Positions 1 through 64,000 of a DNA stretch of 64,000 nucleotides are shown here, one piece after another (the stretch's first letter is position 1; every line of letters starts with the position of its first letter). This DNA comes from an uncultured Candidatus Saccharibacteria bacterium. GTDB lineage: Bacteria; Patescibacteriota; Andersenbacteria; UBA10190. The translations under genes were made by a program, and so were the position numbers. The DNA lies in contig CAYJKV010000004.1 in the NCBI GenBank assembly GCA_964371255.1, positions 39,613 to 103,612 on the forward strand, given 5' to 3'. The notes below the pieces were generated by a model, which was not told where the DNA came from, searched no databases, and worked only from the letters and a program-made list of their open reading frames with translations.

Positions 1-2
1 AA

Positions 3-125
3 CGCAGGACGGCACCAGCATGGCGGGACGCGCTGACAAGAGTGCTGGCCACAGATTTTGCGATCAAGCAAGGAAAAGTTGATGCTCGTACAGGTGTATT
101 GATGCTAGTAGCAGGGCTGGGATAG
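3..125 (+). CDS. 3-prime end of an unidentified CDS running off the window start (frame 3, stop TAG at 123-125)
   Basis: Open frame from the window edge ending ...GVLMLVAGLG*. Too short to assign a function. Confidence 0.25.
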   Translation, partial: RRTAPAWRDALTRVLATDFAIKQGKVDARTGVLMLVAGLG

Positions 126-255
126 TAGAATACCAGGGGGGGGTAAATGCATAAAGACTAAACAGCTTGATTTCTCAACGACAGAAGTGGGCGGGAATTA
201 TTTTTTCAAATAGGGACTAGTTTGTTGTGGGTTTTGTCTATTGGCTGTGACTTGT

Positions 256-1302
256 TTAATGCGGTGATGGACTGGGGGTATTACTGGGAATGGGGGTGGA
301 CATGGGAGTAGCCGTAGGTGAAGGCGTTGATATTGGGACGCAATTCTGAGTGTAATTACAGGCAGCATAACAGGTGGCTTCTATGGTAACTGAATGGGGA
401 GGCGACGGTATAACCGGCACGATTTTTGTCATACAGGCTGAGGTGGTCCTGACGGGCGGATCTGTGATCGGATCTCCAAGTGTGTCGATAGGTTGGTACG
501 GGGGATGGTAGACAGCTTTACCCTCTGCCTTACAGCCAGCGTCGCATGCTTTTGGATTAGGTGTGCATTGATACATAGGGTCGTTAGTCGCAAGGGCGGC
601 GCACTTGGTTTCAAGCCCTGCTTTGGCTGCTTCGATAGCTCGTTCTGTCGCTAAGGCTACTAATTGGTTATCGTTCAAATATTCGTCTGTGGCTGTGCCG
701 CGCTTGGTATTCTCTACTTTAAAGGTGCCTTTACTGTCTGGGTTACAGTTATTGCCAACTGAACCAGATTTGTAGCATTGGGGGTAAACTGCAGGCGTAG
801 GGTTGATACCTGCTTTGGGTACGCAGTTGCGGTATAGGCTAGCGTTGAGTTTAGCAGTAAATTTTACATTAAATGGTGGCGTTGTGCTATCCTCTACATC
901 GTATGTAAGCTCAGTAATTCTGGCTGTACATTTAGGCGAATCGAGTGGGTTGTCCTCCGTTTTCTTTGATTCGCATTTTGGGTCTGTGCAGGGGATCTGG
1001 TTTTCGTCTTTCAGTTTTTGTAAATTACAAAATTGTGTTTTTAGCTTGTCTGCTGCTGAGCGTTTAAGTGCATCAGTAACAGGGAGCATGGGCGTAGAAA
1101 GTGTAATGTAGTCTGTCCCGGTGACGTTTTTCTTTTCTGTGGCGGGACGACAAACATATACGGCGGCCCTTAAACTACCATTGACATCAATGTTTTCTTT
1201 TAGGGCGATCGCTAGAATTACAAAAAGGAGACCAATGATAATGAAGCTTAAGATTATGATTGGATTAAGGGTGTGCTTATGTTTCTTATTTTTGGTAGCC
1301 AT
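256..1302 (-). CDS. membrane-anchored, cysteine-rich extracellular protein with a Pro/Thr/Ser-rich C-terminal tail (hypothetical)
   Basis: 348 aa ORF with an N-terminal hydrophobic anchor (IIILSFIIIGLLFVILAIAL), about 20 Cys residues in the ectodomain and a PTATPMSTPIPSNTPSPSP tail. No family recognised. Confidence 0.55.
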   Translation of the reverse strand: MATKNKKHKHTLNPIIILSFIIIGLLFVILAIALKENIDVNGSLRAAVYVCRPATEKKNVTGTDYITLSTPMLPVTDALKRSAADKLKTQFCNLQKLKDENQIPCTDPKCESKKTEDNPLDSPKCTARITELTYDVEDSTTPPFNVKFTAKLNASLYRNCVPKAGINPTPAVYPQCYKSGSVGNNCNPDSKGTFKVENTKRGTATDEYLNDNQLVALATERAIEAAKAGLETKCAALATNDPMYQCTPNPKACDAGCKAEGKAVYHPPYQPIDTLGDPITDPPVRTTSACMTKIVPVIPSPPHSVTIEATCYAACNYTQNCVPISTPSPTATPMSTPIPSNTPSPSPH

Positions 1303-1457
1303 AAGTTTAGTGAAGGATTTTAAATAAAAGATTGCTTACATTATAGCACTATTGTCGAGCAAGGGGGAAAATACTGTGTAATATATAAAGGTTGTGGGAA
1401 CAGCAGGGTGTTGAAATAAAAAAGACGGCTTTTGTCCCGTCTTGGCTGCTTGTTTAG

Positions 1458-2192
1458 TCATTGGGTAATAATTTCGAACTTGTCTTGCCAGCACATACCA
1501 AATTCCTGGTGATCTCCCATTTTGATAGTCACCCAGATATTCTGGCAGTTAAGGTCGGAGGTAAGGCGGGTGAACTGTTCAAGGGTGGAAAGACACAGTT
1601 GATAGTGTTCAATGTCGGCAGGATCGTATTGGAGGCCAAAGTCGACAGTGGCGTAACCGGAAGATCTGAGTTCTTGTTCGTGAAACACTAACATTTCTTG
1701 GGTTTGACTGGGGAGGGAGGATAAAGAACCGTCGGACCTAATGACTAAATATAAGGTGAAAGTGGCGATGGGAGTAATGCCGTCAATCAGTTTTTCGGTT
1801 ACTAACCTCTGCCGGATAGGGGTCAGGTCAGGTATCCTGTTGAGGGCTTCATGGACTGAGTCTTCACCAACAAGGTTGGTGGTGACGGTGTGAGCAAAGC
1901 CTTGGCCTTTTAGTCCATTTGTAACTGAGGTATAAATGAACCTGACTGAAAGTGGATCGCCTGGAGTATGCGCATTGTTGGCCGAATCGTTAGTAAGAAT
2001 AACGCCTTGGATGTTTAGTCCGGCAGTGGCGTCAATGCAATCAGCTATCACCTGGCTGCTTGTTTGGCTAGCATTATCGTCCTGCTTGGTGAGGGGGAGA
2101 AGACATATCACGCTTACAAAAATAGTATTTGCGGCAAACCGGACAAAGTGGTTCATGGCAATTCTCCTGGGCTTAAGATGGGTAAGGGACAA
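1458..2192 (-). CDS. secreted hypothetical protein with a signal peptide
   Basis: 244 aa ORF. The N-terminus MNHFVRFAANTIFVSVICLLPLTKQDD looks like a Sec signal peptide. No family recognised. Confidence 0.55.
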   Translation of the reverse strand: MSLTHLKPRRIAMNHFVRFAANTIFVSVICLLPLTKQDDNASQTSSQVIADCIDATAGLNIQGVILTNDSANNAHTPGDPLSVRFIYTSVTNGLKGQGFAHTVTTNLVGEDSVHEALNRIPDLTPIRQRLVTEKLIDGITPIATFTLYLVIRSDGSLSSLPSQTQEMLVFHEQELRSSGYATVDFGLQYDPADIEHYQLCLSTLEQFTRLTSDLNCQNIWVTIKMGDHQEFGMCWQDKFEIITQ

Positions 2193-2481
2193 ACTAAAAC
2201 AATAGTTGCTCTAATATAAATCTTTATTGACTTTTGTCAACAGGATAATGGAACGAAGAGTGTGAATCAGTCTGGAGCTAGAGTGATGTCTAGTAATATC
2301 TATTCCGTTCAAGTAGTTAAGTGGGTAGGGAGAATCGACTTAACAAATCAATGGCTTATTAGAACTATCCGTTCATGGATAGTTCTAAGCGTGCTGGAAG
2401 GAGGTTTATGGCGTGCGTCAAAAGCGGCCCTAAAATGAATATGACCCAGTCCCAGGCGGGAAAAGGCGGATATATTAGGCT

Positions 2482-2751
2482 TTATTTGGCTGTAATTTTA
2501 GAGATTGCTTTGAGTAGCCTGGATTTTTTGCGGGCTGCTTTGTTGGTATGGAGAACGTTACGTCGCACAGCGCGATCTATGGCTTTTTGGGCAGCGGGAT
2601 AAGCCGTCTCGGCGGCAGATTTGTCGTGGGCCGTAATAGCGTCACGTACGGCATGTGTGGCTGTGCGGATGGCAGACCGCCAGCGGTCGTTCTGGGTGCG
2701 GCGGCGCTGGTTTTTGCGAAGATCTTTTTTAGCGGCTTGTAGTTGTGGCAT
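2482..2751 (-). CDS. rpsT: 30S ribosomal protein S20
   Basis: 89 aa basic protein. AKKDLRKNQRRRTQNDRWRS...AAQKAIDRAVRRNVLHTNKAARKKSRL matches the S20 consensus (AKKR...KAARHKS). Confidence 0.9.
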   Translation of the reverse strand: MPQLQAAKKDLRKNQRRRTQNDRWRSAIRTATHAVRDAITAHDKSAAETAYPAAQKAIDRAVRRNVLHTNKAARKKSRLLKAISKITAK

Positions 2752-2958
2752 GGTGTTTGGAGCTTGAATTAGAAAATTTATATTTAAAAAGAGGGGAGGG
2801 GAAAAAGGTGTTTTATGTTTGTTGAGTGATTATGGGGGAAAATGGGAAATAATTCAAGTGTAGGTTCTTGATCGGGCTGTTTTTTTAGGAATGACTGGTG
2901 ATAGAAAAGAATAGGCTGTAAACCCCGATAATATTAAGCAGACTGCAAGATGAAGAAG

Positions 2959-3276
2959 TTAGGGTAAGGGCGTTGGAGACGGGTAGGGTGGCAATAGCGT
3001 TGGAGACGGGTAGGGTGGCAATAGTGTTGGAGACGGGTAGACCTGTGTCGTAACGCGTCGAGCATTTAGAAAGGTTACAAATTTAGTTGCAGCAAAAAGT
3101 AAAATAAGAAGAATAATTGCCTCTCCGATTTTAATAATAAGTGGTCTTTTGGGGTGTGGATTTGTGTTGGCTTTTGCGTCAGTTGGGGTCAGTGGTGTTG
3201 CGTCGGGGGACGCAAGGGGTGTGGGGTTTTCTGGTGCAGGTTTCTCAGTTTGGTTAGTTGGAACCTGGTTGTTCAT
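2959..3276 (-). CDS. small single-pass membrane protein with a C-terminal PYPSPTLLP tandem repeat (hypothetical)
   Basis: 105 aa ORF with a TM segment IIKIGEAIILLILLFAATKFVTFL. Its C-terminus is encoded by a 27-bp tandem repeat. Confidence 0.4.
   Translation of the reverse strand: MNNQVPTNQTEKPAPENPTPLASPDATPLTPTDAKANTNPHPKRPLIIKIGEAIILLILLFAATKFVTFLNARRVTTQVYPSPTLLPPYPSPTLLPPYPSPTPLP
2963..3040. repeat. 27-bp tandem repeat of about 2.8 copies (unit gttggagacgggtagggtggcaatagc)
   Basis: Read directly from the sequence. It encodes the PYPSPTLLP repeats of the 2959..3276 ORF. Confidence 0.8.
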
Positions 3277-3364
3277 AAGCAGAAACTAGCACAAAAAATT
3301 GTTAGAAACAATAGTGCGCGTTTGAATTCCATAGTGATTTTTGTAAAGAATAAAGCGGGGGTTG

Positions 3365-4413
3365 CTAGGGGTTAGATTGAAGAACTTTTAACGGATAAAG
3401 TAGGTGCGTCGACAGATCAAGTCGGCCGACACCTATCAGGGTGGAGAACTGGTCATGGTAAATAGCATAAAGGTGTTGTTTGCTTGGTAGGGGTGGGGGG
3501 CCAGGCAAAGAGAGATCGGGCTGGAGAGGGCTAGTTAATTGTGTAAGGGTTTTACCTGTAATCCCCTGCTCCCCTATCGTCCGGCCTTGAATGAATTGTG
3601 CGACGTTGACATCTGATAAGTTTATTTTTGGCAGGTGAGCGACTAGGGTTGTAGCTGGCAGGAGACTGTCTTTGATGGTGGTTAAATTCAATTGATTTAA
3701 TTTGACTGAATCAGCAATTTTATGCGGACCAATGCGGGTACGGCGTAATTGCTGGACGTAAGCGCCGGTCTTGAGAGCGATTCCCAGATCGCGGGCGAGG
3801 GAACGGATATAGGTACCGGTGGAGCAGGTAATAGTAAGGGAAAGGCTTGGGTAGTTGAAGGCAGTTAGTTTGATGTCGTGAATGGTAACCAGACGAGGAG
3901 CAAGTGAAGCTTTTATCCCCCGCCGGGCGATGTTATAAGCTCTCTCCCCGGCAATTCTTACGGCGGAGTAGGCTGGTGGTGTCTGCTGGATAGAACCGAT
4001 AAATTGGTTTAAGGTTTTTTGGATTTGAGAGACAGAAGGTCTAGCCTCCTCAACACCGGGTGTTTTATTATTAACACCCGGTGTTTTCCCGGCTAGCGAA
4101 GAGGTGATTTGGCCGGTAAGGTCGTCGGTATCGGATGAGGCGCCGAGAATGAAGGTGGCGTGGTACTCTTTGTCCCAAGCATGAGAATACTCAATCAGGC
4201 GGGTGGCGGAGCCGATGGCAACTAGCAGTACACCAGTAGCGAAAGGGTCGAGGGTGCCAGTGTGGCCTACTTTCAACTGGAGCCGCCGTGAGGTGAAGGC
4301 CGTCTTATTAAATAATGGCGGATGACTAGCAACAAGTAAGCGGCGGATTTGCGCTACAACATCGTGAGATGTTAATTTCGCTGGTTTGTCGATGTTGAGA
4401 AGACCGGATAGGG
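3365..4413 (-). CDS. truB: tRNA pseudouridine(55) synthase TruB, carrying an in-frame low-complexity insertion
   Basis: LLNIDKPAKLTSHDVV...GHTGTLDPFATGVLLVAIGSATRL...YHATFILGASSDTDDLTGQI matches the TruB catalytic core (GHxGTLDP). The likely start is a GTG near 4413; the ATG at 4513 would translate the 'tgaccaat' repeat and is unlikely to be genuine coding sequence. The insertion is AGKTPGVNNKTPGVEEARPS. Confidence 0.8.
4041..4097. repeat. near-palindromic element of about 57 bp inserted in-frame in truB, homologous to 21742..21797 in uvrB
   Basis: tagcctcctcaacaccgggtgttttattattaacacccggtgttttcccggctagc aligns at roughly 80% identity with the uvrB copy. It contains the palindromes aacaccgggtgtt and aacacccggtgtt. 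Confidence 0.75.
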
Positions 4414-4484
4414 TTTTCACAGGAGTATAGTATTGATAAATAATTATAACTTGATCATTAGTGGTGGTCCTTACGATTTTATAA

Positions 4485-4538
4485 ATGACCAATGACCAAT
4501 TTCCAATGACCAATCAAATCCTAATACCAAATGACCAA
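4485..4538. repeat. short tandem oligo repeat (atgaccaat / ccaaatgaccaa)
   Basis: atgaccaatgaccaatttccaatgaccaatcaaatcctaataccaaatgaccaa lies upstream of truB. It is related in style to the ccaaatgccaaa family. Confidence 0.6.
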
Positions 4539-4577
4539 GAGACACAAAGTTTAAAATCCTGAGCTAGCGAAATCCCT

Positions 4578-4599
4578 GCCTACCTACCGGCAGGTAGGC
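4578..4599. promoter_or_regulatory. 22-bp near-perfect palindrome (gcctacctaccggcaggtaggc) between divergent truB and gmd; candidate operator
   Basis: Inverted repeat cctacct/aggtagg around ccgg. It has no T-run, so it is not a terminator. Confidence 0.3.
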
Positions 4600-4757
4600 T
4601 AAACGAATTAGGTGTAGAGAAAAGCGGAAACAGAACAAAGATAACCTAAATTATTAAGTATCGTATGGGTTAGAGGTAAGGAGGTTTCTTTTGCAGTTTT
4701 TGTTATATTTTGTGCTAATCTGGATTAAGACTTGTTAATAAGCTAAATTTTTATTTT

Positions 4758-5720
4758 ATGGCAAAGAAAGCGATAATAACTGGTATTACCGGACAGGATG
4801 GTTCGTACCTATCTGAGCTTTTATTGGAGAAAGGGTATGACGTTTATGGCTTGGTACCCAGGTACGCGACTAATCCGTTTGAAAATATCGAACATATCCT
4901 GGACAAGGTAACGATTATAACTGGTGATTTAAGTGACTCTTCTTCGTTGTTTCGGATGATCAGGGATGTGCAGCCGGATGAAGTTTATAACCTAGGGGCT
5001 CAATCATTTGTGAAGGGCAGCTGGGATTTACCGGAACTGACGGGTGATGTAACAGGGGTTGGCGTAACTCGCATATTAGAAGCCTTGAGATACGAAAAGC
5101 CGGATGCAAGGTTTTATCAGGCCTCAAGTTCTGAGATGTTTGGCAAAGTGGTGGAAACGCCACAGCGGGAAACAACGCCCTTTTATCCACGCAGTCCCTA
5201 TGGGGTAGCAAAGGTTTATGGACATTACATTACTGTAAATTATCGGGAGAGTTATGGGATGTTTGCTTGTTCGGGGATTTTATTTAACCATGAGTCGCCG
5301 CGGCGGGGGCATGAGTTTGTCACGCGCAAAATATCAGAGGGTGTCGCAAAGATAAAATTAGGGCTTGCCAATGAGCTGAGGCTGGGGAATATGGACGCGA
5401 AACGTGATTGGGGATTCGCCGGTGATTATGTGGTAATGATGTGGTTAATGCTGCAGCAGGAAAAACCAGATGACTATGTAATTGGTACTGGCGAGAACCA
5501 TGCGGTGCAGGAGTTTGTGGAATTAGCGTTTGGTCATGCCGGACTGGACTGGAAAAAATATGTGGTGTTGGACGATGCGTTCAAGCGCCCGGCAGAAGTT
5601 GACGAATTACTAGCTGATCCAAAAAAGGCGAAAGATAAGTTAGGGTGGGAGCCGAGAGTCAGTTTTGAGGAATTGGTAAGAATGATGGTGGAGTCGGACT
5701 TAAAGAAACTAAAAGCGTAA
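4758..5720 (+). CDS. gmd: GDP-mannose 4,6-dehydratase
   Basis: 320 aa. [26 protein letters not shown]..., [10 protein letters not shown] and the [37 protein letters not shown] catalytic region all match Gmd. Confidence 0.95.
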
Positions 5721-5766
5721 AACGGCAAGCGGAAAAATAACAATTAAAATTGAAACGCGCGGCAAG

Positions 5767-6783
5767 ATGAAAGGCACGATTGTCATAACGGGAGGTAATG
5801 GATTTGTTGGAAAACATTTGGTGGATGAGCTGCGGCAGGAATGGCCGAAGGCTGTCTTGTTAGTGTGGGATAGAAGGCTGGAGGGTTTGCCAGAAGGGGT
5901 ACAAGGTCAAGCAGTCGACTTAACAATACCGGATAGCTATCGTTCGGCACTGAGAAAACATCAGCCAGAATGGATTGTTCATCTGGCTGCCATTGCGCCG
6001 ATACCGGCAGCCATGAAGGACCCTGAATTAACGAAGCGGGTAAACGTGGACGCCACGCGAGATTTATTGCAGGGGGTGAGGGATGTATCCGAGGGGACTA
6101 AGGTGTTGGCCATTAGTTCTTCTGATTTGTATGGTTCGGCTAATCTCACCATTGGCGAGTCAGCTAAGTATGCTGGACATAGCCTGCGGGAGGAGGCAAC
6201 AGATAAGAACGATGATAACACTCCCCTACCGGAGCTGAATTTACAAGAGGCACAGCCGACTAACCCGTATGCGGCAAGTAAGTTAAGGATGGAAGAAATG
6301 ATCGAGCAAAACTTTAACGACTTGGTGGTGCGAGCTCGGCCGTTTCCTCATATTGGTCCGGGACAAGGCACAGGATTCGTGACAGCTGACTTCGCTTCGC
6401 AAATTGCCCGGGCAGAGAAAGGTGAACAGGAACCGATAATACGCGTAGGGAATTTAGATACTAGACGAGATTTTACGGACGTGCGGGACGTAGTTAGCGC
6501 ATACCGGTTATTAATGGAAAAAGGGCGGTTAGGCGAGGTGTATCATGTGGCATCAGAGAAAGCGGTAAAAATCGAAGAAGTGTTAGAAAGGTTATTAGCA
6601 TTGGCCAAGGTTGATATGAAAGTTGTGCAGGACGAGAGAAAAATGCGGAAGGCGGATGTGGGGGGGCTGGCGGGCAGTGCCCAGAAGCTGCGCGAAGAAA
6701 CCGGGTGGAGGCCGCAAATTGATTTACAGCACTCGTTGACAGACATTCTGGATTGGTGGCGGATGTATTACGGTAACCGATAA
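5767..6783 (+). CDS. NAD-dependent epimerase/dehydratase family reductase, probably GDP-4-keto-6-deoxy-D-mannose reductase (Rmd-like, GDP-D-rhamnose pathway)
   Basis: GGNGFVGKHLV Rossmann motif, YAASK catalytic motif, and RPFPHIGPGQ...GNLDTRRDFTDVRDVVSAYRLL resembling Rmd. It lies immediately downstream of gmd. Confidence 0.7.
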   Translation: MKGTIVITGGNGFVGKHLVDELRQEWPKAVLLVWDRRLEGLPEGVQGQAVDLTIPDSYRSALRKHQPEWIVHLAAIAPIPAAMKDPELTKRVNVDATRDLLQGVRDVSEGTKVLAISSSDLYGSANLTIGESAKYAGHSLREEATDKNDDNTPLPELNLQEAQPTNPYAASKLRMEEMIEQNFNDLVVRARPFPHIGPGQGTGFVTADFASQIARAEKGEQEPIIRVGNLDTRRDFTDVRDVVSAYRLLMEKGRLGEVYHVASEKAVKIEEVLERLLALAKVDMKVVQDERKMRKADVGGLAGSAQKLREETGWRPQIDLQHSLTDILDWWRMYYGNR

Positions 6784-8624
6784 AGAGAATAGCTGCCCTG
6801 CTTCGTGATTAATTCCCAATCTGATTGAATTGATAGGTTGGGATACAAAGAAAGCTCAACGGGTCCGACTACAACGTAATTGGGTTGGATTTGCGGCAGA
6901 GTCAATGATTGACCAGTGTAGAAAGGGCGAATACTAGTTTCTCTTTCAATGTGGTTACCGCCATGAGTCCAGACATGTCCTGGAAAACCCAAGTAGGCAG
7001 AGCGCCCCGATAGGGCAACTGGTGAATTGTGGTATGGAGCAATGAGGATGACGTCGTTTTTATTGGTGCGGTCGCGAATAGATTCGGCCATAGCGATTGA
7101 AGCAGCGTCCCACTCAGTCCAAGCAGGTAGCCCAGGGAGGGTAAGACGGAAGATATCAATAGAACCAGACAAGAGATGAAAAATCAGGGCAGCGGCTATG
7201 ACCGCGCGCCAGTAATATTTTGCCTGTTGCCATAATGCGTGACACGAGGCGGCTACTAAAGGCAGGGTAAAAAGAATCCAGTAAACGAAGATTTTAGTAT
7301 TATCCCACTCCCAGGCAGCGAAGCGCCAAATATTGGCGGCGAGGAAAAGAAGCAGGCCAGCAGCAGCTAGAAGCTTGGTTTCTTTGGGAACCCGCAGAAA
7401 GAAACCGAGCAGGGTGGTGGGGATAAGGAGGCCGGAATTTTTTAGCCAAAAGATAATAATGTTTTGGTTATGTGCCATCCAACCTAATTGGAGGTGCGGT
7501 GAAGCCGCAGCGGAGGCGGGACTAGTAGAGAAATATAGTAGGCTGGGCAAGCCAGTTAAAGCAGTGGTTAAAAAATAGGTTAGCCAGTGTCGACTTGGTT
7601 GACGCAAGACAAGGAAGATAATAACCGGAATCAAGGCGATAACGGTATGGGCGTGGAATAGAGGGAGAAAACCGGACAGTAGGCCAGCAAGGATCATTGT
7701 TTGGTGAGTTAAGGCAGAACGAGGCTGTCTTAATATAAGAAGTATAATGAAAGCTAAAGACATGCCGAACATAAAAGAGCGCTGGGGAAGCAATAAGGAG
7801 ATGATAGGGTTGATAATATAAAAACCAAGAGGGTCGTCTGAGTGGCCGGTGTAATTGATGGGTAAGTTAGCCAACCACTGTAGAATTGACTCATGAGGTA
7901 TGTTGAAGTCACCAACGATCCTGATCCAACCAAAAGTGCTGCCTCCTAACGCGAAAAGAAGGAGGGCAATTAGGGCTGTCCTGGAGTGACTAGTTAAGGC
8001 AAAGGCCAAGTGATAGAAGAGAAAAAGCGTCAGGGGGATAAGAAGAAAAGCCGGCCACACAACAGCCTGGTTGTAGTTAGCGCCAGCGACCAGGAGAATG
8101 GCGGAAAAGAAATTTGAGAAGAAAGGGTAAGTTAGTTTATTGCCAGCCAGAATTGGATTGTCGGGGGGGATGGTTGAGTTATAGGCCAGGTTAGTAATAT
8201 TGGCCATGTGGAAACCGAGATCACCATAGGCGTTAATGATGCTGGTGGACAGTCCCCCAGCGGTGCTGGAATTATAATAAAGCAATTTAGGGGCGATTAA
8301 GGCGGAGATTATTAATAGCACAACCAGGACGATGACTGCTGGTTTGTTATTGTCAAGGCACTTATAGGTCTGCCAATTTTTAATTTTAACTTGCGTGATG
8401 GTCAGATAAACAATTTCTGCGAGCAGGACAGCAACTATCAGATGTCTAGAAAGCAGAAAGAAAGCTGACGATAAATACGTGAGGACAGTGGTAAGAGTGA
8501 GTCCGATAATTGTACCGACGGCTAGAACCAGGGTTCTTTCCCGCCAGTTGGATAGCGTTAAAGTCAGGTTAATGCCTGTTAACGCGGAGACCACAAAGAT
8601 AGCAAGAGGTAAAAGGAGGCTCAT
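6768..8624 (-). CDS. polytopic membrane protein with an extracytoplasmic C-terminal domain; putative GT-C fold glycosyltransferase
   Basis: 618 aa. It has at least 12 predicted TM helices followed by a roughly 150 aa soluble C-terminus, and sits in the glycan locus next to gmd/rmd. Confidence 0.5.
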   Translation of the reverse strand: MSLLLPLAIFVVSALTGINLTLTLSNWRERTLVLAVGTIIGLTLTTVLTYLSSAFFLLSRHLIVAVLLAEIVYLTITQVKIKNWQTYKCLDNNKPAVIVLVVLLIISALIAPKLLYYNSSTAGGLSTSIINAYGDLGFHMANITNLAYNSTIPPDNPILAGNKLTYPFFSNFFSAILLVAGANYNQAVVWPAFLLIPLTLFLFYHLAFALTSHSRTALIALLLFALGGSTFGWIRIVGDFNIPHESILQWLANLPINYTGHSDDPLGFYIINPIISLLLPQRSFMFGMSLAFIILLILRQPRSALTHQTMILAGLLSGFLPLFHAHTVIALIPVIIFLVLRQPSRHWLTYFLTTALTGLPSLLYFSTSPASAAASPHLQLGWMAHNQNIIIFWLKNSGLLIPTTLLGFFLRVPKETKLLAAAGLLLFLAANIWRFAAWEWDNTKIFVYWILFTLPLVAASCHALWQQAKYYWRAVIAAALIFHLLSGSIDIFRLTLPGLPAWTEWDAASIAMAESIRDRTNKNDVILIAPYHNSPVALSGRSAYLGFPGHVWTHGGNHIERETSIRPFYTGQSLTLPQIQPNYVVVGPVELSLYPNLSIQSDWELITKQGSYSLYRLP

Positions 8625-8736
8625 CTAAATAATGAAATCGGAAACAAAAGACATGTCAAGTAGGTGTGTTTGTGATTAGGGATTTTATCAGTGTACACTG
8701 CTGAGATGACAAATCGGTATATAAGTCGGCAAAAGA

Positions 8737-10080
8737 ATGATAAAGGCTATTGACCGCAAAAGTTTGTTAGTGGTAGGGCTATTGATAGTAGCTATGTGGC
8801 TACGTATGTATCGAGTTGAGGTGCTAAATAGTGTGTCTAGCGATGAGAGGTTGTGGTTAATGGCAGGCGTGTCTCTCTTAAAGGAAGGAGTGCCGACAGC
8901 GTGGACAATCGAATGGCCTCAGCATAGATGGGACAAATTCTGGGAAGTAGACCATGGTGTGGTGACACCTTGGCTCGATCATCCCCCGTTATTTGCTTTG
9001 TTTGCTGGGGGATGGTCTATTTTGATGGGAGTAGACGATATTGATAAGACTAACCAAGCCGTACTACGTCTGCCGATGGTAGTGATATCAATGTTAACTA
9101 TCTATATTACATGGCTGGTGGCGAAAGATATTTTTGATGAGCAGGCGGCGCTGTTTGTGTTGGCTGTGTATACCTTTTTTCCGACCGATTTAATAGCCTC
9201 GCGCTTTATATTAGCAGAGCACTTTGTTCCGCTGTTATTAATGTTGGGTGGGTGGGGGTGGTTACGGTGGCTGAATGAGGACGATAACGGGAAAAGAAAA
9301 CGCTGGTTGGCGGTAATGCTATTGGTGTGTTTTGTGGGGCCGCTGGTTAAACTGATCGGTCTGATTGTGCCAATGACGCTGGGATTATTAGCGCTAATGC
9401 ATCGTCAGTATAAGATCACAAGCGGGTTAATAGGAGCGTGTGTTTTATCGTTGGGGACGTATCTCTTATATGCGTGGTCTTATAGTTGGGATGTTTTTGT
9501 CGGGGCGCAGACAGCTCATATGGCCAGACCACAAAACTTTAATCATTTCTGGTCGTTTTTTACTAAATTGAGTGCTGGTAATGTTTATGTTTTTGACCCG
9601 ACAATGATAATAGGATGGGCAGGCTTGTTTATGATTTTGGCAACAACGACAGATAAGCGCGTACGCAATCTCTTTTTTGCAGCGTTGTTGTCCATTTCCT
9701 TTTTTTTCCTGTACGTGGCCTCAGTGGAAAATTATGACTGGTATAAATATCCCATATATCCTTTGATAGCCATTGGAGCAGGATGGCTTTTTTATCGCAT
9801 ATATAAAGGCGACTATTGGTACCTATTTTTCTTCCTGCCTCTGTTAGTAGAAATTATGCAAAACACTGCATTGATCATAGATCAAACACAGCGTAGGACA
9901 TTAATGGCACTGCTGTACATGTTGTCTATCTTTTCGTTTTTGGTGCACGAAACTTTGTTCAAGAGAGTTTTTGTTGGTCTGATGCTATTATTGTTTTTAT
10001 TAGAAACTGTTTGGTATTTACGGATGTTGGGATTTGATTGCTCATTCAAGGATTGTTTTGCCCAAATGTTGAGAATATGA
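8737..10080 (+). CDS. PMT/ArnT-like (GT39/GT83-type) GT-C membrane glycosyltransferase
   Basis: 447 aa multipass protein. The first extracytoplasmic loop carries an acidic DE motif (SSDERLWLMAG), as in PMT/ArnT enzymes. It is translationally coupled to the downstream GT2 polyprenol-phosphate sugar synthase. Confidence 0.6.
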   Translation: MIKAIDRKSLLVVGLLIVAMWLRMYRVEVLNSVSSDERLWLMAGVSLLKEGVPTAWTIEWPQHRWDKFWEVDHGVVTPWLDHPPLFALFAGGWSILMGVDDIDKTNQAVLRLPMVVISMLTIYITWLVAKDIFDEQAALFVLAVYTFFPTDLIASRFILAEHFVPLLLMLGGWGWLRWLNEDDNGKRKRWLAVMLLVCFVGPLVKLIGLIVPMTLGLLALMHRQYKITSGLIGACVLSLGTYLLYAWSYSWDVFVGAQTAHMARPQNFNHFWSFFTKLSAGNVYVFDPTMIIGWAGLFMILATTTDKRVRNLFFAALLSISFFFLYVASVENYDWYKYPIYPLIAIGAGWLFYRIYKGDYWYLFFFLPLLVEIMQNTALIIDQTQRRTLMALLYMLSIFSFLVHETLFKRVFVGLMLLLFLLETVWYLRMLGFDCSFKDCFAQMLRI

Positions 10081-10832
10081 AAATAATCAATGGTTTGTCT
10101 GTGGTCTTGCCTGTATATAATGAGGCGACTGTCATTACAGAGACGGTGAGTAAAGTGTATGAGCACTTGCGTGTTATAGCCGATACATTCGAAATAATAT
10201 TGGTTAATGACGGATCGGACGATGGTACAGCCATGAAGTTGAAAGAACTGCAGCAGAAACTAACAAACTTGAGAGTGCTGGAGCATGAGCAGAACCGGGG
10301 ATATGGTGAAGCACTAAGGACTGGTTTTGATGCGGCGCAGCAGGAATGGATTTTTCAGATGGACTCGGATGGACAGTTTGATATTACGGAAATAGATCGA
10401 TTTATCGAAGAGATAGATAATTTTGATGTGATAGTAGGCTATCGGAGCAAGCGCGCTGATGTTTGGCCGCGGGCTGTGTTGACTTGGGGATATATGACTT
10501 TAGTAAGGAAGCTGTTTGGGTTGAAGGTGAGGGACGTGGGGTGCGCTTTCAAGCTTTTTAAACGAGATAATTGGGAACGAGTTCAACCGATTGTGGCTGC
10601 TGATCACAAGATCTTCTTGGTGGAATGGATAGGGAGATTGCAGGATTTGAAAGTGAGAATAAAGGAATTGCCGGTGAGGCATTTTAAGAGAGTAGGCGGT
10701 CGGCCAACCGGGGCGAGGCTTGACGTGGTGTGGGCAACAATAAAGGAATTGACAAGTTTAAAGCTAGGGAATATGCGTCTCTTGAAAAGGGGCAGAAGTA
10801 GAGATAGCAATATGGATACAGGTGAGGCTTGA
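10077..10832 (+). CDS. GT2 polyprenol-phosphate mannose/glucose synthase (Dpm1/Ppm1-like)
   Basis: LSVVLPVYNEATVI...ILVNDGSDDGT...EHEQNRGYGEALRTGF...QMDSDGQ is the classic GT2 DxD/Dpm1 signature. The ATG at 10077 overlaps the upstream gene's stop. Confidence 0.8.
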   Translation: MKIINGLSVVLPVYNEATVITETVSKVYEHLRVIADTFEIILVNDGSDDGTAMKLKELQQKLTNLRVLEHEQNRGYGEALRTGFDAAQQEWIFQMDSDGQFDITEIDRFIEEIDNFDVIVGYRSKRADVWPRAVLTWGYMTLVRKLFGLKVRDVGCAFKLFKRDNWERVQPIVAADHKIFLVEWIGRLQDLKVRIKELPVRHFKRVGGRPTGARLDVVWATIKELTSLKLGNMRLLKRGRSRDSNMDTGEA

Positions 10833-10882
10833 TTGGTGACGGCAAAGACGGATAAATTTAGTACAATAGATAAGAGCAGAAT

Positions 10883-12241
10883 ATGGTTGGATTAAAAAAT
10901 GTTTCGTTGCTGGATGTGGTCATCATGTCTTTGGCGTTAGGTTGTTTTTATTGGGGGACCTTTTATTATGCTTGGAACAGGACGGTGGCCATGCTTATTG
11001 TCGGGGTAGGTTTGCTGCTAATGTATGAGTTTTTAAGAAGATGGTCAGCCAAGGAGCAGTCGTTGATAAGTTATACTTGGGTGTCGCTAGTGGTTATTGC
11101 GACACTTGGATTGATAGTGAGGTGGCTACTGATAGATATAGTTAGTTATGACATGATCACATTTTTTATCCCCTGGTACGACTATATTGTGGCAAAGGGT
11201 GGCTGGTCGGCACTTGGTTCTAAGGTAGGAGGATATAGCCCCTTTTATTCTTATTTTTTAGCTTTAGCTACTTATTTGCCGGTAAGTAAAGTAGTGGCCA
11301 TCAAAACCTTGCCGATACTATTTGATTTTGTTTTGGCGATATTTATTTATCGGATCGTGAAGCTGAAGTATGGGTCTGCGCCATTGATACCGATAATGGC
11401 TTTTGCGGCAGTAGTTTTTTTGCCGACCTTAGTGTTCAATAGTGGTGATTATGGGCAATTTGATTCGGTTTATATAGCTTTAATCTTTGGATCATTGTAT
11501 TACGCGTTATTAATTGTTGACAAAAAACACGGTTTGCAAAAGGTGTCTTGGGATAAACTTTTAGCGATAAGTTTTTTGGGACTAGCGGTTTCCGTAAAGT
11601 TGCACGCAGTGTTATTTTTAATACCTTTAATGGTTCTTTACGTTAGCCGGTATATCGAAAGGAGATTTTTTGTGCTGGTACCGCTAATTTATTTATTAAT
11701 TATTGCTCCCAGCATGGCTTTGGGCCTGCCGCTAGCTGACGCCATTAATTATCGGACGGTAGAGGTGAATTATTTTAGAGAATTAGCTTCTGGCGCTCCG
11801 ACGATTTATCAGCTACTGCCTTATTATCCGACAAATCCTTTTCAGGTGATAGGAATTTTTTCCGCTGCGATATTGGTTGTTATGATGGCACTATTAATGT
11901 CTAAGCATGAGTTCATAACCAAAGATAGTCTGATTAGAGTAACCATCGTAGCGCTTTTAGTGGTGCCTTTTATATTGCCAGCTATGAGAGAGAGGTATTT
12001 CTTACCAGCAGAAATTGCAGCAATTGTTTATGCTTTTTATTTTCCAAAGAGGTGGTGGGTGCCAGTTGTCTTGAGTACAGTGATGCTGCTGATAAGTAAC
12101 CGTCTAATCTCTTTGCCTGATGAAGTGTTTTTCAAGTGGTATCATTTGTCGTTGGTGGTTGGTTTTTTGGTGGTTGTTGTGTTGAAAGATTTTTTTATAA
12201 ACGAGGTTATCGAAGAAAAACAATTGATATTAAGACGGTGA
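10883..12241 (+). CDS. polytopic membrane protein; putative GT-C mannosyltransferase (DUF2029/GT87-like)
   Basis: 452 aa with about 11 TM helices. The conserved loop DMITFFIPWYDYIVAKGGW...GYSPFYSY resembles GT87/DUF2029 membrane glycosyltransferases. Confidence 0.45.
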   Translation: MVGLKNVSLLDVVIMSLALGCFYWGTFYYAWNRTVAMLIVGVGLLLMYEFLRRWSAKEQSLISYTWVSLVVIATLGLIVRWLLIDIVSYDMITFFIPWYDYIVAKGGWSALGSKVGGYSPFYSYFLALATYLPVSKVVAIKTLPILFDFVLAIFIYRIVKLKYGSAPLIPIMAFAAVVFLPTLVFNSGDYGQFDSVYIALIFGSLYYALLIVDKKHGLQKVSWDKLLAISFLGLAVSVKLHAVLFLIPLMVLYVSRYIERRFFVLVPLIYLLIIAPSMALGLPLADAINYRTVEVNYFRELASGAPTIYQLLPYYPTNPFQVIGIFSAAILVVMMALLMSKHEFITKDSLIRVTIVALLVVPFILPAMRERYFLPAEIAAIVYAFYFPKRWWVPVVLSTVMLLISNRLISLPDEVFFKWYHLSLVVGFLVVVVLKDFFINEVIEEKQLILRR

Positions 12242-14280
12242 GCAGTGAGGTGTACCGATTGGTGCCCTTTTGTTCCGGCTGGGCGGTGTCTTAATCTCTT
12301 GTTTAGTGTTGTTTGGTGTATTAGATAAATTAATAGCAAGGATAGCCAAGTGGCTAGAAATAACGTTACTCCCAATTGGAACAAGGGGTCTTCGTACCTA
12401 ACGAGTATATGGGTAGTGTCGGCAGGTACATTGATCATGATTGGTCCATAGGCAGGAACAACTCGGCCAATCTTCCTGTCGTCAAAGTAGACGACGTAAC
12501 GGGGCAGGGGCGCGATATTAACAATTAACTGATGGGGGGTGTGGTCGGTGGGGTAAATGTTAACTTCATTGACACGAAATTCGTGAGGAACAGTCTTTTT
12601 TGGCTCGGTTGGACTATAGACATACGGTAGGGCATTGGTATTCTCGTAGAGGAGTATTGCCTCGTCTTGATAGAGTGGTTTTAGTTGGGCGTGCTGGTTG
12701 AAATAATTCTGGGCATTAATATTGTTGCGAGTAATAAGATAACGAACGCTCCAGGAGGATAAATAGTCTAGCAGGTCTTTGTCTGGAAATCCTAGAAAGA
12801 CCGCTTTTGCATCCAAGTATAAGGTTAGTTCGTAGTTAATTTTGGCAATCAAGGTGTCATAACCGGCGAAATCATTTAGTCCATAGAGTGAGGCAAAGTT
12901 ATATGTCGTGAAGGAGTAGTCTTCGTAGTCCAATTTATCTACAAAAGAAAAAGTGCGTCCACGCTCAGGCCGAATGTCTTTTTGGACGATTGTTAAAGGT
13001 GAGCTGAGTTCCTTGATGCTCCAGGCCGTGTCTTTGTTATTCCATACAACCAATATGTTTATTGCAAGGGAGAGAAACACTATTGAATAAATTGCTTTTT
13101 TCCCCAGTGCCTTACTTGTTTCAGCTACAGCAGAAGCAATGCCAATGATGGCTAAGGTTAAAAAGAAGATGAAGAAAGGAACGGTTTTATGCGCTCTAGC
13201 AAAATGGCTAATGATGGGTAATTCATAAAGATAACCATACAGTGACGTGCTGAGTAGGTAGGCAATGAGAGCGATCGTGCCATATAATGGCGTTCTGTGG
13301 GCTTTGGTTCGATGTCTGATTTTACGAACAAAAAGCAGAAGCAATAGAGCAAGATTGAATATCCCAACATAATATATGGAAGAGTTGGCTTTCCAAAGTG
13401 TTTGAGGGTGGTATTTAAATAGTTGTGCGTCTGTAAATGTTTTCAGTCTTGTAGGAAAAGACGAAAAGTCTGTTTTGGAGAGTGGTGTTGATCTGAAGTA
13501 AGAATTTATTTGAGCTTCATACATTGGTAATAGCAGTGGCGTGGACGCTAGCAAAAAAATCATTATGGAGAGCAAATATAGAGTCAATAAACTAACCGCA
13601 GGCTTAATTTCCCCCCGGTCTATTTTCTTGAGCATGATTGTGATAACGATCAAAAGTTCAAAAAATAATACCCAGAATGTATGCTCAACGTAACTGCCAA
13701 AGAAGAACCAGAGTTTTGGCAAGGTAAGCAGGACGGCAGATTTAATTTGCGGTTTAGTAGTAAATATGTTCAATAGCAGGAAATTGAGCGGGAGATATAA
13801 TATAAGATTGTTATCGGGAGGCCAAACTGCCCCAAGGGTTACAAGGTAGGGATATGTGCTCCAGACAAGAGAGCCTAGTAGGCACAGGGCTGGCGGTGTT
13901 TTGAGTTGTTTAAGAAACAAGAACATGACGACTGCTCCGGCGAGTCGGTAGAGGATCGCCATGATTTCTATAACGTGAAAAGTGTCGCTAAAAAACAACT
14001 TTGATAGTCCGAACGCGATGTATGGTAGGGGTGATAACACATTAGAGTGGGTGGACGGCAGATGTGTCTGGCCGAGACTCTGATGAAAATTAATTAAGGG
14101 TATGGTTTGGTAGTCAATGATTGAGCGCCAGTTATGTGTGTAATAAGACAAGTTGTAAGTAATACCGTCATAATTTGTAAAGAAAAGAGGGTGATTAGTT
14201 TCTAGGAAAAGCAGCCATATGCCTGTTAGCAAGATAGTGATAACTAGAAATTTGGTAATGATTAGTTTTTGTTGGGCCAT
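12142..14280 (-). CDS. large YfhO-like polytopic membrane protein with a roughly 300 aa extracytoplasmic C-terminal domain (putative glycosyltransferase)
   Basis: 712 aa with many TM helices in the N-terminal 400 aa and a soluble C-terminal domain ending in one last TM. Its 3-prime end overlaps the convergent gene by 100 bp. Confidence 0.5.
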   Translation of the reverse strand: MAQQKLIITKFLVITILLTGIWLLFLETNHPLFFTNYDGITYNLSYYTHNWRSIIDYQTIPLINFHQSLGQTHLPSTHSNVLSPLPYIAFGLSKLFFSDTFHVIEIMAILYRLAGAVVMFLFLKQLKTPPALCLLGSLVWSTYPYLVTLGAVWPPDNNLILYLPLNFLLLNIFTTKPQIKSAVLLTLPKLWFFFGSYVEHTFWVLFFELLIVITIMLKKIDRGEIKPAVSLLTLYLLSIMIFLLASTPLLLPMYEAQINSYFRSTPLSKTDFSSFPTRLKTFTDAQLFKYHPQTLWKANSSIYYVGIFNLALLLLLFVRKIRHRTKAHRTPLYGTIALIAYLLSTSLYGYLYELPIISHFARAHKTVPFFIFFLTLAIIGIASAVAETSKALGKKAIYSIVFLSLAINILVVWNNKDTAWSIKELSSPLTIVQKDIRPERGRTFSFVDKLDYEDYSFTTYNFASLYGLNDFAGYDTLIAKINYELTLYLDAKAVFLGFPDKDLLDYLSSWSVRYLITRNNINAQNYFNQHAQLKPLYQDEAILLYENTNALPYVYSPTEPKKTVPHEFRVNEVNIYPTDHTPHQLIVNIAPLPRYVVYFDDRKIGRVVPAYGPIMINVPADTTHILVRYEDPLFQLGVTLFLATWLSLLLIYLIHQTTLNKRLRHRPAGTKGHQSVHLTAHRLNINCFSSITSFIKKSFNTTTTKKPTTNDK

Positions 14281-14476
14281 ATTAATTTCTTCCCACGCTG
14301 GACAAATATCAGTTGTTAGCGTCGTCGATGTTTATTGGTCTATTTTTGGATATTGTAGCAGTGTCGAAAATCTTGTTAAAGCTAAGGGCTTCCTGTCTAG
14401 CGTGGCTGTTTATTTGAAGGGTTAGCATAGTTCTGACTGTGTAATTGAGTCTTGTAGTGCGTTGCTTTAGACTTGT

Positions 14477-15715
14477 TTGATGAGGAATGGCTTACGACTG
14501 ATCTATGTACTTTGTGGTAATGCTGCCTATAATCGTGGCGATCGGGGTAATCTACTCACCCAGCTGCGTTTGCTGCATGAGGCTTGGCCGGGCGCACAAA
14601 TCGTGATTGATTCTTATCGGCCAGAGGTTGACAGCAAGTGGTACGATGCCATCGTTATTAAGCGGGGATTTTTTTTAACTTGGCAACAATGGCAATACCT
14701 AAAACGGGCGGATGTGGTTGTTTGGGGTGGAGGAGCTTTAATTGCGGACAATTCTTGCCGGACGATTATCCCCTATTGGTTAGCCGTTATTACATTAATT
14801 AAAAAAGTCTTACGTAAACCGGTCATGGCATGGGCTCACGGGTTGGTGGTGGAGACAAAGTTAGGTGCCGTGTTAGCCAAATTAACTTTGAATCAGGTTG
14901 ATATGATAACGGTCAGAGATGGGGATAGTATGAGGACCTTGCAGCGGATTGGAGCAACTCGGCCACCACATTATTTAACAGCTGATCCAGCTATGTTAAT
15001 TAAGCCTTCGTCTTATGAGATAGGGGAAAGATTATTAATAAAAGCAGGGGTGACGTTAGGGCGAGAAAGAAAATTAGTAGCCATCAGCCTGACGTTTTGG
15101 CCTTTTTATCATAAGAGGAATGACATTATACCTTATATGTTTGCGCGGAAGCTTGGCTTAAGAGGGTCGCGGTATGCGCGTGGCTTGGCGAAGTTTAAAA
15201 AAGCAGTAACCGAGTTGATCGATAGGCTGATCGAGCGGCAATCGGTTGACGTGATTTTGATGCCAAGGTACCCCTCTGGCTTATGGGACGATTTAAAACA
15301 TTTGGATGATATCCGTCAAAGGAGTCGGTATAAAAAGAACGTGTTTATTTATCAGGGTGACGAGGTGCCGCCGGTCGATTATCTGGCTATGTGGCGGGTA
15401 TTTAATTTGGTTATTAGTGTGGCTTTGCATGACGCCTTGTTCGCTATTGCTCTTAACCGGCCATGTGTGCAGTTATATTATGAACCAAAGGGCAGGGACT
15501 TAGCCGATGAATTAGAGGCGGATGATTATATGTGCGATTGGTCAGTGTTGTTTGCAGCGGGAGGGCTAGAGCGGATAGTGGATATGGCGGATTTTGCCAT
15601 GAGCCATTCCCTTGATCAGAAAACTAACCAGGGGCTAGAGGCAATGAAGGTGAGAGCTGCACTAAACGTAGATTATTTGCGGGCAATGGTGCGAGAAAAA
15701 GGATTCCGGGCATAA
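14477..15715 (+). CDS. polysaccharide pyruvyl transferase family protein (CsaB/WcaK-like)
   Basis: The N-terminal LCGNAAYNRGDRGNLL matches the GNxGDxxI motif of PF04230 proteins. Size is 412 aa. Confidence 0.55.
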   Translation: MMRNGLRLIYVLCGNAAYNRGDRGNLLTQLRLLHEAWPGAQIVIDSYRPEVDSKWYDAIVIKRGFFLTWQQWQYLKRADVVVWGGGALIADNSCRTIIPYWLAVITLIKKVLRKPVMAWAHGLVVETKLGAVLAKLTLNQVDMITVRDGDSMRTLQRIGATRPPHYLTADPAMLIKPSSYEIGERLLIKAGVTLGRERKLVAISLTFWPFYHKRNDIIPYMFARKLGLRGSRYARGLAKFKKAVTELIDRLIERQSVDVILMPRYPSGLWDDLKHLDDIRQRSRYKKNVFIYQGDEVPPVDYLAMWRVFNLVISVALHDALFAIALNRPCVQLYYEPKGRDLADELEADDYMCDWSVLFAAGGLERIVDMADFAMSHSLDQKTNQGLEAMKVRAALNVDYLRAMVREKGFRA

Positions 15716-15729
15716 CCGGCAAGGCGTGA

Positions 15730-17034
15730 TTGTTGCTCTGGACTATGTGGTCGGTCATTAAAGAAACGTCATTGGTCAGGCATAGCGGGGTTTTGATGGC
15801 GACTGTTTTTTTAACGGGTATTTTAGGGTACATGTTTCATGCAGTGGTGGCGAGAAGGATGTCGGTCGACCAATATGGCGAACTGCAAAGTTTGTTAGCG
15901 TTATTCAATATAGTAGTAGTTTTTACTGGTTGGCTATCGTATTACGGAGTGAGATACGCGGCTGTGTTTGCGGCCGCTGGTGACAAAATAAGCAGTGGTC
16001 AGTTTTGGCGGTGGCTGGATCGGAAAGTATTGATATGGACTATTTGTTTAGGGATCGTTTTTGTGGGAGCGAGTCCGGTGGTAGGCAGCTATTTGCGGGT
16101 GAACAACTGGTGGGGATTGTTTGTGGTTGGTTTGGCAGGAGCTTTATGGTTTATGACCTTATCGAGTGTGGGAGTGCTGACGGGCTGGGAGAGTTTTTTG
16201 TTAATTGGTGGGGTGAACACCGTGGGATCTTTAGTGAAACTGTTGGCAGGGATAGGGTTGGTGGCCATAAACACACAAGCTGCAGTGGTAAGTAGCTCTT
16301 TTTTAATTTCGAGTGTAGTCGTGTGGTTACTCTTTCGCTATATATGCAAAAGAAAGTTTATTGATGGAGAAGAGGTTGCTTCGTCGGTCAGGTGGCGAGA
16401 GACGTATTTTCGAGGAAGGCATATTGGCCACGGGAAAATATTTGTAGTGCTCTTTGCGTGGTTGATGGCGGTATTATTCAGTATTGATTTGTTGGTGGTT
16501 AGACATTTGCTACCTGCTTATTTAACTGGTCAGTATGGTGCATTGAGCTTGTTGGGAAAAACTGCGATGTGGGCGAACTTAACAGTGGTAACAGCGGTTT
16601 TACCGCAAGTGCTAGCGAGGGGATACGACGGCAAAAAAATCGACCATAACACACTGAGCTTGGTTTATGGATTGCTACTTGGTATAGGGGGAGTGACAGT
16701 AACTATATATTATTGGTTTGGATCATTGGTACTTCGGATTTTGTTGGGAGGGCAATATGTTGCTTTAGCTGGTGATTTATGGCTGTTCGCGGTGATGGCG
16801 GCCGGCTTTTCTTTGTTGCATTTGGAGGCCAACTTTGCATTTGCGCGTGATGATTGGCGAATTTTACTGGTTTTGTTAGTCGTTATAGTGTTAATAATTT
16901 GGGGAATTAACATTTATCATGAGTCCATTAAACAGGCGGCGATCAGTATAATTGTTGCGTTAGTTGTTGGTTATGTCGGTGCCTTCGTCTTGAACGTGCA
17001 TAACCGGAAGCTTAGAATTGATGGGATGTTATGA
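15730..17034 (+). CDS. oligosaccharide/polysaccharide flippase (Wzx/MOP superfamily)
   Basis: 434 aa with about 12 TM helices. The N-terminal region (...ARRMSVDQYGELQSLLALFNIV) is typical of the polysaccharide biosynthesis protein family. Confidence 0.6.
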   Translation: MLLWTMWSVIKETSLVRHSGVLMATVFLTGILGYMFHAVVARRMSVDQYGELQSLLALFNIVVVFTGWLSYYGVRYAAVFAAAGDKISSGQFWRWLDRKVLIWTICLGIVFVGASPVVGSYLRVNNWWGLFVVGLAGALWFMTLSSVGVLTGWESFLLIGGVNTVGSLVKLLAGIGLVAINTQAAVVSSSFLISSVVVWLLFRYICKRKFIDGEEVASSVRWRETYFRGRHIGHGKIFVVLFAWLMAVLFSIDLLVVRHLLPAYLTGQYGALSLLGKTAMWANLTVVTAVLPQVLARGYDGKKIDHNTLSLVYGLLLGIGGVTVTIYYWFGSLVLRILLGGQYVALAGDLWLFAVMAAGFSLLHLEANFAFARDDWRILLVLLVVIVLIIWGINIYHESIKQAAISIIVALVVGYVGAFVLNVHNRKLRIDGML

Positions 17035-17804
17035 AAATAAATTTGCATAACAGAAATAATATGGCGGTGCCAGTTGGCTTATCGCCGCACGATAGTGCTT
17101 CTGATAGAGTGCATTACTGGCATATGGCCAGACAAAAAATATTAAAGAGGTGGATCAAACAATATGTTAGTAAAATAGTTCAAAAGGAAAAATTGTCCTT
17201 ACTGGATGTGGGTTGCGGCAGGGGGCTCTATCTGAAATATTTTAGCAATGATTATGACTGTGCTGGCCTAGAACCAGAGATAAGTTTGTTGAAAAAAGCG
17301 AGGATGATAAACCCGAGAGTATGGCAGGCTGGCTTGCCGTTGAAGGATGGGATTGTAAACGAAAAATTCGATATAGTCTTATTGTTAGACGTTTTGGAAC
17401 ACATTAACGATGATGTCGCTGCTCTAAAATCACTAAAACAAGTTTTAAATAATCATGGGAGAATGATTATTAACGTACCGGCGCATGGTTGGTTATGGTC
17501 AACGATAGATGAGGTCAGCGGACACAAGCGACGGTATACAATGAGCTCCATAACGAAAGTAGTGGAAGAGGCAGGTTTTTGCCTGAAACAGATTCGTTAT
17601 TGGGGATCCCTAGGTTTGCCATTGGTATTTTTACAGCGATGGCTGTGGCGAGCGCGGGGTAAGAAGGGTTATCGCATGTATACCCCCGACTTAAGAATCA
17701 ACAAGTTCTTAGGCGAATTATTGTATGGCGAATTTTGTCTGACTGAACGGATTAAATTACCTTTCGGGGTAAGCGTGATAATGGTGATAGTGCCTAAAGA
17801 TTAA
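17031..17804 (+). CDS. class I SAM-dependent methyltransferase
   Basis: LLDVGCGRGLYLKYF (motif I) and DIVLLLDVLEHI (motif II/post I). The ATGA overlap with the flippase gene indicates coupling. Confidence 0.75.
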   Translation: MKINLHNRNNMAVPVGLSPHDSASDRVHYWHMARQKILKRWIKQYVSKIVQKEKLSLLDVGCGRGLYLKYFSNDYDCAGLEPEISLLKKARMINPRVWQAGLPLKDGIVNEKFDIVLLLDVLEHINDDVAALKSLKQVLNNHGRMIINVPAHGWLWSTIDEVSGHKRRYTMSSITKVVEEAGFCLKQIRYWGSLGLPLVFLQRWLWRARGKKGYRMYTPDLRINKFLGELLYGEFCLTERIKLPFGVSVIMVIVPKD

Positions 17805-17898
17805 TCGAGGTTGCTGGTGGGAGTGATGCCAGGATAAATTTTACTTGGATTGCAGGCTAAGATAATCGGCCGGAACGTTTGTGAAGAGCTGGTACGTA

Positions 17899-19776
17899 TT
17901 ATCTGGGGTGGTTGATCCATTGGTCGTGCCAGAGGTGAAGCATAAGAAGAGTCCATATTTTCTTGCGATGGTCAGCTTTGCCTTGTCTGTGCTCGGTTAG
18001 TAAACGATCAACTACCGGGGGCTTTACTATGTCGGCTGCCCGTAGATTGTCAGGCGCTAGTACTTCCCTTGTCCAGTTATACAGTGGTTCGCGTAACCAG
18101 TGACCGAGAGGCAGGGAAAAGCCTTGCTTTCGTCGATCGATGATTTGGCTGGGAATACGACCACGCATCAGTTTTTTTAGAAGATACTTGTTTCTCTTTA
18201 GGTGGATTGGTAAACACATAAGAAAGTTCGTTAAGTCGATGTCGAGGAAGGGGGCTCTGGCTTCTAGACCGGCGTACATGGTGCTCCGATCTAGTTTGGT
18301 GAGAAGGTAATTATTTAGATAGTGATGGATATTGACTAATGAAACAGCGTCTATTGGCGCTAGCTCTTGAGCCAAGTCAGTATATTGAGTGACATCTGCC
18401 AGTACTTGGCCGACATGAGCCCGAAAAGGGTCGGTCAGTATGTCGTTTAGTTCTGTTGGGGAGAATGAGCTAATCCATAACTGATTTCTCATTAGCGGGG
18501 AATAACCTATGCCTTGTAAGAGTGTTTTTATTCTGGAATCAAAAGTTGAATATTCGTATTTGGTGGGGATGAGGTGGACAATCTTTGCCAGGGAGGTCCA
18601 AAGAGAACGAGGTAAAGAGGGGAGGTGTTCGGTGATCTCAGCTGCACGATACATATTGTATCCAGCCAACAATTCATCACTACCTTCACCGGAGAGGGCA
18701 ACGGTAATCAGGCTGCTGGCGAACTTGCTTAACTGATAGGTTGGTAGTAAAACGGGATCGGCCAGTGGTATGTCTAAGAAATGTTTTAGTTCCTCTAAAG
18801 TTTTGCTGACGTCTTGTGCTCTGAAGTACATCGCGTGGTGACGGGTGCCGAGGGCGGTAGCAGCAGTTTGTGAGAAGGATGATTCGTCATAAGATTTTTC
18901 TGTGAAATAAACAGAGAATGACAGTAAATCATTAGTGTTAGTCTGTTTCATGTACCAAGCAATGGTTGTCGAATCTAGACCACCGCTCAGGAATATGCCC
19001 ACTGGCACATCGGCGAGCTGGCGTCTTTTTACTGCCTGAGACAATAGTCCGTCGAGTTGATCAATGGCTGCAGCGTCGGAAGCAAATGAGGTTTTAGGTA
19101 AAAATATTGGTTGCCACCATTTTTTTATGTCCGTGTTTTGTCTGGTGATGCGGGCGTATGATCCCAGCGGTAGTTGCTTGATGGTCTCGTAACCGGTAGC
19201 TGGTGCGGGAACATATGTATACAGGAGATATTTTGAAATTGCTATGGGGTCAACAGTGTGAGGGAGGTCGGGATGGGCCAGCAGTGCTTTTGTTTCGGAG
19301 GCAAAGATGAAAGAATGTCCGAGGTCTGCATAATAAAGCGGTTTTTTTCCAAAAGGATCTCGGGCGAGTAATAATTCCTGTTTTGCCTTATCCCAGAGAG
19401 CTAGGGCGAACATACCGCGTAATTTAGACAAGGCAGAGATGCCCATCTTAGCTAGCAGATGAAGCAGTACCTCGGTATCTGAAGATGATCGTAGTTTGAT
19501 GTCTTGGAGGTATTGCTTGCTGAGTGTCTGGTAGTTGTATATTTCGCCATTGAAAATAATCGTGTAACGTCCGTCGGGAGTTGTCATGGGCTGATGGCCG
19601 CTTGGCGACAGATCAATGATGGCTAGTCGCTGATGCGCCAAGCCGCAGCCGTGGTTGATGTATACACCCTTATCGTCTGGCCCGCGGTAGCTCAATAAAC
19701 CGGCCATTTTATTGAGAGTAGCTTGGTCAATGCTTGCTCCTGCACGTTTGTCCAATATGCCTATAATGCCGCACAT
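17899..19776 (-). CDS. asnB: asparagine synthetase (glutamine-hydrolysing) family amidotransferase
   Basis: Starts MCGIIGIL, with Cys2 as the nucleophile. The PP-loop SGGLDSTTIA and a typical AsnB C-terminal domain are present. The longer ORF starting at 19869 is very unlikely to be the true start. Confidence 0.85.
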   Translation of the reverse strand: MCGIIGILDKRAGASIDQATLNKMAGLLSYRGPDDKGVYINHGCGLAHQRLAIIDLSPSGHQPMTTPDGRYTIIFNGEIYNYQTLSKQYLQDIKLRSSSDTEVLLHLLAKMGISALSKLRGMFALALWDKAKQELLLARDPFGKKPLYYADLGHSFIFASETKALLAHPDLPHTVDPIAISKYLLYTYVPAPATGYETIKQLPLGSYARITRQNTDIKKWWQPIFLPKTSFASDAAAIDQLDGLLSQAVKRRQLADVPVGIFLSGGLDSTTIAWYMKQTNTNDLLSFSVYFTEKSYDESSFSQTAATALGTRHHAMYFRAQDVSKTLEELKHFLDIPLADPVLLPTYQLSKFASSLITVALSGEGSDELLAGYNMYRAAEITEHLPSLPRSLWTSLAKIVHLIPTKYEYSTFDSRIKTLLQGIGYSPLMRNQLWISSFSPTELNDILTDPFRAHVGQVLADVTQYTDLAQELAPIDAVSLVNIHHYLNNYLLTKLDRSTMYAGLEARAPFLDIDLTNFLMCLPIHLKRNKYLLKKLMRGRIPSQIIDRRKQGFSLPLGHWLREPLYNWTREVLAPDNLRAADIVKPPVVDRLLTEHRQGKADHRKKIWTLLMLHLWHDQWINHPR

Positions 19777-19880
19777 ATAGATTAATTTAAACTTTGTTGG
19801 ATGATTGTACCAAAACTGAAATAACTTGCTTGCCAGGAGATCAAGACTGATGATAAATAAAGTGACCAATCTTTAATATC

Positions 19881-21107
19881 ATGATCATAGAACAACCATA
19901 TTTAAGGACGAACCAAGCTGGCGTTAGTGTACGTGCGAAGGTTCAAGTCGAAACAAGCCGCCACTTGTCGCGTGAATTGTGGTTTGAAGTTAATGACAGT
20001 AACGGGCAGTACCTAATGGCATCTTTCGATCCTTTTGTGGTGGGAGTGTTAATGTTAGCTATGTCGTTGGGTGAAGATATCAAAATCAACGGTAATTTAT
20101 CGCCAAAGCTGATTTATGGCTTGAAACAATATCAGCAATATTTTCATTATTGGTTTAAAGACAGATTGCAGGTGGTTGATATTGTGGCTAGTGCGGGCGA
20201 GGAGATGGATGGTGACCATAGGCAAGAAGCAGTCGCCAGTTTTTTTTCTGGTGGAGTTGATTCCTTTTATACACTATGGAGTCATCTACCAGAGCAAGAG
20301 AGAGTTGTCGCCAATCGGCTTACTCATTGTGTTTTCGTGCATGGTTTTGATATTCCGATTAACGATGTAAGAACGTTTGATACGGCGTTTGTGCACTATG
20401 AAAAAATGATGGAGCGGATGGGGATTCAACTGATTGGCGTCAGGACGAATCTGAAGGAACTTTTGATCCATTGTAATGTTGGTTGGGGCATGACGCATGG
20501 TACCGCGCTAGGAGCAGTGGGAATGTTGTGGCAAGGTCTAGTTGGTCGAATGTATATTCCATCAACACAGAAATATTCAGTAACCGAGCCGTGGGGGAGT
20601 AATCCAGTTGTTGATCCGATGTTGTCACTTAATCAGCTAGATTTTGTGCATCACGGGGCACATATGGCAAGGTTGGATAAAATTACCGAGATTTGTCATT
20701 GGCCGGTTGTTTATGATGCTATGCGTGTTTGTTGGTTGCGGCCTAATGGGATTAATAATTGTGGTCGGTGTGAAAAGTGTCTGCGGACAATGATGGCTTT
20801 GGAAATTGAAGGAACCTTGCGTTGTTTTGGTACCTTTCCGAGTAAGCGGGTGGTTAATTGGTCTAAGTGGAAGGTGGTAGATTATTACGAGAAAGGTTAT
20901 TTGGAGGAGCTCAAGGAGAGAGCCGAGCAAAGAAAGAGATTTGATTTGTTGGCGATTATGGAAAAGATACAGCAGAGGTCTAAGTGGTTGCGTGGAGCAT
21001 ATTGGTTAAGGAAAGAACTTTGGTACAAGGGCGGATACATGTTCTTACGGGTAAGAGATTATTGGAGACAGCTGGTTGTGAAAACATTGAAAGGAAAAGA
21101 CTACTAA
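19881..21107 (+). CDS. PP-loop ATP pyrophosphatase family protein; probable N-acetyl sugar amidotransferase (WbuX/WbpG/PseA-like, QueC-like fold)
   Basis: SGGVDS PP-loop motif and a C-terminal Cys cluster NCGRCEKC. It is 408 aa, transcribed divergently from asnB, inside the glycan locus. Confidence 0.55.
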   Translation: MIIEQPYLRTNQAGVSVRAKVQVETSRHLSRELWFEVNDSNGQYLMASFDPFVVGVLMLAMSLGEDIKINGNLSPKLIYGLKQYQQYFHYWFKDRLQVVDIVASAGEEMDGDHRQEAVASFFSGGVDSFYTLWSHLPEQERVVANRLTHCVFVHGFDIPINDVRTFDTAFVHYEKMMERMGIQLIGVRTNLKELLIHCNVGWGMTHGTALGAVGMLWQGLVGRMYIPSTQKYSVTEPWGSNPVVDPMLSLNQLDFVHHGAHMARLDKITEICHWPVVYDAMRVCWLRPNGINNCGRCEKCLRTMMALEIEGTLRCFGTFPSKRVVNWSKWKVVDYYEKGYLEELKERAEQRKRFDLLAIMEKIQQRSKWLRGAYWLRKELWYKGGYMFLRVRDYWRQLVVKTLKGKDY

Positions 21108-23206
21108 GGTTGTTTTAGTTTGATGATAGCGTCTCTTAAAGTGGCGGCTCGTTCGAATTCTAGATTGCGGGCGGCCAGTTCCATCTTGCTGGTCAACTCC
21201 TTAATGATGCGGAGGCGTTCATCGGGCGGTATTTCGTCCGGATCTAGATCATCGATAAGGGCTGGTGTGCGAGCGGTGATGGTGCTGGTCTTAATAGCTT
21301 TTTGGATGGAGTGAGGGGTGATGTGATGGCGCTTGTTATAAGTTTCTTGGATGGCGCGGCGGCGGTTGGTTTCATCAATAGCCTGTTGCATGGAGCCGGT
21401 GATTCGATCGGCGTACATGATGACTTGTCCACGGAGATGCCGGGCAGCGCGGCCCATAGTTTGGACTAGAGTGGTACTGGAGCGTAAGAAACCTTCTTTA
21501 TCGGCATCCATGATGGCTACCAGGGATACTTCTGGCAGGTCCAAACCTTCACGCAGCAGATTAATGCCTACTAATACGTCATATTTACCAAGGCGTAGGT
21601 CGCGCAGTATGACTAGTCGTTCCATCGTGTCGACATCGGAGTGCAAGTAGGCACACTTGATACCCATTTCAATTAAATAGGTGGAGAGCTCCTCCGCCAT
21701 TCGTTTAGTGAGAGTGGTGACAAGGACGCGGCTGGTGAGAGTAGCCTCCTCAGCGCTGGGTGTTTTTTTGCCAACACCTAATGTTTTCCCGGCCGGCTTG
21801 ACGATCAAGCCGGGTGCGTCAGACGAAGCTGACACATCTGGTGTGTCTGCATTCTGAGGTGGCTTAGTACGTTTTTTGATTTCATCGATAATGTCGTCAA
21901 CTTGGTTAGCCAGTGGGCGGATAGAAATTATCGGATCCAGAAGACCGGTGGGGCGGACTAATTGCTCGACTATTTGCTTGCTAGTATTGAGTTCGTACTG
22001 GCTGGGAGTGGCCGAGACAAAAATAGTTGGACTGAGACGGTCTTCAAACTCATTGAATTTGAGGGGACGATTATCGCGGGCGGAGGGAAGGCGAAAACCG
22101 AATTCGATCAAGCTATCTTTGCGGGCTTTGTCGCCCCCATACATGGCGCCAATTTGCGGAATTGTCATGTGAGACTCATCGGCAAAGACAAGAAAACCCT
22201 GTGGTCCATAAGCATGTATAAAATAATCAAGGAGAGTAGTGGGCGGCTGGCCAGATTGGCGGCCATCAATATGGCGAGAATAATTTTCGATGCCGGAAAC
22301 GACGCCGACTTGCTGGATCATTTCCAGGTCGTAGGTGGTTCGTTCGGCAATGCGCTGGGCTTCAATCAGTTTCTGGCGTTTGGTGAAATGATCGACTTGT
22401 TCGGTCATTTCTGATTTGATAGCGGACAGAGCATTAGTTAGCTGGGTAGGGTTGGAAATGAAAAAGGTGGCAGGAAAGATGGTGGCCGAGTCGACTGCAG
22501 AGATGACATCGCCGGTTAAGTCGTGCAGATGAAGAAGTTTTTCAATAGTCGGACCGTAAGATTCAATGCGCAGCAACCGCTCTTCGCCGGAGGGGTGAAT
22601 GTCGATAGTGTCCCCGCGGACACGGAAAGTACCGTGCGGCAGATCAACATCATTGCGGGTGTATTGGAGCTTAGTCAGCTGCTGTAGAATTTCACGGCGT
22701 GAAAACGGCCCATGTTTTTTTAGCTGCAGGCGCTGGTTAAAATAATTAGCTGGCGAGCCGAGTCCATAGATGCAAGAAACGGAAGCGACCACGATAGTGT
22801 CGGTCCGGGTAAGAATTGCCTCCATGGCAGAGTGGCGCAGACGATCAATCTCTTTATTGATGCTGGCGTCTTTGGCGATATAGGTGTCGGTACGGGCCAG
22901 GTATGCTTCCGGCTGGTAATAATCGTAGTAAGAAACAAAGTACTCGACGGCATTGTCTGGAAAGAATTCCCTGAACTCTTCTGCCAGCTGGGCTGCTAAA
23001 GTTTTGTTGTGACTGATAACTAAGGCGGGTTTTTGGGTTTTGGCAATAACAGAGGCCATGGTGTATGTTTTGCCGCTGCCGGTGACGCCTAATAAAGTTT
23101 GTCGCTGGTAACCGTTTTTTAGTCCCGACACCAACTTCTTGATAGCTGGCGGCTGGTCGCCGGATGGTTTGAAAGGCGCTCGTAAATTGAATTTATGAGG
23201 AGTCAC
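21104..23206 (-). CDS. uvrB: excinuclease ABC subunit B, carrying a roughly 45 aa in-frame low-complexity insertion
   Basis: GVTGSGKTYTMASVIAKTQKPALVISHNKTLAAQL...EYFVSYYDYYQPEAY and a C-terminal UVR domain are present. The insertion is KPPQNADTPDVSASSDAPGLIVKPAGKTLGVGKKTPSAEEATLTS. Confidence 0.95.
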   Translation of the reverse strand: MTPHKFNLRAPFKPSGDQPPAIKKLVSGLKNGYQRQTLLGVTGSGKTYTMASVIAKTQKPALVISHNKTLAAQLAEEFREFFPDNAVEYFVSYYDYYQPEAYLARTDTYIAKDASINKEIDRLRHSAMEAILTRTDTIVVASVSCIYGLGSPANYFNQRLQLKKHGPFSRREILQQLTKLQYTRNDVDLPHGTFRVRGDTIDIHPSGEERLLRIESYGPTIEKLLHLHDLTGDVISAVDSATIFPATFFISNPTQLTNALSAIKSEMTEQVDHFTKRQKLIEAQRIAERTTYDLEMIQQVGVVSGIENYSRHIDGRQSGQPPTTLLDYFIHAYGPQGFLVFADESHMTIPQIGAMYGGDKARKDSLIEFGFRLPSARDNRPLKFNEFEDRLSPTIFVSATPSQYELNTSKQIVEQLVRPTGLLDPIISIRPLANQVDDIIDEIKKRTKPPQNADTPDVSASSDAPGLIVKPAGKTLGVGKKTPSAEEATLTSRVLVTTLTKRMAEELSTYLIEMGIKCAYLHSDVDTMERLVILRDLRLGKYDVLVGINLLREGLDLPEVSLVAIMDADKEGFLRSSTTLVQTMGRAARHLRGQVIMYADRITGSMQQAIDETNRRRAIQETYNKRHHITPHSIQKAIKTSTITARTPALIDDLDPDEIPPDERLRIIKELTSKMELAARNLEFERAATLRDAIIKLKQP
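21742..21797. repeat. second copy of the roughly 57 bp near-palindromic in-frame element (see 4041..4097)
   Basis: tagcctcctcagcgctgggtgtttttttgccaacacctaatgttttcccggccggc. It is read in the same frame and orientation as the truB copy. Confidence 0.75.
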
Positions 23207-23313
23207 GTCAAGCAGAGTATCTTTGATATGTTAATATCGCAAGGGGAATAGTGTGTTATAAGGCTAGTTGGAATATGCTTGCGGGGGTTTCGGGGACATC
23301 GTAACCTTAGCGT

Positions 23314-23877
23314 ATGATTGCATTAATTAAGGGAGAAGTAGCCGAAAAAGACGAGAAGTCGTTGGTTGTCATGGCGGGAGGGGTAGGTTATAGAATAGCG
23401 GTGCTGCCAACCCTGCGGAGCCAAGTTAAGACGGGTGAAGCGGTGGAGTTGAGGATTCATCATCATATTAATGACGATAATGAGTCGCTGTATGGATTTG
23501 AGACAAAGGCGGACTTAAATACATTCGAACTGTTGCTCACCGTGCCGTCGGTTGGACCACGGACAGCGATGGCTATCTTAGAAACTGCTCCACCAGTCGT
23601 GTTGGAACAGGCGGTAGCGGAGGAAAATATCGCAGTATTAACAAAAGTCTCGGGAGTTGGCCGAAAAACTGCCGAGCGGATATTGGTGGAATTGAAAGAG
23701 AAGATCAAGGCACCATTAGTAGCAGGAGTAGCGGGCGGGGTGCAGCAGGGAGCAATGGAAGCACTCGTCAGTATTGGGTTCAAGACGGCGCAGGCCAGAG
23801 AAGCAGTGCAAAAATTGCCGGCAGGCGTAAAAACGATTGAGGAAGCGGTACGGGCAGCGTTGAAACAACAAAGCTGA
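23314..23877 (+). CDS. ruvA: Holliday junction DNA helicase RuvA
   Basis: MIALIKGEV...GGVGYRIAV...LYGF...FELLLTVPSVGPRTAMAIL...VSGVGRKTAERI matches RuvA domains I-III. Confidence 0.9.
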   Translation: MIALIKGEVAEKDEKSLVVMAGGVGYRIAVLPTLRSQVKTGEAVELRIHHHINDDNESLYGFETKADLNTFELLLTVPSVGPRTAMAILETAPPVVLEQAVAEENIAVLTKVSGVGRKTAERILVELKEKIKAPLVAGVAGGVQQGAMEALVSIGFKTAQAREAVQKLPAGVKTIEEAVRAALKQQS

Positions 23878-23940
23878 AAGTTCAAAATAAACGAGGCCAC
23901 GAATGGCAACAAGAAGCGTGATGTAAAAAATTGAAGAGCA

Positions 23941-24091
23941 TAAGATGGTTAATAATTTTCAATTTTCAAAGCTCAATTCTCAAATAATTTTTAATGATTC
24001 AATCTATCAAACATTAGTAATTTTATCTTTGTCGTATATATTTGAAAATTATAGACTTGAATGCTTTATTGAAGATTGAAAATTGGTAATT
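23941..24091. repeat. AT-rich dispersed element of about 150 bp with terminal inverted 'aattttcaa / ttgaaaatt' motifs (copy A of 3)
   Basis: Roughly 80% identical to 25121..25285 over about 100 bp; 39088..39185 is a shorter third copy. It ends at the FemAB-like gene start. Confidence 0.7.
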
Positions 24092-25120
24092 GAAAATTAT
24101 ATGAATGTTCGTCTAGCGACAAACCAGGATAAGGAGAGATGGAATGAAGTGGTGATAAATTCGCCGCAGGGTTCTTTTATGCAAGCTTGGGAGTGGGGTG
24201 AGATGCAGCTCTCTTTTGGGCTGCCAGTGTGGCGACTGATAGTGGAAGATGGAGGGTCGTGGGCGGGGGTGGCGCTGGTGATTGAACGTAGTGTGCTGTT
24301 CGGGCGGTGTTGGTTGTATGTGCCGCAGGGACCGCTTTATGAGAGCGAGCCGAGAGTCTGGCGGCTGGTTAATGATAAATTGCGCGAGTTGGGGGCGAGT
24401 CAGAAAGCGATATTTGTTCGTTGTGATCCAATAATCACTCAGGCTAACGGGAACGATGTTTTGTTATTACAGAGCGGCTGGCTGAAGTCCGAGCGAGAGG
24501 TGCAGCCGCGTCATACACTGATGGTGGATCTGACCCAGAGCGAGGACCAATTATTAGAACAGATGCGCCAAAAAACCAGATATAACATCAGGTTGGCACA
24601 GCGGAAAGGCGTAACGGTGAGGTTTTCTCAGGCAAAAGGTGATGTAGAAAATTTTTTGGAATTAACGCGAGAGGTGGAAAGCCGCGGACTGTTCCGTTAC
24701 CATCCCGCGCATTATTACCGGACAATGCTGGAGGTCTTGGGGCCGCATGGTTTGTTGGAGATTGGGGTAGCGGAAATGGAAGGAACGGTTTTGGCGGTAC
24801 ATTTATTATTGAAGTTTGGGAAGAGGGTGACATACGGGCACGGGGCGAGTCTGGCCGGCAAGAGAGAATTGATGGGGCCGCATTTGTTGCAGTGGGAATC
24901 AATTAAGCGGGCGAAAGAACAAGGATACCTGACATATGATTTTTTTGGGGTGGCGGCTGACCAGTCCGACAGCGATCATCCGTGGGCAGGCATTACGCGT
25001 TTTAAGTTAGGTTTTGGCGGTAAGCGAGCAGATTATATTGGTGCGTATGATTTAGTGTTGGATCAGACGTTATATGCCATCTACAATATGGCGCGCCGGA
25101 TGAGGGGAGTTCTGAGATAA
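24092..25120 (+). CDS. FemAB family peptidyl/aminoacyl transferase (peptidoglycan interpeptide bridge formation family, GNAT fold)
   Basis: 345 aa with FemAB-like architecture (MQAWEWGEMQ...YHPAHYYRTMLEV...GHGASLAGKRELMGPHLLQWESIKRAKEQGYLTYDFFGV). Confidence 0.75.
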   Translation, partial: ENYMNVRLATNQDKERWNEVVINSPQGSFMQAWEWGEMQLSFGLPVWRLIVEDGGSWAGVALVIERSVLFGRCWLYVPQGPLYESEPRVWRLVNDKLRELGASQKAIFVRCDPIITQANGNDVLLLQSGWLKSEREVQPRHTLMVDLTQSEDQLLEQMRQKTRYNIRLAQRKGVTVRFSQAKGDVENFLELTREVESRGLFRYHPAHYYRTMLEVLGPHGLLEIGVAEMEGTVLAVHLLLKFGKRVTYGHGASLAGKRELMGPHLLQWESIKRAKEQGYLTYDFFGVAADQSDSDHPWAGITRFKLGFGGKRADYIGAYDLVLDQTLYAIYNMARRMRGVLR

Positions 25121-25285
25121 ATTTTCATTTTTTCCCTAGAGGATCCCTTCAGGACAAAGCTCAATTTTTTATAAATGCCAATGATGCAATTATCGAACAT
25201 TGGTAATTTAAGTTTTGTCGTATATGTTTGAAATTTTTAGTTTGAATGTTTGTCTGCAGGTTGAAAATGGGTAATTGAAAATTAG
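25121..25285. repeat. AT-rich dispersed element, copy B
   Basis: See 23941..24091. It ends at the start of the Mur ligase ORF. Confidence 0.7.
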
Positions 25286-25310
25286 GGGAGAGACATGTAT
25301 CTTTGGGCGT

Positions 25311-26603
25311 ATGAAAGTTAAGCGGTTATATCAGCAACTAAAGAATAGCTATCATTTTTTCCAGGCACATGGGTGGCGATGGTGGTATGGCCGGCCGGAC
25401 AGGGGGATGAAGATATACGGGGTGACCGGTACAAACGGGAAAACCACGACTAGTATCTTGTTGGGGACGATCTTGCGAGAGGCTTATGGACGAGATAAGG
25501 TGGGGCTAATCACGACGATCACTTTTTGGCTAGGAGGAGAAGAGCAAGTGAATGAGACAAAAATGACGACGATGAGAAGCCGCGATGTGTTTAAGCTACT
25601 GCAGCAGATGAAAGACCGGGGAGTGGAGAGGGTAGTGTTAGAAGTAACAAGCCATGCCTTAGATCAGCACCGTTTGGCGGGAATTATGTTGGATGGAGCG
25701 ATTATTCTAAATATCGCGAGGGAGCACTTGGATTATCACGGGACGATGGATGAGTATACGCGAGCTAAGGTTAAAATATCTGACTATTTAGTGGTGGGGG
25801 CACCGTTGGTAGTTAATGCCAAAATCCAAATGCCAAACAAATGCCAAACAAATGCCAAAATCCAAATTATTAAATTGGCAACAGAGCAAGCCAAGAATGT
25901 TGTTACTTCTCTGCCGGGGGAAGTGAATAAAGAAAATGTATTGGCGGTAATATTGTTGGCGCGAGCAGTGGGCGTGGATGAAGCAATAATAAAGCAGGGA
26001 GTGGCAAAGGTTGACCACGTGCAGGGGAGAATGGAGTGGGTAGAGATAAATGACCAAAGCTCAATAACCAAAGCTCAAATGACCAGATGGCGATTGCCTA
26101 GAGTGTTGATTGATTATGCGGTGACACCGGATGCGCTGGAGCAACTATACCAAGAGGTCAGAACAATGACGCGGGGTAAAATATTTGCCGTGCTGGGTGC
26201 GTGCGGACAACGTGACCGTGGGAAGAGACCAATGATGGCTCGGGTGGTGGCGCAATATGCCGACGAGCTTATTTTGACTCGAGAGGATCCGTGGGAAGAA
26301 GAAGAAGAGCAAATCTTCCGGGATTTAGAAAAGGGCTTGGAACCAGGGGTTGGGGTTAATGCCGCTAATGATGGCACGGCTCCGGATAGGCGAGAGCTCA
26401 GTCACGCAGTGTGGCAACGTATAGTCGATAGGCGAAAGGCGATCAAGTTCTGTATTGATAAGGCAGGACTGGACGACGTAGTAGTGGTGACAGGCAAGGG
26501 GGCGGAAACAGGCATGGCGATTGGCAAAAAGATCCTGCCGTGGAGTGATAAACAGGTAATTCAAGAATTGCTGGCGGAAAAAGCGAGAAAAGGCGCGTTA
26601 TGA
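25311..26603 (+). CDS. Mur ligase family protein lacking the N-terminal domain (MurE/MurT-like)
   Basis: P-loop GVTGTNGKTTTS about 45 aa from the start, then VLEVTSHALDQHRL and NIAREHLDYHGTMDEYTRAK (MurE-like middle domain), followed by a C-terminal domain. There is no Mur N-terminal domain. The gene contains an in-frame oligo repeat. Confidence 0.75.
   Translation: MKVKRLYQQLKNSYHFFQAHGWRWWYGRPDRGMKIYGVTGTNGKTTTSILLGTILREAYGRDKVGLITTITFWLGGEEQVNETKMTTMRSRDVFKLLQQMKDRGVERVVLEVTSHALDQHRLAGIMLDGAIILNIAREHLDYHGTMDEYTRAKVKISDYLVVGAPLVVNAKIQMPNKCQTNAKIQIIKLATEQAKNVVTSLPGEVNKENVLAVILLARAVGVDEAIIKQGVAKVDHVQGRMEWVEINDQSSITKAQMTRWRLPRVLIDYAVTPDALEQLYQEVRTMTRGKIFAVLGACGQRDRGKRPMMARVVAQYADELILTREDPWEEEEEQIFRDLEKGLEPGVGVNAANDGTAPDRRELSHAVWQRIVDRRKAIKFCIDKAGLDDVVVVTGKGAETGMAIGKKILPWSDKQVIQELLAEKARKGAL
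25815..25867. repeat. ccaaatgccaaa oligo repeat in-frame within the Mur ligase CDS (encodes NAKIQMPNKCQTNAKIQI)
   Basis: aatgccaaaatccaaatgccaaacaaatgccaaacaaatgccaaaatccaaatt. The same motif is intergenic at 39914..39945. Confidence 0.75.
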
Positions 26604-27019
26604 ATGTGCTGATAATAAATACAGCAGCAGAAAAGCCCTATGTTAGTTTGTATCAGGATAAACAGCGCGTGGGGCATAAGACGTGGTCGGCGGAAGCAGC
26701 GACGGGCTTAAAATTACTGGAGAGAATTGAAGGGATGTTAAAGAAAAGCGGAGTAGGGCCAGAAGATATTAACCGAATTGCGGTGCATGGCGGTCCGGGG
26801 GCGCGCTCGTCTCATGTGCGAGTGGGTGTAGTGGTAGCGTCGATGCTGAGTTTGACGAAGGGGGCAGAATTAGTAAATATAAGTGGCGAAACAGAAACAG
26901 AGGTAGTAGAGCAAGCCATGGACAAGGCGGTAGTGACAGCGATTATAATCAAGTACAAAGAGCGGGGTTACGGGCAGAATAGGGAAAAGGGAGCAAATAA
27001 AAATTGCAAGGGTGCATAA
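26600..27019 (+). CDS. tsaB: TsaB/YeaZ-like protein (tRNA t6A biosynthesis), truncated to the N-terminal half
   Basis: MNVLIINTAAEKPYVSLYQD...IAVHGGPGARSSHVRVGVVVASMLSL aligns with the TsaB N-terminus (IDTATE...IAVGxGPGSFTGVRIG). The protein is only 139 aa. Its start overlaps the upstream stop (ATGA). Confidence 0.55.
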   Translation: MNVLIINTAAEKPYVSLYQDKQRVGHKTWSAEAATGLKLLERIEGMLKKSGVGPEDINRIAVHGGPGARSSHVRVGVVVASMLSLTKGAELVNISGETETEVVEQAMDKAVVTAIIIKYKERGYGQNREKGANKNCKGA

Positions 27020-27303
27020 AATCTATTTTGTCAAAGACGCTTGACGTATGGCCAAAGATTGCTCTATACTTAATTTTACGTTTTTCAGAGGACTGATCTG
27101 TGTGTAGATCAATTTTATATCTAGACCACAGCAGGTGCGCAGAGCACATAAAATTCGCTCTGTTGGGTCTAAAATATCATGCATAACCTGTGGGTTTAGA
27201 AACTTAGACTTTTCCACAGGCACTTGGCTAGTGTTATGGTTTTATAGTATAGAAAAGTATTTTTGTTGGAGTTTATATATAGATAGATAACAAAAAACTG
27301 ATT

Positions 27304-30300
27304 GTGTCAAACGAGGTTAGACAGAGAAAAACTTTTTCAGAGTATTCGGCAGGCGTAGCAGAGCCGCCGCATTTGTTAAGTACAAGTCTTAATTCATACA
27401 AGTGGTTTGTTGAAGAAGGACTGGGAGAGTTATTCAAAGAAATCTCGCCGATAGTGGATTATGCCGGCAACCTGGAATTGTACTTCCTGGACCACTATCT
27501 GGATACACCAAAACATACCGAAGAAACAGCAAAAGACCGCAACGCCACTTTTGAAGCGCCAATTCGGAGCGCGGTGCGCTTGGTAAATAAGAAGACGGGT
27601 GAGGTTAAAGAGCAGGAAGTTTATTTGGGTGAATTTCCGGTAATGACTGACCGAGCGACTTTTGTGATTAATGGCGTGGAGCGTGTTGTAGTAGCCCAGC
27701 TGATTCGTTCACCTGGGGTATTTTTTAACTCCTCTTTTAACAAGGGACGAACTTGGTATGGGGCAAAGATAATTCCTAATCGGGGGGCTTGGTTGGAACT
27801 GGAAACAGCGGCTGATGGAGCCGTTTATGTCCGAATTGACCGTAAGAGAAAAGTGGCGGTCACCAGTTTACTGCGTGCTATGGGGATCGCAACGAACGAC
27901 AAACTTAAGGAACTGTTTAGCAGTTGGGCACAGGAATTAAAGAGCGATAAGGTCAGTGTGGACGAGGTGATGAAATACATCGATGCGACTTTGGCCAAGG
28001 ACGTGGCCAATAACCAGGCGGAAGGCTTAAAAGAAGTTTATAAACGGTTGCGGCCGGGAGATATGGCGACGGCTGATAATGCCAGACAAATGGTGCAGGA
28101 CATGTTTTTCCGGTTTGACCGATATGATTTTGGCGCGGTTGGTCGTTATCGCATGAACCAACGGTTAGGGATGAGTGTGCCGAAGGACCAGGAGAATCGA
28201 GTCTTTAAAGTGGATGACCTGATCGCCGTGATTAGAGAAGTGATACGTTTGAATATTACACAAGAAATGGCTGATGACATCGATCATTTGGGTAACCGGC
28301 GAGTGCGGCCGGTCGGCGAGCTTATTCAAAATAAGTTTCGTGTTGGTTTAATGCGGATGGAGAGAATTGCCAAGGATCGAATGAGCACACTCGACTTGGA
28401 GAAGGTAACTCCGTCCCAGCTGGTGAACGCTCGACCAATTATCGCCGCGGTAAAAGAGTTCTTCACGAGTTCGCAGCTGTCCCAGTTTATGGACCAGACT
28501 AATCCGTTATCGGAAGTGGAGCATAAGCGTCGGATGAGCGCGATGGGGCCGGGTGGATTGGACCGACATCGAGCTGGTTTCGAGGTGCGCGACGTTCATC
28601 GATCCCATTATGGTCGGATATGCCCTATTCAGTCCCCAGAAGGACCAAACATCGGTTTAGTTGGACATATGGCATTGTATTCGCGCTTGAATGAATATGG
28701 TTTCCTGGAAACACCTTATCGGAAGGTAGTGGATGGTCGAGTGACTAAAGAGATTGAATATCTTGACGCTTATAACGAAGAGAAGCACATCATTGCCCAG
28801 GCGGGTGAGTTATTGGACAGTAATGGCCGATTTAAGAGCGAGAAGATTGAAGCTCGTCGCGCGGGGGAATTTTCGGAAGTAGCACCAGATGAAGTGGATT
28901 ATATGGACGTTTCGACAGCGCAAATTGTGAGCATCGCAGCGGGGTTAATTCCCTTTATTGAGCATGATGATGCCCAAAGAGCATTGATGGGTTCGAACAT
29001 GCAGCGGCAAGCGGTCCCGTCCGTGGTGCCGCGGGCGCCGTTGGTAGGAACTGGTTTAGAAGCTCGAGCAGCCAAGGATTCGGGACAAACGATTGTGAGC
29101 GGGCTGGACGGAGAAGTAACAGAAGTAGATGCGCAACATATTGTGGTAGCGGGCAAGGGAGAAGAGAAGGAGATCCATCGTCTGCAGCAGTTCCAGCGGA
29201 GTAACCATTCAACAGCCATGACGCAGAGACCGTTAGTTGATAAGGGACAGGAGGTAAAGAAAGGTGACTTGCTGGCGGACGGTTCAGCCACAGAGCAAGG
29301 TGAGGTTGCGTTAGGACAGAACGTATTGGTCGCTTTCATTCCGTGGTACGGCGGCAACTTTGAAGACGCCATGGTGGTGTCGGAACGGGTCGTTAAAGAC
29401 AATATGTATACCTCCGTGCACGTAGAAGATTTCTTAGTGGATGTGCGGGATACCAAATTAGGGCCGGAAGTGATTACACGAGACATTCCTAATGTCAGCG
29501 AGGAAAAACTGCGGAACCTGGGAGCTGAAGGCATCGTGCGCATTGGAGCGGAAGTGAGATCCGGCGACATTTTAGTGGGAAAAGTTACTAATAAAGGAGA
29601 GACTGATCTAACGGCTGAAGAGAGACTATTGCGAGCGATCTTTGGCGAGAAAGCTAAGGATGTGAAAGACACCTCTTTATATCTGCAGCATGGAGAAATG
29701 GGTAAGGTGGTTGACGTCAAAACGTTTTCTCGAGAAGAGGGAGATAAATTGCCCAGTGGCGTCTTGCAACAAGTACAGGTTAGTGTAGCGACAATGAGAA
29801 AGCTGCAGGTTGGAGATAAGTTGGCCGGCCGACATGGTAACAAAGGCGTCATTTCCGAGATCAGACCAGTCGAAGATATGCCTTACCTAGAAGACGGCAC
29901 GCCAGTGGATGTGGTATTGAATCCAATGGGAGTAGCGAGCCGCATGAATATCGGACAGATACTGGAGACACATTTGGGTATCGCGGCCGCCAAATCAAAT
30001 TACTATGTGGCCACACCGCCATTCGCTGGGGTGACAGAAAAAGAAATCAAGGAACAGCTCAAAGCGGTTGGACTGCCGGAGGACGGTAAGGTTGATTTAT
30101 ACGATGGATTGTCAGGACAAAAGTTTGACCATCGGGTAACGGTGGGCATGATGTATGTGTTAAAGCTGCATCATTTAGTGGATGAGAAGATCCATATGCG
30201 CAGTACCGGGCCGTACTCCCTAGTGACACAACAGCCGTTGGGAGGAAAAGCACAGTTCGGCGGACAGCGCTTTGGGGAAATGGAAGTGTGGGCTCTGGAA

Positions 30301-30579
30301 GCGTATGGCGCGGCCTATAGTTTGCAAGAAATGCTAACGATTAAGTCCGACGATGTGCCGGGCAGAAGCAAAACGTACGAGTCTATCGTGAAGGGGACGT
30401 CAATTCAACCGCCGCGGGTGCCAGCCGCTTTTGATGTCTTAGTCAAGGAGTTGAAGGGTTTGGCGCTGGATGTGGAGTTGTTGGGCGGCGTCATAGAGCA
30501 AAAAGCAGAGGAAGAAGCGCTGTCCGGCGTGGCGATTGAAGCGGCGGCGGATAAGGGAAGAGAAATTAAGATTAGATAA
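27304..30579 (+). CDS. rpoB: DNA-directed RNA polymerase subunit beta
   Basis: 1091 aa with canonical RpoB blocks (FFRFDRYDFGAVGRYRMNQRLG, SQLSQFMDQTNPLSEVEHKRR, NMQRQAVP, GGQRFGEMEVWALEAYGAAY). GTG start. Confidence 0.97.
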   Translation: MSNEVRQRKTFSEYSAGVAEPPHLLSTSLNSYKWFVEEGLGELFKEISPIVDYAGNLELYFLDHYLDTPKHTEETAKDRNATFEAPIRSAVRLVNKKTGEVKEQEVYLGEFPVMTDRATFVINGVERVVVAQLIRSPGVFFNSSFNKGRTWYGAKIIPNRGAWLELETAADGAVYVRIDRKRKVAVTSLLRAMGIATNDKLKELFSSWAQELKSDKVSVDEVMKYIDATLAKDVANNQAEGLKEVYKRLRPGDMATADNARQMVQDMFFRFDRYDFGAVGRYRMNQRLGMSVPKDQENRVFKVDDLIAVIREVIRLNITQEMADDIDHLGNRRVRPVGELIQNKFRVGLMRMERIAKDRMSTLDLEKVTPSQLVNARPIIAAVKEFFTSSQLSQFMDQTNPLSEVEHKRRMSAMGPGGLDRHRAGFEVRDVHRSHYGRICPIQSPEGPNIGLVGHMALYSRLNEYGFLETPYRKVVDGRVTKEIEYLDAYNEEKHIIAQAGELLDSNGRFKSEKIEARRAGEFSEVAPDEVDYMDVSTAQIVSIAAGLIPFIEHDDAQRALMGSNMQRQAVPSVVPRAPLVGTGLEARAAKDSGQTIVSGLDGEVTEVDAQHIVVAGKGEEKEIHRLQQFQRSNHSTAMTQRPLVDKGQEVKKGDLLADGSATEQGEVALGQNVLVAFIPWYGGNFEDAMVVSERVVKDNMYTSVHVEDFLVDVRDTKLGPEVITRDIPNVSEEKLRNLGAEGIVRIGAEVRSGDILVGKVTNKGETDLTAEERLLRAIFGEKAKDVKDTSLYLQHGEMGKVVDVKTFSREEGDKLPSGVLQQVQVSVATMRKLQVGDKLAGRHGNKGVISEIRPVEDMPYLEDGTPVDVVLNPMGVASRMNIGQILETHLGIAAAKSNYYVATPPFAGVTEKEIKEQLKAVGLPEDGKVDLYDGLSGQKFDHRVTVGMMYVLKLHHLVDEKIHMRSTGPYSLVTQQPLGGKAQFGGQRFGEMEVWALEAYGAAYSLQEMLTIKSDDVPGRSKTYESIVKGTSIQPPRVPAAFDVLVKELKGLALDVELLGGVIEQKAEEEALSGVAIEAAADKGREIKIR

Positions 30580-30585
30580 CTTATT

Positions 30586-33500
30586 ATGAGAGACGAAGTA
30601 AAAAGTATTGCTGATTTTGACGCCGTGCGCTTAACACTAGCGTCGCCGGAAAAGATACTGGATTGGTCCCACGGTGAGGTCACTAAACCGGAAACCATTA
30701 ACTACCGCACGCAAAAGCCGGAGAAAGACGGTTTGTTTGACGAGAGAATTTTTGGTCCGACAAAAGACTGGGAATGTTACTGCGGTAAATACCGACGGAT
30801 CCGTTACAAGGGGATTATTTGTGACAAATGCGGGGTGGAGGTCACGCGGTCAATTGTCCGACGCGAACGTATGGCCCATATTAAATTGGCGACACCGGTA
30901 TCTCATATTTGGTTTTTACGAGGCGTACCGTCCAAGATGGGTTTATTATTAGATATAAATGTCAGTCAATTAGAAAAAGTAATATATTTTGCTTCATATA
31001 TAGTGACAGAGGTGGATGAGACGGCCAAAAAAGAAGTGTTGGCACGCCTAGACAGTGAAGGAAATTCGAAGCGTACCGCTTTGAAGAAAGGCTATAAGCA
31101 GCTGCGAGCGGCGGTGGAGAAAGGTAATGTTAAGAAAAAAGAACAATTGATTAAGCAAGAAAAAGAAGAGACTGATAAATTGAACGCGGCGATCAATAAA
31201 GCTGAGAATAGTCTGAAAGATTTGAAACCTTACCAGATAATTTCTGAGGTGGAATATCGAGAATTGTCGCTCAAATATGGCCACGTATTTAAAGCGGGTA
31301 TTGGATCGGAAGCAATCCGCTCTATTTTTGAAGCGATGGATTTGGAAAAAATTTCAACTAAGTTTTTAAGTGAGCTAGAGGAAGCGTCGGCGGCCAAGCG
31401 GAAGAAAATTTCGCGGCGATTATCGCTGGTGCGCTCATTGCAAAAAGCGCTGATCAGACCCGAGTGGATGTTCTTAACGGTCTTGCCAGTGATTCCACCA
31501 GACTTACGCCCGATGGTGCAGTTAGACGGGGGAAGATTTGCGGCGTCGGATTTGAATGATTTATACAGACGAGTAATTAATCGCAATAATCGCTTGCGCC
31601 GTTTGTTGGAGTTGGGTGCGCCGGAGGTCATTACACGTAATGAGAAGCGGATGCTGCAAGAGGCAGTTGACGCTTTGATCGACAACGCAGCGAGACGGGG
31701 ATCGACCACGACCAGCGTGACTGGACAGAGAAGACAGCTCAAGTCTTTGGCTGACATGCTAAAAGGTAAACAGGGGCGATTCCGACAGAATTTATTAGGG
31801 AAAAGGGTAGATTACTCAGGACGGTCCGTGATTGTCGTGGGGCCCGAGTTGGAATTACACCAGTGCGGTTTACCGAAATTAATGGCCTTGGAACTGTTCA
31901 AGCCGTTTGTGATTCACGAGTTAATCGAAAGAGAATTGGCGCATAACATTCGGTCTGCATCACGTTTAATCGAACAGAGTGTGCCAGAAGTATGGGATGC
32001 ATTAGAAGATGTAACCAGTTCACATAAAGTGTTGCTGAACAGAGCGCCAACTTTGCATCGTTTGGGTATTCAAGCTTTCCAACCAGTGCTAATAGAGGGC
32101 AAAGCTATCCAGATCCACCCGATGGTGACGACACCGTTTAACGCAGATTTTGACGGTGACCAAATGGCAGTTCATGTGCCGTTATCCGATAAAGCCCGGT
32201 ACGAGGCGGATGAGATCATGTTGTCGAGTCATAATTTATTGAAACCCGCGGACGGCCAGCCAGCGACATCAGCCACCCAAGACATTGTGCTGGGTATCTA
32301 CTATATAACCAAGCCGATAAAAGGATCCTTGGGCGAAGGCAAGACGTTCTCGTCTTTTGCTGAAGCTTTGATGGCTTACGAAATGGATTATATAGCAGTC
32401 AACGCGAGCATCAATTTGCCGAACCCAGAAAAACCAAAGGAAATGGTGGAGACGACCATCGGGCGGGTTGCTTTGTACGAAGTCTTACCGGAAGGTTTTG
32501 GTTTTATTAACGAGACCTTAGATAAATCCAAACTGAAAAAGATTATCGGTCGAGTGCTAGGCCAGCACGGCCAAGCTGTCACCGCCTCTTTCTTGGACCG
32601 GCTAAAGAGTTTAGGTTTCAAGTTCGCGACACGCAGCGGTTTGTCTTGGGGGATGAATGATTTGATCGTGCCAACCGAAAAGAAATCAATCTTGAAGGAA
32701 GCGCAAGCCAAAGTGGATATTATTAGCGATCAATACAAGAATGGATTGTTAACAAATGAGGAGAGATATCGAATGACGGTAGCGGTTTGGGAAGAGGTGC
32801 GTGAGCAGATGAATAAATTAGGAGAAAAGACTTTGGACAATAACGGGACAGTATACCAATTAGTGAATTCCGGAGCACGCGGTTCATGGACGCAGGTCAT
32901 GCAGATGATGGGTATGAAAGGAACAGTGGCAGGACCAACCGGAGAAGTAGTGGAGGTACCGATTAAGAGTAGTTTTAAGGAAGGATTCTCCGCTCTGGAA
33001 TACTTCTTGTCGACGCACGGAACTCGAAAAGGTATGGCGGATACCGCCCTAAGAACTGCCACCGCTGGATATTTAACCAGACGTTTGGTAAACGTGGCAC
33101 AAGACGTGGTGGTCCACGACGAAGACTGTCAGGACACTGAGGGTGGAGTGGTGACAGCTGAAGACAGCGAAGAAATTGGGACGACCTTAGGAGCCCGGGT
33201 GATGGGCCGTGTATTGGCAGCGCCGTTACGTCATCCCAAGACGGAGGAAGTAGTGTTTCAACGCGGCACTTCAATTGGCCGGCCAGAAGCGGAAAAGATT
33301 GATCAATTGGGTGTGCCGGAAGTAATAGTACGCTCGGTGGTGACATGTAAAGCGCCGGATGGTATTTGCCGGCAATGTTACGGATGGGACTTGGGTCGCA
33401 ATGAAGTGGTAGAAATTGGACAGCCGGTGGGAGTAGTAGCAGCCCAGTCTATCGGTGAGCCTGGAACACAGTTAACAATGAGAACTTTCCATTCTGGCGG

Positions 33501-34452
33501 AGTAGGCGGCGGCGACATCACCCAAGGATTACCGCGGGTGGAGGAATTGTTTGAGGCTCGCGTGCCCAAAGGTGAAGCGATTATGAGTAATATTGATGGA
33601 ATAGTTAAGATTCGTCATGAAAAGGACGAGATTCAGTTAACCGTAACGTCGAAGGGCACTATTATCCGACACTTTGATATTCGCGGAGCTAAATTAGTGA
33701 AAGGGGTGAAGGATAAGGCGTCCGTTAAAGAAGGAGATATCTTGTTTACGAATGTGCATGCGGAAAAGACTAAGGCGCCGTTTAGCGGCACACTTAACTT
33801 GCATGAAGATAAATTAACTCTCCGAGGCCGCAGTAAGGAAGTCGGGGAATACACGGTACCAGGCAATACAACCTTGAATGTTAAAGATGGCGAAGAAGTT
33901 TCCGCTGGAGAGCAGTTAACTGAAGGACACTTGAATGTGCAGGATTTATTCGCGGTGGCTGGCGTGCGCGCGGTGCAGCGATACATCTTACGTGAAGTAC
34001 AACAGGTCTATGCCATACAAGGAGAAACAATTAATGATAAACATTTGGAGATTATTGTCAGACAAATGATGAGCCGCGTCAGAGTGCATGAGTCAGGCGA
34101 TACAGAGTTGCTGTCTGGGCGGATTGTTGAGTTAGCCGAATATTTAGCAGCAAACAAGAAAGCGGAAGCGGAAGGCAAGAAGTTGGCAGTAGGTGAGCGG
34201 CTGCTATTAGGTATTACAAAAGTGTCGCTGACGACGCGAAGTTTCTTAGCCGCAGCATCGTTTATGGAAACAGCTAGAGTGATGATTGACGCGGCGGTAA
34301 CAGGTAGAGCAGATAACCTGGAAGGACTCAAAGAAAACGTGATAATCGGCCGACTAATACCAGTGGGAACAGGTTATGAGGATAGTCGTGTAGCGGGAGA
34401 CCAAGCGGATTCGGTAGCCGAAATTGAGAATAAACGGGACCAAGTTGAATAA
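30586..34452 (+). CDS. rpoC: DNA-directed RNA polymerase subunit beta-prime
   Basis: 1288 aa. Zn-finger CYCGKYRRIRYKGIICDKCGVEV, the catalytic NADFDGDQMAVH motif and a conserved C-terminal region. Confidence 0.97.
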   Translation: MRDEVKSIADFDAVRLTLASPEKILDWSHGEVTKPETINYRTQKPEKDGLFDERIFGPTKDWECYCGKYRRIRYKGIICDKCGVEVTRSIVRRERMAHIKLATPVSHIWFLRGVPSKMGLLLDINVSQLEKVIYFASYIVTEVDETAKKEVLARLDSEGNSKRTALKKGYKQLRAAVEKGNVKKKEQLIKQEKEETDKLNAAINKAENSLKDLKPYQIISEVEYRELSLKYGHVFKAGIGSEAIRSIFEAMDLEKISTKFLSELEEASAAKRKKISRRLSLVRSLQKALIRPEWMFLTVLPVIPPDLRPMVQLDGGRFAASDLNDLYRRVINRNNRLRRLLELGAPEVITRNEKRMLQEAVDALIDNAARRGSTTTSVTGQRRQLKSLADMLKGKQGRFRQNLLGKRVDYSGRSVIVVGPELELHQCGLPKLMALELFKPFVIHELIERELAHNIRSASRLIEQSVPEVWDALEDVTSSHKVLLNRAPTLHRLGIQAFQPVLIEGKAIQIHPMVTTPFNADFDGDQMAVHVPLSDKARYEADEIMLSSHNLLKPADGQPATSATQDIVLGIYYITKPIKGSLGEGKTFSSFAEALMAYEMDYIAVNASINLPNPEKPKEMVETTIGRVALYEVLPEGFGFINETLDKSKLKKIIGRVLGQHGQAVTASFLDRLKSLGFKFATRSGLSWGMNDLIVPTEKKSILKEAQAKVDIISDQYKNGLLTNEERYRMTVAVWEEVREQMNKLGEKTLDNNGTVYQLVNSGARGSWTQVMQMMGMKGTVAGPTGEVVEVPIKSSFKEGFSALEYFLSTHGTRKGMADTALRTATAGYLTRRLVNVAQDVVVHDEDCQDTEGGVVTAEDSEEIGTTLGARVMGRVLAAPLRHPKTEEVVFQRGTSIGRPEAEKIDQLGVPEVIVRSVVTCKAPDGICRQCYGWDLGRNEVVEIGQPVGVVAAQSIGEPGTQLTMRTFHSGGVGGGDITQGLPRVEELFEARVPKGEAIMSNIDGIVKIRHEKDEIQLTVTSKGTIIRHFDIRGAKLVKGVKDKASVKEGDILFTNVHAEKTKAPFSGTLNLHEDKLTLRGRSKEVGEYTVPGNTTLNVKDGEEVSAGEQLTEGHLNVQDLFAVAGVRAVQRYILREVQQVYAIQGETINDKHLEIIVRQMMSRVRVHESGDTELLSGRIVELAEYLAANKKAEAEGKKLAVGERLLLGITKVSLTTRSFLAAASFMETARVMIDAAVTGRADNLEGLKENVIIGRLIPVGTGYEDSRVAGDQADSVAEIENKRDQVE

Positions 34453-34728
34453 TTTAGAGGGGCTTGATTAATCCGACAGGACCGCAAAGTGGTCGGCGAA
34501 ATAAAATTCTGTTTATGGTAAATAGTGGCTTGTTTTAGCTGATAATGTTTGGCGTATAAGCGGCAGGTTGCTTGGTAAGGATGATGAGGCAGCTGATAGG
34601 ATAGTATTTTCAATAGTTTCTGAGCTAATTTATTAGCTCGAACACAGTTGGGGTAAGATGTATACTAAACCCATAATAACGGGAGTCTCGTGGTTGTTAA
34701 TTAGAGCAATTAATTACTTAGCGAATAG

Positions 34729-36939
34729 ATGAATCTTATGCGTCTAAATCCTTTTAGCAGGAAAAGAAAACGTCGTCGGACTTCGCATGTACCGGTCGAA
34801 ACAGGCTGGCTTTCGCCGTACGCGAAGAAGGCGGTGACCGGGATTATTCTGTTAGTTGTAGCGTTAATTGCACTGCTCAGTTTTGCAGATATGGCTGGCC
34901 CGTTTGGCGAGGGTTTGCAAAATATTTTTGTTATGCTGTTTGGCTGGCTGGGATATATCATGCCGATTGCTTTGATAGCGCTGGGTGTTTACCTGGTATG
35001 GCCACAATGGGTGACCTTGGAAAGACTGCGAGTAATCGGAGTGGCCCTAGCGCTGCTTGGCTTATTAGGATTGTTACATATCTGGGGGGTGCCTGATGAT
35101 GATATGCTGCAAGCGGCTTATGACGGTCGGGGAGGCGGATTTATAGGTTTTATGTTGAGTTTTCCCTTGAGTCAAGCGTTATCGCAGGTGGCAGCGGCGT
35201 TAATTTTTTTGGGTGCATTTTTTATCGGTTTAATCTTAACATTCCGGTTGTCGCCGGCCGATATTTGGGAAAAAGTGACCGGATCATGGACAGGAACAGA
35301 AGCAGGGGAAGAAGAGAGCGAAGACATGGTGGAAAGGGTGCCTCATTTTCGAGTTAATCCGGTGCTTCGGGCGCCGGTCGTTACGGAGCCGGCAGTAGCA
35401 GATAATACCGAGGAGGGAAATAAGGCGTTAGTGAAAAGAAACTTGAGCCGTCGCTACCGACCGGCCATTTTAAAGTATCTGCAAGAATCCTCGACGGCTG
35501 CCAAGCTGAACAAGGATGACGAAAGAAACATTAAGGAAGCGATCCGGCGGACGTTAGAGAACTTTGGAATTATGGTAGAGATGGGTGGAACAAATGTGGG
35601 GCCAACAGTGACGCAATTTACCCTACGACCGGAGGAAGGGATTAAGCTATCACGCATTACTGCCCTGCAGAACGATCTAGCTTTAGCCTTGGCGGCTCAT
35701 CCGATTAGGATTGAAGCGCCGATCCCGAATACTAATTTAGTGGGCATAGAAATACCAAATAAGGCACCTTCGTTAGTTCGCCTGCGAGGGTTACTAACGT
35801 CGCGGGAGTTCAAGGAGGCGGAAACTCCACTGGCGTTTCCAATGGGTTTGGATGTGTCGGGGAAGGTCGTGGTGGAATCACTTGATCGACTGCCGCACCT
35901 GTTAATAGCGGGAGCGACCGGGTCCGGGAAATCAGTTTGTATTCATTCGTTGTTGATTTCCTGGTTATTTAGAAATTCTCCCGAGGCGTTGAAACTAATC
36001 ATGGTAGATCCGAAACGGGTGGAGTTAACGCCTTATAACGGTATCCCCCACTTATTGTCACCGGTGATAGTAGATACAGAAAAGACGATAAATGCGTTGA
36101 AGTGGGCGATTGAGGAGATGGAGACTAGGTACCGGTTATTGGAGGATTCTGGTTCGCGTAATTTGCCGTCTTTTAATTTGAATAATCCGACGGAGGCTAA
36201 ACCGTACATAGTAGTCGTGATTGATGAGTTAGCAGACTTAATGGTGAAACATGCCCGGGAAGTGGAGGGACCAATTGTGCGTCTCAGCCAGATGGCTCGG
36301 GCTGTGGGTATACACCTGGTGTTAGCAACACAGCGACCGTCAGTGAATGTGCTGACTGGATTAATTAAGGCTAACGTGTCATCCCGGGTCGCTTTCACGG
36401 TGGCGTCGCAGGTTGATTCCAGAACGATATTGGATATGGCCGGTGCAGAGAAATTGGTTGGCCGAGGGGATATGTTATATTTGGCGGGAGACAAGGCCCG
36501 GCCGGTCCGTATTCAGGGCGGGTTTGTCTCGGAAGAAGAAGTAAGGAACGTGGTGGATGTGATCAAAGAATCGGGTGATCCGGAATATGATGAATCAATA
36601 ACGTCCGTGATGCATGGTGGGAGCGGCGGTGGCGGACATAGCGACAGCGGCGATGATCCTTTGTTTGAAGAAGCAAAAAAGTTAGTTAGACAGGCGGGCA
36701 AGGCGAGCGCGAGCCTGCTGCAGCGCCGGTTAAGGGTGGGCTACGCACGGGCGGCGAGATTGTTAGATATGCTAGAAGATAAACAGGTGATTGGGGTGGC
36801 AGAGGGGAACAAGCCGCGGCCGGTGTTGATGGGTGAGGACAGTGAGGGAACAGAGGCGGTGGAGGAGAGAGTGGAAGTGGAGGATGAACAAGACGTGGGC
36901 GGCGGGGAAGAAGCACTGTATCAGGACAGTAAATGGTAA
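34729..36939 (+). CDS. ftsK: DNA translocase FtsK/SpoIIIE
   Basis: N-terminal TM helices, Walker A AGATGSGKSVCIHSLLIS, Walker B VVVIDELADLM, and a C-terminal gamma winged-helix domain (LLQRRLRVGYARAARLLDMLE). Confidence 0.9.
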   Translation: MNLMRLNPFSRKRKRRRTSHVPVETGWLSPYAKKAVTGIILLVVALIALLSFADMAGPFGEGLQNIFVMLFGWLGYIMPIALIALGVYLVWPQWVTLERLRVIGVALALLGLLGLLHIWGVPDDDMLQAAYDGRGGGFIGFMLSFPLSQALSQVAAALIFLGAFFIGLILTFRLSPADIWEKVTGSWTGTEAGEEESEDMVERVPHFRVNPVLRAPVVTEPAVADNTEEGNKALVKRNLSRRYRPAILKYLQESSTAAKLNKDDERNIKEAIRRTLENFGIMVEMGGTNVGPTVTQFTLRPEEGIKLSRITALQNDLALALAAHPIRIEAPIPNTNLVGIEIPNKAPSLVRLRGLLTSREFKEAETPLAFPMGLDVSGKVVVESLDRLPHLLIAGATGSGKSVCIHSLLISWLFRNSPEALKLIMVDPKRVELTPYNGIPHLLSPVIVDTEKTINALKWAIEEMETRYRLLEDSGSRNLPSFNLNNPTEAKPYIVVVIDELADLMVKHAREVEGPIVRLSQMARAVGIHLVLATQRPSVNVLTGLIKANVSSRVAFTVASQVDSRTILDMAGAEKLVGRGDMLYLAGDKARPVRIQGGFVSEEEVRNVVDVIKESGDPEYDESITSVMHGGSGGGGHSDSGDDPLFEEAKKLVRQAGKASASLLQRRLRVGYARAARLLDMLEDKQVIGVAEGNKPRPVLMGEDSEGTEAVEERVEVEDEQDVGGGEEALYQDSKW

Positions 36940-37604
36940 GCGCAATAGGCGGTAAAAAGACGGCGAAAAAGAGGGTGGGTCAGCAGTTGAGAGAAGCTCG
37001 ATTGGCGCGGCGATTGACGGTGGACGAAGTGGCTGTTGGGATTCGAATTCCACCTAAACAATTACGGGCATTAGAAGATGGAAACTTTAATGTGTTTTCG
37101 GCGGAAATATACGCCAAGGGAGCCTATACTAAATATGCTGCCTATTTAGGAGTAGATAATAACGATACATGGCACTCTTTTTTGCGGACTTTGGCGGGAG
37201 CCAGTGTTCAGGTGCCACTGCGGATACCGATACCAGCGACCTGGTGGCAAAGAGCTTTAACACCAACAGGCGTGGTTGTGTTGGTGGTCGGGCTGATTGT
37301 GTTAGCGGTGGCTGGGTATATCAGTTGGCAAGTAGTCTCCTTTGTCCGTGTACCGGAGTTAGAGCTACTGGAACCATTAGTGCCGGTTGTAGAAGGGCCG
37401 GATCTAATAATCAAAGGTCGAGCAGAAAAAGACGCAGTAGTTGAAGTAAATGGAGAGAGGGTGCTACTTAATGATGGGGGCGAATTTGAATATGTGTTAC
37501 CAGTAAAAGATGGTATTAATGTTCTGGAAGTGCGAGCGAGCGGGGCGAGCGGGCGGCTTAATACCATAACGAAACATTTATTAGTACCGAGAAATAAAAA
37601 CTAA
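36933..37604 (+). CDS. RodZ-like protein (N-terminal XRE-type HTH, single TM, extracytoplasmic C-domain)
   Basis: LREARLARRLTVDEVAVGIRIPPKQLRALEDGNF helix-turn-helix, a TM at GVVVLVVGLIVLAVAGYISW, then a C-terminal domain. Confidence 0.55.
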   Translation: MVSAIGGKKTAKKRVGQQLREARLARRLTVDEVAVGIRIPPKQLRALEDGNFNVFSAEIYAKGAYTKYAAYLGVDNNDTWHSFLRTLAGASVQVPLRIPIPATWWQRALTPTGVVVLVVGLIVLAVAGYISWQVVSFVRVPELELLEPLVPVVEGPDLIIKGRAEKDAVVEVNGERVLLNDGGEFEYVLPVKDGINVLEVRASGASGRLNTITKHLLVPRNKN

Positions 37605-37697
37605 GGGAATGGATAGGGCAACCCATTACCTGTCCTAAAAAACGTCTTGGGAACAACTGTGGTTGCGTTCGGAAGGGTGGCGCGGTACCGTTGTAGG

Positions 37698-38744
37698 ATG
37701 CCCAAGCAGAAAGTAAAAACACAAGAAACAATAAACGTGCAGCGGAACGAGGCGGTGGCCTTAGCAGTGGAAGAAATTAAGGAGCGGTTTGGAGAAGGGG
37801 CGATTATGAAATTGGGTGAGGCGAAGAAAGTTGATATTGACGCGATTAGTACGGGCTCCATTTCGTTGGATATTGCTCTCGGAATCGGCGGCGTGCCGCG
37901 AGGCAGAATTGTGGAGATATACGGTCCGGAATCGAGCGGTAAATCAACTCTAGCCCTGCATATATCAGCCAGTGCTCAGAGGAAGGGTGGTACGGTGGCC
38001 TATGTTGATGCGGAACATGCACTGGACCCCAACTATGCCAAGAAACTTGGGGTACAAGTTGATGACCTGCTGATTAGTCAGCCGGATACAGGTGAGCAGG
38101 CGTTAGAAATCGTGGAAACATTAGTTTCTTCAGCAGCGATTGACCTGGTGGTGATAGATTCGGTAGCGGCGTTAACCCCGCGGGCGGAAATTGAAGGAGA
38201 GATGGGCGATTCACATATGGGTTTACAAGCGCGATTAATGAGCCAGGCGCTGCGAAAACTGACTGCTATCACAGCCAAATCCAACACAACAGTTATTTTC
38301 ATTAACCAGATTCGCATGCAGATAGGAGTTATGTTTGGCAATCCGGAGACCACGACTGGTGGAAAAGCATTAAAGTTTTATTCGAGCGTGCGCCTAGAAG
38401 TGAGGCGGCGGGCACAAATAAAGCTGGGAGAGAAAATAATCGGTAACCGCGTATACGCAAAGGTAGTCAAGAATAAAGTGGCGCCGCCGTTCAAGGTGGC
38501 TGAGTTTGATATTATGTATAACGAAGGGATTAGTTGGGAGGGAGACTTGGTGGATAAAGGGATTGAATATAAGTTAATCCAAAAGGCCGGCAGCTGGTTG
38601 TCTTACGGGGAGCAGAAGCTAGGACAAGGGAGGGAAGCTTCGAAACGATATTTACGGACAGACAAAAAATTAGCAAAAAAAATTGAAGAAGAAATTTGGC
38701 AAGCGGTGGAGAGGGAAGAGAAAGACAGCAACGAGAAAGGATAG
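37698..38744 (+). CDS. recA: recombinase RecA
   Basis: [47 protein letters not shown] and [38 protein letters not shown] match RecA. The likely start is MPKQK at 37698, inside the longer ORF. Confidence 0.95.
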
Positions 38745-38769
38745 TTCGCTTGAAGTGCGGCAAAGAAAC

Positions 38770-39099
38770 TTAGCGGGGCAAGTCCTGGTTTTGTAAAAGC
38801 GTTTCCAGGCTATCGTCAGGAGCCATTTTATTGCGGCGAACGAGGCCACAGACTTCACATTCTTGAATCAAATCTAGTTTGGTCGGGTCTGTTCCTTCAT
38901 ACGAAATGGTCGGCATCAGGCCATGACATGAAGCGGAGCGATCGCCGGGGACGCGGCCGTCAACATGTTTACTGGTCAGGCAATGGGGACAGTGGTTGCG
39001 AAATGTTTGGGGAGCAGGCGGGACGTTGGCATCGCACTTGGCGCAGATAAAGGGATCATTACGGGGGATGAAGTTGCGACGAGAATTTTCAATTTTCAT
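38770..39099 (-). CDS. RNHCP domain-containing protein
   Basis: FRNHCPHCLTSKHVD...ECEVCG is the RNHCP zinc-ribbon-like signature. Its first codons (MKIENS) are encoded by the AT-rich dispersed element. Confidence 0.7.
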   Translation of the reverse strand: MKIENSRRNFIPRNDPFICAKCDANVPPAPQTFRNHCPHCLTSKHVDGRVPGDRSASCHGLMPTISYEGTDPTKLDLIQECEVCGLVRRNKMAPDDSLETLLQNQDLPR

Positions 39100-39185
39100 T
39101 TTTCAATTTTCAAATAATTTCAAGCAGTCAATTTTCAACCTGACACTGTTTGCGAATTGAAAATTGGGTTTTGAAAATTGGTTAT
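39088..39185. repeat. AT-rich dispersed element, short copy C
   Basis: gaattttcaattttcatttttcaattttcaaataattt...ttgcgaattgaaaattgggttttgaaaattgg shares both termini with copies A and B. Confidence 0.6.
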
Positions 39186-39191
39186 TGTGGT

Positions 39192-39410
39192 CTATTGTCC
39201 TCGATAACCAAGTAGTCCCATTTCTCTGGCGCGTTTGATCTCGCGGGAGAGGTGTCGCTGGTGCTTGGCGCAGCTGCCGGTCTTTTTGCGAGGCAATATT
39301 TTCTTTTGTCCGCTAATAAAATGCTGGAGCACTTCGGTGTCACGAAAGGTGACCTGTTTAATACGTTTGGCGCAAAGTAAGCAGGAGGTGTTGATTGGTT
39401 TTGAACGCAT
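39192..39410 (-). CDS. rpsR: 30S ribosomal protein S18
   Basis: 72 aa. ...LQHFISGQKKILPRKKTGSCAKHQRHLSREIKRAREMGLL matches S18 (KILPRRxTGxxAKxQRxLAxAIKRAR). Confidence 0.9.
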   Translation of the reverse strand: MRSKPINTSCLLCAKRIKQVTFRDTEVLQHFISGQKKILPRKKTGSCAKHQRHLSREIKRAREMGLLGYRGQ

Positions 39411-39422
39411 AAATTTATAAAG

Positions 39423-39893
39423 TTAAAATGGTATGTCTTCGATTCTAATCTCTTCATCACTAATGGTAGCAGGAGCGGCTTCCTCGGCCGATTTAGTGTC
39501 GGAAGACGGCGAAGCGTAAGTGTTAGCAGCGGCACGAGCTGGGGCAGGAGCGGAAGGTGAATCGCCGCGGCTGCCTAACATAATCATGTTGTCGGCAATG
39601 ACTTCAGTGCGGTAATTCTTCTTTCCGTCTTTGCCTTCCCAAGTGCGAGTTTGTAAATGTCCCTCGAGATAAATTTGTTTACCTTTGGTTAGGTACTGGG
39701 CGCAGATTTCTGCCAGGCGCCGCCAGGTAACTACGTTATGGAATTCAGTGCGGTCTTGCTGGTTGCCCTGTTGGTCTTTCCAAACACGATTAGTTGCCAC
39801 ACTGAATGAGGCGACGGTAATACCTTGGGGAGTCGTGCGTACCTCGGGATCGGCAGTGAGCCGGCCGATTAACATAACTTTGTTTAAATCCAT
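39423..39893 (-). CDS. ssb: single-stranded DNA-binding protein
   Basis: OB-fold N-terminus MDLNKVMLIGRLTADPEVRTTPQG...TEFHNVVTWRRLAEI... and an acidic C-terminal tail ending DIPF. Confidence 0.9.
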   Translation of the reverse strand: MDLNKVMLIGRLTADPEVRTTPQGITVASFSVATNRVWKDQQGNQQDRTEFHNVVTWRRLAEICAQYLTKGKQIYLEGHLQTRTWEGKDGKKNYRTEVIADNMIMLGSRGDSPSAPAPARAAANTYASPSSDTKSAEEAAPATISDEEIRIEDIPF

Positions 39894-39913
39894 AATAAAA
39901 AGCTTAGGCTTTT

Positions 39914-39945
39914 AAAATCCAAATGCCAAAATCCAAATGCCAAAC
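39914..39945. repeat. ccaaatgccaaa oligo repeat (aaaatccaaatgccaaaatccaaatgccaaac) in the ssb-rpsF intergenic region
   Basis: Direct read. It is followed by a second short tandem repeat, gaatttgaaatttgggctttgaaatttgacatttgg. Confidence 0.7.
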
Positions 39946-40003
39946 TTTTTTAGATTGGCTTGGGCTTGAATTTGAAATTTGGGCTTTGAAATTTGACATT
40001 TGG

Positions 40004-40453
40004 TCACTTAACTTCTTCTTCCAGGGCTTCCTCAATCTTCTCTTCAACTTCGGCCATGGTCACTTTTTTGCCGACAGGTTTATTGGAGGAGTCTGGAGTT
40101 GGGCTGACGGCGGTCTTTTCCGGGGCGTCAAAAATAGCAGCGGATATTTCTTCGCGGCGGGCAGTTTGTAAGACGGTAACGCGCAGGATATCGGCATGCT
40201 TTTTAAGAGTTGCCTGTAACTCGTTGATTTTTTCTGGATCGAGTTGGATTTGCATAACACGCAGCCAGGCCACTCTTTGATCGGCAATGGGGTAGTTTAG
40301 CCGGCGACGGCTACCGGGAGTATCGGAAGGGGAAGTATAGCTGATCTCACCGCCGATATCGTTGACGATTTTGTCTATAGCTTCATCAAGCTCTTCTTTT
40401 TTTGCTTCATCTAGCCTAGGATCGGCCAAGTAGGTGATCTCGTAATCGTGCAT
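40004..40453 (-). CDS. rpsF: 30S ribosomal protein S6
   Basis: MHDYEITYLADPRLDE...WLRVMQIQLDPEKINEL matches S6. It completes the canonical rpsF-ssb-rpsR order. Confidence 0.9.
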   Translation of the reverse strand: MHDYEITYLADPRLDEAKKEELDEAIDKIVNDIGGEISYTSPSDTPGSRRRLNYPIADQRVAWLRVMQIQLDPEKINELQATLKKHADILRVTVLQTARREEISAAIFDAPEKTAVSPTPDSSNKPVGKKVTMAEVEEKIEEALEEEVK

Positions 40454-40681
40454 TTTTATTAGTCTTTACAATTTATAATGAATGTATTTTAGTATGGTTT
40501 TATCGCCTGATGGTGTTGAAATTAACACGGTTGAGCAGTTTTGTTCAGGCTTTTGCATCCTACTTGAAAAATGTATTTATGTCAAAAAGAGGGTTGATAA
40601 AATTATGACGGGCAGGTAAGTTGTAGAGACTTTAGGAAGAAATTCATAATTTGTTCTCTGCAAAAAGTGAGGAGGAGAAAC

Positions 40682-41020
40682 ATGAGGTTTAAACCCAGGA
40701 AGGTTGGAGAAAGAAGGGACGCGGCTAACTATACCATTGAGGTAGTTATGACGGATACGCTTGGTCGGGAACGCGGCAGTATCAAGGCTTGGCAGGCCAG
40801 AAGGTGGTTGGCACAGATGAACCGGATAAGTCCTAATCAAGCACAGGCTTTGTTAGACCAGGCGGATGAGGCTTATGAAATAGTGCAAGCCAACCGGCGC
40901 GTCTTTGGAAAGTCATGCCAAGGTGACGGGGAAGCAACAAGCGTGTTGACAGACTCATGTATCGACGATACCGTCATTGATGAGGAACCGCAGGAGAGGG
41001 AGAGAAAAGAAAGACGATAG
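40682..41020 (+). CDS. small hypothetical protein
   Basis: Strong SD ggagg 6 nt upstream of the ATG at 40682, and a rho-independent terminator immediately downstream. No family recognised. Confidence 0.45.
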   Translation: MRFKPRKVGERRDAANYTIEVVMTDTLGRERGSIKAWQARRWLAQMNRISPNQAQALLDQADEAYEIVQANRRVFGKSCQGDGEATSVLTDSCIDDTVIDEEPQERERKERR

Positions 41021-41035
41021 CAGAGAAACCTCAAG

Positions 41036-41058
41036 CCCTGAAAAATCAGGGTTTTTTA
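41036..41058 (+). terminator. rho-independent terminator (ccctga-aaaa-tcaggg followed by tttttt)
   Basis: Perfect 6-bp stem, 4-nt loop and T6 tract. It lies between convergent genes. Confidence 0.7.
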
Positions 41059-41143
41059 ATAATAATTAGTGGAAGGAAATCGGAAAATAAGGATGAAGCC
41101 GAGCGAAGGAAAGGAGCGGGGACGGGGAAGAACACGTCATCAG

Positions 41144-42226
41144 CTAGGAGGAGAATTTAAAAAACATAACATCGCCATCTTGGACGAGATAGGTTTTGCC
41201 TTCGTCGCGCACATGGCCGGCGCTGCGGGCAGCTGTGTGCGAACCGGTCTGAACAAGGTCGTCATAAGCGACAGTTTCTGCGCGAATAAATCCTTTCTCC
41301 ATGTCGGAATGGATTTGTCCGGCAGCCTCCGGGGCGAGGGCACCGCGTGGTACAGTCCAGGCTCTTGTTTCGGTGGGGCCAGAGGTGAAGAAAGTGATGA
41401 GGTGAAGAAGGGCATAGCCTGCTTGAACCAAGCGGTCCAGACCGGTATTGGTCAGACCATATTCCCGCAGGAAGATTATTCGTTCGTCATCGGGCAATTG
41501 CACCAGCTCCTGCTCAATCTTGACGGAGATGGGCAGGACGTGGTCGGTGTGGCTAAAGACGGCGGAGAACTCTTCGGGAGACAAAGATATTTGCTGGTCG
41601 CTAACGTTGGCGATGTATAGAACGGGCTTGCTGGTCAGGAGAGGAATAGTTTTATTGAGTTCAGTTTCTTCGGGAGTGAGAGGCAGGGTGCGAGCGGGCT
41701 GGTTGGCATTCAAATGTTCGGATATTTTAGCTAATAACACATCAAGTGCTTGGGCGGATTTATCGTTGCCCCTGATTTTTTTATCAAGGTTAGTGCGCAT
41801 TTTATCGACGACAGATAAATCGGCTAAGATAAGTTCAGTATTAATGATATCAACGTCGCGTTTGGGGTCGACAGTTTGTTCGACGTGGATGATAGTTGAG
41901 TTGTCAAAGAAACGAACGACATGAACGATGGCATCAACTTCCCGGATATTGGCCAGGAATTGATTACCTAATCCTTCGCCTTGGTGAGCGTTTTTAACCA
42001 AACCGGCAATGTCGACGAACTCTATGGTAGTGGGAGTAATTTTAGCTGACTTGGATAGCACTGATAATTTATTGAGACGTTCATCAGGTACGGCAACAAC
42101 ACCGACATTAGGAGTAATGGTGGTGAACGGGACGTTTTGCGCTTTGGCTGCCTGTTTGGTTAAAGCGTTAAAAAGAGTGGATTTACCCACGTTAGGCAGA
42201 CCAATGATCCCAAGAGAAAGTGGCAC
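41144..42226 (-). CDS. ychF: ribosome-binding ATPase YchF (Obg-like GTPase family)
   Basis: G1 GIIGLPNVGKSTLFNALT, a TGS/YchF C-terminal domain (…GALAPEAAGQIHSDMEKGFIRAETVAYDDL…), 360 aa. Confidence 0.9.
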   Translation of the reverse strand: MPLSLGIIGLPNVGKSTLFNALTKQAAKAQNVPFTTITPNVGVVAVPDERLNKLSVLSKSAKITPTTIEFVDIAGLVKNAHQGEGLGNQFLANIREVDAIVHVVRFFDNSTIIHVEQTVDPKRDVDIINTELILADLSVVDKMRTNLDKKIRGNDKSAQALDVLLAKISEHLNANQPARTLPLTPEETELNKTIPLLTSKPVLYIANVSDQQISLSPEEFSAVFSHTDHVLPISVKIEQELVQLPDDERIIFLREYGLTNTGLDRLVQAGYALLHLITFFTSGPTETRAWTVPRGALAPEAAGQIHSDMEKGFIRAETVAYDDLVQTGSHTAARSAGHVRDEGKTYLVQDGDVMFFKFSS

Positions 42227-42375
42227 AGGGGTTAATTTAGGCTATTAAGCGCGTATGTCATGGTTTTGACCTTACCATAATACAGTCTGTTTGGCAAGGT
42301 GACATAAAAGTGCTAAGATCGATTGTTAGTTTGTACTTTTCACCGAGACAAATAAACGTCTCACCGCATACAGGA

Positions 42376-43041
42376 GAATACCAAATGTCTACTACGGCCG
42401 TTTCCAATCGGGACAAGTTAGCTAAAGTTCTAGCCGGCTTGTCTGACATTCAGATTGACGCTGTTACACCATTGTTCGAAGACGTCGCCGAAGCGGCACG
42501 GACCGATAACTGTCTCAACCGTGTATCACGCGACAAGTTCAGGCGAGATCTTAACCTTAAACGCCTCCTCAACCCCACCATCACCGAGCTCGTCGGCATA
42601 GTTCTTGCTCCGAAGGACACACCTCTCGCCGACCGCATCAATGACGGCGATTACAAAGGCGGAGTCAACTCTGACATTACGGCCGAGTGTTTTCCAATCA
42701 CTCACGACGCCGGTCCTGTGCCCCTGGTACTCGCCGACTTTGGGTCCGAAGTAAGCAGTGAAGAGGTTGAACAATGGTGCCAGGCCGATGGTGGCTACGA
42801 AGTAGCCTATCCAGAAGATGGTTTGGCTGTCGGCGCTACTTCTCAGCACCAACACCTCCAGCTACAAAATCCCATTGTTGTGCTCGGAGGTCCTCCCGCG
42901 TTTCTGGGCGGTGCTCGTCGTGTGCTCTACTTCTTCGGGTGGGGTGACGGGCGTCGTCTGCACCTGCACTGCTACGGCAGCAGGTGGTACGGCTACTGTC
43001 GTTTTCTCCTCCGCAAGGTATCTAAGCCCTCGGGCTCTTGA
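42376..43041 (+). CDS. hypothetical protein (island-associated; possibly frameshifted at the 3-prime end)
   Basis: SD aggaga 7 nt before the ATG at 42376. The codon style differs from the backbone. An overlapping alternative frame is open at 42818..43171, so there may be a frameshift or pseudogene. Confidence 0.35.
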   Translation, partial: EYQMSTTAVSNRDKLAKVLAGLSDIQIDAVTPLFEDVAEAARTDNCLNRVSRDKFRRDLNLKRLLNPTITELVGIVLAPKDTPLADRINDGDYKGGVNSDITAECFPITHDAGPVPLVLADFGSEVSSEEVEQWCQADGGYEVAYPEDGLAVGATSQHQHLQLQNPIVVLGGPPAFLGGARRVLYFFGWGDGRRLHLHCYGSRWYGYCRFLLRKVSKPSGS

Positions 43042-43095
43042 TACCTCAGAACTTGGCTGCCACTTGGTCCCTTCCGTCGTTCGTCGTTCTTTCGT

Positions 43096-43136
43096 CCCTC
43101 AACGAAGACTAAACATCTTTCGCGAGGGATTTTTAT
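43096..43136 (+). terminator. candidate rho-independent terminator (ccctc...gaggg followed by ttttt, with a nested hairpin)
   Basis: ccctcaacgaagactaaacatctttcgcgagggattttta. It has a long loop, so confidence is lower. Confidence 0.35.
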
Positions 43137-43192
43137 TTATCCAGAATTGTATTAAGGTAAAAAATGGATAGTAGGTGTGTATTTTAAGCTAC

Positions 43193-43480
43193 GGGTTGCG
43201 CTTTAATAATTCTGCCCAAAGAATCACGCTGTAATATCACTCGCGCCTTTCTCGGTTTCGGAATTGGCAGTCTGAAGGTGGTTTCTAAAAGTCGAGTTGC
43301 GTAGTCATGATGCCGATTCTCAACATACGATCCCAACCTTTCGGTGGTTAACGGAATATGACCACATACGTCAACTTGTTTCTGTCCATATACAGTTATC
43401 TTATCAATCAGATCCCTTATAATGGCACGTTTGTTGCTAAAATCAAGTTTTTGAAGTAGGTATTGCGTTGTTAATTGTAG
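43193..43480 (-). pseudogene. C-terminal remnant of a large serine recombinase/integrase (no start codon)
   Basis: The minus-strand frame is open for about 95 codons without a Met: QKLDFSNKRAIIRDLIDKITVYGQKQVDVCGHIPLTTERLGS... This resembles the C-terminal (DUF4368-like) segment of large serine recombinases (…LIxKIxVYxDxIEI…). Stop codons lie on both sides. Confidence 0.35.
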
Positions 43481-43515
43481 TAGTATAATTAATAATATTC
43501 TTCAAAAAACATTCT

Positions 43516-44778
43516 ATGTATCTTCGTTCTACACTAACACTATTGTTTGTCAGTATAGTGGTTTTCGTATCACTACTACTCACAGCACCAGCTTTCGCCT
43601 ACTTGTTAATTGATAGTCACGGTACTGTTTCTAGATTGAGTACACAAGTGTTAGGTGATAGCGACTCTAGCGGTAGTGGGAGTGGCGGCGATGATCAGGG
43701 TGAGGGTGAGACTGGAGAAGACGACGAAGATAATAGCGGTGAGAGTGAAAAGACAGCCGAAGAAGAACAACAAGAGGCAGCCAAGAAAGAGGCCGAGCGA
43801 GTTCGCGAGACTACTAAAGAATCGGAGACTGAAAGCAGTACAGGCGTCAAAACAAAATTAAAGCGAGAAGATGATGGTCGAATGAAGACAGAGGTTAGGT
43901 TACAGGACGGTACGAGGATAAAAACAGAAACCCGTGCTGGCGGAGCGCGTACGGATGTATACAACGGCACGACTAAAATTCGTTTTGAGCGCGAAGGTGA
44001 CCGATTTCGCATCAAAGCGGAAAATGAATTGGGACAAGAAATTGAACTGGAAGAGCGTGAAGGTGATGATCTAGATACCGAAGAAGACAATGAAGCTGAA
44101 CTTAAAGGCACTTTAGTTAAAGTTGATAACGTCTTTCAACTGACTTCCAGCGGTGTAACGTACATTCTTCTACCTACTGAAGGTTTGGTTCTTGATAGCC
44201 TTGTTGGCCAATTTGTAGAAGTTGAGGGCATCCCAACTGCTGAATCACCTACGACGCTAACTATTACCAAGGCCAAACTTGAAAATACTGACGAGACTGA
44301 AGATGAAATTGTAGTTGAAGGGCGAGCTGATCTGTTAAAGATTCGTGCCCTCCAAAACAAAGCTATTATCGAGCGTCTTAATGTTCAGGCACTAACTGAT
44401 CTGCCGCTCTCGGTTGATCTGACCACTAATATATTGACTGTTACTACTCCTGCTGGTGAAAAACAGGTTACGGTTCTGCCTGATCAGGCCGTACAAAATA
44501 TGTTAGCGGCCAATGCCATTGATCGCTTAGGCGGGGAAGCACTTGTTGAAGAAGTGCGTCAAGGAAATATTCAAACCCTCGGCCAGGTGGTTGAACTAGG
44601 GCTGCGCAACAATGTGCCTGTTTACCAGGTTCAAGGTATTAAGAATCATCGCTTCTTAGGATTCTTTCCTGTGACGACTGACGTTACAGTAACGGTTTCG
44701 GCTGAGACTGGCGAGATTGTGGATACGAACCAGTCGCTCGGAGCTACTATACTTGATTTCTTCTCGATTTCGGCGTAA
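43516..44778 (+). CDS. secreted or membrane-anchored protein with a highly acidic Gly/Asp/Glu-rich region (hypothetical)
   Basis: N-terminal TM or signal (LTLLFVSIVVFVSLLLTAPAFAYLL), then GSGSGGDDQGEGETGEDDEDNSGESEKTAEEEQQEAAKKEAER..., 420 aa. Confidence 0.55.
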   Translation: MYLRSTLTLLFVSIVVFVSLLLTAPAFAYLLIDSHGTVSRLSTQVLGDSDSSGSGSGGDDQGEGETGEDDEDNSGESEKTAEEEQQEAAKKEAERVRETTKESETESSTGVKTKLKREDDGRMKTEVRLQDGTRIKTETRAGGARTDVYNGTTKIRFEREGDRFRIKAENELGQEIELEEREGDDLDTEEDNEAELKGTLVKVDNVFQLTSSGVTYILLPTEGLVLDSLVGQFVEVEGIPTAESPTTLTITKAKLENTDETEDEIVVEGRADLLKIRALQNKAIIERLNVQALTDLPLSVDLTTNILTVTTPAGEKQVTVLPDQAVQNMLAANAIDRLGGEALVEEVRQGNIQTLGQVVELGLRNNVPVYQVQGIKNHRFLGFFPVTTDVTVTVSAETGEIVDTNQSLGATILDFFSISA

Positions 44779-44874
44779 GCAGCTCTGCGTGCCCATACAT
44801 TTGGACCAAGAAAACTACAGTAGACTGCACGGCTTTACACATTTATTATTGGAGCCTTGGAGCGGACAATGCGG

Positions 44875-44990
44875 CCTAGCTTGTCCCGTTGGGCTATAAG
44901 CTGCTCTTTTCGGGGCTTAGGGCAATCGAATGCCAAGCGGAATTGCATCGGTTCAAAGGTTGGGGTGGTAACGCTCCGATCCCGACTCTC
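44875..44990. repeat. structured repeat element of about 115 nt, copy 1 (5-prime module agcttgtcccgttgggctataagc...cgggg; 3-prime module ggggtggtaacgctccgatcccgactctc)
   Basis: Shares conserved 5-prime and 3-prime modules with 49402..49537; the centre is variable. A partial 5-prime module is at 54264..54296. Confidence 0.65.
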
Positions 44991-45068
44991 AACATATAAC
45001 CGTATTTTACTTATTTAAACTAATCATGTAAAGTTTAATTATAGAATATCATAATTAAAGTTACAATA

Positions 45069-46205
45069 GTGGCAAAAAAACAACAGTTCCAAGCGGGGTA
45101 TTTTCGGCAGCAGGAGGGGTATAAGAGCTTCTTTCCGGCCAAGCTAGACTCCACTTATCGGTGGGCTGATTCTGATATTGATGGTTTATTGGAAGAAGCA
45201 ACTCGTTACTTGGGTGAACTTAACGCTTACTCGCGTCTTGTCCCCGATGTCGATTTTTTTATTGGCATGCATATTTTTAAAGAAGCGATCACGTCTAGTC
45301 GAATTGAAGGTACTAAAACGGCTCTTGACGAAGCGCTTTTACCTGAGGAAGAAGTTAATCCTGAGCGTCGGGACGATTGGACTGAAGTACGAAATTATAT
45401 AAGGGCAATGAATTACGCTATTAATCAATTAGATACGCTACCACTTTCGATGCGTTTAATGAGGGGGGCTCATGCTATCTTATTATCTGGAGTGCGGGGT
45501 GAACATAGAAACCCAGGAGAGGTGCGCAAGAGTCAGAATTGGATTGGAGGATCTAGCTTGAGGGACGCTATTTTTATTCCTCCGCCCGATACTCAAGTGC
45601 CAGAGCTCTTAGCTGGCTTGGAGCGTTTCTTGCATGACAAAAATAGTAAACTACCTAGACTGATAAAAATTGCTATTGGTCATTACCAGTTTGAAACAAT
45701 TCATCCTTTTCTGGATGGTAATGGCCGTATCGGCCGTTTGATGATTACCCTATATCTTGTATCAGAGGGCGTGCTTAGTAGGCCGACTCTCTACTTGTCT
45801 GACTTTTTCGAAAAGCATAAGGGCTCGTACTATGATGCCTTAACAATGGTACGGACTTCCCATAATCTTGATCAGTGGATTAAGTTTTTTTTGGCGGGAG
45901 TCGCTCAGACGGCACGCTCGGGGGCGGTGACATTCGAGGGTATTATCTCATTGCGTCAACGTGCAGAGCAAGGAATTATGACTTTGGGTAAGCGTTCAAA
46001 AACTGGCCAAGCTCTTTTGGAGAAGCTGTTTTCTCAACCAATCGTTAATACAAAACAGGTGGTTGATTTTCTTAATATTTCACCTCCTTCTGCAAATTCA
46101 TTGGTGGCGGCATTCGTTGATCTGGGAATATTACGGGAGGTGACAGGTTATAAACGCAATCGCTTGTTTGAGTTTACTGAATACGTAAAGCTGTTTGAAA
46201 AGTAG
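45069..46205 (+). CDS. Fic family protein (AMPylator/adenylyltransferase; class II with N-terminal inhibitory motif; C-terminal winged helix)
   Basis: Fic core [20 protein letters not shown] (HxFx(D/E)GNGRxxR). Inhibitory motif TSSRIEGT ([ST]xxxE[GN]) upstream of the core. 378 aa. GTG start. Confidence 0.9.
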
Positions 46206-46493
46206 TCTTCATAGACTGATCGAGCTGATCTGTATCAAGCTTTTCAAAAAAGCGCATCAATATCTGAATGCTGGCGGCCTTCCAGCTGTGCTGTTGTTGT
46301 ACGGAGTGAGCAGGTTGTGAGGAGGGGCGGGTAAATAACTTTAGCTGGACAGTCATTACAAAAGTAGCAGATACGTATATGAGCGAAGTCGGCTTTGAAC
46401 GGCAATTATTCCGATCGCTTGCTTGGTTTGTTTTAGCTTAATAAAGCAATATTAGGGACAAGCAGGAGCGTATACTACCTTAGTATTTGATTA

Positions 46494-46522
46494 TTGACAT
46501 GTATGTTGTCTAACGATAATAT
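46494..46522 (+). promoter_or_regulatory. consensus sigma70-type promoter (TTGACA, 17 nt spacer, TAATAT) upstream of the 46607 gene
   Basis: ttgacatgtatgttgtctaacgataatat: perfect -35 hexamer, 17-nt spacer and a 5/6 match at -10. Confidence 0.6.
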
Positions 46523-46606
46523 CGGTTAACTGTTCTCTAGGGTACGTGCTGGTATTGTAGACACGTTGTCTGCCCCTGCACCGCCCGTTAATCGAGGAGC
46601 CATAAT

Positions 46607-47269
46607 ATGGCTACAGCATTCGGACGAGCTAAGAAGGTTATGGAGCAATTGGAACGGCTAAGTGATCAGCAAGCTGACGATCTTATCGACGGCGGCTACA
46701 TCGCGGCCGTGCGAGAAGCCAAACAGTCAGGAACTTTGCCTGACGAAGAGGTGTTTCGTCAGTTTCTTGGCCTAGACAAACGTTTGCGAGGGATGGCAAC
46801 TGTTGATCTCTCCGCTCGGGCAGAGCCGTTCGCAGCAGCCGACTACTTCAAGAATCGCGCTGGTCTGTATATTTGGGATGGGTTCAAGAGCCGAGTGTCG
46901 TCAGTTGCTGGCACGGTAACAACCACACCGGCAACCAAATCTTCCAGCTTCGACCTTAAGAAAAGCAGCGCCGATCAACGGATCCGCGTCGAATTGCCGG
47001 AAGACCATGTATTCCCTGATGCCAGTGTTTTTTGCTCATATCTGGCCGGCATGATCGACCGTCAACCAAACGGTAAAGAAGGAGCTTTGCTGAATAACGG
47101 CCTCGCCAACATTTTCTATGTCAATGTTGATGACCGGGTCGTTGCCGTCTACGTCGGCTGGAATGCTGGTGACCAGTGGTGGGGCGTCGATGCCTGCGGG
47201 TTGGACGTCGATGTCTTCTCGGCGGGTAGCCGTGTTTTCTCTGCGACTGCTGTCGCTAAGGCACTTTGA
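46607..47269 (+). CDS. hypothetical protein (island-associated, downstream of Fic)
   Basis: 220 aa ORF with a strong upstream promoter and a downstream terminator. No recognisable family. GC-richer codon style. Confidence 0.55.
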   Translation: MATAFGRAKKVMEQLERLSDQQADDLIDGGYIAAVREAKQSGTLPDEEVFRQFLGLDKRLRGMATVDLSARAEPFAAADYFKNRAGLYIWDGFKSRVSSVAGTVTTTPATKSSSFDLKKSSADQRIRVELPEDHVFPDASVFCSYLAGMIDRQPNGKEGALLNNGLANIFYVNVDDRVVAVYVGWNAGDQWWGVDACGLDVDVFSAGSRVFSATAVAKAL

Positions 47270-47290
47270 TCTTTTGCTCTTAGACCCTTT

Positions 47291-47339
47291 GCCTCTTTGA
47301 TTCTTTGCGTCACCGCATCGAACCAAAGAGGCTTTTTTG
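47291..47339 (+). terminator. rho-independent terminator (gcctctttg...caaagaggc followed by tttttt)
   Basis: 9-bp perfect stem around a roughly 24-nt loop, followed by T6. Confidence 0.55.
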
Positions 47340-47780
47340 TTACACTGACTTCCGGAGCTCTTGATACTGCTTCGGTTACGGTTTGAGCAAGGAGTTTTGG
47401 ACGATCTGATCGCCAGAGTTCCGTCGGTCATGGCTTGGGCAAGCGTGATCCAGTATGAATTTACCTGACACCTTCACGACTTCTTCGCAGAGTAAATCAA
47501 GTTAGACTTTATTAAGCTTGGTTCTAATGGTAATCACTGCAGTAACCGCAAAACATAACCAAGCGTAATATACAGTGTTTTCAACGCTTGGCGGCACTAT
47601 GTTATTGTCGTCCAGGCTAATCATAGATACCGGCAAAGACAAGTCCGAGCGAGAACGGGAGAAGCCATTTTTTTGCTTGAGCAGGGATTTCGCCTACGTC
47701 GCAACATCAAGATATGATATTATTTTTTTAACATCTCGATACAAATAGTGACTCTTGAAATTTTTTTAAGCGACGGTGCA

Positions 47781-49403
47781 ATGAAACAGTGGTTTGGGGT
47801 CGTTCTTCTGTTGGTTGTATGTGTAGGGATGGGGCATCCCTTGTCAGCATACGCGGCGACTTTGCTTTCTAATATCAGTCAGAGCAATGATAAGGGCACG
47901 AGTATTTTTCGTAGTAACATTTGGGTGGCCTATCGTTTGACCGCTGGTTCACCTGCGACTATTGATAGCGTTACGTTGAATCTAGACCCTACCGCCGGAA
48001 ACTATACCGGCTTCTCTACATATACTTCAGGAGTAATCCGATTTTACAACGATAATTCTGGCGTAGTCGGCAGTGCAATTCCAGGCACTTTAGCGTATAC
48101 ATCAACTAATTCGGGAACCGGGCATACCGTCTATGCGAACGCCAGCGGCACTATTACAATTCCGAGCGCTGGAAATTACTGGATTGCGCTGACATGTTCA
48201 GCTTGTGCAAATATTGATTACCGTGAATCCAGTTCGGCAAGTTATTCGGGTGCTACCGACTGGCAGACAATTATTGGCAGCGCTTCCATATCCACGAGCA
48301 ATAATAAGGGCAGCAGTTGGGGAACACCATATTCTTCTTCTACCTATGGGGCCGTGATGATGACTATCGCCGGAACAGAAACTGATAACACGGCGCCAAC
48401 AGCTTCTACTCTTGCGCCAGCCGATGACGCGACTGGAGTGGCTCTGGATACCAATCTGGTGATTACTTTTGATGAGGCAGTTGACGCCGAATCTGGTAAC
48501 TTCACGATAAAGATGTCTGCTAATGATTCAACTGTTGAAACAATTGATGTGACGAGTGACAAAGTAACAGGCTCAGGTTCAACTGAAATTACTATTGACC
48601 CAGCGACAACGTTAACGGGCAGTACAGACTATTATGTGAACATCGATGCCACAGCATTTGATGATGCAGCTGGGAATAGCTATGCAGGCATGAACAGTGC
48701 AACAGCATGGAATTTTACAACGGTGGTTGTGCCGACACCAGCGCCGTCGACTTCTGAAAACACCGAGCAAAATACTGTTACCAACAAGACATTTGTGAAT
48801 GTGATCACAGAAGGTAACGATGAAGGAGGGCCGATTCCATTAAAACCAGTTATCACGTCAGATAATCAGGTAATACACAGCAAAGAAACCAATACAACAC
48901 AACAGCAAGAAGTAAAAGAGGGCTCGAACACGGCGATCACATCAAAGATCCCTGATGCTGATCAGGTGCAACAAGTGTATGTGAAAATTGCCGGAAAAAA
49001 GGTTCCTTTGAAAGTGAAAGATGACACATTCACATTTACGATAACATTAGGGTCTGATTTACCCCCGGGGCGGCATCCATATATATTGACGGCTGATTAT
49101 GGAATTTTTGCACTGCGACAACAAGGAGAGTTAATCGTGAATGCGCCGGAGCAGCCAACTCCTGCTGAATTGATTGCTCAGCAGGGGGATATTTTTAGCA
49201 AAGTATTTGATCGTAATGCTTCCAGTGAAGAAGGGCAGTATTGGACGAAGCGAATTTTAGCGGGAGAAAAGAAGACAGCACCGGAGCTCTATGGTGCAAT
49301 GCAATGGCAGCGTATTCACCGGGCGATTGCTGTTGTTCCTGCGGTGGCTGGTATGTTTACTAGCTCAGCAATGACGACTTGGCTATCACCAGTTACTGAC
49401 TAA
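47781..49403 (+). CDS. secreted Ser/Thr-rich protein with a bacterial Ig-like (Big_5/SbsA-type) domain; putative adhesin or surface protein
   Basis: Signal peptide MKQWFGVVLLLVVCVGMGHPLSAYA. The segment PADDATGVALDTNLVITFDEAVDAESGNFTI...IDPATTLTGSTDYYVNIDATAFDDAAGNSYAG matches the SbsA-type Ig-like domain pattern (P.D.atgV...i.i.F.e.v......f........DaAGN). Confidence 0.7.
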   Translation: MKQWFGVVLLLVVCVGMGHPLSAYAATLLSNISQSNDKGTSIFRSNIWVAYRLTAGSPATIDSVTLNLDPTAGNYTGFSTYTSGVIRFYNDNSGVVGSAIPGTLAYTSTNSGTGHTVYANASGTITIPSAGNYWIALTCSACANIDYRESSSASYSGATDWQTIIGSASISTSNNKGSSWGTPYSSSTYGAVMMTIAGTETDNTAPTASTLAPADDATGVALDTNLVITFDEAVDAESGNFTIKMSANDSTVETIDVTSDKVTGSGSTEITIDPATTLTGSTDYYVNIDATAFDDAAGNSYAGMNSATAWNFTTVVVPTPAPSTSENTEQNTVTNKTFVNVITEGNDEGGPIPLKPVITSDNQVIHSKETNTTQQQEVKEGSNTAITSKIPDADQVQQVYVKIAGKKVPLKVKDDTFTFTITLGSDLPPGRHPYILTADYGIFALRQQGELIVNAPEQPTPAELIAQQGDIFSKVFDRNASSEEGQYWTKRILAGEKKTAPELYGAMQWQRIHRAIAVVPAVAGMFTSSAMTTWLSPVTD

Positions 49404-49537
49404 GCTTGTCTCGTTTGGCTATAACCCGATATTTACGGGGCTTGGGAGGCCAAAACGTAAAAGCAAAAGGAAGTGATTCAAACCCTTCGACGCAGCTACA
49501 GGGTAAAGGTCGGGGTGGTAACGCTGTGATCCCAATC
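49402..49537. repeat. structured repeat element, copy 2; it begins at the adhesin stop codon
   Basis: taagcttgtctcgtttggctataaccc...cgggg...ggtcggggtggtaacgctgtgatcccaatc. The same modules as copy 1, in the same orientation. Confidence 0.65.
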
Positions 49538-49627
49538 TTTTATGACCTGTAAAATTAGTAGCTCATTTCTTTATTTTTTTTTCAGTGGTTGGGGTATTGA
49601 TGATTGACGACGGATCGCCCAGGAGAA

Positions 49628-51061
49628 CTAAAGAGTGGTCAAATGGATGGAATACTCGTCCGGTTTATTGGGCTTGATTTGGCTGGCGACAATCATGATG
49701 GGATCTCCTTGGTAAAGATGGTACTGGCGCAGTAAGAGTTGTTTGGTGCTGGCGGTAAGATTAATGGTTGAGTGTCTAGATAAAACAGGAGTAATTCCCC
49801 AACTTAAGAGCAGTTGCTGGTAAGTTGCGGTGGAAGCGGCGAGCGCCAGGATGGGCAAGTGAGGCCGCAAGCGAGAAAACGCGCGAGCAAAATAACCAGA
49901 TTGGGTGCTGACAATAATCGCTTTGGCATTCAGCATACGAGCGAGAGCGACGACGTTCTCGGCAATAGCCAACGGGGAGGTGGAAGGAAGTTTGGCCGGC
50001 AAGGGTTGGGTGAGCAAAGCGGAGGCTTCGGTCGAGATGATAATATCATTCATCATCCGGACAGCCCGAACGGGAAATTTGCCCATGGCGGTTTCTCCGG
50101 AAAGCATGACGGCATCGGTGTGATCGAAGACGGCGTTCGCCACATCGGAAACTTCGGCCCGCGTGGGACGCGGATTAAATTGCATCGTGCCAAGCATCTC
50201 AGTGGCGGTGATCACGGGCTTACCGGCATTCAGGCATTTATGAATAATGCCTTTTTGATGGAGGGGGACTTGAGCGATTGGTGTTTCCAGGCCTAAGTCG
50301 CCCCGGGCAATCATGACGGCGTCTGCTTCGGCGAGAATGGCATCGAAATGTTCCAAAGCTTCAGGCTTTTCGATTTTAACTATTACCTGCGGAGGCGGCA
50401 TATAGGCAGGCAGGTAGCGTTTAATTTTTTGTTTTAATTTAATAACATCGTTAGCGCTGCGGACAAAAGACAGAGCGACAAAATCAATGCCTTGTTGCAG
50501 ACCGAAACGCAGATCTGCTTCGTCCTTGGTAGTTAGCGGTTTTTCGACCAGTGAGAGGTGAGGAATATTAATCCCTTTGTGGGACAGCAGGGTACCGCCC
50601 AAAAGAACCCGGGCCTGGATGTGGCTGCCGCGACGGCGTATGACCTGCAACTCTTTAGTACCGTCATCGAGGAGAATTAAATCATTAATTTCCACCGCAG
50701 ATTTTAATTCGCGATAGGGAACGGGGATAGTGCCAGATGGGCTGGTAGTGGCACCGGCAACGAGGGTGACGATGGATCCTTCACGCAGTTCCAGGCCGGC
50801 TGCCGGCAACTCTCCGATTCTAATTTTCGGCCCCTGTAAGTCTAACAGCAGGGCGACGGGGAGGCTGGCTTGCCGGGAGGCGCGACGGACCTTTTGCAGC
50901 AAGGCTCGGTTACTGTCATGGGTGCCGTGGGAAAAATTGAAGCGAGCCACATTCATGCCGGCCTTGATCATGTCGCGCAGAATGTCTGACGATGAACTAG
51001 CGGGACCGATAGTACAGACAATCTTGGTGCGTTTATGCTGAGTGATTAATGATGCGGGCAT
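49628..51061 (-). CDS. pyk: pyruvate kinase
   Basis: KRTKIVCTIGPASSSSDILRDMIKAGMNVARFNFSHGTHD, ...MIARGDLGLE..., 477 aa. Confidence 0.9.
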   Translation of the reverse strand: MPASLITQHKRTKIVCTIGPASSSSDILRDMIKAGMNVARFNFSHGTHDSNRALLQKVRRASRQASLPVALLLDLQGPKIRIGELPAAGLELREGSIVTLVAGATTSPSGTIPVPYRELKSAVEINDLILLDDGTKELQVIRRRGSHIQARVLLGGTLLSHKGINIPHLSLVEKPLTTKDEADLRFGLQQGIDFVALSFVRSANDVIKLKQKIKRYLPAYMPPPQVIVKIEKPEALEHFDAILAEADAVMIARGDLGLETPIAQVPLHQKGIIHKCLNAGKPVITATEMLGTMQFNPRPTRAEVSDVANAVFDHTDAVMLSGETAMGKFPVRAVRMMNDIIISTEASALLTQPLPAKLPSTSPLAIAENVVALARMLNAKAIIVSTQSGYFARAFSRLRPHLPILALAASTATYQQLLLSWGITPVLSRHSTINLTASTKQLLLRQYHLYQGDPIMIVASQIKPNKPDEYSIHLTTL

Positions 51062-51322
51062 GACTTAGATGAAACGGAGTATTAATAATAACCTCTATTC
51101 ATACCCTACAGAGGCCCGACAGTCAAAAGTTGAAAAAACTAGATCTTGACTTTTATAGAATCACAGACATGCTAAAGAGGTTCTGTTTTGTCATGTGTCA
51201 TAACAAACAAGGCGAGTAGTTGGAGGTTTGCCGCGGAGCAGAATTCTATAGTACTCGTCTTGGCAGCAGAACCAAGAATTTTGGCACAATATGGCAAGGG
51301 AAGAAAATTACTATTTTTACTT

Positions 51323-52858
51323 ATGGCTATGAAAAAGAGGAAGGCGCGTAAACCGGTAGTGCTGGTAGTTTTAGACGGCTGGGGAGTATTTGACGGCCGC
51401 GAACATAACGCGATTGAAATGGCTGATACGCCTTTTTATGACTATCTCTGGCAAACTTTTCCGCAGGCCGCTCTGGACGCGAGTGAAGAGAAGATTGGTT
51501 TGCCGGTGGGACAGATGGGCAATAGTGAAATTGGTCATATGACAATCGGAGCGGGCAAAATTATCGCGAATGATTTGGTACGGATAGCGCATGCCATAAA
51601 AGATAAGAGCTGGGAGGCCAATCCGGCGTTTACGACTTTATTTGAACATGTAAAGAAGTATAATTCGACTTTGCATGTGCAGGGCTTGCTGAGTCCGGGC
51701 GGCGTGCACAGTCACATGGATCACTTGACGGCATTTTTACGCACGGCTAAGCAGGCCGGAATCACCCAGGTGGTTATTCATGTGATTACGGATGGGCGAG
51801 ATACACCCCCGCACAGCGCGGCAGGTTACCTGCAACAATTAGAAGATAGTATAGATGAGACAGGGATTGGCTTTATTGCGACGGCTACCGGGCGTTTCTA
51901 CGCGATGGACAGAGATAATAATTGGGATCGGCTGGAAAAAATGGAAAAAGCTATTTTCGACTGCGCAGGCAAAGTGTGCCAACTGAAAAAGCCATCAGTG
52001 GTGCTGAACGAATTGTATGAGCAGGGAATGGCGGATGAACATATTGAGCCGATTGTTTTTTTGGATGATCAAGGACAAACCTATCCGATTAAAAAAAATG
52101 ATGGGGTCTTTTTCTTTAATTTTCGTCCCGATCGGGCACGAATGCTATCGCGTCGAGTGATGGATAGGTCAAAGCAGGAAAATTTATGTTTTGTTACGAT
52201 GACCCAATATGACGAGTCGTTTGAATGCCTGGCGGCCTTCCCGCCGGTGGGGATTGAAACAACACTAGCGGCGGAAGTGTCGAGAGCGAAACTGAAGCAA
52301 GCGCATGTCGCGGAAACGGAGAAGTATGCTCACGCCACATATTTTTTGAATGGCGGCCGGCAAGATCCATATGAAGGCGAAGCACAAATTTTAGTGGAGA
52401 GCAGAAAGGACGTGCTGACCCACGACTTGGCGCCAAAGATGCGGGCGAAAGAGATTGCCAGCAAAGTGGTAGAACAAATAACACGAGACACCGATTTTAT
52501 ATTTGTTAATTTTGCCAATGCAGACATGGTGGGACATACCGGTAACGAAACGGCCATTATTGAAGCGGTGGCCGAAGTAGATCGGCAGTTAAAACGAGTG
52601 GTGGAGGCGGCGCAGAAGAAAGACGGTGTGGTTTTAGTCACTTCGGACCATGGTAACGCTGAAGTGATGGTGGATCCGGCGACGGGGGAAAGGCATACGG
52701 CGCATACGCTCAACTTAGTCCCGGCAATTTTAACGGACGCTTCATGTCGTTTAAGGAAGCGTGGTACGCTGGCGGATATAGCACCAACGGTGCTAGCCCT
52801 ATTGGGTATACGCCAGCCGAAGGCGATGACTGGAAAGAATCTAATTATTACTAAATAA
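51323..52858 (+). CDS. gpmI: 2,3-bisphosphoglycerate-independent phosphoglycerate mutase
   Basis: VVLVVLDGWG..., catalytic Ser region GNSEIGHMTIGAG, and VTSDHGNAE near the C-terminus. The likely start is MAMKKRK at 51323. Confidence 0.9.
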   Translation: MAMKKRKARKPVVLVVLDGWGVFDGREHNAIEMADTPFYDYLWQTFPQAALDASEEKIGLPVGQMGNSEIGHMTIGAGKIIANDLVRIAHAIKDKSWEANPAFTTLFEHVKKYNSTLHVQGLLSPGGVHSHMDHLTAFLRTAKQAGITQVVIHVITDGRDTPPHSAAGYLQQLEDSIDETGIGFIATATGRFYAMDRDNNWDRLEKMEKAIFDCAGKVCQLKKPSVVLNELYEQGMADEHIEPIVFLDDQGQTYPIKKNDGVFFFNFRPDRARMLSRRVMDRSKQENLCFVTMTQYDESFECLAAFPPVGIETTLAAEVSRAKLKQAHVAETEKYAHATYFLNGGRQDPYEGEAQILVESRKDVLTHDLAPKMRAKEIASKVVEQITRDTDFIFVNFANADMVGHTGNETAIIEAVAEVDRQLKRVVEAAQKKDGVVLVTSDHGNAEVMVDPATGERHTAHTLNLVPAILTDASCRLRKRGTLADIAPTVLALLGIRQPKAMTGKNLIITK

Positions 52859-52874
52859 TTTATATTTATCTCTT

Positions 52875-54167
52875 ATGAAAATTGCGCATATTCAAGGCCG
52901 GCAGATCATTGATTCGCGGGGTAATCCAACGGTGGAAGCGGATGTAATGGTAGAAAATGACGTTATGGGTAGAGCGGCGGTTCCTTCGGGTGCTTCCACT
53001 GGAACTAACGAAGCGGTGGAATTGAGGGACGAAGATCCGAAGTATTTTAGAGGAAAAGGTGTGCAAAAAGCGGTAGTAAACGTGAATACGGAGATTGCTG
53101 AGCTATTAGTGGGGAAGGACGTGACTGACCAGACAGGGCTGGATCAGGCCATGATTGAGCTGGATGGCACAGCAAATAAAAAACGACTGGGCGCGAATGC
53201 GATACTGGCCGTGTCATTGGCGGTGGCGCAGGCGGCGGCGCAGGTTAAACAACAGTCATTGTTTGCATATATTCATGACATAAGCCAGACAAAAGAGCCG
53301 TTCAGTTTACCAATGCCGATGATGAATGTTATTAACGGAGGACAGCATGCGGCCGGATCCACAGATATTCAGGAATTTATGATTATTCCGGTAGGGGCGG
53401 CTTCATTCAGCCAAGCAGTGCAGATGGGCAGCGAGATATTCCATAGTCTGGCGTCAGTCTTAAGGAAAAAAGGATATAGTACGACGGTGGGTGACGAAGG
53501 TGGTTACGCCCCGGCAGTTAAACAAGGCAATAAAGAGGCGTTGGAGCTGATCAGTCTGGCGGTAAAGGAAGCGGGGTATGTTTTAGGGAAAGATGTGGTT
53601 TTCGGATTAGATGTGGCGGCTTCGGAACTGTACGAGAATGGATCGTATCTTCTCAAAACTGAAGGCAAACGATTGACCACCGAAGAAATGATTGCGTGGC
53701 TGCTATCTCTGGGCCAGGATTATCCCATTGTTTCAATAGAAGATGGCTTGGCGGAAGATGATTGGCCGGGATGGAAAACGCTGACAGCGCAGGCAGGTGA
53801 ACGGCTCCAGATTGTGGGTGATGATTTGCTGGTGACGAACGTGTCGTTCTTAAAGCGGGCGATAAAAGAGAAGGCGGGCAATGCTATTTTAGTGAAATTG
53901 AACCAGATTGGCACGTTAACTGAAACCATTAAGGCGGTGCAGCTGGCGCAGCAGCATGATTGGCAGGCAATAATTTCCCATCGATCGGGAGAAACAGAAG
54001 ATACGACTATTGCTCATTTGGTAGTAGGGTTAGCGACCGGTCAGATTAAAACTGGATCGATGTCACGTACTGACCGAGTGGCTAAATACAATGAATTGCT
54101 GCGCATTGAGGAAGTCTTGGGGAAGGAAGCAAAGCTGGCTAAAAATGTATTTGAAATACAAACGTAG
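52875..54167 (+). CDS. eno: enolase
   Basis: MKIAHIQGRQIIDSRGNPTVEADV..., SHRSGETEDTTIAHLVV, 430 aa. Confidence 0.97.
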   Translation: MKIAHIQGRQIIDSRGNPTVEADVMVENDVMGRAAVPSGASTGTNEAVELRDEDPKYFRGKGVQKAVVNVNTEIAELLVGKDVTDQTGLDQAMIELDGTANKKRLGANAILAVSLAVAQAAAQVKQQSLFAYIHDISQTKEPFSLPMPMMNVINGGQHAAGSTDIQEFMIIPVGAASFSQAVQMGSEIFHSLASVLRKKGYSTTVGDEGGYAPAVKQGNKEALELISLAVKEAGYVLGKDVVFGLDVAASELYENGSYLLKTEGKRLTTEEMIAWLLSLGQDYPIVSIEDGLAEDDWPGWKTLTAQAGERLQIVGDDLLVTNVSFLKRAIKEKAGNAILVKLNQIGTLTETIKAVQLAQQHDWQAIISHRSGETEDTTIAHLVVGLATGQIKTGSMSRTDRVAKYNELLRIEEVLGKEAKLAKNVFEIQT

Positions 54168-54263
54168 GCCTGCATCAAGCCCGGAGTCAAAGTGGGACGG
54201 ATGATAATGGAATAAAGAGGAAATGGACTGGCTTGGGTGACTTTCAGGCTATTGATCGCGGAC

Positions 54264-54296
54264 GGCTATAAGCGGTACGCTCGGGGTAATTTTTTA
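54264..54296. repeat. partial copy of the 5-prime module of the 44.9/49.4 kb repeat element (ggctataagcggtacgctcggggtaatttttt), 3-prime of eno
   Basis: ggctataagc-N-cgggg matches copies 1 and 2. It is followed by a T-run. Confidence 0.4.
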
Positions 54297-54454
54297 TACA
54301 AAAAAACGCCGGATTGGCGATAAATGTAGTATTTATTAATTGTACCACTGGTTTTTGCATGCCTGGTGGAAAAGTGCCTGAATGATAGATAAAAACGCAA
54401 CGCAGGCATATTGACGGGTATTTTTTTGGACGACGTTTGTTGTATGGTTAGGGT

Positions 54455-54712
54455 ATGTCAAAGAAGTGGTGTGTATACATCGTTAGATGCAAGGACAAAA
54501 CTTTGTATACGGGATATACCAATGATTTAGAAAAGAGAGAATTATCACACAATAAGGGAATAGGGGCGAGGTATACCAGACAGAGGCGGCCGGTTCAGGT
54601 CATATATGTTGAGGAGTTTAGTAGTAAAGGAAAAGCTTTGAGTCGGGAATATGAAATAAAACAGATGACGAGAGAGGAAAAGGAAGAGTTAATCAGACGA
54701 AGCAACAGTTAA
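54455..54712 (+). CDS. GIY-YIG nuclease family protein (small UPF0213-type)
   Basis: WCVYIVRCKDKTLYTGYTNDLEKRELSHNKG...QVIYVEEF is the GIY-YIG signature. 85 aa. Confidence 0.8.
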   Translation: MSKKWCVYIVRCKDKTLYTGYTNDLEKRELSHNKGIGARYTRQRRPVQVIYVEEFSSKGKALSREYEIKQMTREEKEELIRRSNS

Positions 54713-54761
54713 TGACAGGGCAGGGTTTGACTTGGCCGGCAGTAAATAATAGCTTGGATAC

Positions 54762-54965
54762 ATGAATGGACAGAGAAGGGAAGATATTTATGCCGGGCTG
54801 ACAGTAGACATTGTCTTGAAACAAGACCAGCGAACAGGAAAGCTGACGCGTGGGGTTGTGCAGGATATTCTGACTAGCTCTTCATTTCACAGCCGAGGAA
54901 TCAAAGTGCGTCTGATAACCGGGGAGGTTGGCCGCGTGCAGAATATTTTGAGTGATAACGATTAA
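54762..54965 (+). CDS. YwbE/DUF2196 family small protein
   Basis: ...GLTVDIVLKQDQRTGKLTRGVVQDILT...HSRGIKVRLITGEVGRVQNI closely matches the conserved YwbE pattern. 67 aa. Confidence 0.6.
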   Translation: MNGQRREDIYAGLTVDIVLKQDQRTGKLTRGVVQDILTSSSFHSRGIKVRLITGEVGRVQNILSDND

Positions 54966-55040
54966 ATACTTCAGAGGAAGAAACGTTTTACAGTATATAT
55001 TTGACAGGCATTGGTGGATGTTATAGTGTAATTTACAAGG

Positions 55041-56930
55041 TTGTTTGTAACTAACACTATAATGAAATCACTATTTAGGTCGCAGTTAACATACAAAATC
55101 CTAAAATTTCTTAGCAGGAACCAGAAGTCGCACTATTTGGCGGAAATAGCCAGGAGCATTCAGTCCGATCCGGGTAACACCACAAAAGAATTAAAACGTT
55201 TAACTGAAGAGGGGTATTTGGTTCAGAGCGAAGAAAATGGCCGAAAATATTATGCATTAAGCGTTGACCTGCCGCATTTTAGTAAACTTGTCGGTTTATT
55301 AGAAAATGAGGCTGATCAAGAGTTCCAAAAATACTTTAGTATAGAGTGGATGCTGGGAGAGGACATTCCTAACATGACCCCATTTTTTAGCATGATCTGG
55401 CTAAATTGTTTTGTAGACGAGTTTGCCCAGCCAGGTGGCAAAGCTTATCGCAAGATTGCAGGAATCTACAAAGATTATCACTTATGGTTTTATTTCGAGA
55501 AAGAGAGTGCTAAGGAGGTCGCCAGCCACATTGTCAATCGTTTTGCGGCTGACCCTGACTTCATGACGCAAATCAACAAAGAGATTGTGGCTCATTCAGA
55601 TAAACTGCGTTCCTATTCCGAGACTATTCCGGAGACTGGATTGGAAAAGCTGTCGGCAAAGCAATTGTGGCAGATATTCAAACAGCATGAAGATATACAT
55701 ACAGCTTATTATCAGTGGGGATGGCTGCCGGTGGCGGCAGATATGTTTACTGATGAGTTGACGGAGAAAGGTAAAGTGGTTTTGCGCGAACACGGGGCTG
55801 GAGAAGATGAAGTGAATGAATATTTGGTGGTACTTACCCAACCGACCAAACCGTCGCTGATGAAACAAGAAGCTGATGAGCTTATTGATATCGCCTTGGA
55901 CGTGCAAAAGGACGAAAAACAAGCCGCTTTATTTTACGAGCTAATGCGGAAGTTCAAAGAGGACGAGGTTAAGGAGTTTGGGCTGTATACCCACAGCCCA
56001 CAATACGAAAAGGCTTTAGAAGAAAAGGTGCGGGAATTGATTAGTGAAATACCGCAAGATATATTGCAACGTTTACAAGAGCATCAGGCTAAGTATTTTT
56101 ACACTAGATTTCTTTTTACAGAGGAACAAGGCGTTTACAGTTTTGAGCATTATCTGAAGGGGTTGGTGCGTTTAGTTTGCCGAGGCGACGAGTTGCGACT
56201 AGAAAGAGAAAAGAGCAAATGGGAAATTAAAGTAGCTGAAAAAAAGAAAAAAGAGGTTAGTAGAACAATGCACCTTGAGTCCAAATGGATCACTTTCTTT
56301 GAAGAGTGGGGTGGCTTTATGGTGACGAAGATTTACCGCCGATATGCCCAGTTGTTTGCGCTGTCTAAAATGAGCGCTGTATTGGAAGAAATTGGCCGAC
56401 GACTAAGCTTACCGCAAAAGGAAGTTAGTTTTATGACCAGCGAAGAGATTGAAGCTGCTTTGCTTGGCAAGGCAATAGATAAAGATGTGATTAAGGCGCG
56501 GGTGCCGTTTTCTGTCTACTATGCTGATAAGGATACGCATAAGTTTTACATTGGCAGCGAAGCTAAACGTGCCGCAAAGCTTATTCAGAAAGAAGTGATT
56601 GAACAGGTTAATGAATTTACGGGGCAATGTGGCTGTCAGGGTTATGCTAAAGGCAAGGTTAAAATAGTTAATGTGGTGGCAGATATGAGTAAAGTAGTGC
56701 CGGGAGATATTTTGGTTTCCATATCAACACAGCCTGATCTATTACCGGCTATGAAAAAGGCAGCGGCATTTGTGACGGAACAAGGGGGGGTGACATCTCA
56801 TGCTGCGATTGTGGCGCGGGAGATGAATAAACCGTGTGTGATTGGCACAAAGATAGCAACCAAAGTTTTGAAAGATGGTATGGAAGTTGAAGTGGACGCA
56901 ACAAGGGGAAGGGTGACACTATTACAGTGA
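55041..56930 (+). CDS. winged-helix (ArsR/MarR-like) DNA-binding domain, a large middle domain and a C-terminal PEP-utilizer mobile (swivel phosphohistidine) domain
   Basis: N-terminus LTYKILKFLSRNQKSHYLAEIARSIQSDPGNTTKELKRLTEEGYLVQSEENGRKYYAL (wHTH). C-terminus ...GGVTSHAAIVAREMNKPCVIGT (PEP-utilizers His motif). 629 aa. It is the first gene of a five-gene coupled operon. Confidence 0.7.
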   Translation: MFVTNTIMKSLFRSQLTYKILKFLSRNQKSHYLAEIARSIQSDPGNTTKELKRLTEEGYLVQSEENGRKYYALSVDLPHFSKLVGLLENEADQEFQKYFSIEWMLGEDIPNMTPFFSMIWLNCFVDEFAQPGGKAYRKIAGIYKDYHLWFYFEKESAKEVASHIVNRFAADPDFMTQINKEIVAHSDKLRSYSETIPETGLEKLSAKQLWQIFKQHEDIHTAYYQWGWLPVAADMFTDELTEKGKVVLREHGAGEDEVNEYLVVLTQPTKPSLMKQEADELIDIALDVQKDEKQAALFYELMRKFKEDEVKEFGLYTHSPQYEKALEEKVRELISEIPQDILQRLQEHQAKYFYTRFLFTEEQGVYSFEHYLKGLVRLVCRGDELRLEREKSKWEIKVAEKKKKEVSRTMHLESKWITFFEEWGGFMVTKIYRRYAQLFALSKMSAVLEEIGRRLSLPQKEVSFMTSEEIEAALLGKAIDKDVIKARVPFSVYYADKDTHKFYIGSEAKRAAKLIQKEVIEQVNEFTGQCGCQGYAKGKVKIVNVVADMSKVVPGDILVSISTQPDLLPAMKKAAAFVTEQGGVTSHAAIVAREMNKPCVIGTKIATKVLKDGMEVEVDATRGRVTLLQ

Positions 56931-57877
56931 TGACCTACACCAAGACTTTCTCGGAAATATCAAAAAGCGATACGGCCATAGCCGGTGGCAAAGGGGCGTC
57001 ACTGGGCGAAATGACGCAAGCAGGCATTCAAGTGCCGCCTGGATTTGTGATTCTGGCACCCGCTTTTGATGAGTTTCTGAAAATTACTGACCTAAACGTG
57101 GAGCTGGATGCCATTTTGGACCAAGTGAACCATGAGGTAATGCACGAGGTGGATGACGCGTCAGAAAAGATTAAAGCCCTGATTTTGGGTAAAGAAATAC
57201 CGGCAAGTATGGCCAAGGAAATTATTTCTGCTTTCGATGAGTTAGACGCGGAATTCGTGGCTGTTCGTTCCAGTGCCACTTCTGAAGACTCCGCGGCGGC
57301 AGCGTGGGCGGGACAATTAGATACTTATCTCAATACGACCGAAGAAAATTTACTGGCCAATGTTAAAAAATGCTGGGCTTCGCTCTTTACGCCGCGGGCC
57401 ATTTTCTATCGTTTTGAAAAGGGATTACATGGGACACCAATTTCGGTCGCTGTCGTAGTCCAAAAAATGATCCAATCTGAAGTTTCAGGTATCGCTTTTT
57501 CGGTTCATCCTGTCACGCAAGATTACGACCAGCTAATTATTGAAGCTGGCTTCGGGTTGGGGGAGGCGATTGTCTCCGGCTCAGTTACACCAGACAGCTA
57601 TGTGATCGAAAAAAGCAGTTGGAAGTTACTCGATAAAAATATAACTACTCAAGAGCGGGGATTATTTCGTAAGGACGAAGGCGGCAATGATTGGCAAGAT
57701 ATTCCAACCACGAAAGGTGAGCAGCCGACGCTAACTGATGATGAAGTTATAGGCCTGGCAAAACTCATAGTTAAAATTGAGAGGCACTATGGTTTTCCCG
57801 TTGATGTTGAATGGGCACGAGAGAAGAATAGCTTTTATATCGTTCAAAGCCGTCCGATTACGACTCTGAATAAATAA
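56927..57877 (+). CDS. stand-alone PEP synthase/PPDK N-terminal ATP-grasp nucleotide-binding domain protein (PPDK_N)
   Basis: GGKGASLGEM...GIQVPPGFVI..., VAVRSSATSEDSAAAAWAGQLDTYLN and VVVQKMIQSEVSGIAFSVHP match the PEP synthase/rifampin phosphotransferase ATP-grasp domain. 316 aa, with no swivel or PEP-binding domain. ATGA overlap with the upstream gene. Confidence 0.8.
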   Translation: MMTYTKTFSEISKSDTAIAGGKGASLGEMTQAGIQVPPGFVILAPAFDEFLKITDLNVELDAILDQVNHEVMHEVDDASEKIKALILGKEIPASMAKEIISAFDELDAEFVAVRSSATSEDSAAAAWAGQLDTYLNTTEENLLANVKKCWASLFTPRAIFYRFEKGLHGTPISVAVVVQKMIQSEVSGIAFSVHPVTQDYDQLIIEAGFGLGEAIVSGSVTPDSYVIEKSSWKLLDKNITTQERGLFRKDEGGNDWQDIPTTKGEQPTLTDDEVIGLAKLIVKIERHYGFPVDVEWAREKNSFYIVQSRPITTLNK

Positions 57878-57890
57878 CGAAGAGAAAGTT

Positions 57891-59189
57891 ATGGCAGATA
57901 ACAAATGGCATTATCTTGGCAGATGGATTGAACCGGTATTGTCATGTGGTCTATGGTTGGAATGGAAAAACTTAACGGATGATATAGGACTTCATTTTAA
58001 AGGAGATATCGCCGTTTTGGATGGCTATCAGTATATTCTTAACGAAGATGTTAAAACAGCCAGTAAATTTTTGAATGACACAATCGTAAATAGCCCAGAA
58101 TGGTTTAATGTTTTTTTCAGACTTTGTGACGAGAAAATAGAGAAAGTATTATCGTTTAAGAATAAGAACGACCTGAGCGGCTTATTGATCGCTGCCACTA
58201 ATTCCTTGGGGCTAGTTACTATTCTGATAATGTTTGATATTGGGTATCAGAAATACATCAAAAAGATAGCGAAAAGACAAAACTTTGACGAAGAAGAATT
58301 TTTCTCTTTGGTCAAGCCGCATCGAAATACTTTGTTAATGGACTATATTCAGGAACTTAAGCAGCTGGATAAAAACAGTGAAGAGGCAAAAGAAAACTTT
58401 ATCAAGAAATATGGTTGGGTAGGAAAACATGTATTTCTGGGTGATGGTTTAACGCGTGAAAAGCTGGAACAGGAGCTGATTGATATTCCCAAACAAAAAA
58501 GTGCAAAAACCAAAGAAAGTATTAAGAAGTTGCCAAAAAAGTTGGCTGACCTATTGTCCCTTGGAAACAAGTTCGCTTTTTACCGCTCTTATATAGTTGA
58601 GTGCACCAATAGTGTCGTCTATGAGTACTGCCCAATTGTTAAAGAACTTGGCGAAAAGCGTGGCTTAATTTGGGATGATGTTTTACTTTTAGATTATCAG
58701 GAGGTTATTGACTTAAATGAGAAAAATGAAAAGCCTCACAATTTCGAGAAAAGGAGAAATGGCTACGGGAAAATAATAAAAGACGGCAAGAAAGTTATTG
58801 TCACGGGTGCCAGTTTAGAGAAGGAATTGAACAGGTTTCGGGAAAAAGTTGATAAAGATGTAAAAGAGATAAAAGGAATGGTTGCCTCTAAGGGGGGTAT
58901 CATTATAGGCATTGTGAGGGTTGTAGAGGAGTCGGCAATAATTTCCAAAATGAAGGAGGGTGATATCTTGGTGGCTAACGAGACTACTCCAGATTACGTT
59001 GTGGGCATGAAAATTGCTGGGGCTATTATAACCAATCAAGGAGGTATAACTTCTCACGCCGCAATTACCAGCAGGGAAATGGGTATTCCTTGTATAATCG
59101 GGACGAAAATCGCCACCCAAATTCTCAAAGACGGAGATTTGGTGGAAGTGGATGCAGAGAAGGGGATTGTGAGGAAGATTAATGGCTGA
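57891..59189 (+). CDS. PEP-utilizer mobile (swivel) domain protein with a unique N-terminal domain (paralog 2)
   Basis: C-terminus ...GDILVANETTPDYVVGMKIAGAIITNQGGITSHAAITSREMGIPCIIGTKIATQILKDGDLVEVDAEKGIVRKI. The roughly 320 aa N-terminal region is unrelated to known domains. Confidence 0.75.
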   Translation: MADNKWHYLGRWIEPVLSCGLWLEWKNLTDDIGLHFKGDIAVLDGYQYILNEDVKTASKFLNDTIVNSPEWFNVFFRLCDEKIEKVLSFKNKNDLSGLLIAATNSLGLVTILIMFDIGYQKYIKKIAKRQNFDEEEFFSLVKPHRNTLLMDYIQELKQLDKNSEEAKENFIKKYGWVGKHVFLGDGLTREKLEQELIDIPKQKSAKTKESIKKLPKKLADLLSLGNKFAFYRSYIVECTNSVVYEYCPIVKELGEKRGLIWDDVLLLDYQEVIDLNEKNEKPHNFEKRRNGYGKIIKDGKKVIVTGASLEKELNRFREKVDKDVKEIKGMVASKGGIIIGIVRVVEESAIISKMKEGDILVANETTPDYVVGMKIAGAIITNQGGITSHAAITSREMGIPCIIGTKIATQILKDGDLVEVDAEKGIVRKING

Positions 59190-59200
59190 CAAAGAAGGTT

Positions 59201-60253
59201 ATGGATATTAATAGTTTTGAGAGATCAGACTGGAATCAAATATGGGCAGGCGATTGGAGTTTGCTCTCCTGTTCGCAATTTGGCGAGCAGTACACGAAAA
59301 CTCTTATCGTCAATGGTAAAGTGTTTATGTCCCAAACTGTTCTTATGATTGAGGATGGTAAGAGCGCTGGCTTTATGACGCAGGCTGACAAAGACGCCTT
59401 TGGTAAGCATTTAGCCCAGGAGGTTGTTGATAATCCCAGCCGTGTCCAAGAAATTGCGGCTAATTTTAAACGACAGGTTGATTTGACGATGGAGTTGATG
59501 AATAAGTATAAAACCAGTGAAATCACCAAAGAAATTTACGAAGCTTTCTGGGAGCGCATACTGGAATACTACAAACCGCATGTGAATGTTAAGTATATTG
59601 TTGATTATCTTGATCCAGAACTGTTGAAAAAATATTTACCGGAGCTGGAAGAAGCACGGGTGTACGCTGAGCCTGTTTTCAAGCACTCGGAAGAATTTAT
59701 GCAGGCTATGGCGCAGCAACAAGGGGCTAAAATTGGTTATCCCACTGAACTAATATTGTGCTTGTTGATAGAAGAACTGCCATCGCTATGGAAGAGCGAA
59801 GCATTGCCAGCACAAGTAGTATTGCGACAGAGATATGATAGAAGTGCGTTGTTAGTTGATCTGTCTGATCAGTTGCTTTGCGTTGGTGATGAGGTGAGCG
59901 AGATTGATCAGTTTATCCATGGAGCGACGGAAGATGAAGTAATCAAAGGAGCAACAGCGTACCCAGGGCACGCGAAAGGAACCGTGCGAATTATCTTTGA
60001 TCCGACTAAAGCTGATCATTTTCAGAATGGCGACATTTTAGTAACTCACATGACGCGGCCGGAATACTTACTGATTATGAAAAAGGCTGCGGCTATCGTG
60101 ACTGAGGCTGGCGGCATATTGTCGCATGCGGCCATCACGTCACGCGAATTAAAAAAGCCGTGTGTGATAGGGACGAATAAGGCTACCAAGATATTGAAAG
60201 ATGGAGACCTGGTTGAGGTAGATGCGGATAAAGGGATTGTGAGGAAAATATGA
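59201..60253 (+). CDS. PEP-utilizer mobile (swivel) domain protein with a unique N-terminal domain (paralog 3)
   Basis: C-terminus ...GDILVTHMTRPEYLLIMKKAAAIVTEAGGILSHAAITSRELKKPCVIGTNKATKILKDGDLVEVDADKGIVRKI. Confidence 0.75.
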   Translation: MDINSFERSDWNQIWAGDWSLLSCSQFGEQYTKTLIVNGKVFMSQTVLMIEDGKSAGFMTQADKDAFGKHLAQEVVDNPSRVQEIAANFKRQVDLTMELMNKYKTSEITKEIYEAFWERILEYYKPHVNVKYIVDYLDPELLKKYLPELEEARVYAEPVFKHSEEFMQAMAQQQGAKIGYPTELILCLLIEELPSLWKSEALPAQVVLRQRYDRSALLVDLSDQLLCVGDEVSEIDQFIHGATEDEVIKGATAYPGHAKGTVRIIFDPTKADHFQNGDILVTHMTRPEYLLIMKKAAAIVTEAGGILSHAAITSRELKKPCVIGTNKATKILKDGDLVEVDADKGIVRKI

Positions 60254-61353
60254 AGAAGGATGGGAGTAATATTGCTGCTCGTATTAAGGAATTGAAACTG
60301 AAGCCAGGACTGCGCCGGGACATTTCGCTCTTTGGGGAAAGTTGTATAGCGCTCGGCTATACTCGAAATCTAAAGGAATTAACTGGTTTCGGCGTAAGTG
60401 CCTTTGGGGGGATAAGTATCGAGAATCAATATTTATCATTAATTGATGTTGAGGATTTATCCAGAAAGGTTGATATTTATTTAAGTCAACTTGGATCGGA
60501 AAGTTTAATTGGGGGAGAGCTAGATCGATTTTATACTCGATACAAGCATGAGCGTCAAGTATATGAGAAGATTTGGGCGGCTTACCAGGCTCGGAAGCCG
60601 GAGGATTATCTTAGGAAAATTGTGAGTTTATATCCTGACCATGCGGCGACGGTCGGGTTTTACAACAGCTTAATGCGTTATTTGGGAGAGGAAGAAAGCA
60701 AGGGACAATTGTCACCAAAGCTGGTAAGCCGCATAGGAATGGAGAGAAACGAAGTAGCTGGTCTTTATCCGAAAATCGAAAGGATATTAAAGTTATTGGC
60801 GGAGAAATTTTCAGAGACGGAGGGGGAGGTAGGGGAGATGATCAGGTTTTGTTTACGAGGCGAGATTCAGCAATGGTTAGAGAGTGGCGAGTTAGCAGGA
60901 GAAACTGAACTTGGAGAGCGGCAGCGGCAATACGTTCACTTGCGGATAGCGGAGTCTGATGAAGAATTATTATCCACTGACAACGGGGATTATGTAGCAA
61001 TAAAGGAGTGGTTATTTGGGAATCAATCAAATTCGACGGGAGTTATCCGAGGCGTGGGAGCATTTCCAGGCAAAAGATCAGGTGTGGTGTATAAGGGAGA
61101 CAAGACGGTTATTTCGGTGCCTACATATGATTTTATATTGGTAGCGGTGCAGACGCATCCTGATTGGGTACCATTAATCAAAAGAGCCAAAGCGATAGTG
61201 ACTGATGAGGGGGGTCGCTTATGTCATGCGGCTATAACAGCGCGGGAACTTAAGGTTCCTTGTGTCATTGGCACCAAAATGGCCACGCAAATTCTAAAAG
61301 ACGGTGATCTAGTGGAAGTGGATGCAGCGAAGGGGATAGTGAGAAAAATATGA
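60250..61353 (+). CDS. PEP-utilizer mobile (swivel) domain protein with a unique N-terminal domain (paralog 4)
   Basis: C-terminus ...HPDWVPLIKRAKAIVTDEGGRLCHAAITARELKVPCVIGTKMATQILKDGDLVEVDAAKGIVRKI. ATGA overlap with the upstream gene. Confidence 0.75.
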   Translation: MKKDGSNIAARIKELKLKPGLRRDISLFGESCIALGYTRNLKELTGFGVSAFGGISIENQYLSLIDVEDLSRKVDIYLSQLGSESLIGGELDRFYTRYKHERQVYEKIWAAYQARKPEDYLRKIVSLYPDHAATVGFYNSLMRYLGEEESKGQLSPKLVSRIGMERNEVAGLYPKIERILKLLAEKFSETEGEVGEMIRFCLRGEIQQWLESGELAGETELGERQRQYVHLRIAESDEELLSTDNGDYVAIKEWLFGNQSNSTGVIRGVGAFPGKRSGVVYKGDKTVISVPTYDFILVAVQTHPDWVPLIKRAKAIVTDEGGRLCHAAITARELKVPCVIGTKMATQILKDGDLVEVDAAKGIVRKI

Positions 61354-61387
61354 GCTTATCCAAAGAACAAGTTTTTGTAATTGTTTT

Positions 61388-61612
61388 ATGAAGATTTTGG
61401 TACAAATAAAACCGCGATCAAGCCAGGCGAAGGTGGAACAGATTAATGATGGAGAGTATAAGGTGTGGGTGCGGGCGGTGCCGGAGAAGGGTCAGGCGAA
61501 TGAGGAGATGCAGCAGCTGTTGGCGGATTATTTTCGAGTCAAAAGAGCAGCGGTGCGGCTGGTGATCGGAAAAACGGCGCGGGAGAAGCTAGTGGAGATT
61601 ATCGGGAAGTGA
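61388..61612 (+). CDS. DUF167/YggU family protein
   Basis: 74 aa. ...VRAVPEKGQANEEMQQLLADYFRVKRAAVRLVIGKTAREKLVEI fits the YggU pattern (P.dGkAN..l..fla.......v.iv.G..sr.K.v.i). Confidence 0.65.
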   Translation: MKILVQIKPRSSQAKVEQINDGEYKVWVRAVPEKGQANEEMQQLLADYFRVKRAAVRLVIGKTAREKLVEIIGK

Positions 61613-61702
61613 AGCATAAAACTTAGCGTGTCGGGATTGGCTAAGTCGCCTTGTTTAATGACAGATGGCTGTTATGGTGGTGGGGATAAGGAGGTGACTA
61701 TT

Positions 61703-61873
61703 ATGCATTATGTATGTCCAGAGTGCGGCGGTGTCGCAGACCACAAGAAGGTATGTGAGACGTCCGGGTGCAGCAGGGAAGGGCATGAAATGATGGAATG
61801 CGATTGCACGGATAACAAACATGAAGGGGTTTTAGAAGCTGCTAACAATAAGGAAAAGAAGGAAGAAGAGTAG
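61703..61873 (+). CDS. small zinc-ribbon protein (hypothetical)
   Basis: SD aaggagg 8 nt before ATG 61703. MHYVCPECGGV...CETSGCSREGHEMMECDC has paired Cys motifs and a Lys/Glu-rich tail. Confidence 0.45.
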   Translation: MHYVCPECGGVADHKKVCETSGCSREGHEMMECDCTDNKHEGVLEAANNKEKKEEE

Positions 61874-62096
61874 CAATGTTTTAACAATAATTAAGGGGCA
61901 CAGCTGGGCGGGATACGTCTAGGTGCGGGAAAATCTGGGGTTTGAAGGGAGCCAAATGGCCGGTGAGCAGAGAATGATCATCTGCTTATTCTTAGTGCAA
62001 AACAATTCGCCTAGACATAAGCCCGTTTGAGTTAAGGACGGAGAAATTATGTTGGATTGGAAGATAATTTTTGGATGGTATATTTTTAGGTAAGAT

Positions 62097-62306
62097 ATGA
62101 CAAAAAGTCCTAAAAGATTATTTCGCAGCCGGACTAATAAGGTGTTGGCCGGAGTATGCGGCGGCTTAGGCGAATATATGAATGTAGATCCGGTCGTAAT
62201 TAGACTGATGTGGTTGCTCTTAGTGATTGCTACCGGTTTTGTGCCAGGGGTAGTGGTATATGTGATCTCGATATTTCTGATTCCGCTGGAGGAGACAGTG
62301 CGATAA
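62097..62306 (+). CDS. PspC domain-containing small membrane protein
   Basis: LFRSRTNKVLAGVCGGLGEYMNVDPVVIRLMWLLLVIATGF...IFLIP matches the PspC signature (R...ViaGVcGGlaeYfgiDptlvRl). 69 aa. Confidence 0.75.
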   Translation: MTKSPKRLFRSRTNKVLAGVCGGLGEYMNVDPVVIRLMWLLLVIATGFVPGVVVYVISIFLIPLEETVR

Positions 62307-62471
62307 ATAATAGTTAATCGGCTGTGCAGAAAATAGAAGGGAGGGGGCGATAATATTGGCGAGGCCCTGTGTAGTCTTTTTGTGGCTGAGATTATGGCAG
62401 CGCGGAGGGGGTGTTGATAAAACGGCGGGATAAAGCTTGCGTGAGGGAGGCGAGTTAGGCATGGTCGTGCT

Positions 62472-62669
62472 ATGCCATATAGAAGCAGAACGGACTTGCC
62501 GTCTGGGGTGCGGAAAAAGCTATCGCCGCATGCCGAAAACATTTATATCAAGGCGTTTAACAGCGCGGCCGACCAATACAGTTCAGAGGATAGGGCACAC
62601 CGGGTAGCTTGGGCGGCGGTTAAGCGCCAGTACGAAAAAGGCAGTGACGGGAAATGGCATGATAAATAA
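62472..62669 (+). CDS. ChaB family protein
   Basis: MPYRSRTDLPSGVRKKLSPHAENIYIKAFNSA...EDRAHRVAWAAVKRQYEKGSDGKWHDK closely matches the ChaB pattern (MPYk...LP..v...LP.haq.iy..aFNsA...y..eerA..vAWaAVK..Yek..dGkW). Confidence 0.75.
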   Translation: MPYRSRTDLPSGVRKKLSPHAENIYIKAFNSAADQYSSEDRAHRVAWAAVKRQYEKGSDGKWHDK

Positions 62670-62985
62670 ATATTTAATCGAAGATGTTTTGATGAGGGAC
62701 AAGGTTTATCCGAATACCCCAAGGAAGGTAGTGGGTAAAGTAGGCGGTCAGGCGGGAAGGGTTGTTGGTTATGTTATGGGCGTAATAGTTATAGACTCTT
62801 TTTTTCTAATTGGATTGCCGATTATGTTGAGGGGAGCGGAGACAGTCGATAATGATGCTATGTTGTTAAATAAAATTGATCGACAGTTAGATATTGAGAG
62901 GGATATTGGATACATAGTAAATTTTCAAGGGAGATTACAAGTGCCAAATAATAACGGGCAGCATTTAGCTTGTTACCACCCTTGA
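62659..62985 (+). CDS. hypothetical small membrane protein
   Basis: ORF with one predicted TM (VVGYVMGVIVIDSFFLIGLPIML). No family recognised. Confidence 0.3.
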   Translation: MINKYLIEDVLMRDKVYPNTPRKVVGKVGGQAGRVVGYVMGVIVIDSFFLIGLPIMLRGAETVDNDAMLLNKIDRQLDIERDIGYIVNFQGRLQVPNNNGQHLACYHP

Positions 62986-63159
62986 TGAAGAATTAAAAGA
63001 CAATTGGAGATGAGTTGGTAAGTCGTTGAGGTAAAGTTTTTGCCTTCCTTAAAAGTTACTGCAAGGGCAGGATGGGGGTGTGGGGCACACTGTTATTTAT
63101 GGTGTTTTGGTGCTTTTCTTTGTTTTATGGCTTAATAAAGCCGTGCTTATATATTACTA

Positions 63160-63188
63160 TTGACAATAGTAGTTTTTGGTGATATAGT
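63160..63188 (+). promoter_or_regulatory. consensus-like sigma70 promoter (TTGACA, 17 nt spacer, TATAGT), followed by a roughly 350-nt GC-rich leader
   Basis: ttgacaatagtagtttttggtgatatagt. The downstream ORF starts at 63546. Confidence 0.5.
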
Positions 63189-63545
63189 TACAAGTTATAA
63201 AAGCAGGGCAGTAACTTGAAAAACTAGATAGCAAGAAACATGGAAAGCCTAAAAGTTTAGGACAGGGCGATATTGTTATGGAGCGGGGATCGCTTTGCAG
63301 AGCGGTGACCTGGAAAACAAGCCAGTAGTTCGCATGGATAGTTCTTGCCTAGAAACGGACGAGCCTTATCTGTTCATTTTATGCGGGCGGATAAGGTTTC
63401 CGTCTCTGGCGGTGTCAGTGCCTATTGGCGCTGGTCGCCAGTGATGGGAAAAATCGGTTAATCTGGTTTGTTTACCGGGTTAGGTGAGTCTCATAGTAAA
63501 AGAGAGCCGATAATAATTTAATAGTTCTCTGGAAGGAGATTAAGG

Positions 63546-63803
63546 ATGAGGATAGGAACAAGAGTGATTGTCGACCAAGTCCTGCCTTTGCGATTGTCTG
63601 GATTTCGGTCTGTTGGCTCTGGATCAAATCCAAACGCAAATTGTCGTCCGGGCGCTTGCGGAGTTGTTGACGGCGATTACGCGGAAGGATGTTTCAAGAT
63701 CCGTCATGATGACGGAAGTGTTTGCCGATACTTGGCTGAAGAACTTCTCCCACTCACGCCGGAGTTGATGAGAAGGTTTGTAGTCGATGTTGGGACGAAC
63801 TGA
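63546..63803 (+). CDS. small hypothetical protein
   Basis: Strong SD aaggag 7 nt before the ATG. 85 aa. No family recognised. Confidence 0.45.
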   Translation: MRIGTRVIVDQVLPLRLSGFRSVGSGSNPNANCRPGACGVVDGDYAEGCFKIRHDDGSVCRYLAEELLPLTPELMRRFVVDVGTN

Positions 63804-64000
63804 CTGGTGTCTTTTGTCTTTTTTCAACGGACAGTTTTATTCTGGAGGAAGATAACAATTGTTGTTTTCCTCCATCTTTCCAAGCTCATTTCTGAAGAAG
63901 AAATGGTTTTGGCAGGAGTTCATTGCCGAACTCTTTGATGGGGAGTAAAACTTCGATTGTGTATTACAGAAGCTTCCGGTTTCTGAAATAACGGCAATCA

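What the first reader, a model, noticed from the sequence alone, without database searches (positions are those of the whole stretch)
4041..4097. Near-palindromic element of about 57 bp inserted in-frame, and in the same reading frame, into two housekeeping genes (truB and uvrB)
truB (4041..4097) and uvrB (21742..21797) share an approximately 80% identical DNA segment (tagcctcctca..gggtgtttt......aacacc...tgttttcccggc..c) containing near-palindromes (aacaccgggtgtt). In both genes it lies inside the ORF, in the same orientation and frame, and encodes a low-complexity loop (AGKTPGVNNKTPGVEEARP in TruB; AGKTLGVGKKTPSAEEATL in UvrB). Canonical TruB and UvrB lack this loop. This is the behaviour described for Rickettsia palindromic elements (RPEs): selfish palindromic repeats that persist as in-frame insertions in essential genes. 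Nothing of the kind has been reported for this lineage.
Basis: seen in the sequence. Interest (0 to 1): 0.65.

Follow-up and report, generated by a model that had tools for sequence, protein, structure and literature searches.

The report
Palindromic repeat inserted in-frame in genes
A roughly 55-base hairpin-forming DNA repeat sits in-frame inside truB and uvrB of this Andersenbacteria (CPR) genome and inside at least 16 other unrelated gene families in related genomes, which makes it a miniature counterpart of the Rickettsia palindromic elements in a lineage where none had been described.

Summary
Window 4041-4096 (truB) and 21742-21794 (uvrB) share 52 nt at 81% identity, in the same orientation and frame, where chance predicts none.

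The RPE-like reading is supported. Scans of public genomes and metagenomes recovered about 30 distinct copies in Andersenbacteria-type CPR bacteria. They lie in-frame in MetRS, ValRS, PheT, GatB, TatD, prepilin peptidase, glycosyltransferases, a VirD4-like ATPase, DsbA and surface proteins. One locus is intergenic.

The anatomy, on the coding strand, is a copy-specific closing stem of 4-11 bp, a purine internal loop (GGGAA/GAGGA), a 13-bp stem (AACACCNGGTGTT paired with AACACCN'GGTGTT, with N and N' covarying) and an 8-nt loop. Either orientation is read in the frame that gives ...TPGV...TPGV....

The truB copy is intact and polymorphic between near-identical strains. The uvrB copy is an old, decayed relic.

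The best explanation is a selfish palindromic repeat that survives only in permissive surface loops. How it is mobilised is unknown. It is not a member of the RPE families. I rate it a new variant of a known kind.

The parts
4041..4096 (-). Intact copy of the palindromic element inside truB. On the coding (minus) strand it reads CTAGCC GGGAA AACACCGGGTGTT AATAATAA AACACCCGGTGTT GAGGA GGCTAG and encodes LAGKTPGVNNKTPGVEEAR.
   Evidence: The RNA fold is -34.4 kcal/mol (z -5.35) and the DNA fold has z -6.05, both predicting the long hairpin. It is the longest perfect hairpin in the 64-kb window. CM R1 scores it 76.4 bits.
4091..4096 (-). 5' arm (CTAGCC) of the copy-specific closing stem of the truB copy. 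It pairs with 4041-4046 (GGCTAG).
   Evidence: Closing stems differ in sequence between copies but stay complementary (helix 1: 8 of 10 pairs have changes on both sides).
4052..4085 (-). Inner 13-bp stem (4073-4085 pairs with 4052-4064) and 8-nt apical loop (4065-4072) of the truB copy.
   Evidence: 13 of 13 Watson-Crick pairs. In the family alignment the helix is 98.6% paired, and the central pair occurs as UA, AU, CG, GC and UG.
21742..21794 (-). Degenerate (old) copy of the element inside uvrB. On the coding strand it reads GGCC GGGAA AACATTAGGTGTT GGCAAAAA AACACCCAGCGCT GAGGA GGCTA and encodes AGKTLGVGKKTPSAEEA.
   Evidence: Only 9 of 13 inner pairs remain and there is no excess folding energy (z -0.07). 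CM R1 scores it 55.9 bits. The orthologous insertion is more intact in relatives at 80-82% UvrB identity (L001 has 13 of 13 pairs).
21740..21859 (-). The whole 40-aa UvrB insert (residues 450-489), which is absent from solved UvrB structures. The element makes up its C-terminal part.
   Evidence: phmmer splits the match to 9gy7_E into query 3-449 and query 490-699, which meet at chain residue 444. 114 of the 120 nearest UvrB homologues have a short connection here.
21793..21813 (.). Second small palindrome, CCGGCTTGA-CGA-TCAAGCCGG (9-bp stem), abutting the uvrB element. It encodes PGLIVKPA.
   Evidence: (hairpin scan).
21831..21847 (.). Unit-like palindrome GACACATCTGGTGTGTC (coding strand GACACACCAGATGTGTC, encoding DTPDVS). 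It is probably a relic of a single unit of the same family. Relatives have AACACACCAGGTGTGTC (NTPGVS) here.
3365..4513 (-). truB ORF, the host gene. The database protein P0121 corresponds to 3365-4492.
   Evidence: PF01509 and PF16198. In the AF2 model, residues 131-147 have pLDDT below 50, forming a disordered loop that covers most of the element-coded peptide at about residues 134-150.
21104..23206 (-). uvrB ORF, the host gene.

Best explanation
The feature is a family of very short (about 50-65 nt) selfish palindromic repeats, MITE/RPE-like, resident in Andersenbacteria-type CPR bacteria.

**Shown: anatomy.**
- Each copy can fold, as DNA or as RNA of either strand, into one long hairpin.
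- The parts are a copy-specific closing stem, a conserved purine internal loop (GGGAA/GAGGA), a 13-bp stem and an 8-nt loop. The loop is sometimes 5, 9 or 11 nt, or is replaced by another repeat.

**Shown: distribution and reading frame.**
- Copies sit in many unrelated genes and at least once between genes.
- In both orientations they are read in the one frame that gives a Thr-Pro-Gly-Val-rich, stop-free peptide. Forward this is AGKTPGVxxxTPGVEEA and reverse it is ASSTPGVxxxTPGVFPA.
- Insertions lie in loops and inter-domain linkers.
- Old copies decay or collapse.

**Inferred: mechanism.**
- The hairpin is what the propagation machinery needs. That machinery would be an unidentified trans-acting enzyme or replication template switching onto another copy.
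- Selection removes every insertion that is out of frame, in the wrong phase or in a structured part of a protein. What remains looks like tailored in-frame loops in essential genes.
- After insertion, intrastrand template switching (quasi-palindrome correction) keeps the arms complementary and extends the palindrome into the flanks. This would produce the copy-specific closing stems.
- Slippage later deletes one arm, leaving single-unit forms, or the whole inner hairpin, leaving an AGKEA-type relic.

**In this window.** The truB copy is young and intact. It differs between near-identical strains through a divergent tract of about 110 nt that looks like a recombination tract. The uvrB copy is an inherited relic.
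For: **Dispersal.**
- Of 27 exact hits in GTDB genomes, 11 are full or single-unit elements, and six MAGs have 1-3 hits each.
- 16 of 20 metagenome loci are true copies.
- nhmmer and CM R1 add more copies within the same loci.

**Host genes by Pfam.** UvrB, TruB, MetRS, ValRS, PheT, GatB, TatD, peptidase A24, GT4 (three loci), a TrwB/VirD4-like ATPase, DsbA-like, Big and Laminin_G_3 proteins. The intergenic copy is in L050 and L054.

**Recent common origin.**
- L016 (GT4) and L020 (TatD), in one MAG, differ at 1 of 49 nt.
- An identical 47-nt core occurs in several different MAGs.

**Structure.**
- For the long hairpin, 86% of cells are paired, 12 pairs change on both sides, and 0 of 500 shuffles reach the observed score.
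- The two-small-hairpin model has no compensatory change in its unit helices.
- L004 and L018:2557 carry AACCCTTGGTGTT...AACACCAAGGGTT, which keeps only the long hairpin.
- Intact copies fold with z from -5 to -7.

**DNA-level rather than strand-specific RNA.** There are 10 G.T against 11 A.C mismatches in the stems.

**Frame.** F0 and R0 are open in 27 of 28 copies, but F1 is also open in 25 of 28. Even so, all of about 20 coding sites use F0 or R0.

**Permissive sites.**
- The AF2 model of TruB is disordered at residues 131-147.
- UvrB has a clean insert between two aligned blocks.
- GT4, GatB and MetRS copies lie between Pfam domains.

**No host need for the hairpin.** The window uvrB copy has lost it (z about 0).

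**Turnover.**
- Single-unit forms occur in L002 and L008.
- An apex-expanded form occurs at the same orthologous site in L052.
- An AGKEA relic with the closing stem retained occurs at a MetRS site that is filled in another genome.
- truB is present or absent between strains whose flanks are 100% identical.
Against: - No transposase or other mobilising gene was identified. Whole genomes could not be searched.
- No target-site duplication and no conserved terminal inverted repeats were found, so the element is not a textbook MITE.
- No unambiguous filled-versus-empty pair with clean junctions was found. The one polymorphism seen (truB) looks like homologous recombination rather than transposition.
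- uvrB and truB carry the element at the same site in lineages only 64-66% (UvrB) or 42-48% (TruB) identical to the window proteins. This needs ancient insertion with many losses, a hotspot, or lateral replacement.
- Forward orientation is favoured about 17 sites to 3, and this is unexplained.
- Covariation in the closing stem could also reflect selection for a function.
- Only two copies lie in this 64-kb window.
Confidence: 0.72

Rival explanations
1. It is a host-exapted structured nucleic-acid signal. The hairpin, in mRNA or in DNA, would be a functional cis element such as a protein-binding site, a translational pause or co-translational folding signal using the SD-like GAGGAGG, or an mRNA stability element. 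It would be recruited repeatedly into genes and kept by selection.
For: Compensatory changes occur in both helices, including synonymous compensatory changes at an orthologous MetRS site. The purine internal loop GGGAA/GAGGA is strictly conserved. Forward orientation is favoured, which places GAGGAGG in the mRNA.
Against: Old orthologous copies lose the structure with no sign of constraint (window uvrB, z about 0). The element occurs in both orientations and between genes. G.T and A.C mismatches are equally common, so no RNA strand is favoured. The host genes share no pathway or localisation. No Rfam family matches.
Confidence: 0.1
2. It is a protein-level module. A flexible AGKTPGV...TPGVEEA linker peptide would be selected for its own sake, for example as a modification or interaction site, and moved between genes by recombination.
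For: The same peptide frame is used at every coding site, in both orientations. The peptide sits in linkers and loops.
Against: Synonymous positions (GGG AAA ACA ... GGT GTT) are nearly invariant. The only freely varying third positions, the two Pro codons, covary with each other as base pairs. An intergenic copy exists. PheT reads half of the element in another frame. Hosts include cytoplasmic, membrane and secreted proteins.
Confidence: 0.06
3. It is a one-off event confined to this genome: ectopic gene conversion or templated repair copied a segment between uvrB and truB, with no repeat family involved.
For: Only two copies were found in 64 kb, and none elsewhere in about 190 kb of close relatives' loci.
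Against: About 30 distinct copies occur in at least 16 other gene families in related genomes.
Confidence: 0.01
4. The element is not translated. It would be bypassed by the ribosome, as with the T4 gene 60 gap or mitochondrial byps, or spliced from the mRNA. The hairpin plus the SD-like GAGGAGG ahead of a landing GCN codon would be the signal.
For: The size (about 50 nt), the hairpin, the flanking Ala codons (GCC ... GCN) and GAGGAGG just 5' of the 3' junction resemble bypass signals. This resemblance rests on my own knowledge and was not tested.
Against: Every copy is stop-free in the host frame. Loop-length variants differ by multiples of three (5, 8, 11), and the one exception is compensated by the flank. 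Reverse-orientation copies lack the SD-like motif yet are also open. There is no stop after a take-off codon.
Confidence: 0.03

Closest known systems
Rickettsia palindromic elements (RPE-1 to RPE-10; Ogata et al. 2000 and 2002, as summarised in PMC10969869 and PMC1779305)
   Same: Both are interspersed palindromic repeats found in intergenic DNA and, unusually often, in-frame inside unrelated housekeeping ORFs of a small-genome, host-dependent bacterium. Both encode a conserved peptide tolerated at protein surfaces. Both show lineage-specific proliferation alongside old inherited copies. PheT is a host in both lineages.
   Different: RPEs are 100-150 bp, whereas this element is about 50-65 nt (17-19 aa). 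The phylum differs (CPR/Patescibacteria against Alphaproteobacteria), and no sequence relationship is shown. This palindrome is read in the same peptide frame (TPGV) in both orientations. Its closing stem is copy-specific.
REP / REPIN elements mobilised by RAYT transposases
   Same: Both are short repeats whose active form is a long imperfect hairpin made of two inverted units. Arms show compensatory variation between copies. Copy number reaches dozens per genome.
   Different: REPINs are essentially extragenic and have a conserved 5' tetranucleotide and an associated single-copy RAYT gene. Here most copies are intragenic and in-frame, and no RAYT could be sought.
Bacterial MITEs that make in-frame fusions (ERIC, Correia/NEMIS, Anabaena MITEs, QMITE1; review PMC10969869)
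   Same: Both are small, non-autonomous, hairpin-forming and multi-copy, and both occasionally lie inside ORFs.
   Different: MITEs have conserved terminal inverted repeats and direct target-site duplications. This element has neither: its ends GGGAA and GAGGA are not complementary, and its flanks are inverted, not direct, repeats. MITEs in ORFs usually disrupt them.
[quoted passage not shown]
   Same: The coding DNA has dyad symmetry, so the same kind of peptide is encoded in either orientation. Both are linked to mobility and horizontal spread.
   Different: PARCELs are 25-residue units in long tandem arrays within ORFs of unknown function, mostly membrane or surface proteins. They are not single insertions in conserved enzymes.

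Membership tests
Rickettsia palindromic elements (RPE) | Sequence membership in one of the RPE families, found in Rickettsiales | tested here: not met
   By UvrB and TruB best hits the lineage is Candidatus Andersenbacteria, in the Patescibacteria/Parcubacteria group. RPE HMMs were not available, so homology itself was not scored. Length and lineage differ.
Rickettsia palindromic elements (RPE) | Length 100-150 bp | tested here: not met
   The core is 44-50 nt, or 56-70 nt with the closing stem. The RPE length is taken from PMC1779305.
Rickettsia palindromic elements (RPE) | Palindromic, interspersed, present both in intergenic DNA and in-frame in unrelated ORFs, with a conserved encoded peptide | tested here: met
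MITE | Conserved terminal inverted repeats | tested here: not met
   The conserved ends GGGAA and GAGGA do not pair. The paired closing stem differs in sequence from copy to copy.
MITE | Direct target-site duplication of fixed length | tested here: not met
   The flanks are inverted repeats of 4-11 bp. L016, L020, L040 and L051 have no direct repeat. Apparent direct repeats (CTAG at truB, CGCGCC at MetRS) are themselves palindromic.
MITE | Small, non-coding-capacity, multi-copy element | tested here: met
   About 30 distinct copies were found. Up to 3 copies lie within a 6-kb locus and 4 within one gene.
MITE | A related autonomous IS or transposase sharing its ends | not testable with these tools
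   Only short loci around the hits were available, and whole genomes of the carriers could not be scanned.
REP/REPIN | Predominantly extragenic location | tested here: not met
   Only 1 locus is intergenic, out of roughly 20 independent loci.
REP/REPIN | Hairpin made of two inverted units, with compensatory variation | tested here: met
REP/REPIN | Associated RAYT (IS200/IS605-like TnpA) gene flanked by the repeats | not testable with these tools
   No genome-wide protein search of the carrier genomes was possible.
Known structured RNA families (Rfam 15) | A match at or above a family's gathering score | tested here: not met
   The best hit scored 18 bits against a gathering score of 63 (generic miRNA-hairpin models), with E above 0.2.

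The most novel reading that the evidence does not exclude
The copy-specific closing stems are not a secondary effect. They would be the signature of a new propagation mechanism. In one version, the element spreads by hairpin-templated (fold-back) DNA synthesis that writes an inverted copy of the target flank. In the other, it inserts specifically at the tips of pre-existing hairpins, including the apex of older copies, which would explain the nested forms in L003, L012, L048, L038 and L051. Either way it would be a class of bacterial mobile DNA without transposase-type ends or target-site duplications, tuned to be translated harmlessly in both orientations.
Probability: 0.15. Interest if true: 0.85.

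Novelty: new variant of a known kind. Interest (0 to 1): 0.66.

Why it matters
In-frame selfish DNA inside essential genes has essentially one textbook case, the Rickettsia RPEs. A second, independent and much smaller example has turned up in the Candidate Phyla Radiation, another lineage of tiny-genome, host-dependent bacteria. This suggests that reductive genomes with little intergenic space push repeats into coding loops.

It also matters in practice:
- These repeats break or chimerise CPR metagenome assemblies, as seen in the CAYSWF01 contigs.
- They inflate apparent lineage-specific insertions in marker proteins such as UvrB, TruB and the aminoacyl-tRNA synthetases.
- They give a strain-level marker, since truB is filled in one near-identical population and carries a different sequence in another.

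The inverted rather than direct flank repeats and the orientation-independent reading frame give concrete, testable leads to the mechanism.

Tried and rejected
- **Peptide searches.** A 31-aa window peptide searched against 1.84 billion representatives returned only 7 unrelated tandem-repeat proteins. A single 17-aa insert is below significance in such databases.
- **Viral contigs.** One pattern gave 0 hits and a shorter one gave 2. The one inspected (L055) is a lone half-site, and the other (L056) could not be read. There is no support for a phage origin.
- **Rfam.** Nothing came near any gathering score.
Rejected in favour of one long hairpin, on the compensatory changes and on the L004 and L018 variants.
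- **Intrinsic-terminator idea for the reverse strand, as an explanation of the orientation bias.** The consensus scan finds no terminator-like site at the truB copy. The tail after the stem is TTCCC, which is too T-poor.
- **RNA strand-specific selection.** G.T and A.C mismatch counts are equal, 10 against 11.
- **Target-site duplication model.** It fits truB and MetRS only because their flanks are themselves palindromic, and it fails at L016, L020, L040 and L051.
- **More copies or AGKEA-type relics in the window.** None were found beyond the two known copies.
- **Ogata 2002 (PMC186582).** The paper is not held.
Full report
**1. The observation**

The two segments exist as described. The repeat finder lists 4042-4093 and 21742-21793 as a 52-nt pair at 81% identity (D6). 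Each half of the consensus matches only these two places in 64 kb, against 0.00 and 0.04 expected from dinucleotide shuffles.

Both lie in minus-strand ORFs whose products are TruB (PF01509 and PF16198) and UvrB (full domain set). The element has the same orientation and codon phase in both. It encodes AGKTPGVNNKTPGVEEARP in TruB and AGKTLGVGKKTPSAEEATL in UvrB.

Against solved structures:
- UvrB has a clean 40-residue insert. Query residues 3-449 and 490-699 align to residues 2-444 and 444-657 of 9gy7_E.
- TruB has a 14-residue gap against 1sgv.

Both copies recur in independent ENA assemblies of nearly the same strain:
- uvrB: 4 mismatches in 4103 nt, none inside the element.
- truB: the protein is identical.

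This is therefore neither chance nor an assembly artefact. By its best UvrB and TruB hits the organism is a Candidatus Andersenbacteria bacterium, in the Parcubacteria group of Patescibacteria/CPR.

**2. Is it a family?**

Within the window plus seven loci from relatives (about 190 kb), nhmmer found the element only at the uvrB and truB sites. Collection scans changed that picture.
- The pattern CACCNGGTGTTGAGGAGGC in one genome per GTDB species gave 27 hits, where roughly 17 are my own estimate of the chance expectation.
- Eleven of those hits carry the element, nine as the full two-unit form. Six MAGs have 1-3 hits each, among them two named Andersenbacteria from Rifle.
- The pattern CCGGGAAAACACCNGGTGTT in JGI metagenomes gave 20 loci, of which 16 are true copies.
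- nhmmer and a covariance model built from 22 copies then found further copies inside the same loci. In total there are about 30 distinct copies.

Host ORFs identified with Pfam:

| Host gene family | Locus / note |
|---|---|
| UvrB | window and relatives |
| TruB | window, L004, L012, L048 |
| MetRS | two sites |
| ValRS | L018:5325, reverse orientation |
| PheT | L032 |
| GatB | L047 |
| TatD | L020, reverse orientation |
| Prepilin peptidase A24 | L040 |
| GT4 glycosyltransferases | three loci: L016 (reverse), L038, L051 |
| TrwB/VirD4-like ATPase | L023, L036 |
| DsbA-like protein | L037 |
| Conserved membrane protein | four genomes: L008, L013, L034, L052 |
| Ada-Zn-like protein | L013:5495 |
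| Big-domain protein | L035 |
| Laminin_G_3 protein, at least 2192 aa | four copies, L041 |

One locus (L050 and L054) lies between convergent genes.

Two copies in one MAG, in GT4 and in TatD, differ at 1 of 49 nt. An identical 47-nt core occurs in several MAGs. This is the signature of a dispersed repeat with recent common ancestry.

**3. Anatomy**

On the coding strand of the window copies the element reads as follows:

[closing-stem arm, 4-11 nt, different in every copy, usually ending GCC] GGGAA AACACCNGGTGTT (loop) AACACCN'GGTGTT GAGGA [GGC + complementary arm]

The loop is usually 8 nt and sometimes 5, 9 or 11 nt.

The evidence nevertheless favours one long hairpin in which unit 1 pairs with unit 2:
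- The central N and N' covary: UA 10, AU 5, UG 3, CG 2, GC 1.
- Three further pairs of that helix show changes on both sides.
- The two-small-hairpin model shows none in its unit helices.
- L004 and L018:2557 carry AACCCTTGGTGTT...AACACCAAGGGTT, which preserves only the long hairpin.

The closing stem covaries strongly. Eight of its 10 pairs change on both sides, and for the structure as a whole 0 of 500 shuffles reach the observed score.

Intact copies fold far better than shuffles. The window truB copy gives -34.4 kcal/mol with z -5.35 as RNA and z -6.05 as DNA. Other copies give z of -6.8 and -7.3. The truB hairpin is the longest perfect hairpin in the window.

G.T and A.C mismatches in the stems are equally frequent, 10 against 11. 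Nothing therefore points to selection on one RNA strand, and the symmetry is a property of the DNA. No Rfam family matches.

**4. Reading frame and sites**

Of the six frames:

| Frame | Peptide from the common-variant core | Status in 28 copies |
|---|---|---|
| F0 | AGKTPGV..TPGVEE | open in 27 |
| R0 | ASSTPGV..TPGVFP | open in 27 |
| F1 | PGKHLVL.. | open in 25 |
| F2 | | closed in all 28 |
| R1 | | closed in 11 |
| R2 | | closed in 7 |

All of about 20 independent coding sites use F0 (about 17) or R0 (3: GT4 in L016, TatD in L020, ValRS in L018). PheT reads the first half in F1 and returns to F0 through a 9-nt loop.

Because the unit is palindromic, both orientations give TPGV...TPGV. Openness alone does not explain this exclusive use of one phase, so I infer selection on the peptide: small, flexible residues in F0 and R0, against basic-hydrophobic or Cys/Trp-rich peptides in the other frames.

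Insertions lie in loops or linkers:
- The AF2 model of the window TruB has pLDDT below 50 at residues 131-147, between a strand and a helix.
- GT4 copies lie between the two Rossmann domains.
- GatB and MetRS copies lie between Pfam domains.
- DsbA and VirD4-like copies lie in terminal linkers.

**5. History of the two window copies**

*uvrB.* The insertion is shared by the four closest relatives with a sequence on record (80-82% identity). It is absent from the next tier (65-71%) and present again in one UvrB at 64% identity.
- The L001 copy is still perfect (13 of 13 pairs).
- L002 has collapsed to a single unit.
- The window copy has decayed to 9 of 13 pairs and has no excess stability.
- The 40-aa insert also holds a 9-bp palindrome (21793-21813) and a unit-like palindrome (21831-21847). 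The site has accumulated several events.

*truB.* Among the 120 nearest homologues the element or short relics occur in six, mostly in a different clade (P0141, P0147, P0149, P0159, P0183). The closest relatives P0122-P0129 lack it.
- The near-identical strain in L006 has 100% identical DNA on both sides.
- It has a divergent tract of about 110 nt that replaces the element with a different small palindrome, CCTGTCTACCGGACAGG.
- That tract includes about 26 nt of mostly synonymous differences in the adjoining truB sequence.
- This looks like a homologous recombination tract rather than a fresh transposition.

**6. Turnover and nesting**

At one orthologous site in a membrane protein the element exists in three states:
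- a single unit (L008);
- the standard form (L013, L034);
- a form with a 39-nt apical insertion from a second repeat family, GCCGAAGCC..GGCGAAGGCTGGG, encoding PAEASGEGW (L052).

L038:2443-2572 has its apex replaced by about 85 nt. L003, L012 and L048 show an element nested inside the truncated stem of another. In L051 the closing stem looks like a split unit.

At a MetRS site that is filled in CAYSWF01, JBDRMS01 has only GCGAGCC-GGTAAAGA-GGCTCGC (AGKEA). That is the closing stem and loop remnants without the inner hairpin. Its closing stem differs from the filled copy by a compensatory pair of synonymous changes.

CAYSWF01 contigs are chimeric exactly at elements: TruB-MetRS-TruB, and membrane protein-PyrG. 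This shows that the repeat confuses assemblers.

**7. Mechanism**

*Shown:*
- A dispersed, hairpin-forming DNA repeat.
- Translated-frame compatibility at every coding site.
- Location in permissive loops.
- Decay, collapse and nesting.

*Inferred:*
- The element is selfish. The hairpin serves its propagation, and purifying selection filters insertions by frame and site.
- The flanks are inverted, not direct, repeats of variable length (4-11 bp), and no conserved terminal inverted repeats exist. Classical cut-and-paste with staggered cuts is therefore unlikely.
- Two models fit.
  - (a) Template switching. A nascent strand copies another element, folds back and copies its own flank. Later quasi-palindrome correction keeps the arms complementary and extends them. 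In TatD the arm GACGC belongs to the conserved R-D-A-H motif, while its complement lies in inserted DNA (by my reading of the sequence). This fits model (a).
  - (b) Insertion at the tips of pre-existing short hairpins, including older copies. The nested forms fit model (b).
- No mobilising gene could be sought.

**8. Comparison and novelty**

Functionally this is the RPE phenomenon: interspersed palindromes, in-frame in unrelated housekeeping genes, in a small-genome symbiont (PMC10969869, PMC1779305).

It is not a member of the RPE families on length and lineage, and it fails the MITE criteria of terminal inverted repeats and target-site duplication. Like REPINs it is a two-unit hairpin, but it is mostly intragenic. 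Like PARCELs its dyad symmetry gives the same peptide in both orientations, but it is a single insertion in enzymes rather than a tandem array.

Searches of the held literature found nothing on such elements in CPR, Patescibacteria or Andersenbacteria. That library is incomplete, so this is absence of evidence only.

It is a new variant of a known kind, with an unresolved and possibly unusual propagation mechanism.

Noticed in passing
window 1-64000: GC skew on the + strand is very strong and uniform: +0.22 to +0.33 over most of the window, dipping to +0.09 to +0.14 at 40-52 kb. It holds regardless of which strand the genes are on. This is unusually high for a bacterium.
   Followed up: no
L006:4780-4830 (truB of a near-identical strain): At the very site where the window has the element, this strain has a different small palindrome, CCTGTCTACCGGACAGG (PVYRTGRQ). 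Similar ...GRQ... peptides occur at another TruB position in P0123-P0126 and P0130. This may be a second family of coding palindromes.
   Followed up: partly
L052:12860-12900, L013:5518-5556, L048, L038:2470-2550, L050:11700-11790: A second GC-rich repeat, GCCGAAGCC..GGCGAAGGCTGGG (peptide PAEASGEGW), is found nested in the apex of the element and also in an intergenic region.
   Followed up: partly
L035:501-552 and L035:1508-1541: Other long in-frame palindromes of unrelated sequence occur in a Big-domain protein: GTACGTACAAGACTCGGTCTTGTACGTACAAGACCGAGTCTTGTACGTA and AAGAAGTCCCGGTCTTCTTGCAAGAAGACCGGGACTTCTTG. Coding palindromes may therefore be a general feature of these genomes.
   Followed up: no
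L012:2100-3400 and L013:1113-3359 (CAYSWF01 contigs): These contigs appear chimeric exactly at element copies. A TruB N-terminus is joined to a MetRS fragment, then a run of N, then a TruB C-terminus. A membrane protein is fused to a PyrG GATase domain. This looks like repeat-induced misassembly in a co-assembled MAG.
   Followed up: partly
window 23954-24099, 25191-25284, 39084-39180: AT-rich intergenic repeat families, such as ATTGAAAATTGGTAATTGAAAATT and AATTTTCAATTTTCA, occur in direct and inverted copies upstream of several genes (D2, D4, D7, D11, I2, I4, I9). They could be promoter or operator motifs.
   Followed up: no
window 55041-61353: Four adjacent same-strand ORFs (629, 316, 432/350 and 367 aa) share a conserved 92-nt 3' end at 61-84% identity, encoding ...PCVIGTK.ATQILKDGDLVEVDA.KGIV... 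(D1). This is a tandem paralogue cluster.
   Followed up: no
window 2963-3043: Three tandem 27-nt repeats (GGTAAGGGCGTTGGAGACGGGTAGGGT) lie at the 3' end of the minus-strand ORF 2959-3276 (D5).
   Followed up: no
window 2359-2388: A perfect 12-bp hairpin, TTAGAACTATCC-GTTCAT-GGATAGTTCTAA, is the second-longest in the window. It lies outside every ORF of 100 aa or more.
   Followed up: no
L004:12267-12644: A bAvd/23S_rRNA_IVP-family gene (PF22296, PF05635), a family linked to diversity-generating retroelements, lies 1.3 kb from the element-bearing truB in a related genome. No link to the element was found.
   Followed up: no

What the first reader, a model, noticed from the sequence alone, without database searches (positions are those of the whole stretch)
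4758..21107. Surface glycan locus of about 16 kb: a GDP-D-rhamnose-type 6-deoxyhexose pathway, a polyprenol-phosphate sugar synthase and multiple GT-C membrane glycosyltransferases
Gene content in order: gmd, an Rmd-like reductase, a GT-C membrane protein, a PMT/ArnT-like GT-C enzyme translationally coupled to a Dpm1-like GT2, a GT87/DUF2029-like GT-C, a YfhO-like protein, a pyruvyl transferase, a Wzx flippase, a SAM methyltransferase, AsnB and a PP-loop amidotransferase. The coupled Dpm1-like and PMT-like pair is the hallmark of lipid-linked-sugar-dependent protein O-glycosylation (as in actinobacteria and eukaryotes). This predicts a periplasmic or extracellular protein- or lipid-glycosylation system decorated with 6-deoxyhexose, pyruvate, methyl and amidino groups, plausibly acting on the Ser/Thr/Pro-rich surface proteins encoded in this window.
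Basis: partly seen in the sequence, partly recalled or inferred. Interest (0 to 1): 0.5.

Follow-up and report, generated by a model that had tools for sequence, protein, structure and literature searches.

The report
GT-C-rich surface glycosylation island, CPR bacterium
An uncultured ultra-small (CPR, Andersenbacteria-like) bacterium carries a variable gene island that probably makes GDP-D-rhamnose and uses lipid-linked sugars and four membrane glycosyltransferases to decorate something on the cell surface; the machinery is of a known kind, but one enzyme family in it and one accessory gene pair had not been described.

Summary
The gene content at 4758-21107 is confirmed almost item by item. 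It comprises gmd, an Rmd-like reductase, four GT-C membrane glycosyltransferases, a soluble ArnC/GtrB/DPMS-like GT2 joined to the PMT_2 gene by an ATGA overlap, a pyruvyl transferase, a Wzx-like MOP protein, a methyltransferase, AsnB and a PP-loop-motif protein. Two of the GT-C assignments rest on confident AF2 models whose best structural matches are almost all GT-C enzymes. The host is CPR (Candidatus Andersenbacteria-like).

The region is not one conserved 16-kb system. It is a variable island between truB and uvrB. In relatives the constant core is gmd-rmd plus the 618-aa GT-C, a family with no Pfam, NCBIfam or PDB sequence match. The trio was next to each other in 8 of 10 contexts and stands alone in the smallest one. 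The GT2, the other GT-Cs and the pyruvyl/flippase/MT/AsnB/PP-loop module come and go.

The best reading is a lipid-phosphate-sugar and GT-C extracytoplasmic glycosylation system of the three-component or mycobacterial PPM type, linked to a 6-deoxyhexose. The acceptor is unknown.

"Hallmark of protein O-mannosylation" and "amidino groups" are not supported. The only hint of a protein target is a pilin gene with an S/T/P-rich tail inside one relative's island.

Side result: the PP-loop family is a cross-phylum partner of pyruvyl transferases, and in two loci the two are fused.

The parts
4758..5720 (+). gmd, GDP-mannose 4,6-dehydratase (core)
   Evidence: TIGR01472 equivalog, 440.5 bits against cutoff 415. 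PF16363, 2e-131. Conserved in all 8 syntenic relatives.
5767..6783 (+). Rmd-like SDR, GDP-4-keto-6-deoxy-D-mannose reductase candidate (core)
   Evidence: Best PDB sequence hits are 2PK3 (6e-51) and 6X3B (1e-48), both Rmd. A stretch of about 28 aa (roughly residues 125-152) lies between the two segments that align to Rmd. C4 stereochemistry cannot be inferred.
6768..8624 (-). 618-aa GT-C glycosyltransferase of an unannotated family (core; always next to gmd-rmd)
8737..10080 (+). 447-aa PMT_2-type GT-C
   Evidence: PF13231, 33.6 bits against GA 26.1. A DE motif (D36-E37) after TM1 is invariant in 5 orthologs. No PMT or PMT_4TMC hit and no PDB sequence hit.
10077..10832 (+). 251-aa soluble GT2, polyprenyl-phosphate sugar synthase-like, translationally coupled to the PMT_2 gene
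   Evidence: ATGA start/stop overlap. PF00535. Best solved relatives are ArnC (1.4e-17), GtrB sll0501 (5e-13) and PfDPMS (8e-10). NCBIfam ArnC, PgfS and PpgS all fall below their cutoffs. No TM segment.
10883..12241 (+). 452-aa GT87/GT50-like GT-C
   Evidence: Profile A1 hits GPI mannosyltransferase 1 at 1.5e-5. 559 relatives in genomes, and two of six sampled pass the Pfam GT87 gathering score. Invariant D90, FD148 and GQxDS.
12142..14280 (-). 712-aa YfhO-like GT-C; the last ~40 aa are a non-conserved tail that overlaps the 3' end of the convergent gene
   Evidence: 755 representatives in the family search. 18 of 62 hit Pfam YfhO and 4 hit PTPS_related. AF2 pLDDT 94.8. Foldseek gives AftD 3e-8, then STT3, AftA and ArnT. 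The tail is not conserved.
14477..15715 (+). polysaccharide pyruvyl transferase (accessory module)
   Evidence: PF04230, 69.7 bits. CsaB TIGR03609 scores 111 bits, below its cutoff of 213. Present only in the window and L001.
15730..17034 (+). 434-aa MOP/PST (Wzx-like) flippase candidate
   Evidence: No direct Pfam hit. tblastn E 4e-4 and a collinear 25% alignment over residues 10-425 with the Halobellus 'oligosaccharide flippase family protein', which itself passes Polysacc_synt_3 (66 bits) and Polysacc_synt (52.8 bits). About 11 hydrophobic segments.
17031..17804 (+). class I SAM methyltransferase, ATGA-coupled to the flippase gene
   Evidence: Methyltransf_23/11/12. ATGA overlap at 17031-17034.
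17899..19776 (-). AsnB-type glutamine-dependent amidotransferase (625 aa from MCGIIG)
   Evidence: Asn_synthase 5e-88 and GATase_6/7. The gene call gives 625 aa.
19881..21107 (+). 408-aa protein with a PP-loop motif and a QueC-like Cys motif, from an unannotated family that partners with pyruvyl transferases
   Evidence: Invariant [FY][ST][GC]G[VLI]D[ST] and C284-x9-C294-x2-C297-x2-C300. Only sub-threshold MnmA, GMP-synthase and QueC hits. A pyruvyl transferase is adjacent or near in 4 of 7 plasmid contexts and in 24 of 79 metagenome loci, with 2 fusions, against 0 of 80 control loci.

Best explanation
The region is a variable surface-glycosylation island in a CPR (Andersenbacteria-like) genome, wedged between truB and uvrB. 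It has two layers.

Layer 1, core and GT-C enzymes. Gmd and an Rmd-like reductase make a GDP-6-deoxyhexose, most likely GDP-D-rhamnose, in the cytoplasm. A soluble DPMS/GtrB/ArnC-like GT2 loads a sugar from a nucleotide donor onto polyprenyl phosphate. The donor could be GDP-D-rhamnose or GDP-mannose, and which one is inferred, not shown. The lipid-linked sugar is flipped across the membrane. Four GT-C enzymes (the novel 618-aa family, the PMT_2 type, the GT87-like and the YfhO-like) then transfer it to acceptors on the outer face. The acceptor or acceptors are unknown. Candidates are surface proteins such as pilins, or a lipid- or wall-anchored glycopolymer.

Layer 2, an accessory module found only in this genome and its closest relative. 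It consists of the pyruvyl transferase, a MOP flippase, a methyltransferase, AsnB and a QueC-like PP-loop protein. These probably modify a lipid-linked glycan on the cytoplasmic face (pyruvate ketal, methyl, and possibly amidation of a carboxylate) before export.

Shown here: the gene identities, the folds, the gene overlaps and fusions, and the pattern of conservation. Inferred: the donor sugar, the acceptor and the order of steps.
For: Enzyme identities. GT-C folds from confident models.

GT2 to GT-C linkage: ATGA overlap in the window, the same arrangement in L001, a 4-nt overlap in the reverse order in L089, and a single 617-aa GT2::PMT_2 protein in L087.

Core trio: gmd-rmd lies next to the 618-aa family member in the window, L001, L085, L086, L088, L089, L099 and L100, with family identity falling to 38%. 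In L100 the trio is all that sits between truB and uvrB.

The island is variable. The GT2, GT87-like, YfhO-like and extra PMT_2 genes, an LtaS-like sulfatase, PGA_cap and a pilin each appear in only some relatives.

No initiating phosphoglycosyl transferase, Wzy or further Leloir glycosyltransferase appears among the locus ORFs, so this is not a classical Wzx/Wzy cluster.

The CPR assignment rests on the 90%-identity RpoC cluster, which includes Candidatus Andersenbacteria / Parcubacteria records. The published concept of three-component systems includes one with a MATE (MOP-superfamily) flippase (PMC11127046).
Against: - No biochemical or glycan-structure data exist for this lineage.
- The minimal islands (L085, L100) have no GT2. 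If the 618-aa GT-C uses a lipid-linked 6-deoxyhexose, the synthase must lie elsewhere, and only +/-8-10 kb was seen.
- All relatives with the trio belong to one lineage with a shared gene order (S20-truB...uvrB-ruvA), so part of the adjacency may be inherited rather than functional.
- No GtrA-type small flippase is present.
- The GT2 falls far below every NCBIfam equivalog cutoff, so its sugar cannot be assigned.
- The genes sit on alternating strands in at least six transcription units, not one operon.
Confidence: 0.65

Rival explanations
1. Dedicated protein O-glycosylation system. The GT2 makes polyprenyl-P-mannose or polyprenyl-P-rhamnose, and the PMT_2 and other GT-C enzymes transfer it to Ser/Thr of secreted proteins or pilins, as Ppm1/Pmt do in actinobacteria.
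For: In relative L089 a type IV pilin gene (N_methyl motif) sits between rmd and the 618-aa GT-C homolog. Its C-terminal tail reads PIPSPSSTATPTSSTWPTPTDSPLTTACPSPSPTSTPASSP. A DE motif after TM1 of the PMT_2 protein is conserved. At 30% identity the 618-aa family lies next to a true PMT/PMT_4TMC protein in L101. The C-terminal domain of the 618-aa model resembles the AglB globular domain. The window encodes a secreted Big_5 protein with a T/P/S-rich linker.
Against: The pilin is present in only 1 of 10 contexts. No pilin motif occurs in the window or in the other relatives' loci. The 447-aa protein fails the PMT and PMT_4TMC models and matches no solved PMT. GT2 + GT-C pairs serve many non-protein acceptors. 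YfhO-type enzymes characterised so far act on teichoic acids (my own knowledge, not tested here).
Confidence: 0.25
2. Assembly and decoration of a wall or membrane glycopolymer (an LTA-, WTA- or SCWP-like polymer, or a lipoglycan as in mycobacterial LM/LAM). The GT-C enzymes elongate or decorate a polymer outside the membrane, and CsaB-like pyruvylation provides anchoring sites.
For: The YfhO-like protein is a GT-C. Relative L086 carries two YfhO-like paralogs flanking a 713-aa sulfatase-domain (LtaS-like) protein. A pyruvyl transferase whose best NCBIfam hit is CsaB lies next to a MOP flippase, an arrangement that recalls csaAB. Several different GT-C enzymes in one island recall PPM- and DPA-dependent lipoglycan assembly (PMC3485146, listed).
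Against: The CsaB score is far below its cutoff (111 against 213). No SLH-domain protein, LtaS, TagO/WecA or polymer-export genes are found in the window's locus. The LtaS-like gene occurs in one relative only.
Confidence: 0.35
3. Classical Wzx/Wzy-type O-antigen, capsule or S-layer-glycan cluster that builds an undecaprenyl-PP-linked D-rhamnose repeat unit, with the 618-aa protein acting as an STT3/PglB-like oligosaccharyltransferase or ligase.
For: gmd and rmd plus a Wzx-like protein, a pyruvyl transferase and a methyltransferase are typical contents of such clusters. STT3 is the top Foldseek hit of the 618-aa model, and its C-terminal domain resembles the AglB domain.
Confidence: 0.1

Closest known systems
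Three-component extracytoplasmic glycosylation systems (GtrA/GtrB/GtrC, CsbB/YfhO, ArnC/ArnT; GT136 pentofuranose systems, PMC11127046)
   Same: A GT2-type polyprenyl-phosphate sugar synthase, one or more GT-C transferases, and a MOP-superfamily membrane protein that could flip the lipid-linked donor. The synthase and GT-C genes are tightly coupled.
   Different: There are four different GT-C enzymes rather than one. The synthase has no membrane anchor. No GtrA-type flippase is present. A dedicated nucleotide-6-deoxyhexose pathway is attached. In relatives the constant partner of gmd-rmd is an unannotated GT-C family, not the GT2.
Mycobacterial and corynebacterial PPM-dependent mannosylation (Ppm1 with PimE/GT87, MptA-D and Pmt/GT39)
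   Same: One lipid-phosphate sugar synthase can feed several GT-C enzymes, including a GT87-like and a PMT-like one. The catalytic GT2 is soluble and physically or genetically tied to a membrane partner, as with Ppm1/Ppm2. The envelope is of the Gram-positive type.
   Different: No phosphatidylinositol or LAM genes are present. The PMT-like protein fails the GT39 Pfam models. The GT87-like protein reaches the GT87 model only through intermediate relatives. The attached sugar pathway leads to a 6-deoxyhexose rather than mannose.
GDP-D-rhamnose pathway (Gmd/Rmd) of the Pseudomonas aeruginosa common polysaccharide antigen and the Aneurinibacillus thermoaerophilus S-layer glycan
   Same: A Gmd equivalog, and a reductase whose closest solved relatives are exactly these two Rmd enzymes.
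   Different: In the known systems GDP-D-rhamnose is used by cytoplasmic Leloir rhamnosyltransferases (WbpX/Y/Z) with ABC-transporter export. Here no such transferases are nearby, and the conserved neighbour is a GT-C.
CsaA/CsaB (flippase + pyruvyl transferase) of Bacillus anthracis SCWP modification
   Same: An adjacent pyruvyl transferase and MOP/PST-type membrane protein. The best NCBIfam hit of the transferase is CsaB.
   Different: The score is well below the CsaB cutoff. No SLH proteins were seen. The module also carries a methyltransferase, AsnB and a QueC-like PP-loop protein.
QueC (7-cyano-7-deazaguanine synthase) and other PP-loop ATP pyrophosphatases
   Same: The SGGxDS-type motif and a Cx9Cx2Cx2C cysteine cluster. 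My own reading, not tested here, is that this cluster resembles the zinc site of QueC. QueC's chemistry is ATP-dependent conversion of a carboxylate to an amide or nitrile.
   Different: Hits to QueC, MnmA and GMP synthase are only sub-threshold. The protein has an extra N-terminal domain of about 100 aa. Its genomic partner is a polysaccharide pyruvyl transferase, not queuosine genes.

Membership tests
GDP-mannose 4,6-dehydratase (Gmd) | Score above the curated equivalog cutoff of TIGR01472 | tested here: met
   440.5 bits against cutoff 415.
Rmd (GDP-4-keto-6-deoxy-D-mannose reductase) | Closest characterised relatives are Rmd enzymes rather than Fcl, GalE or RmlD | tested here: met
   2PK3 at 6e-51 and 6X3B at 1e-48; the next hit is 8e-32; Fcl scores only 6.5e-6 in NCBIfam.
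Rmd (GDP-4-keto-6-deoxy-D-mannose reductase) | Product is GDP-D-rhamnose (C4 stereochemistry), not GDP-6-deoxy-D-talose | not testable with these tools
   Needs an enzyme assay with NMR or HPLC of the GDP-sugar.
Polyprenyl-phosphate glycosyltransferase (DPMS/GtrB/ArnC class of GT2) | GT-A domain whose nearest solved relatives are polyprenyl-phosphate sugar synthases | tested here: met
   PF00535 at 7e-29. The top six PDB sequences are ArnC (three) and GtrB sll0501 (three), and PfDPMS also matches.
Polyprenyl-phosphate glycosyltransferase (DPMS/GtrB/ArnC class of GT2) | C-terminal transmembrane helices that anchor the enzyme (GtrB, ArnC, PfDPMS) | tested here: not met
   251 aa with no hydrophobic segment. 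It resembles the anchor-less type (human DPM1, mycobacterial Ppm1 catalytic domain; my own knowledge).
Polyprenyl-phosphate glycosyltransferase (DPMS/GtrB/ArnC class of GT2) | Score above any NCBIfam equivalog cutoff (ArnC, PgfS, PpgS, haloarchaeal DPH transferase) | tested here: not met
   74 against 529, 69 against 500, 51 against 370, and 39 against 375. The sugar specificity is therefore unassigned.
GT39 protein O-mannosyltransferase (PMT/Pmt) | Match to Pfam PMT (PF02366) and PMT_4TMC (PF16192) | tested here: not met
   Only PMT_2 (PF13231) matches, at 33.6 bits. Neither the protein nor its ortholog profile matches any solved PMT or ArnT sequence.
GT39 protein O-mannosyltransferase (PMT/Pmt) | Acidic DE motif in the first extracytoplasmic loop | tested here: met
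   D36-E37 is invariant in five orthologs. This motif is shared with ArnT-type enzymes, so it is not specific.
GT39 protein O-mannosyltransferase (PMT/Pmt) | Transfers mannose from polyprenyl-P-Man to Ser/Thr of proteins | not testable with these tools
   Needs glycoproteomics or an in vitro assay.
GT-C fold glycosyltransferases (618-aa and 712-aa proteins) | Predicted structure superposes on solved GT-C enzymes and not on transporters | tested here: met
GT-C fold glycosyltransferases (618-aa and 712-aa proteins) | Conserved acidic residue in the first large extracytoplasmic loop | tested here: inconclusive
   Invariant D135 (618-aa family) and D38 (712-aa family) lie just after a TM helix. 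Residue-level superposition on catalytic Asp residues was not available.
GT87 (PimE-like) | Match to Pfam GT87 (PF09594) above the gathering score | tested here: inconclusive
   The window protein has no hit. Relatives at 33-39% identity score 33.4 and 36.7 bits against GA 25. The profile hits GT50 PIG-M at 1.5e-5.
YfhO family | Match to Pfam YfhO (PF09586) | tested here: inconclusive
   The window protein has no hit. 18 of 62 family members hit, best E 7e-9. The architecture fits: a polytopic N-terminal part, a beta-rich outer domain and a final TM helix.
Wzx / MOP-PST flippase | Match to Polysacc_synt, Polysacc_synt_3 or MurJ models | tested here: inconclusive
   No direct hit. A full-length 25% alignment to a flippase that passes both models; database E 4e-4. 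hhalign against E. coli RfbX and WzxC was uninformative.
CsaB (SCWP pyruvyl transferase) | Score above the TIGR03609 cutoff | tested here: not met
   111 against 213 bits. General PS_pyruv_trans membership is met.
Wzx/Wzy-dependent O-antigen or capsule cluster | Initiating phosphoglycosyl transferase, Wzy polymerase and Leloir GTs in the locus | tested here: not met
   None among the ORFs of 4758-21107.
N-acetyl sugar amidotransferase (WbuX/PseA type; would give acetamidino groups) | Match to the NCBIfam or Pfam family model | tested here: not met
   The 408-aa protein matches no NCBIfam family at E<=0.01 and no relevant Pfam family at E<=10.

The most novel reading that the evidence does not exclude
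The conserved trio gmd-rmd-618-aa GT-C would mean that these CPR bacteria make a lipid-linked D-rhamnose (polyprenyl-phosphate-D-rhamnose, a donor I know of no report of; two searches found none in the searchable library). On this reading the 618-aa proteins are a new GT-C family of extracytoplasmic D-rhamnosyltransferases that O-glycosylate surface proteins such as the S/T/P-tailed type IV pilin encoded inside one relative's island. Separately, the QueC-like PP-loop family would be a new enzyme that chemically modifies pyruvate ketals on glycans, for example by amidating the carboxylate. It works with pyruvyl transferases across bacteria and archaea.
Probability: 0.2. Interest if true: 0.7.

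Novelty: new variant of a known kind. Interest (0 to 1): 0.5.

Why it matters
CPR/Patescibacteria live attached to other microbes, and their surface and pili mediate that contact. Their glycobiology is essentially unexplored: a 2024 Saccharibacteria pilus study could offer only software predictions of pilin glycosylation (PMC11623550).

This locus gives three concrete, testable handles. The first is a strain-variable island of outer-face glycosyltransferases anchored to a D-rhamnose-type pathway. The second is a GT-C family that current domain libraries miss. The third is a cross-phylum pairing of pyruvyl transferase and PP-loop protein, including fusions, which points to an undescribed modification of pyruvylated glycans.

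None of this overturns known principles. It extends the lipid-phosphate-sugar and GT-C scheme to a new lineage, and possibly to a new sugar.

Tried and rejected
- Direct Pfam and NCBIfam scans at E up to 10 gave nothing for the 618-, 452-, 712-, 434- and 408-aa proteins.
- PDB sequence or profile searches gave nothing useful for the 618-aa family, the 712-aa family, the PMT_2 protein or its ortholog profile, or the 434-aa protein. The 408-aa protein and its family gave only chance or sub-threshold hits.
- hhalign of the two-sequence 434-aa profile against E. coli RfbX and WzxC, with WbbH and WcaD as controls, was uninformative: all probabilities were below 1%.
- The metagenome scan with the 434-aa alignment found no relative.
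- The afdb50 fold library was unavailable.
- The word-index homolog search found only 5 and 3 relatives for the 452- and 712-aa proteins. The exhaustive searches showed that these families are in fact large.
- The genome loci fetched with the GT87-like protein share no synteny with this island.
- Rfam and tRNA scans of the window found nothing.
- Promoter and terminator scans were not above the shuffled expectation.

Rejected readings: a classical O-antigen cluster (no PGT, Wzy or Leloir GTs); acetamidino-sugar synthesis (no WbuX-type match); and the idea that the large downstream ORFs are surface proteins (they are RpoB, RpoC and FtsK).

Full report

The soluble enzymes are identified directly.
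- gmd passes the curated TIGR01472 equivalog cutoff, 440.5 against 415 bits.
- The next SDR is closest to the two solved Rmd enzymes, 2PK3 at 6e-51 and 6X3B at 1e-48, far ahead of any other SDR.
- The 14477-15715 product is a PS_pyruv_trans protein, 17031-17804 is a class I methyltransferase, and 17899-19776(-) is an AsnB starting at MCGIIG.
- The GT2 starts at the ATG at 10077. This forms an ATGA overlap with the stop of the preceding PMT_2 gene. The flippase-like gene and the methyltransferase gene overlap in the same way.
- The GT2's best solved relatives are all polyprenyl-phosphate sugar synthases: ArnC, GtrB sll0501 and Pyrococcus DPMS. It has only 251 aa, has no membrane segment, and falls below every NCBIfam equivalog cutoff.

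**Membrane proteins.** Only the 447-aa protein has a direct Pfam hit, PMT_2 at 33.6 bits against 26.1. The other four needed indirect evidence.
- The 712-aa protein belongs to a family of 755 representatives. Of 62 sampled members, 18 hit Pfam YfhO. Its model (pLDDT 94.8) matches AftD, STT3, AftA and ArnT.
- The 452-aa protein has more than 550 relatives in genomes of cyanobacteria, Chloroflexota, actinobacteria and clostridia. Two of six sampled relatives pass the GT87 model, and its profile hits GPI mannosyltransferase 1 at 1.5e-5.
- The 434-aa protein aligns end to end with an annotated haloarchaeal oligosaccharide flippase, and that protein passes Polysacc_synt_3 and Polysacc_synt.

Those for the 452-, 712- and 434-aa proteins hold only through intermediate relatives.

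**Organism and setting.** The window's RpoC clusters at 90% identity with proteins named Candidatus Andersenbacteria / Parcubacteria group. The island lies between truB and uvrB, followed by ruvA, femAB, a Mur ligase, tsaB, rpoB and rpoC.

**What is conserved.** Ten contexts of the 618-aa family were examined.
- The closest relative, L001 (about 75% identity), keeps the whole order. It adds a 534-aa PMT_2-like protein, a PGA_cap gene and another PMT_2.
- More distant relatives keep the same chromosomal position but different contents.
  - L085 has gmd, rmd, the 618-aa homolog, a PMT_2, a methyltransferase and a GT87.
  - L089 has gmd, rmd, a pilin, the homolog, a PMT_2, a GT2 and a 468-aa GT-C that Pfam labels PMT_2 but that tblastn matches to the GT87-like protein at 38% identity.
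  - L086 has gmd carrying an intein, rmd, a 535-aa GT-C-like protein, the homolog, a PMT_2, two YfhO-like paralogs and an LtaS-like sulfatase.
  - L099 has gmd, rmd and the homolog.
  - L100 has nothing but gmd, rmd, two tiny ORFs and the homolog between truB and uvrB.
- The pyruvyl transferase, flippase-like protein, AsnB and PP-loop protein have homologs only in L001. The methyltransferase has a close homolog only there, though other class I methyltransferases occur in L085 and L087.

The finding is therefore a variable island with a constant core (gmd, rmd and the novel GT-C) and interchangeable accessories. It is not a fixed 16-kb system. The locus is also not one operon: genes alternate between strands in at least six units.

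**Mechanism.** All characterised GT-C enzymes take lipid-phosphate- or lipid-diphosphate-linked donors on the outer face of the membrane; this is established knowledge of the family. A DPMS/GtrB/ArnC-like GT2 tied to a GT-C gene fits the three-component scheme. The tie appears as an ATGA overlap here and in L001, a 4-nt overlap in L089, and a fusion into one 617-aa protein in L087. That scheme has also been described with a MOP-superfamily (MATE) flippase (PMC11127046).

The persistent adjacency of gmd-rmd to a GT-C, and the absence of Leloir rhamnosyltransferases nearby, suggests that the 6-deoxyhexose reaches the surface through a lipid-phosphate intermediate. This step is inference. It is weakened because the minimal islands lack a GT2 within the 8-10 kb seen.

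The second module most plausibly modifies a lipid-linked glycan on the cytoplasmic side before export: pyruvyl transferase, flippase-like protein, methyltransferase, AsnB and PP-loop protein. Alternatively, the 434-aa protein could be the flippase for the lipid-phosphate sugar.

**Acceptor.** Nothing in the window identifies it.
- For a protein target: a pilin with a long S/T/P tail lies inside the L089 island, and a true PMT lies next to a 30%-identity family member in L101.
- For a polymer target: the YfhO-like enzyme, the LtaS-like neighbour in L086, and the CsaB-like pyruvyl transferase.

The 447-aa protein fails the GT39 models and matches no solved PMT or ArnT. "Hallmark of protein O-mannosylation" therefore overstates the case.

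The 408-aa protein matches no acetamidino-sugar amidotransferase model, so "amidino groups" has no support.

**The PP-loop protein.** It has an invariant [FY][ST][GC]G[VLI]D[ST] motif and a C-x9-C-x2-C-x2-C cluster that I read as QueC-like. Hits to QueC, MnmA and GMP synthase are only sub-threshold.

Homologs at 25-31% identity occur in cyanobacteria, alphaproteobacteria, Bacillota and haloarchaea, and all are annotated as hypothetical.
- In 4 of 7 plasmid contexts a pyruvyl transferase is adjacent or two genes away.
- Of 79 metagenome loci, 24 carry one in the flanks, 22 of these on the same strand. Among loci with at least 1.5 kb on both sides the figure is 11 of 23.
- Two loci encode PP-loop::pyruvyl-transferase fusions.
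- None of 80 control loci (1.41 Mb) carries one.

This is a robust and apparently undescribed partnership; a literature search found nothing. A role in ATP-dependent modification of the pyruvate carboxylate is a guess.

**Comparison and novelty.** The closest known systems are the three-component GT2/flippase/GT-C systems and the mycobacterial PPM-dependent GT-C network. The sugar pathway matches the Gmd/Rmd route of Pseudomonas CPA and the Aneurinibacillus S-layer glycan.

The differences are these:
- four distinct GT-C enzymes;
- an anchor-less synthase;
- a GT-C family unknown to the domain libraries as the constant partner of gmd-rmd;
- a CPR host;
- the pyruvyl-transferase/PP-loop pair.

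Literature searches found no description of such loci in CPR. CPR papers mention only glycosyltransferase counts, dTDP-L-rhamnose genes and predicted pilin glycosylation (PMC5220378, PMC11623550).

I rate this a new variant of a known kind and of moderate interest.

Noticed in passing
window 19881-21107; loci L090, L091, L094, L096, L102-L180 (fusions in L115:5884-8469 and L172:2-2266): The unannotated family with a PP-loop motif and a QueC-like Cys motif sits next to polysaccharide pyruvyl transferases across cyanobacteria, proteobacteria and Bacillota. It does so in 24 of 79 metagenome loci against 0 of 80 control loci, and in two loci the two proteins are fused. No annotation or literature on this pairing was found.
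   Followed up: yes
window 4042-4093 (inside truB) and 21742-21793 (inside uvrB): A 52-nt direct repeat (81% identical) contains two copies of the self-complementary 13-mer AACACCSGGTGTT. It is inserted in frame in both housekeeping genes that flank the island, reading AGKTPGVNNKTPGVEEA in TruB and AGKTLGVGKKTPSAEEA in UvrB. It is absent from the relatives' loci, and UvrB is 662-670 aa in relatives against 700 here. It resembles the in-frame palindromic elements of Rickettsia.
   Followed up: partly
window 1-64000: The + strand has an extreme GC skew: 0.24 overall and 0.18-0.41 in every gene, whichever strand the gene is on. This points to a replication-strand mutational asymmetry far above usual bacterial values.
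   Followed up: partly
L089:11846-12445 (- strand): In a relative's island a type IV pilin gene (MRKGFTLIELLVVIAIIG...) with a C-terminal tail of about 45 aa rich in Ser, Thr and Pro lies between rmd and the 618-aa GT-C homolog. It is a candidate glycosylation substrate.
   Followed up: partly
L086:14586-16577: The gmd ortholog of a relative is 663 aa. It is interrupted by a LAGLIDADG-type insertion (an intein), with the two Gmd halves matching on either side.
   Followed up: no
L087:6693-8546 and 12744-13703: One relative encodes a single 617-aa GT2::PMT_2 fusion protein. In the same locus an IS110-family transposase has replaced gmd-rmd and truncated the 534-aa GT-C-like gene to a 210-aa remnant.
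   Followed up: partly
window 55041-61353: Five consecutive + strand genes (629, 316, 432, 350 and 367 aa). Four end in the same PEP-utilising-enzyme 'mobile domain' motif (GGxTSHAAIxxRExxxPCVIGT...DGDLVEVDAxKGIV), and the 316-aa gene looks like the N-terminal ATP-grasp part. Together they form a tandem family of split PpsA-like proteins, also picked up as DNA repeat D1.
   Followed up: no
window 12142-12264: The YfhO-like gene runs about 40 codons past the conserved end of its family. It overlaps the 3' end of the convergent GT87-like gene by 100 nt. The tail is absent from both close homologs.
   Followed up: partly
window 24005-24099 and 25191-25284; 23954-23990 and 39084-39120: Related AT-rich intergenic repeats (about 95 nt, 78-84% identical) precede the femAB and Mur-ligase genes. 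A further AATTTTCAATTTTCA-type repeat recurs upstream of other genes. These may be shared promoter or regulatory elements.
   Followed up: no

Follow-up and report, generated by a model that had tools for sequence, protein, structure and literature searches.

Very probably, a family of heptamer-built palindromes, constrained in sequence and exchangeable between strains, has been inserted into operon spacers in the lineage of an uncultured, Andersenbacteria-like CPR bacterium from groundwater. The window, the whole stretch of 64,000 nucleotides that was analysed, stems from this organism. The elements occupy spacers of two gene strings, ruvA-FemAB-Mur-tsaB and S6-ssb-S18-RNHCP. ruvA, FemAB and Mur lie on one strand, as do S6, ssb, S18 and RNHCP, and the orthologous same-strand strings of outgroups are tightly packed operons. 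CPR genomes are tiny and densely packed with genes. To our knowledge, next to nothing has been learned about the control of gene expression in CPR bacteria. A Shine-Dalgarno-like motif precedes just 7 of 36 genes, so initiation without it is normal in this genome. The relatives compared are labelled L001, L019, L020, L021, L060, L061, L062 and L066, with L022 and L067 as outgroups. Further copies were sought in 71 kb of DNA, comprising the window and a 7.3-kb extension (L063).

Three of the elements, A, B and C, are members of a lineage-specific class, intergenic palindromes that are rich in AT, measure about 100-165 bp and come in several sequence types. A fourth palindrome, D, is built from another heptamer type. 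The elements and their neighbouring genes are located as follows.

23878-24100, forward strand: whole ruvA-FemAB spacer, a less AT-rich left part of 74 nt followed by element A
23952-24100, forward strand: element A, a TTGAAAATT-type heptamer palindrome, recognized by its terminal inverted repeat, period-7 arrays and fold
24101-25120, forward strand: gene of a FemAB-family peptidoglycan bridge transferase (Pfam FemAB, E = 5e-45), ATG at 24101
25121-25285, forward strand: element B, paralogous to A, with an insertion of 23 nt at about 25134-25156, a decayed left arm and a right array at 25261-25284
25311-26603, forward strand: Mur ligase gene (Pfam Mur_ligase_M and Mur_ligase_C), start ATG 25311 (MKVKRLYQQ)
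38770-39099, reverse strand: RNHCP-domain gene (Pfam RNHCP, E = 3e-25, domain from residue 15)
39084-39192, reverse strand: element C, a palindrome of the TTGAAAATT type occupying the whole S18-RNHCP spacer and the adjoining 15 nt of the RNHCP gene
39894-40003, reverse strand: element D in the S6-ssb spacer, of the type CAAATGC/CAAAATC ... TTTGAAA/TTTGGGC, with the palindrome at 39914-40003

The arms consist of 7-bp tandem repeats, an A-rich CAAnnnn array on the 5' side and a complementary T/G-rich TTGnnnn array on the 3' side. The core of the heptamer arms of A, B and C is TTGAAAATT, and the arm layout is always [AATTTTCAA]n...[TTGAAAATT]n. Exact 9-mer sites follow the order -,-...+,+ in four elements: A and its L020 copy, C, and an element of L060. 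The window contains 12 TTGAAAATT sites against 1.76 +/- 1.17 expected, a count reached in 0 of 100 shuffles; 11 of them fall within A, B or C, and the remaining one is an isolated site at 62920. The A/B/C family is therefore not due to chance, which upholds the dispersed family with inverted termini described in an earlier note on this DNA. Tandem Repeats Finder reported period 7 at 23954, 24068, 39084, 39915 and 39969. The period-7 arrays have 2.3-4.9 copies, and the periods seen are 7, 14 or 21. The lag-7 autocorrelation amounts to 0.45 versus 0.30 +/- 0.011 in shuffles, some 14 standard deviations above. Heptamer arrays are enriched five- to eight-fold in this clade, with TTGAAAA, TTTGGCA/TTTGGAT, TTGGTCA, CGTTTTA and others as units. 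Inverted arrays are present in A, B, C and D. Whole-element hairpin folds had z values of -0.4 to -4.9 in 10 of the 11 elements tested; B is the exception (+0.1). The composition of the arms from 7-bp tandem arrays, element D and the single arrays listed below were absent from the earlier note.

Element A carries a perfect 13-bp terminal inverted repeat, ATAATTTTCAATT at 23952-23964 and AATTGAAAATTAT at 24088-24100, in agreement with the inverted termini noticed earlier. Its left array (AATTTTC/CAAnnnn) spans 23954-23987 and its right array (TTGAAAA) 24068-24098, while the motif recurs as an inner pair, at about 23984 and at 24042. Five exact TTGAAAATT sites occur in the order -,-,+,+,+, and the fold of the whole element has z = -2.7. 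The FemAB ATG at 24101 adjoins the end of A exactly, as had been stated, but orthologues without the element start identically. The N-terminus MNVRLATNQDK is common to orthologues with and without it (M-N/H-V-R-L-A-T); A thus donates no codons to FemAB, and the ATG is, on these alignments, ancestral. Since the ancestral spacer of 8-13 bp forces the end of any insertion close to the ATG, the abutment is largely trivial. Between the window and L020, the spacer with A is 87.9% identical over 215 nt, versus 50.9% at the saturated third codon positions of FemAB, and the two copies of A differ by a one-heptamer indel. A recent recombination as the source of the 88% identity was rejected, since 30 nt to either side suffice for identity to fall to about 70%. 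A small protein encoded in A (44-codon ORF from ATG 23946) was likewise rejected, the frame being broken by a 7-nt indel in L020.

Aligned by blastn, A and B are 80.6% identical across 134 nt (5 gaps; 23967-24099 versus 25155-25284), which confirms the similarity of about 80% first reported. The homology spans the whole elements once the 23-nt insertion in B is allowed for. The site of B is occupied by a CGTTTTA-type palindrome in the co-occurring strain L019, in L020 and in L001. From these comparisons, B is an old paralogue of A, standing in place of another element that L019 and two other species carry there. A TTG start of the Mur gene at 25275, at which B had been said to end, was dismissed as an artefact of ORF listing. 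The orthologue N-termini, MV(R)RLYQQLKN, fit ATG 25311, which lies 26 nt past B. In the alignment of the window with L019, identity returns only from about 25325, and codons 1 to 4 or 5 of Mur lie within the segment swapped between the strains. Elements give rise to false ORF starts and N-terminal extensions, such as the Mur TTG start and the extensions of P0124 and P0131. They also coincide with contig breaks and with alternative contigs for this region in metagenome assemblies.

Element C contains five exact TTGAAAATT sites in the order -,-,-,+,+ and a period-7 array with 91% matches; its hairpin has z = -3.4. It is identical in strain L061. The earlier description of C as a shorter copy of A and B holds for the arms, which are shared (86% over 37 nt, 88% over 24 nt), but not for the centre, which is unrelated. 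The RNHCP ATG (39099) and codons 2-6 (KIENS) fall inside the heptamer array of C. Most RNHCP orthologues begin with MRKNFIPRND, versus M-KIENS-RRNFIPRND in the window, and in a second species, L062, both this ATG and KIENS persist, with a 30-nt insertion that leaves the frame intact. Start-codon donation is hence supported for C alone, in the form of the ATG and five codons, as the earlier note had proposed for this gene. The broader claim of start codons supplied to three genes applies to RNHCP only.

Element D was detected by Tandem Repeats Finder with periods 7, 14 and 21; its hairpin has z = -4.9, and about 25 nt separate it from the next ATG. The S6-ssb site of L060 holds a TTGAAAATT-type element instead of the D type. 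A 27-nt TTTGGCA-type array of D was found identical in L021 at a different locus. Further arrays and a short reading frame were found outside the palindromes.

4484-4514, reverse strand: single-armed (TTGGTCA)n array, about 70 nt ahead of where truB probably starts (4.4 copies of period 7 by Tandem Repeats Finder)
25297-25323, forward strand: putative upstream ORF of 8 codons (MYLWAYES), read from the sequence, after a GGGGAG motif and overlapping the Mur start codon
25815-25867, forward strand: CAA-type heptamer array on the sense strand of the Mur coding sequence (Tandem Repeats Finder), encoding NAKIQMPNKCQTNAKIQ
26049-26078, forward strand: second heptamer array in the Mur coding sequence, AATAACCAAAGCTC x2 (Tandem Repeats Finder, period 14, 93% matches)

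The truB start was placed near 4415 by translation and a Pfam TruB match. VIGNWSLVI, the peptide encoded by the 4484-4514 array, precedes the RNHCP start in another species (P0131). In the Mur gene, positions 25815-25838 are identical to the left arm of D (24/24). The Mur mRNA and the RNA of the S6-ssb spacer are perfectly complementary over 24 nt. CAA heptamers occur at the same place as 25815-25867 in the L001 Mur orthologue, where the protein alignment is variable, and CAAGTATCAATTTCCAATTTTCAA takes the position of the array 26049-26078. A separate 52-nt element was observed within truB and uvrB; short repeat-derived insertions into genes occur in this lineage.

The outgroup spacers at the ruvA-FemAB and FemAB-Mur sites measure 8 bp and 44 bp in L022, and 13 bp and 9 bp in L067. 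Spacers this short (8-13 bp and 9-44 bp) show that the elements were inserted later. The L022 spacer contains one TTGGATT. In the ingroup, a heptamer palindrome is present in the ruvA-FemAB spacer in 6 of 6 genomes, and at least five unrelated sequence types are represented. A co-occurring strain carries other element types at both the ruvA-FemAB and the FemAB-Mur site, and one assembly, ERZ13692937, has two alleles (L015 versus L019). Between strains, one element is replaced by another, and the exchange lies in a recombination tract of mosaic structure that extends into neighbouring coding sequence. The TTGAAAATT type is present at four different loci in four species, among them the ruvA-FemAB site in L020, the S6-ssb spacer in L060 and the region upstream of the RNHCP gene in L062. 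Together with the replacement of another element by B, this distribution contradicts a mere local tandem duplication, which the earlier note had considered. Presence/absence differences of 155 bp between contigs L012 and L013 were discarded as scaffolding artefacts, consisting of a 100-base unaligned gap (probably N filler) and a duplicated 55-mer.

Elements of the CGTTTTA type share 91.7%, 78.9% and 74.6% identity, versus 53.5%, 62.9% and 47.9% at third codon positions. Identity falls sharply at both gene borders. In the CGTTTTA type, the left arm varies at 14 of 52 columns and the loop, the least conserved part, at 13 of 27; the start-proximal arm is conserved best, with 6 of 46 columns variable. 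In the left arm, 13 one-sided and 2 compensatory changes keep the pairing versus 6 broken pairs, at three sequences per family, too few for covariation statistics. As judged from these alignments, the elements are shown to be under strong constraint. Ordinary spacers are conserved equally well, e.g. the rpoB leader with 90.8%, so the conservation argues for a function and does not specify which.

The T/G-rich array ends 0-8 nt ahead of an ATG in A, in C, in both elements each of L001, L019 and L020, and in L021F, L066 and the L060 S18-RNHCP element. Three arrays stop farther away, at 13-26 nt: those of B, D and the L060 S6-ssb element. An element downstream of FemAB in L021 adjoins the stop codon and is followed by the remnant of a Shine-Dalgarno region, with no abutment to an ATG. 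The elements fill the spacer, and for this reason the 3' array lies 0-8 nt ahead of the next start in most cases.

A conserved -35/-10 pair was found in none of the elements by a consensus scan and by eye across orthologues. An internal sigma-70 promoter was rejected, as the heptamers made only weak 9-of-12 matches and the hexamers differ between orthologues. Key positions are affected, with TAGACT in the window versus TGGATT in L020. A leaderless-mRNA promoter in the right arm was dropped as well, the spacing being loose for the CGTTTTA type and wrong for A. Hence the mobile promoter cassette of the earlier note is not sustained; the loop, at least in the CGTTTTA type, is least conserved. The window lacks matches to Rfam 15 at gathering thresholds, with noise at E = 1.3 and 2.7 in 23800-25400. 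Among the genes of the window, none codes for a candidate binding protein of the Hfq/Sm, ribbon-helix-helix, cold-shock or S1 kind. A scan of JGI metagenomes with the conserved central 20-mer gave 37 matches, all lacking flanking similarity and at chance level. A viral scan with the double-arm pattern gave a single isolated site, located in a GC-rich phage contig and probably due to chance. TIGR arrays consist of 36-nt units (edge repeat, spacer, loop repeat, spacer) and adjoin a Nop-domain Tas gene (PMC12045711). A TIGR array was rejected, since the units here have a period of 7, 14 or 21 and no Tas gene is among the ORFs and gene lists of the window. The fold stability of the sense strand was also discarded as evidence for an RNA role. 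G-U pairs amount to 71 of 464 in sense versus 22 of 414 in antisense folds, and sense folds are more stable. The L060 S6-ssb element behaves oppositely, with -31.0 kcal/mol for the antisense versus -15.4 kcal/mol for the sense fold. The asymmetry follows the G-rich strand and not the gene strand, and the same confound by GC skew applies to the A-to-G and C-to-U changes that preserve pairing.

The reading preferred here, given somewhat less than an even chance as a whole, describes the elements as constrained, exchangeable intercistronic cassettes that work post-transcriptionally. The post-transcriptional mechanism taken alone is possible, though doubtful. The elements would be co-transcribed with their flanking same-strand genes, because a conserved internal promoter was not found. 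In front of a start devoid of a Shine-Dalgarno motif, the T/G-rich array may serve as an initiation region, or its repeated sites may bind a factor specific for single strands. Pairing with the complementary array upstream would yield a long hairpin. Such a structure might hide the initiation region, connect the upstream stop with the start further down, or be the target of a double-strand-specific RNase. Spread to new sites would proceed by copying or recombination, not by a demonstrated transposase. The array reaches up to or over the start codon, so that new ATG and N-terminal codons may arise, as in the RNHCP gene. An extended version is unlikely. It assumes a so far undescribed post-transcriptional layer, in which interchangeable cassettes, each composed of an array read by a type-specific single-strand-binding factor and a masking array, would tune the translation of single operon genes in a genome with few Shine-Dalgarno sites. 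Recombination would carry the cassettes from locus to locus and between strains and species, with starts and N-termini rewritten at times, and the same arrays in coding sequences and opposite-strand spacers would allow mRNA-mRNA pairing, for example over the 24 complementary nucleotides of the Mur mRNA and the S6-ssb spacer RNA.

Alternatively, the elements could be active MITEs, as the earlier note suggested, i.e. non-autonomous transposons that jump into spacers and happen to carry outward-facing expression signals, with their multi-site inverted repeats recognized by a transposase from another part of the genome. Small size, AT-richness and inverted termini of repeated subterminal sites agree with this, as do an arm family at four loci in four species with unrelated centres and the existence of filled and empty (L022, L067) sites. 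One site holds different elements in co-occurring strains, and the lineage also has short repeat-derived insertions in genes. However, target-site duplications are missing at A (GGTTA / ATGAA), B (GAGA / GGGG) and C (CGAG / TTAT), and the same flanks show no TA duplication. Pfam scan and gene lists revealed no transposase or recombinase among the window ORFs. An autonomous IS partner with TTGAAAATT termini is not present in the 71 kb, and no further TTGAAAATT-type copy was found in the extension L063, leaving three copies in these 71 kb, of which the two full ones differ by 20%. Terminal inverted repeats and empty orthologous sites were thus found, whereas a target-site duplication and an autonomous partner were not (71 kb). 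Element A, shared by orthology, has kept 88% identity over a divergence that has saturated synonymous sites, with sharp borders at the genes, which is not expected of a neutral insertion or parasite. Between strains, replacement in a recombination tract is seen rather than insertion or excision. Active MITEs are therefore considered improbable, and the earlier MITE-like description is not supported.

DNA operator arrays are a distinctly unlikely alternative to the post-transcriptional cassettes. Here, a DNA-binding protein would bind the heptads, the inverted arrays would bracket a loop promoter and repress or loop it, and the types would answer to paralogous regulators. The contiguous direct heptads, 2-5 each, in inverted arrays resemble the omega operator treated below. 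Exact conservation is type-specific (TTGAAAATT across species, the 27-nt TTTGGCA-type array at different loci), and the arrays score as weak TTGAAA-17-GAAAAT promoter-like sites. Yet a conserved -10/-35 pair is missing, the loops are least conserved, and the genes stand in same-strand strings that are tight operons in outgroups. The same arrays also lie inside coding sequence, and the window encodes no ribbon-helix-helix gene. A neutral by-product, with 7-nt slippage and hairpin-templated repair generating quasi-palindromes and a local spacer duplication generating A and B, is highly improbable. In many bacteria, no long simple repeat is more common than the heptanucleotide kind, and slippage has been proposed as the cause (Mrazek 2007, as cited in PMC4679880). 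The one-heptamer indel between the window and L020 copies of A fits such an origin, as do arrays in variable protein loops and the single TTGGATT in the L022 spacer, which could be a seed or a remnant. It is strongly disfavoured by 75-92% identity where synonymous sites are saturated. Moreover, the same array types occur at non-homologous loci of different species, and B is not adjacent-tandem to A and replaces another element.

The preferred reading places the elements in kind with start-proximal TAACTGA repeats and with ERIC/Correia-like palindromes. ERIC/IRU, Correia (CREE) and RUP/BOX elements are imperfect palindromes of about 100-170 bp in transcribed operon spacers and can alter the expression or mRNA processing of neighbours. 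Correia hairpins are RNase III substrates, can carry promoters and have a TA target duplication. These families comprise tens to hundreds of copies, and their arms are not made of 7-bp units. We know of no report of orthologous copies conserved above coding sequence in ERIC/Correia-type families. The present elements are likewise dispersed, imperfect palindromes of that size in same-strand spacers, which are probably transcribed. In contrast, there are three copies in 71 kb, no duplication, arms of 7-bp units and no sequence homology.

WATCACW heptads are recognized by the pSM19035 ribbon-helix-helix protein omega, which needs at least two adjacent ones. Its plasmid operator/parS has direct and inverted arrays, with 7-10 uninterrupted heptads near promoters. 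Both systems use at least two contiguous 7-bp units, direct and inverted, but here two arrays of about 4 heptads lie 40-110 bp apart in chromosomal operons, and arrays are also found in coding sequence. Neither a ribbon-helix-helix gene nor a conserved element promoter was found in the window. Cyanobacterial STRR units (STRR1 CCCCAGT, STRR2 TTGGTCA, STRR3 CAACAGT) form long direct arrays without a palindromic partner. Their relation to start codons is, as far as we know, unreported. The unit of the 4484-4514 array, TTGGTCA, equals STRR2, which may be a coincidence. The tandem heptamers are intergenic in both cases; STRR arrays are long, direct and unpaired, whereas palindromes are formed here. 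Rickettsia palindromic elements (RPE) are whole palindromes of 100-150 bp inserted in genes. Repeat-derived DNA is tolerated in frame here as well (Mur arrays; 52-nt element in truB and uvrB), but genes hold single arrays or the 52-nt unit, and full palindromes are intergenic.

TAACTGA direct repeats of marine Beggiatoaceae, some Cyanobacteria and Bacteroidetes occur in sets of 2-6 with related heptamers intervening, and a post-transcriptional binding site has been proposed (MacGregor 2015, PMC4679880). They are mostly intergenic and most often end 1 nt before a Shine-Dalgarno-less start; they also occur in ribosomal-protein operons and in ORFs, there in stop-free orientation (PMC4679880). The Beggiatoa genome has one inverted set among 170 (PMC4679880). 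Common to both are tandem 7-nt units (2.3-4.9 copies here) in one orientation near a Shine-Dalgarno-less start, in this case in a Shine-Dalgarno-poor genome (7/36), and the occurrence in ribosomal-protein operon spacers and inside ORFs. Differences are other heptamers, of several types per genome versus one, and inverted pairs that form palindromes of 100-165 bp. Comparative evidence of constraint, strain-to-strain cassette replacement and a CPR host also set the present elements apart.

Spacers of 8-44 bp in relatives are thus filled by structured elements of 100-220 bp that are better conserved than the flanking genes. Through them, the heptanucleotide repeats known from Beggiatoaceae, Cyanobacteria and Bacteroidetes, which likewise lie beside start codons, are connected with a case in which sequence comparison speaks for selection. 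If regulatory, they would provide a testable handle on operon-internal control and on Shine-Dalgarno-free initiation in an uncultured phylum, and would also show the exchange of modules in natural populations.

The window belongs to a CPR bacterium, with Candidatus Andersenbacteria RIFCSPHIGHO2_02_FULL_46_16 (FemAB 80% identical) as its closest named relative. The AT-rich heptamer palindromes and their gene setting are as follows.

uvrB, minus strand, beside ruvA
ruvA, FemAB, Mur ligase, tsaB-like, rpoB, rpoC and ftsK, in that order, plus strand
S6, ssb, S18 and the RNHCP gene, minus strand, adjoining recA
23952-24100, element A, in the AT-rich ruvA-FemAB spacer
25121-25285, element B, the AT-rich FemAB-Mur spacer
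39084-39192, element C, the AT-rich S18-RNHCP spacer
39894-40003, element D, a palindrome of a different heptamer type filling the S6-ssb spacer

The feature is real and non-random. A and B are 80.6% identical over 134 nt with 5 gaps, homologous along their full length allowing for a 23-nt insertion in B, and a perfect 13-bp inverted repeat lies at the ends of A. Both results agree with the earlier note, which had reported about 80% identity and inverted termini. C, described there as a shorter copy, matches A and B in its arms alone, at 86% identity along 37 nt and 88% along 24 nt. The arms are tandem 7-bp repeats, a build that had been missed, and element types are named here by this unit. 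Tandem Repeats Finder located period-7 arrays at 23954, 24068, 39084, 39915 and 39969. Lag-7 autocorrelation of 13 elements was 0.45; shuffles gave 0.30 ± 0.011 and the window's ordinary AT-rich spacers 0.29. The 9-mer TTGAAAATT, the core of the A, B and C arms, is the family signature, with 12 sites in the window against 1.76 expected (reached by 0 of 100 shuffles). All but one of these sites lie inside A, B or C, always on the reverse strand in the left and on the forward strand in the right arm. Computed folds predict a long imperfect hairpin over the whole length of every element. Sense-strand stability and G-U excess were rejected as evidence for RNA, since they track GC skew and not gene orientation. 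A one-armed (TTGGTCA)n array sits upstream of truB, and the Mur ligase gene holds two CAA-type arrays on its sense strand. One of the latter (25815-25838) is identical at 24 of 24 positions to the left arm of D (39922-39945). As the Mur and S6-ssb arrays are transcribed oppositely, a 24-nt stretch of each mRNA would be the exact complement of the other.

Shine-Dalgarno-like motifs (GGAG, GAGG or AGGA, 4-18 nt 5' of the start) precede 7 of 36 called genes (gene lists via loci L012, L061 and L063), and ...TT/ATT precedes many gene starts window-wide. In this organism, most translation appears to begin at starts that lack such a motif. The claim that the elements donate first codons to the adjoining genes was borne out for C. 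Most orthologues of RNHCP start with MRKNFIPRND and the window protein with M-KIENS-RRNFIPRND, its ATG being formed within the heptamer array (GAAAAATGAAAATTGAAAATTC). In a species 68% identical, this ATG and KIENS persist despite an in-frame insertion of 30 nt. FemAB starts at ATG 24101, directly 3' of A; its orthologues have the same ATG and N-terminus with other elements or with none, so A donates nothing. The Mur start "TTG AAA ATT" at 25275, attributed to B, is an artefact of mechanical ORF listing. Mur orthologues start with MV(R)RLYQQLKN, which fits ATG 25311 (MKVKRLYQQLKN), 26 nt beyond B. An 8-codon upstream ORF (MYLWAYES, 25297-25323) follows a GGGGAG motif and ends 10 nt past this ATG. 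It may reflect translational coupling in the B-carrying allele.

Comparison with relatives provided the most informative evidence. Outgroup operons are compact. In L022 (FemAB 63% identical), ruvA and FemAB are separated by 8 bp and FemAB and Mur by 44 bp with a GGAG Shine-Dalgarno motif; the corresponding spacers in L067 (FemAB 53% identical) measure 13 and 9 bp. A heptamer palindrome occupies the ruvA-FemAB spacer in all six ingroup genomes. By sequence, these palindromes fall into at least five unrelated types: TTGAAAA (window, L020), CGTTTTA (L001), CCCTAAA/TTTAGGG (L019), TTTGACA/TTTGGCA (L021) and TTTGGGA/TTGGTCA (L066). At the FemAB-Mur site, a CGTTTTA-type palindrome is common to L019, L020 and L001, and B occurs in the window only. 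L019 is a strain variant (FemAB protein 98% identical) from sample ERZ13692937, which also yields a window-type contig. Between these alleles both spacers are replaced wholesale, within a mosaic recombination tract that takes in the first four or five Mur codons (MKVK in the window, MVRR in L019). Judged by sequence comparison, element types also move between loci. The S6-ssb spacer of L060 carries a palindrome of the TTGAAAATT type in place of D, TTGAAAATT repeats precede the RNHCP gene of L062, and the 27-nt array TTTGGCATTTGGATTTTGGCATTTGGA of D is found again downstream of FemAB in L021. The N-terminal extension VIGNWSLVI of P0131, an RNHCP protein from another species, suggests that a TTGGTCA array of the truB-upstream type precedes the gene there.

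Many metagenome contigs (loci L012-L019) break, or join via a 100-base unaligned gap (probably N filler), at the 55-mers 23756-23810 and 25337-25391. What look like 155-bp indels between contigs are artefacts of scaffolding at these joins. The same assemblies hold both the 1636-bp window-type unit and a 1489-bp alternative; the FemAB region is thus a strain-variable bubble. In L021, about 4 kb (9384-13512) are inserted between FemAB and Mur, containing a GT2 glycosyltransferase, duplicated Mur 5'-end pieces and a fragment that weakly matches reverse transcriptase. Behind the heptamer palindrome there remains a defunct Mur start region, a copy whose ATG has become AGG.

The closest published parallel is a heptamer, TAACTGA, that forms direct repeats in marine Beggiatoaceae, some Cyanobacteria and Bacteroidetes. 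These repeats occur in sets of 2-6, and their commonest end point is 1 nt short of a start codon that has no Shine-Dalgarno motif. They are also present in ribosomal-protein operons and within ORFs, and were proposed to be post-transcriptional binding sites (PMC4679880). In contrast, the CPR elements comprise several heptamer types, form palindromes from inverted pairs, show measurable constraint and are exchanged among strains and among loci. Their shape and placement also recall intergenic palindromes of the ERIC/Correia type. TIGR arrays are common among CPR bacteria, but their 36-nt units and Tas gene (PMC12045711) do not match the elements. No Rfam family matched the elements and no tRNA was found in them; no description of such elements was found in the CPR/Patescibacteria literature. 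They are best filed with start-codon-proximal heptamer repeats and intergenic palindromic repeats, as a variant not described before in CPR/Patescibacteria. A scan of JGI metagenomes returned no family members. A lone TTGAAAATTGATAATTGAAAATTA in L065 (10273-10296; IMG/VR UViG_3300021387_001585) makes up an AT-rich islet in an intergenic stretch of a GC-rich phage contig and can be read as TTGAAA-17-AATAAT. It probably matches by chance or represents an ordinary promoter, and is not linked to the CPR family.

Other repeats occur in the window. A 52-nt repeat (81% identical) with the palindrome AACACCCGGTGTT lies inside the unrelated minus-strand genes truB (4042-4093) and uvrB (21742-21793), and again in L001 (7760-7800). 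Both genes read it in the same frame, AGKTPGV..KTP(GV/SA)EEA, and in the outgroup L067, UvrB is missing a block of 41 residues at precisely this site. From these alignments it looks like a short in-frame insertion element common to both genes, similar in kind to Rickettsia palindromic elements. Four tandem genes with a PEP-utilizers mobile domain (55060-61353; L063 4813-11104), with a PPDK_N gene after the first, have a 92-nt block in common (61-84% identity).

An active MITE is one rival explanation for inverted-repeat elements present at several loci. Unlike a MITE, the elements have no target-site duplication in the flanks inspected, and domain searches and gene lists revealed no transposase gene in the window, nor ribbon-helix-helix, Hfq/Sm or Nop-domain genes. 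A 7.3-kb contig extension held no further copy. No convincing or conserved sigma-70 promoter was detected inside the elements; canonical TTGACA-17-TAnnnT promoters are present elsewhere in the window. Of the MITE-like promoter and start-codon cassette of the earlier note, the RNHCP start codon was borne out; transposition and an internal promoter were not supported, nor were the FemAB and Mur starts. Evidence for how the elements work is only indirect. They sit between genes of the same strand, which outgroups arrange as tight operons, and a T/G-rich array lies just 5' of a start codon without a Shine-Dalgarno motif. The elements would be transcribed as part of a polycistronic mRNA, in which the start-proximal array may serve as initiation region or protein-binding array. 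The complementary array may mask it, bridge stop to start codon, or create a target for a double-strand-specific RNase. A rival to this RNA-level reading is that the arrays are heptad operators bound by a DNA-binding protein.

Neutral slippage could also produce tandem heptamers, but the conservation data speak strongly against it. Third codon positions of FemAB are saturated between the window and L020, with 50.9% identity, yet the 215-nt spacer that contains A retains 87.9% over its whole length. For CGTTTTA-type elements identity is 74.6-91.7%, against 47.9-62.9% at third positions. Within 30 nt on either side of the spacer identity falls to the coding-sequence level, a pattern that points to purifying selection and away from a recent recombination tract. 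Variable columns in the CGTTTTA family number 6 of 46 in the start-proximal arm (the most conserved), 14 of 52 in the left arm and 13 of 27 in the loop (the least), and most left-arm changes preserve pairing. These comparisons provide good evidence that the elements are functional. In the tsaB-like-rpoB spacer (27020-27303, 284 nt; 90.8% identical to L020 and 90.5% to L001, synonymous sites saturated), a canonical promoter, TTGACG-18-TATACT, precedes about 220 nt of conserved leader. This spacer has no Rfam match and may be an undescribed rpoB leader RNA. Functional spacers such as this leader are as conserved as the palindromes; these genomes hold intergenic DNA under tight selection generally, and the palindromes are no exception.
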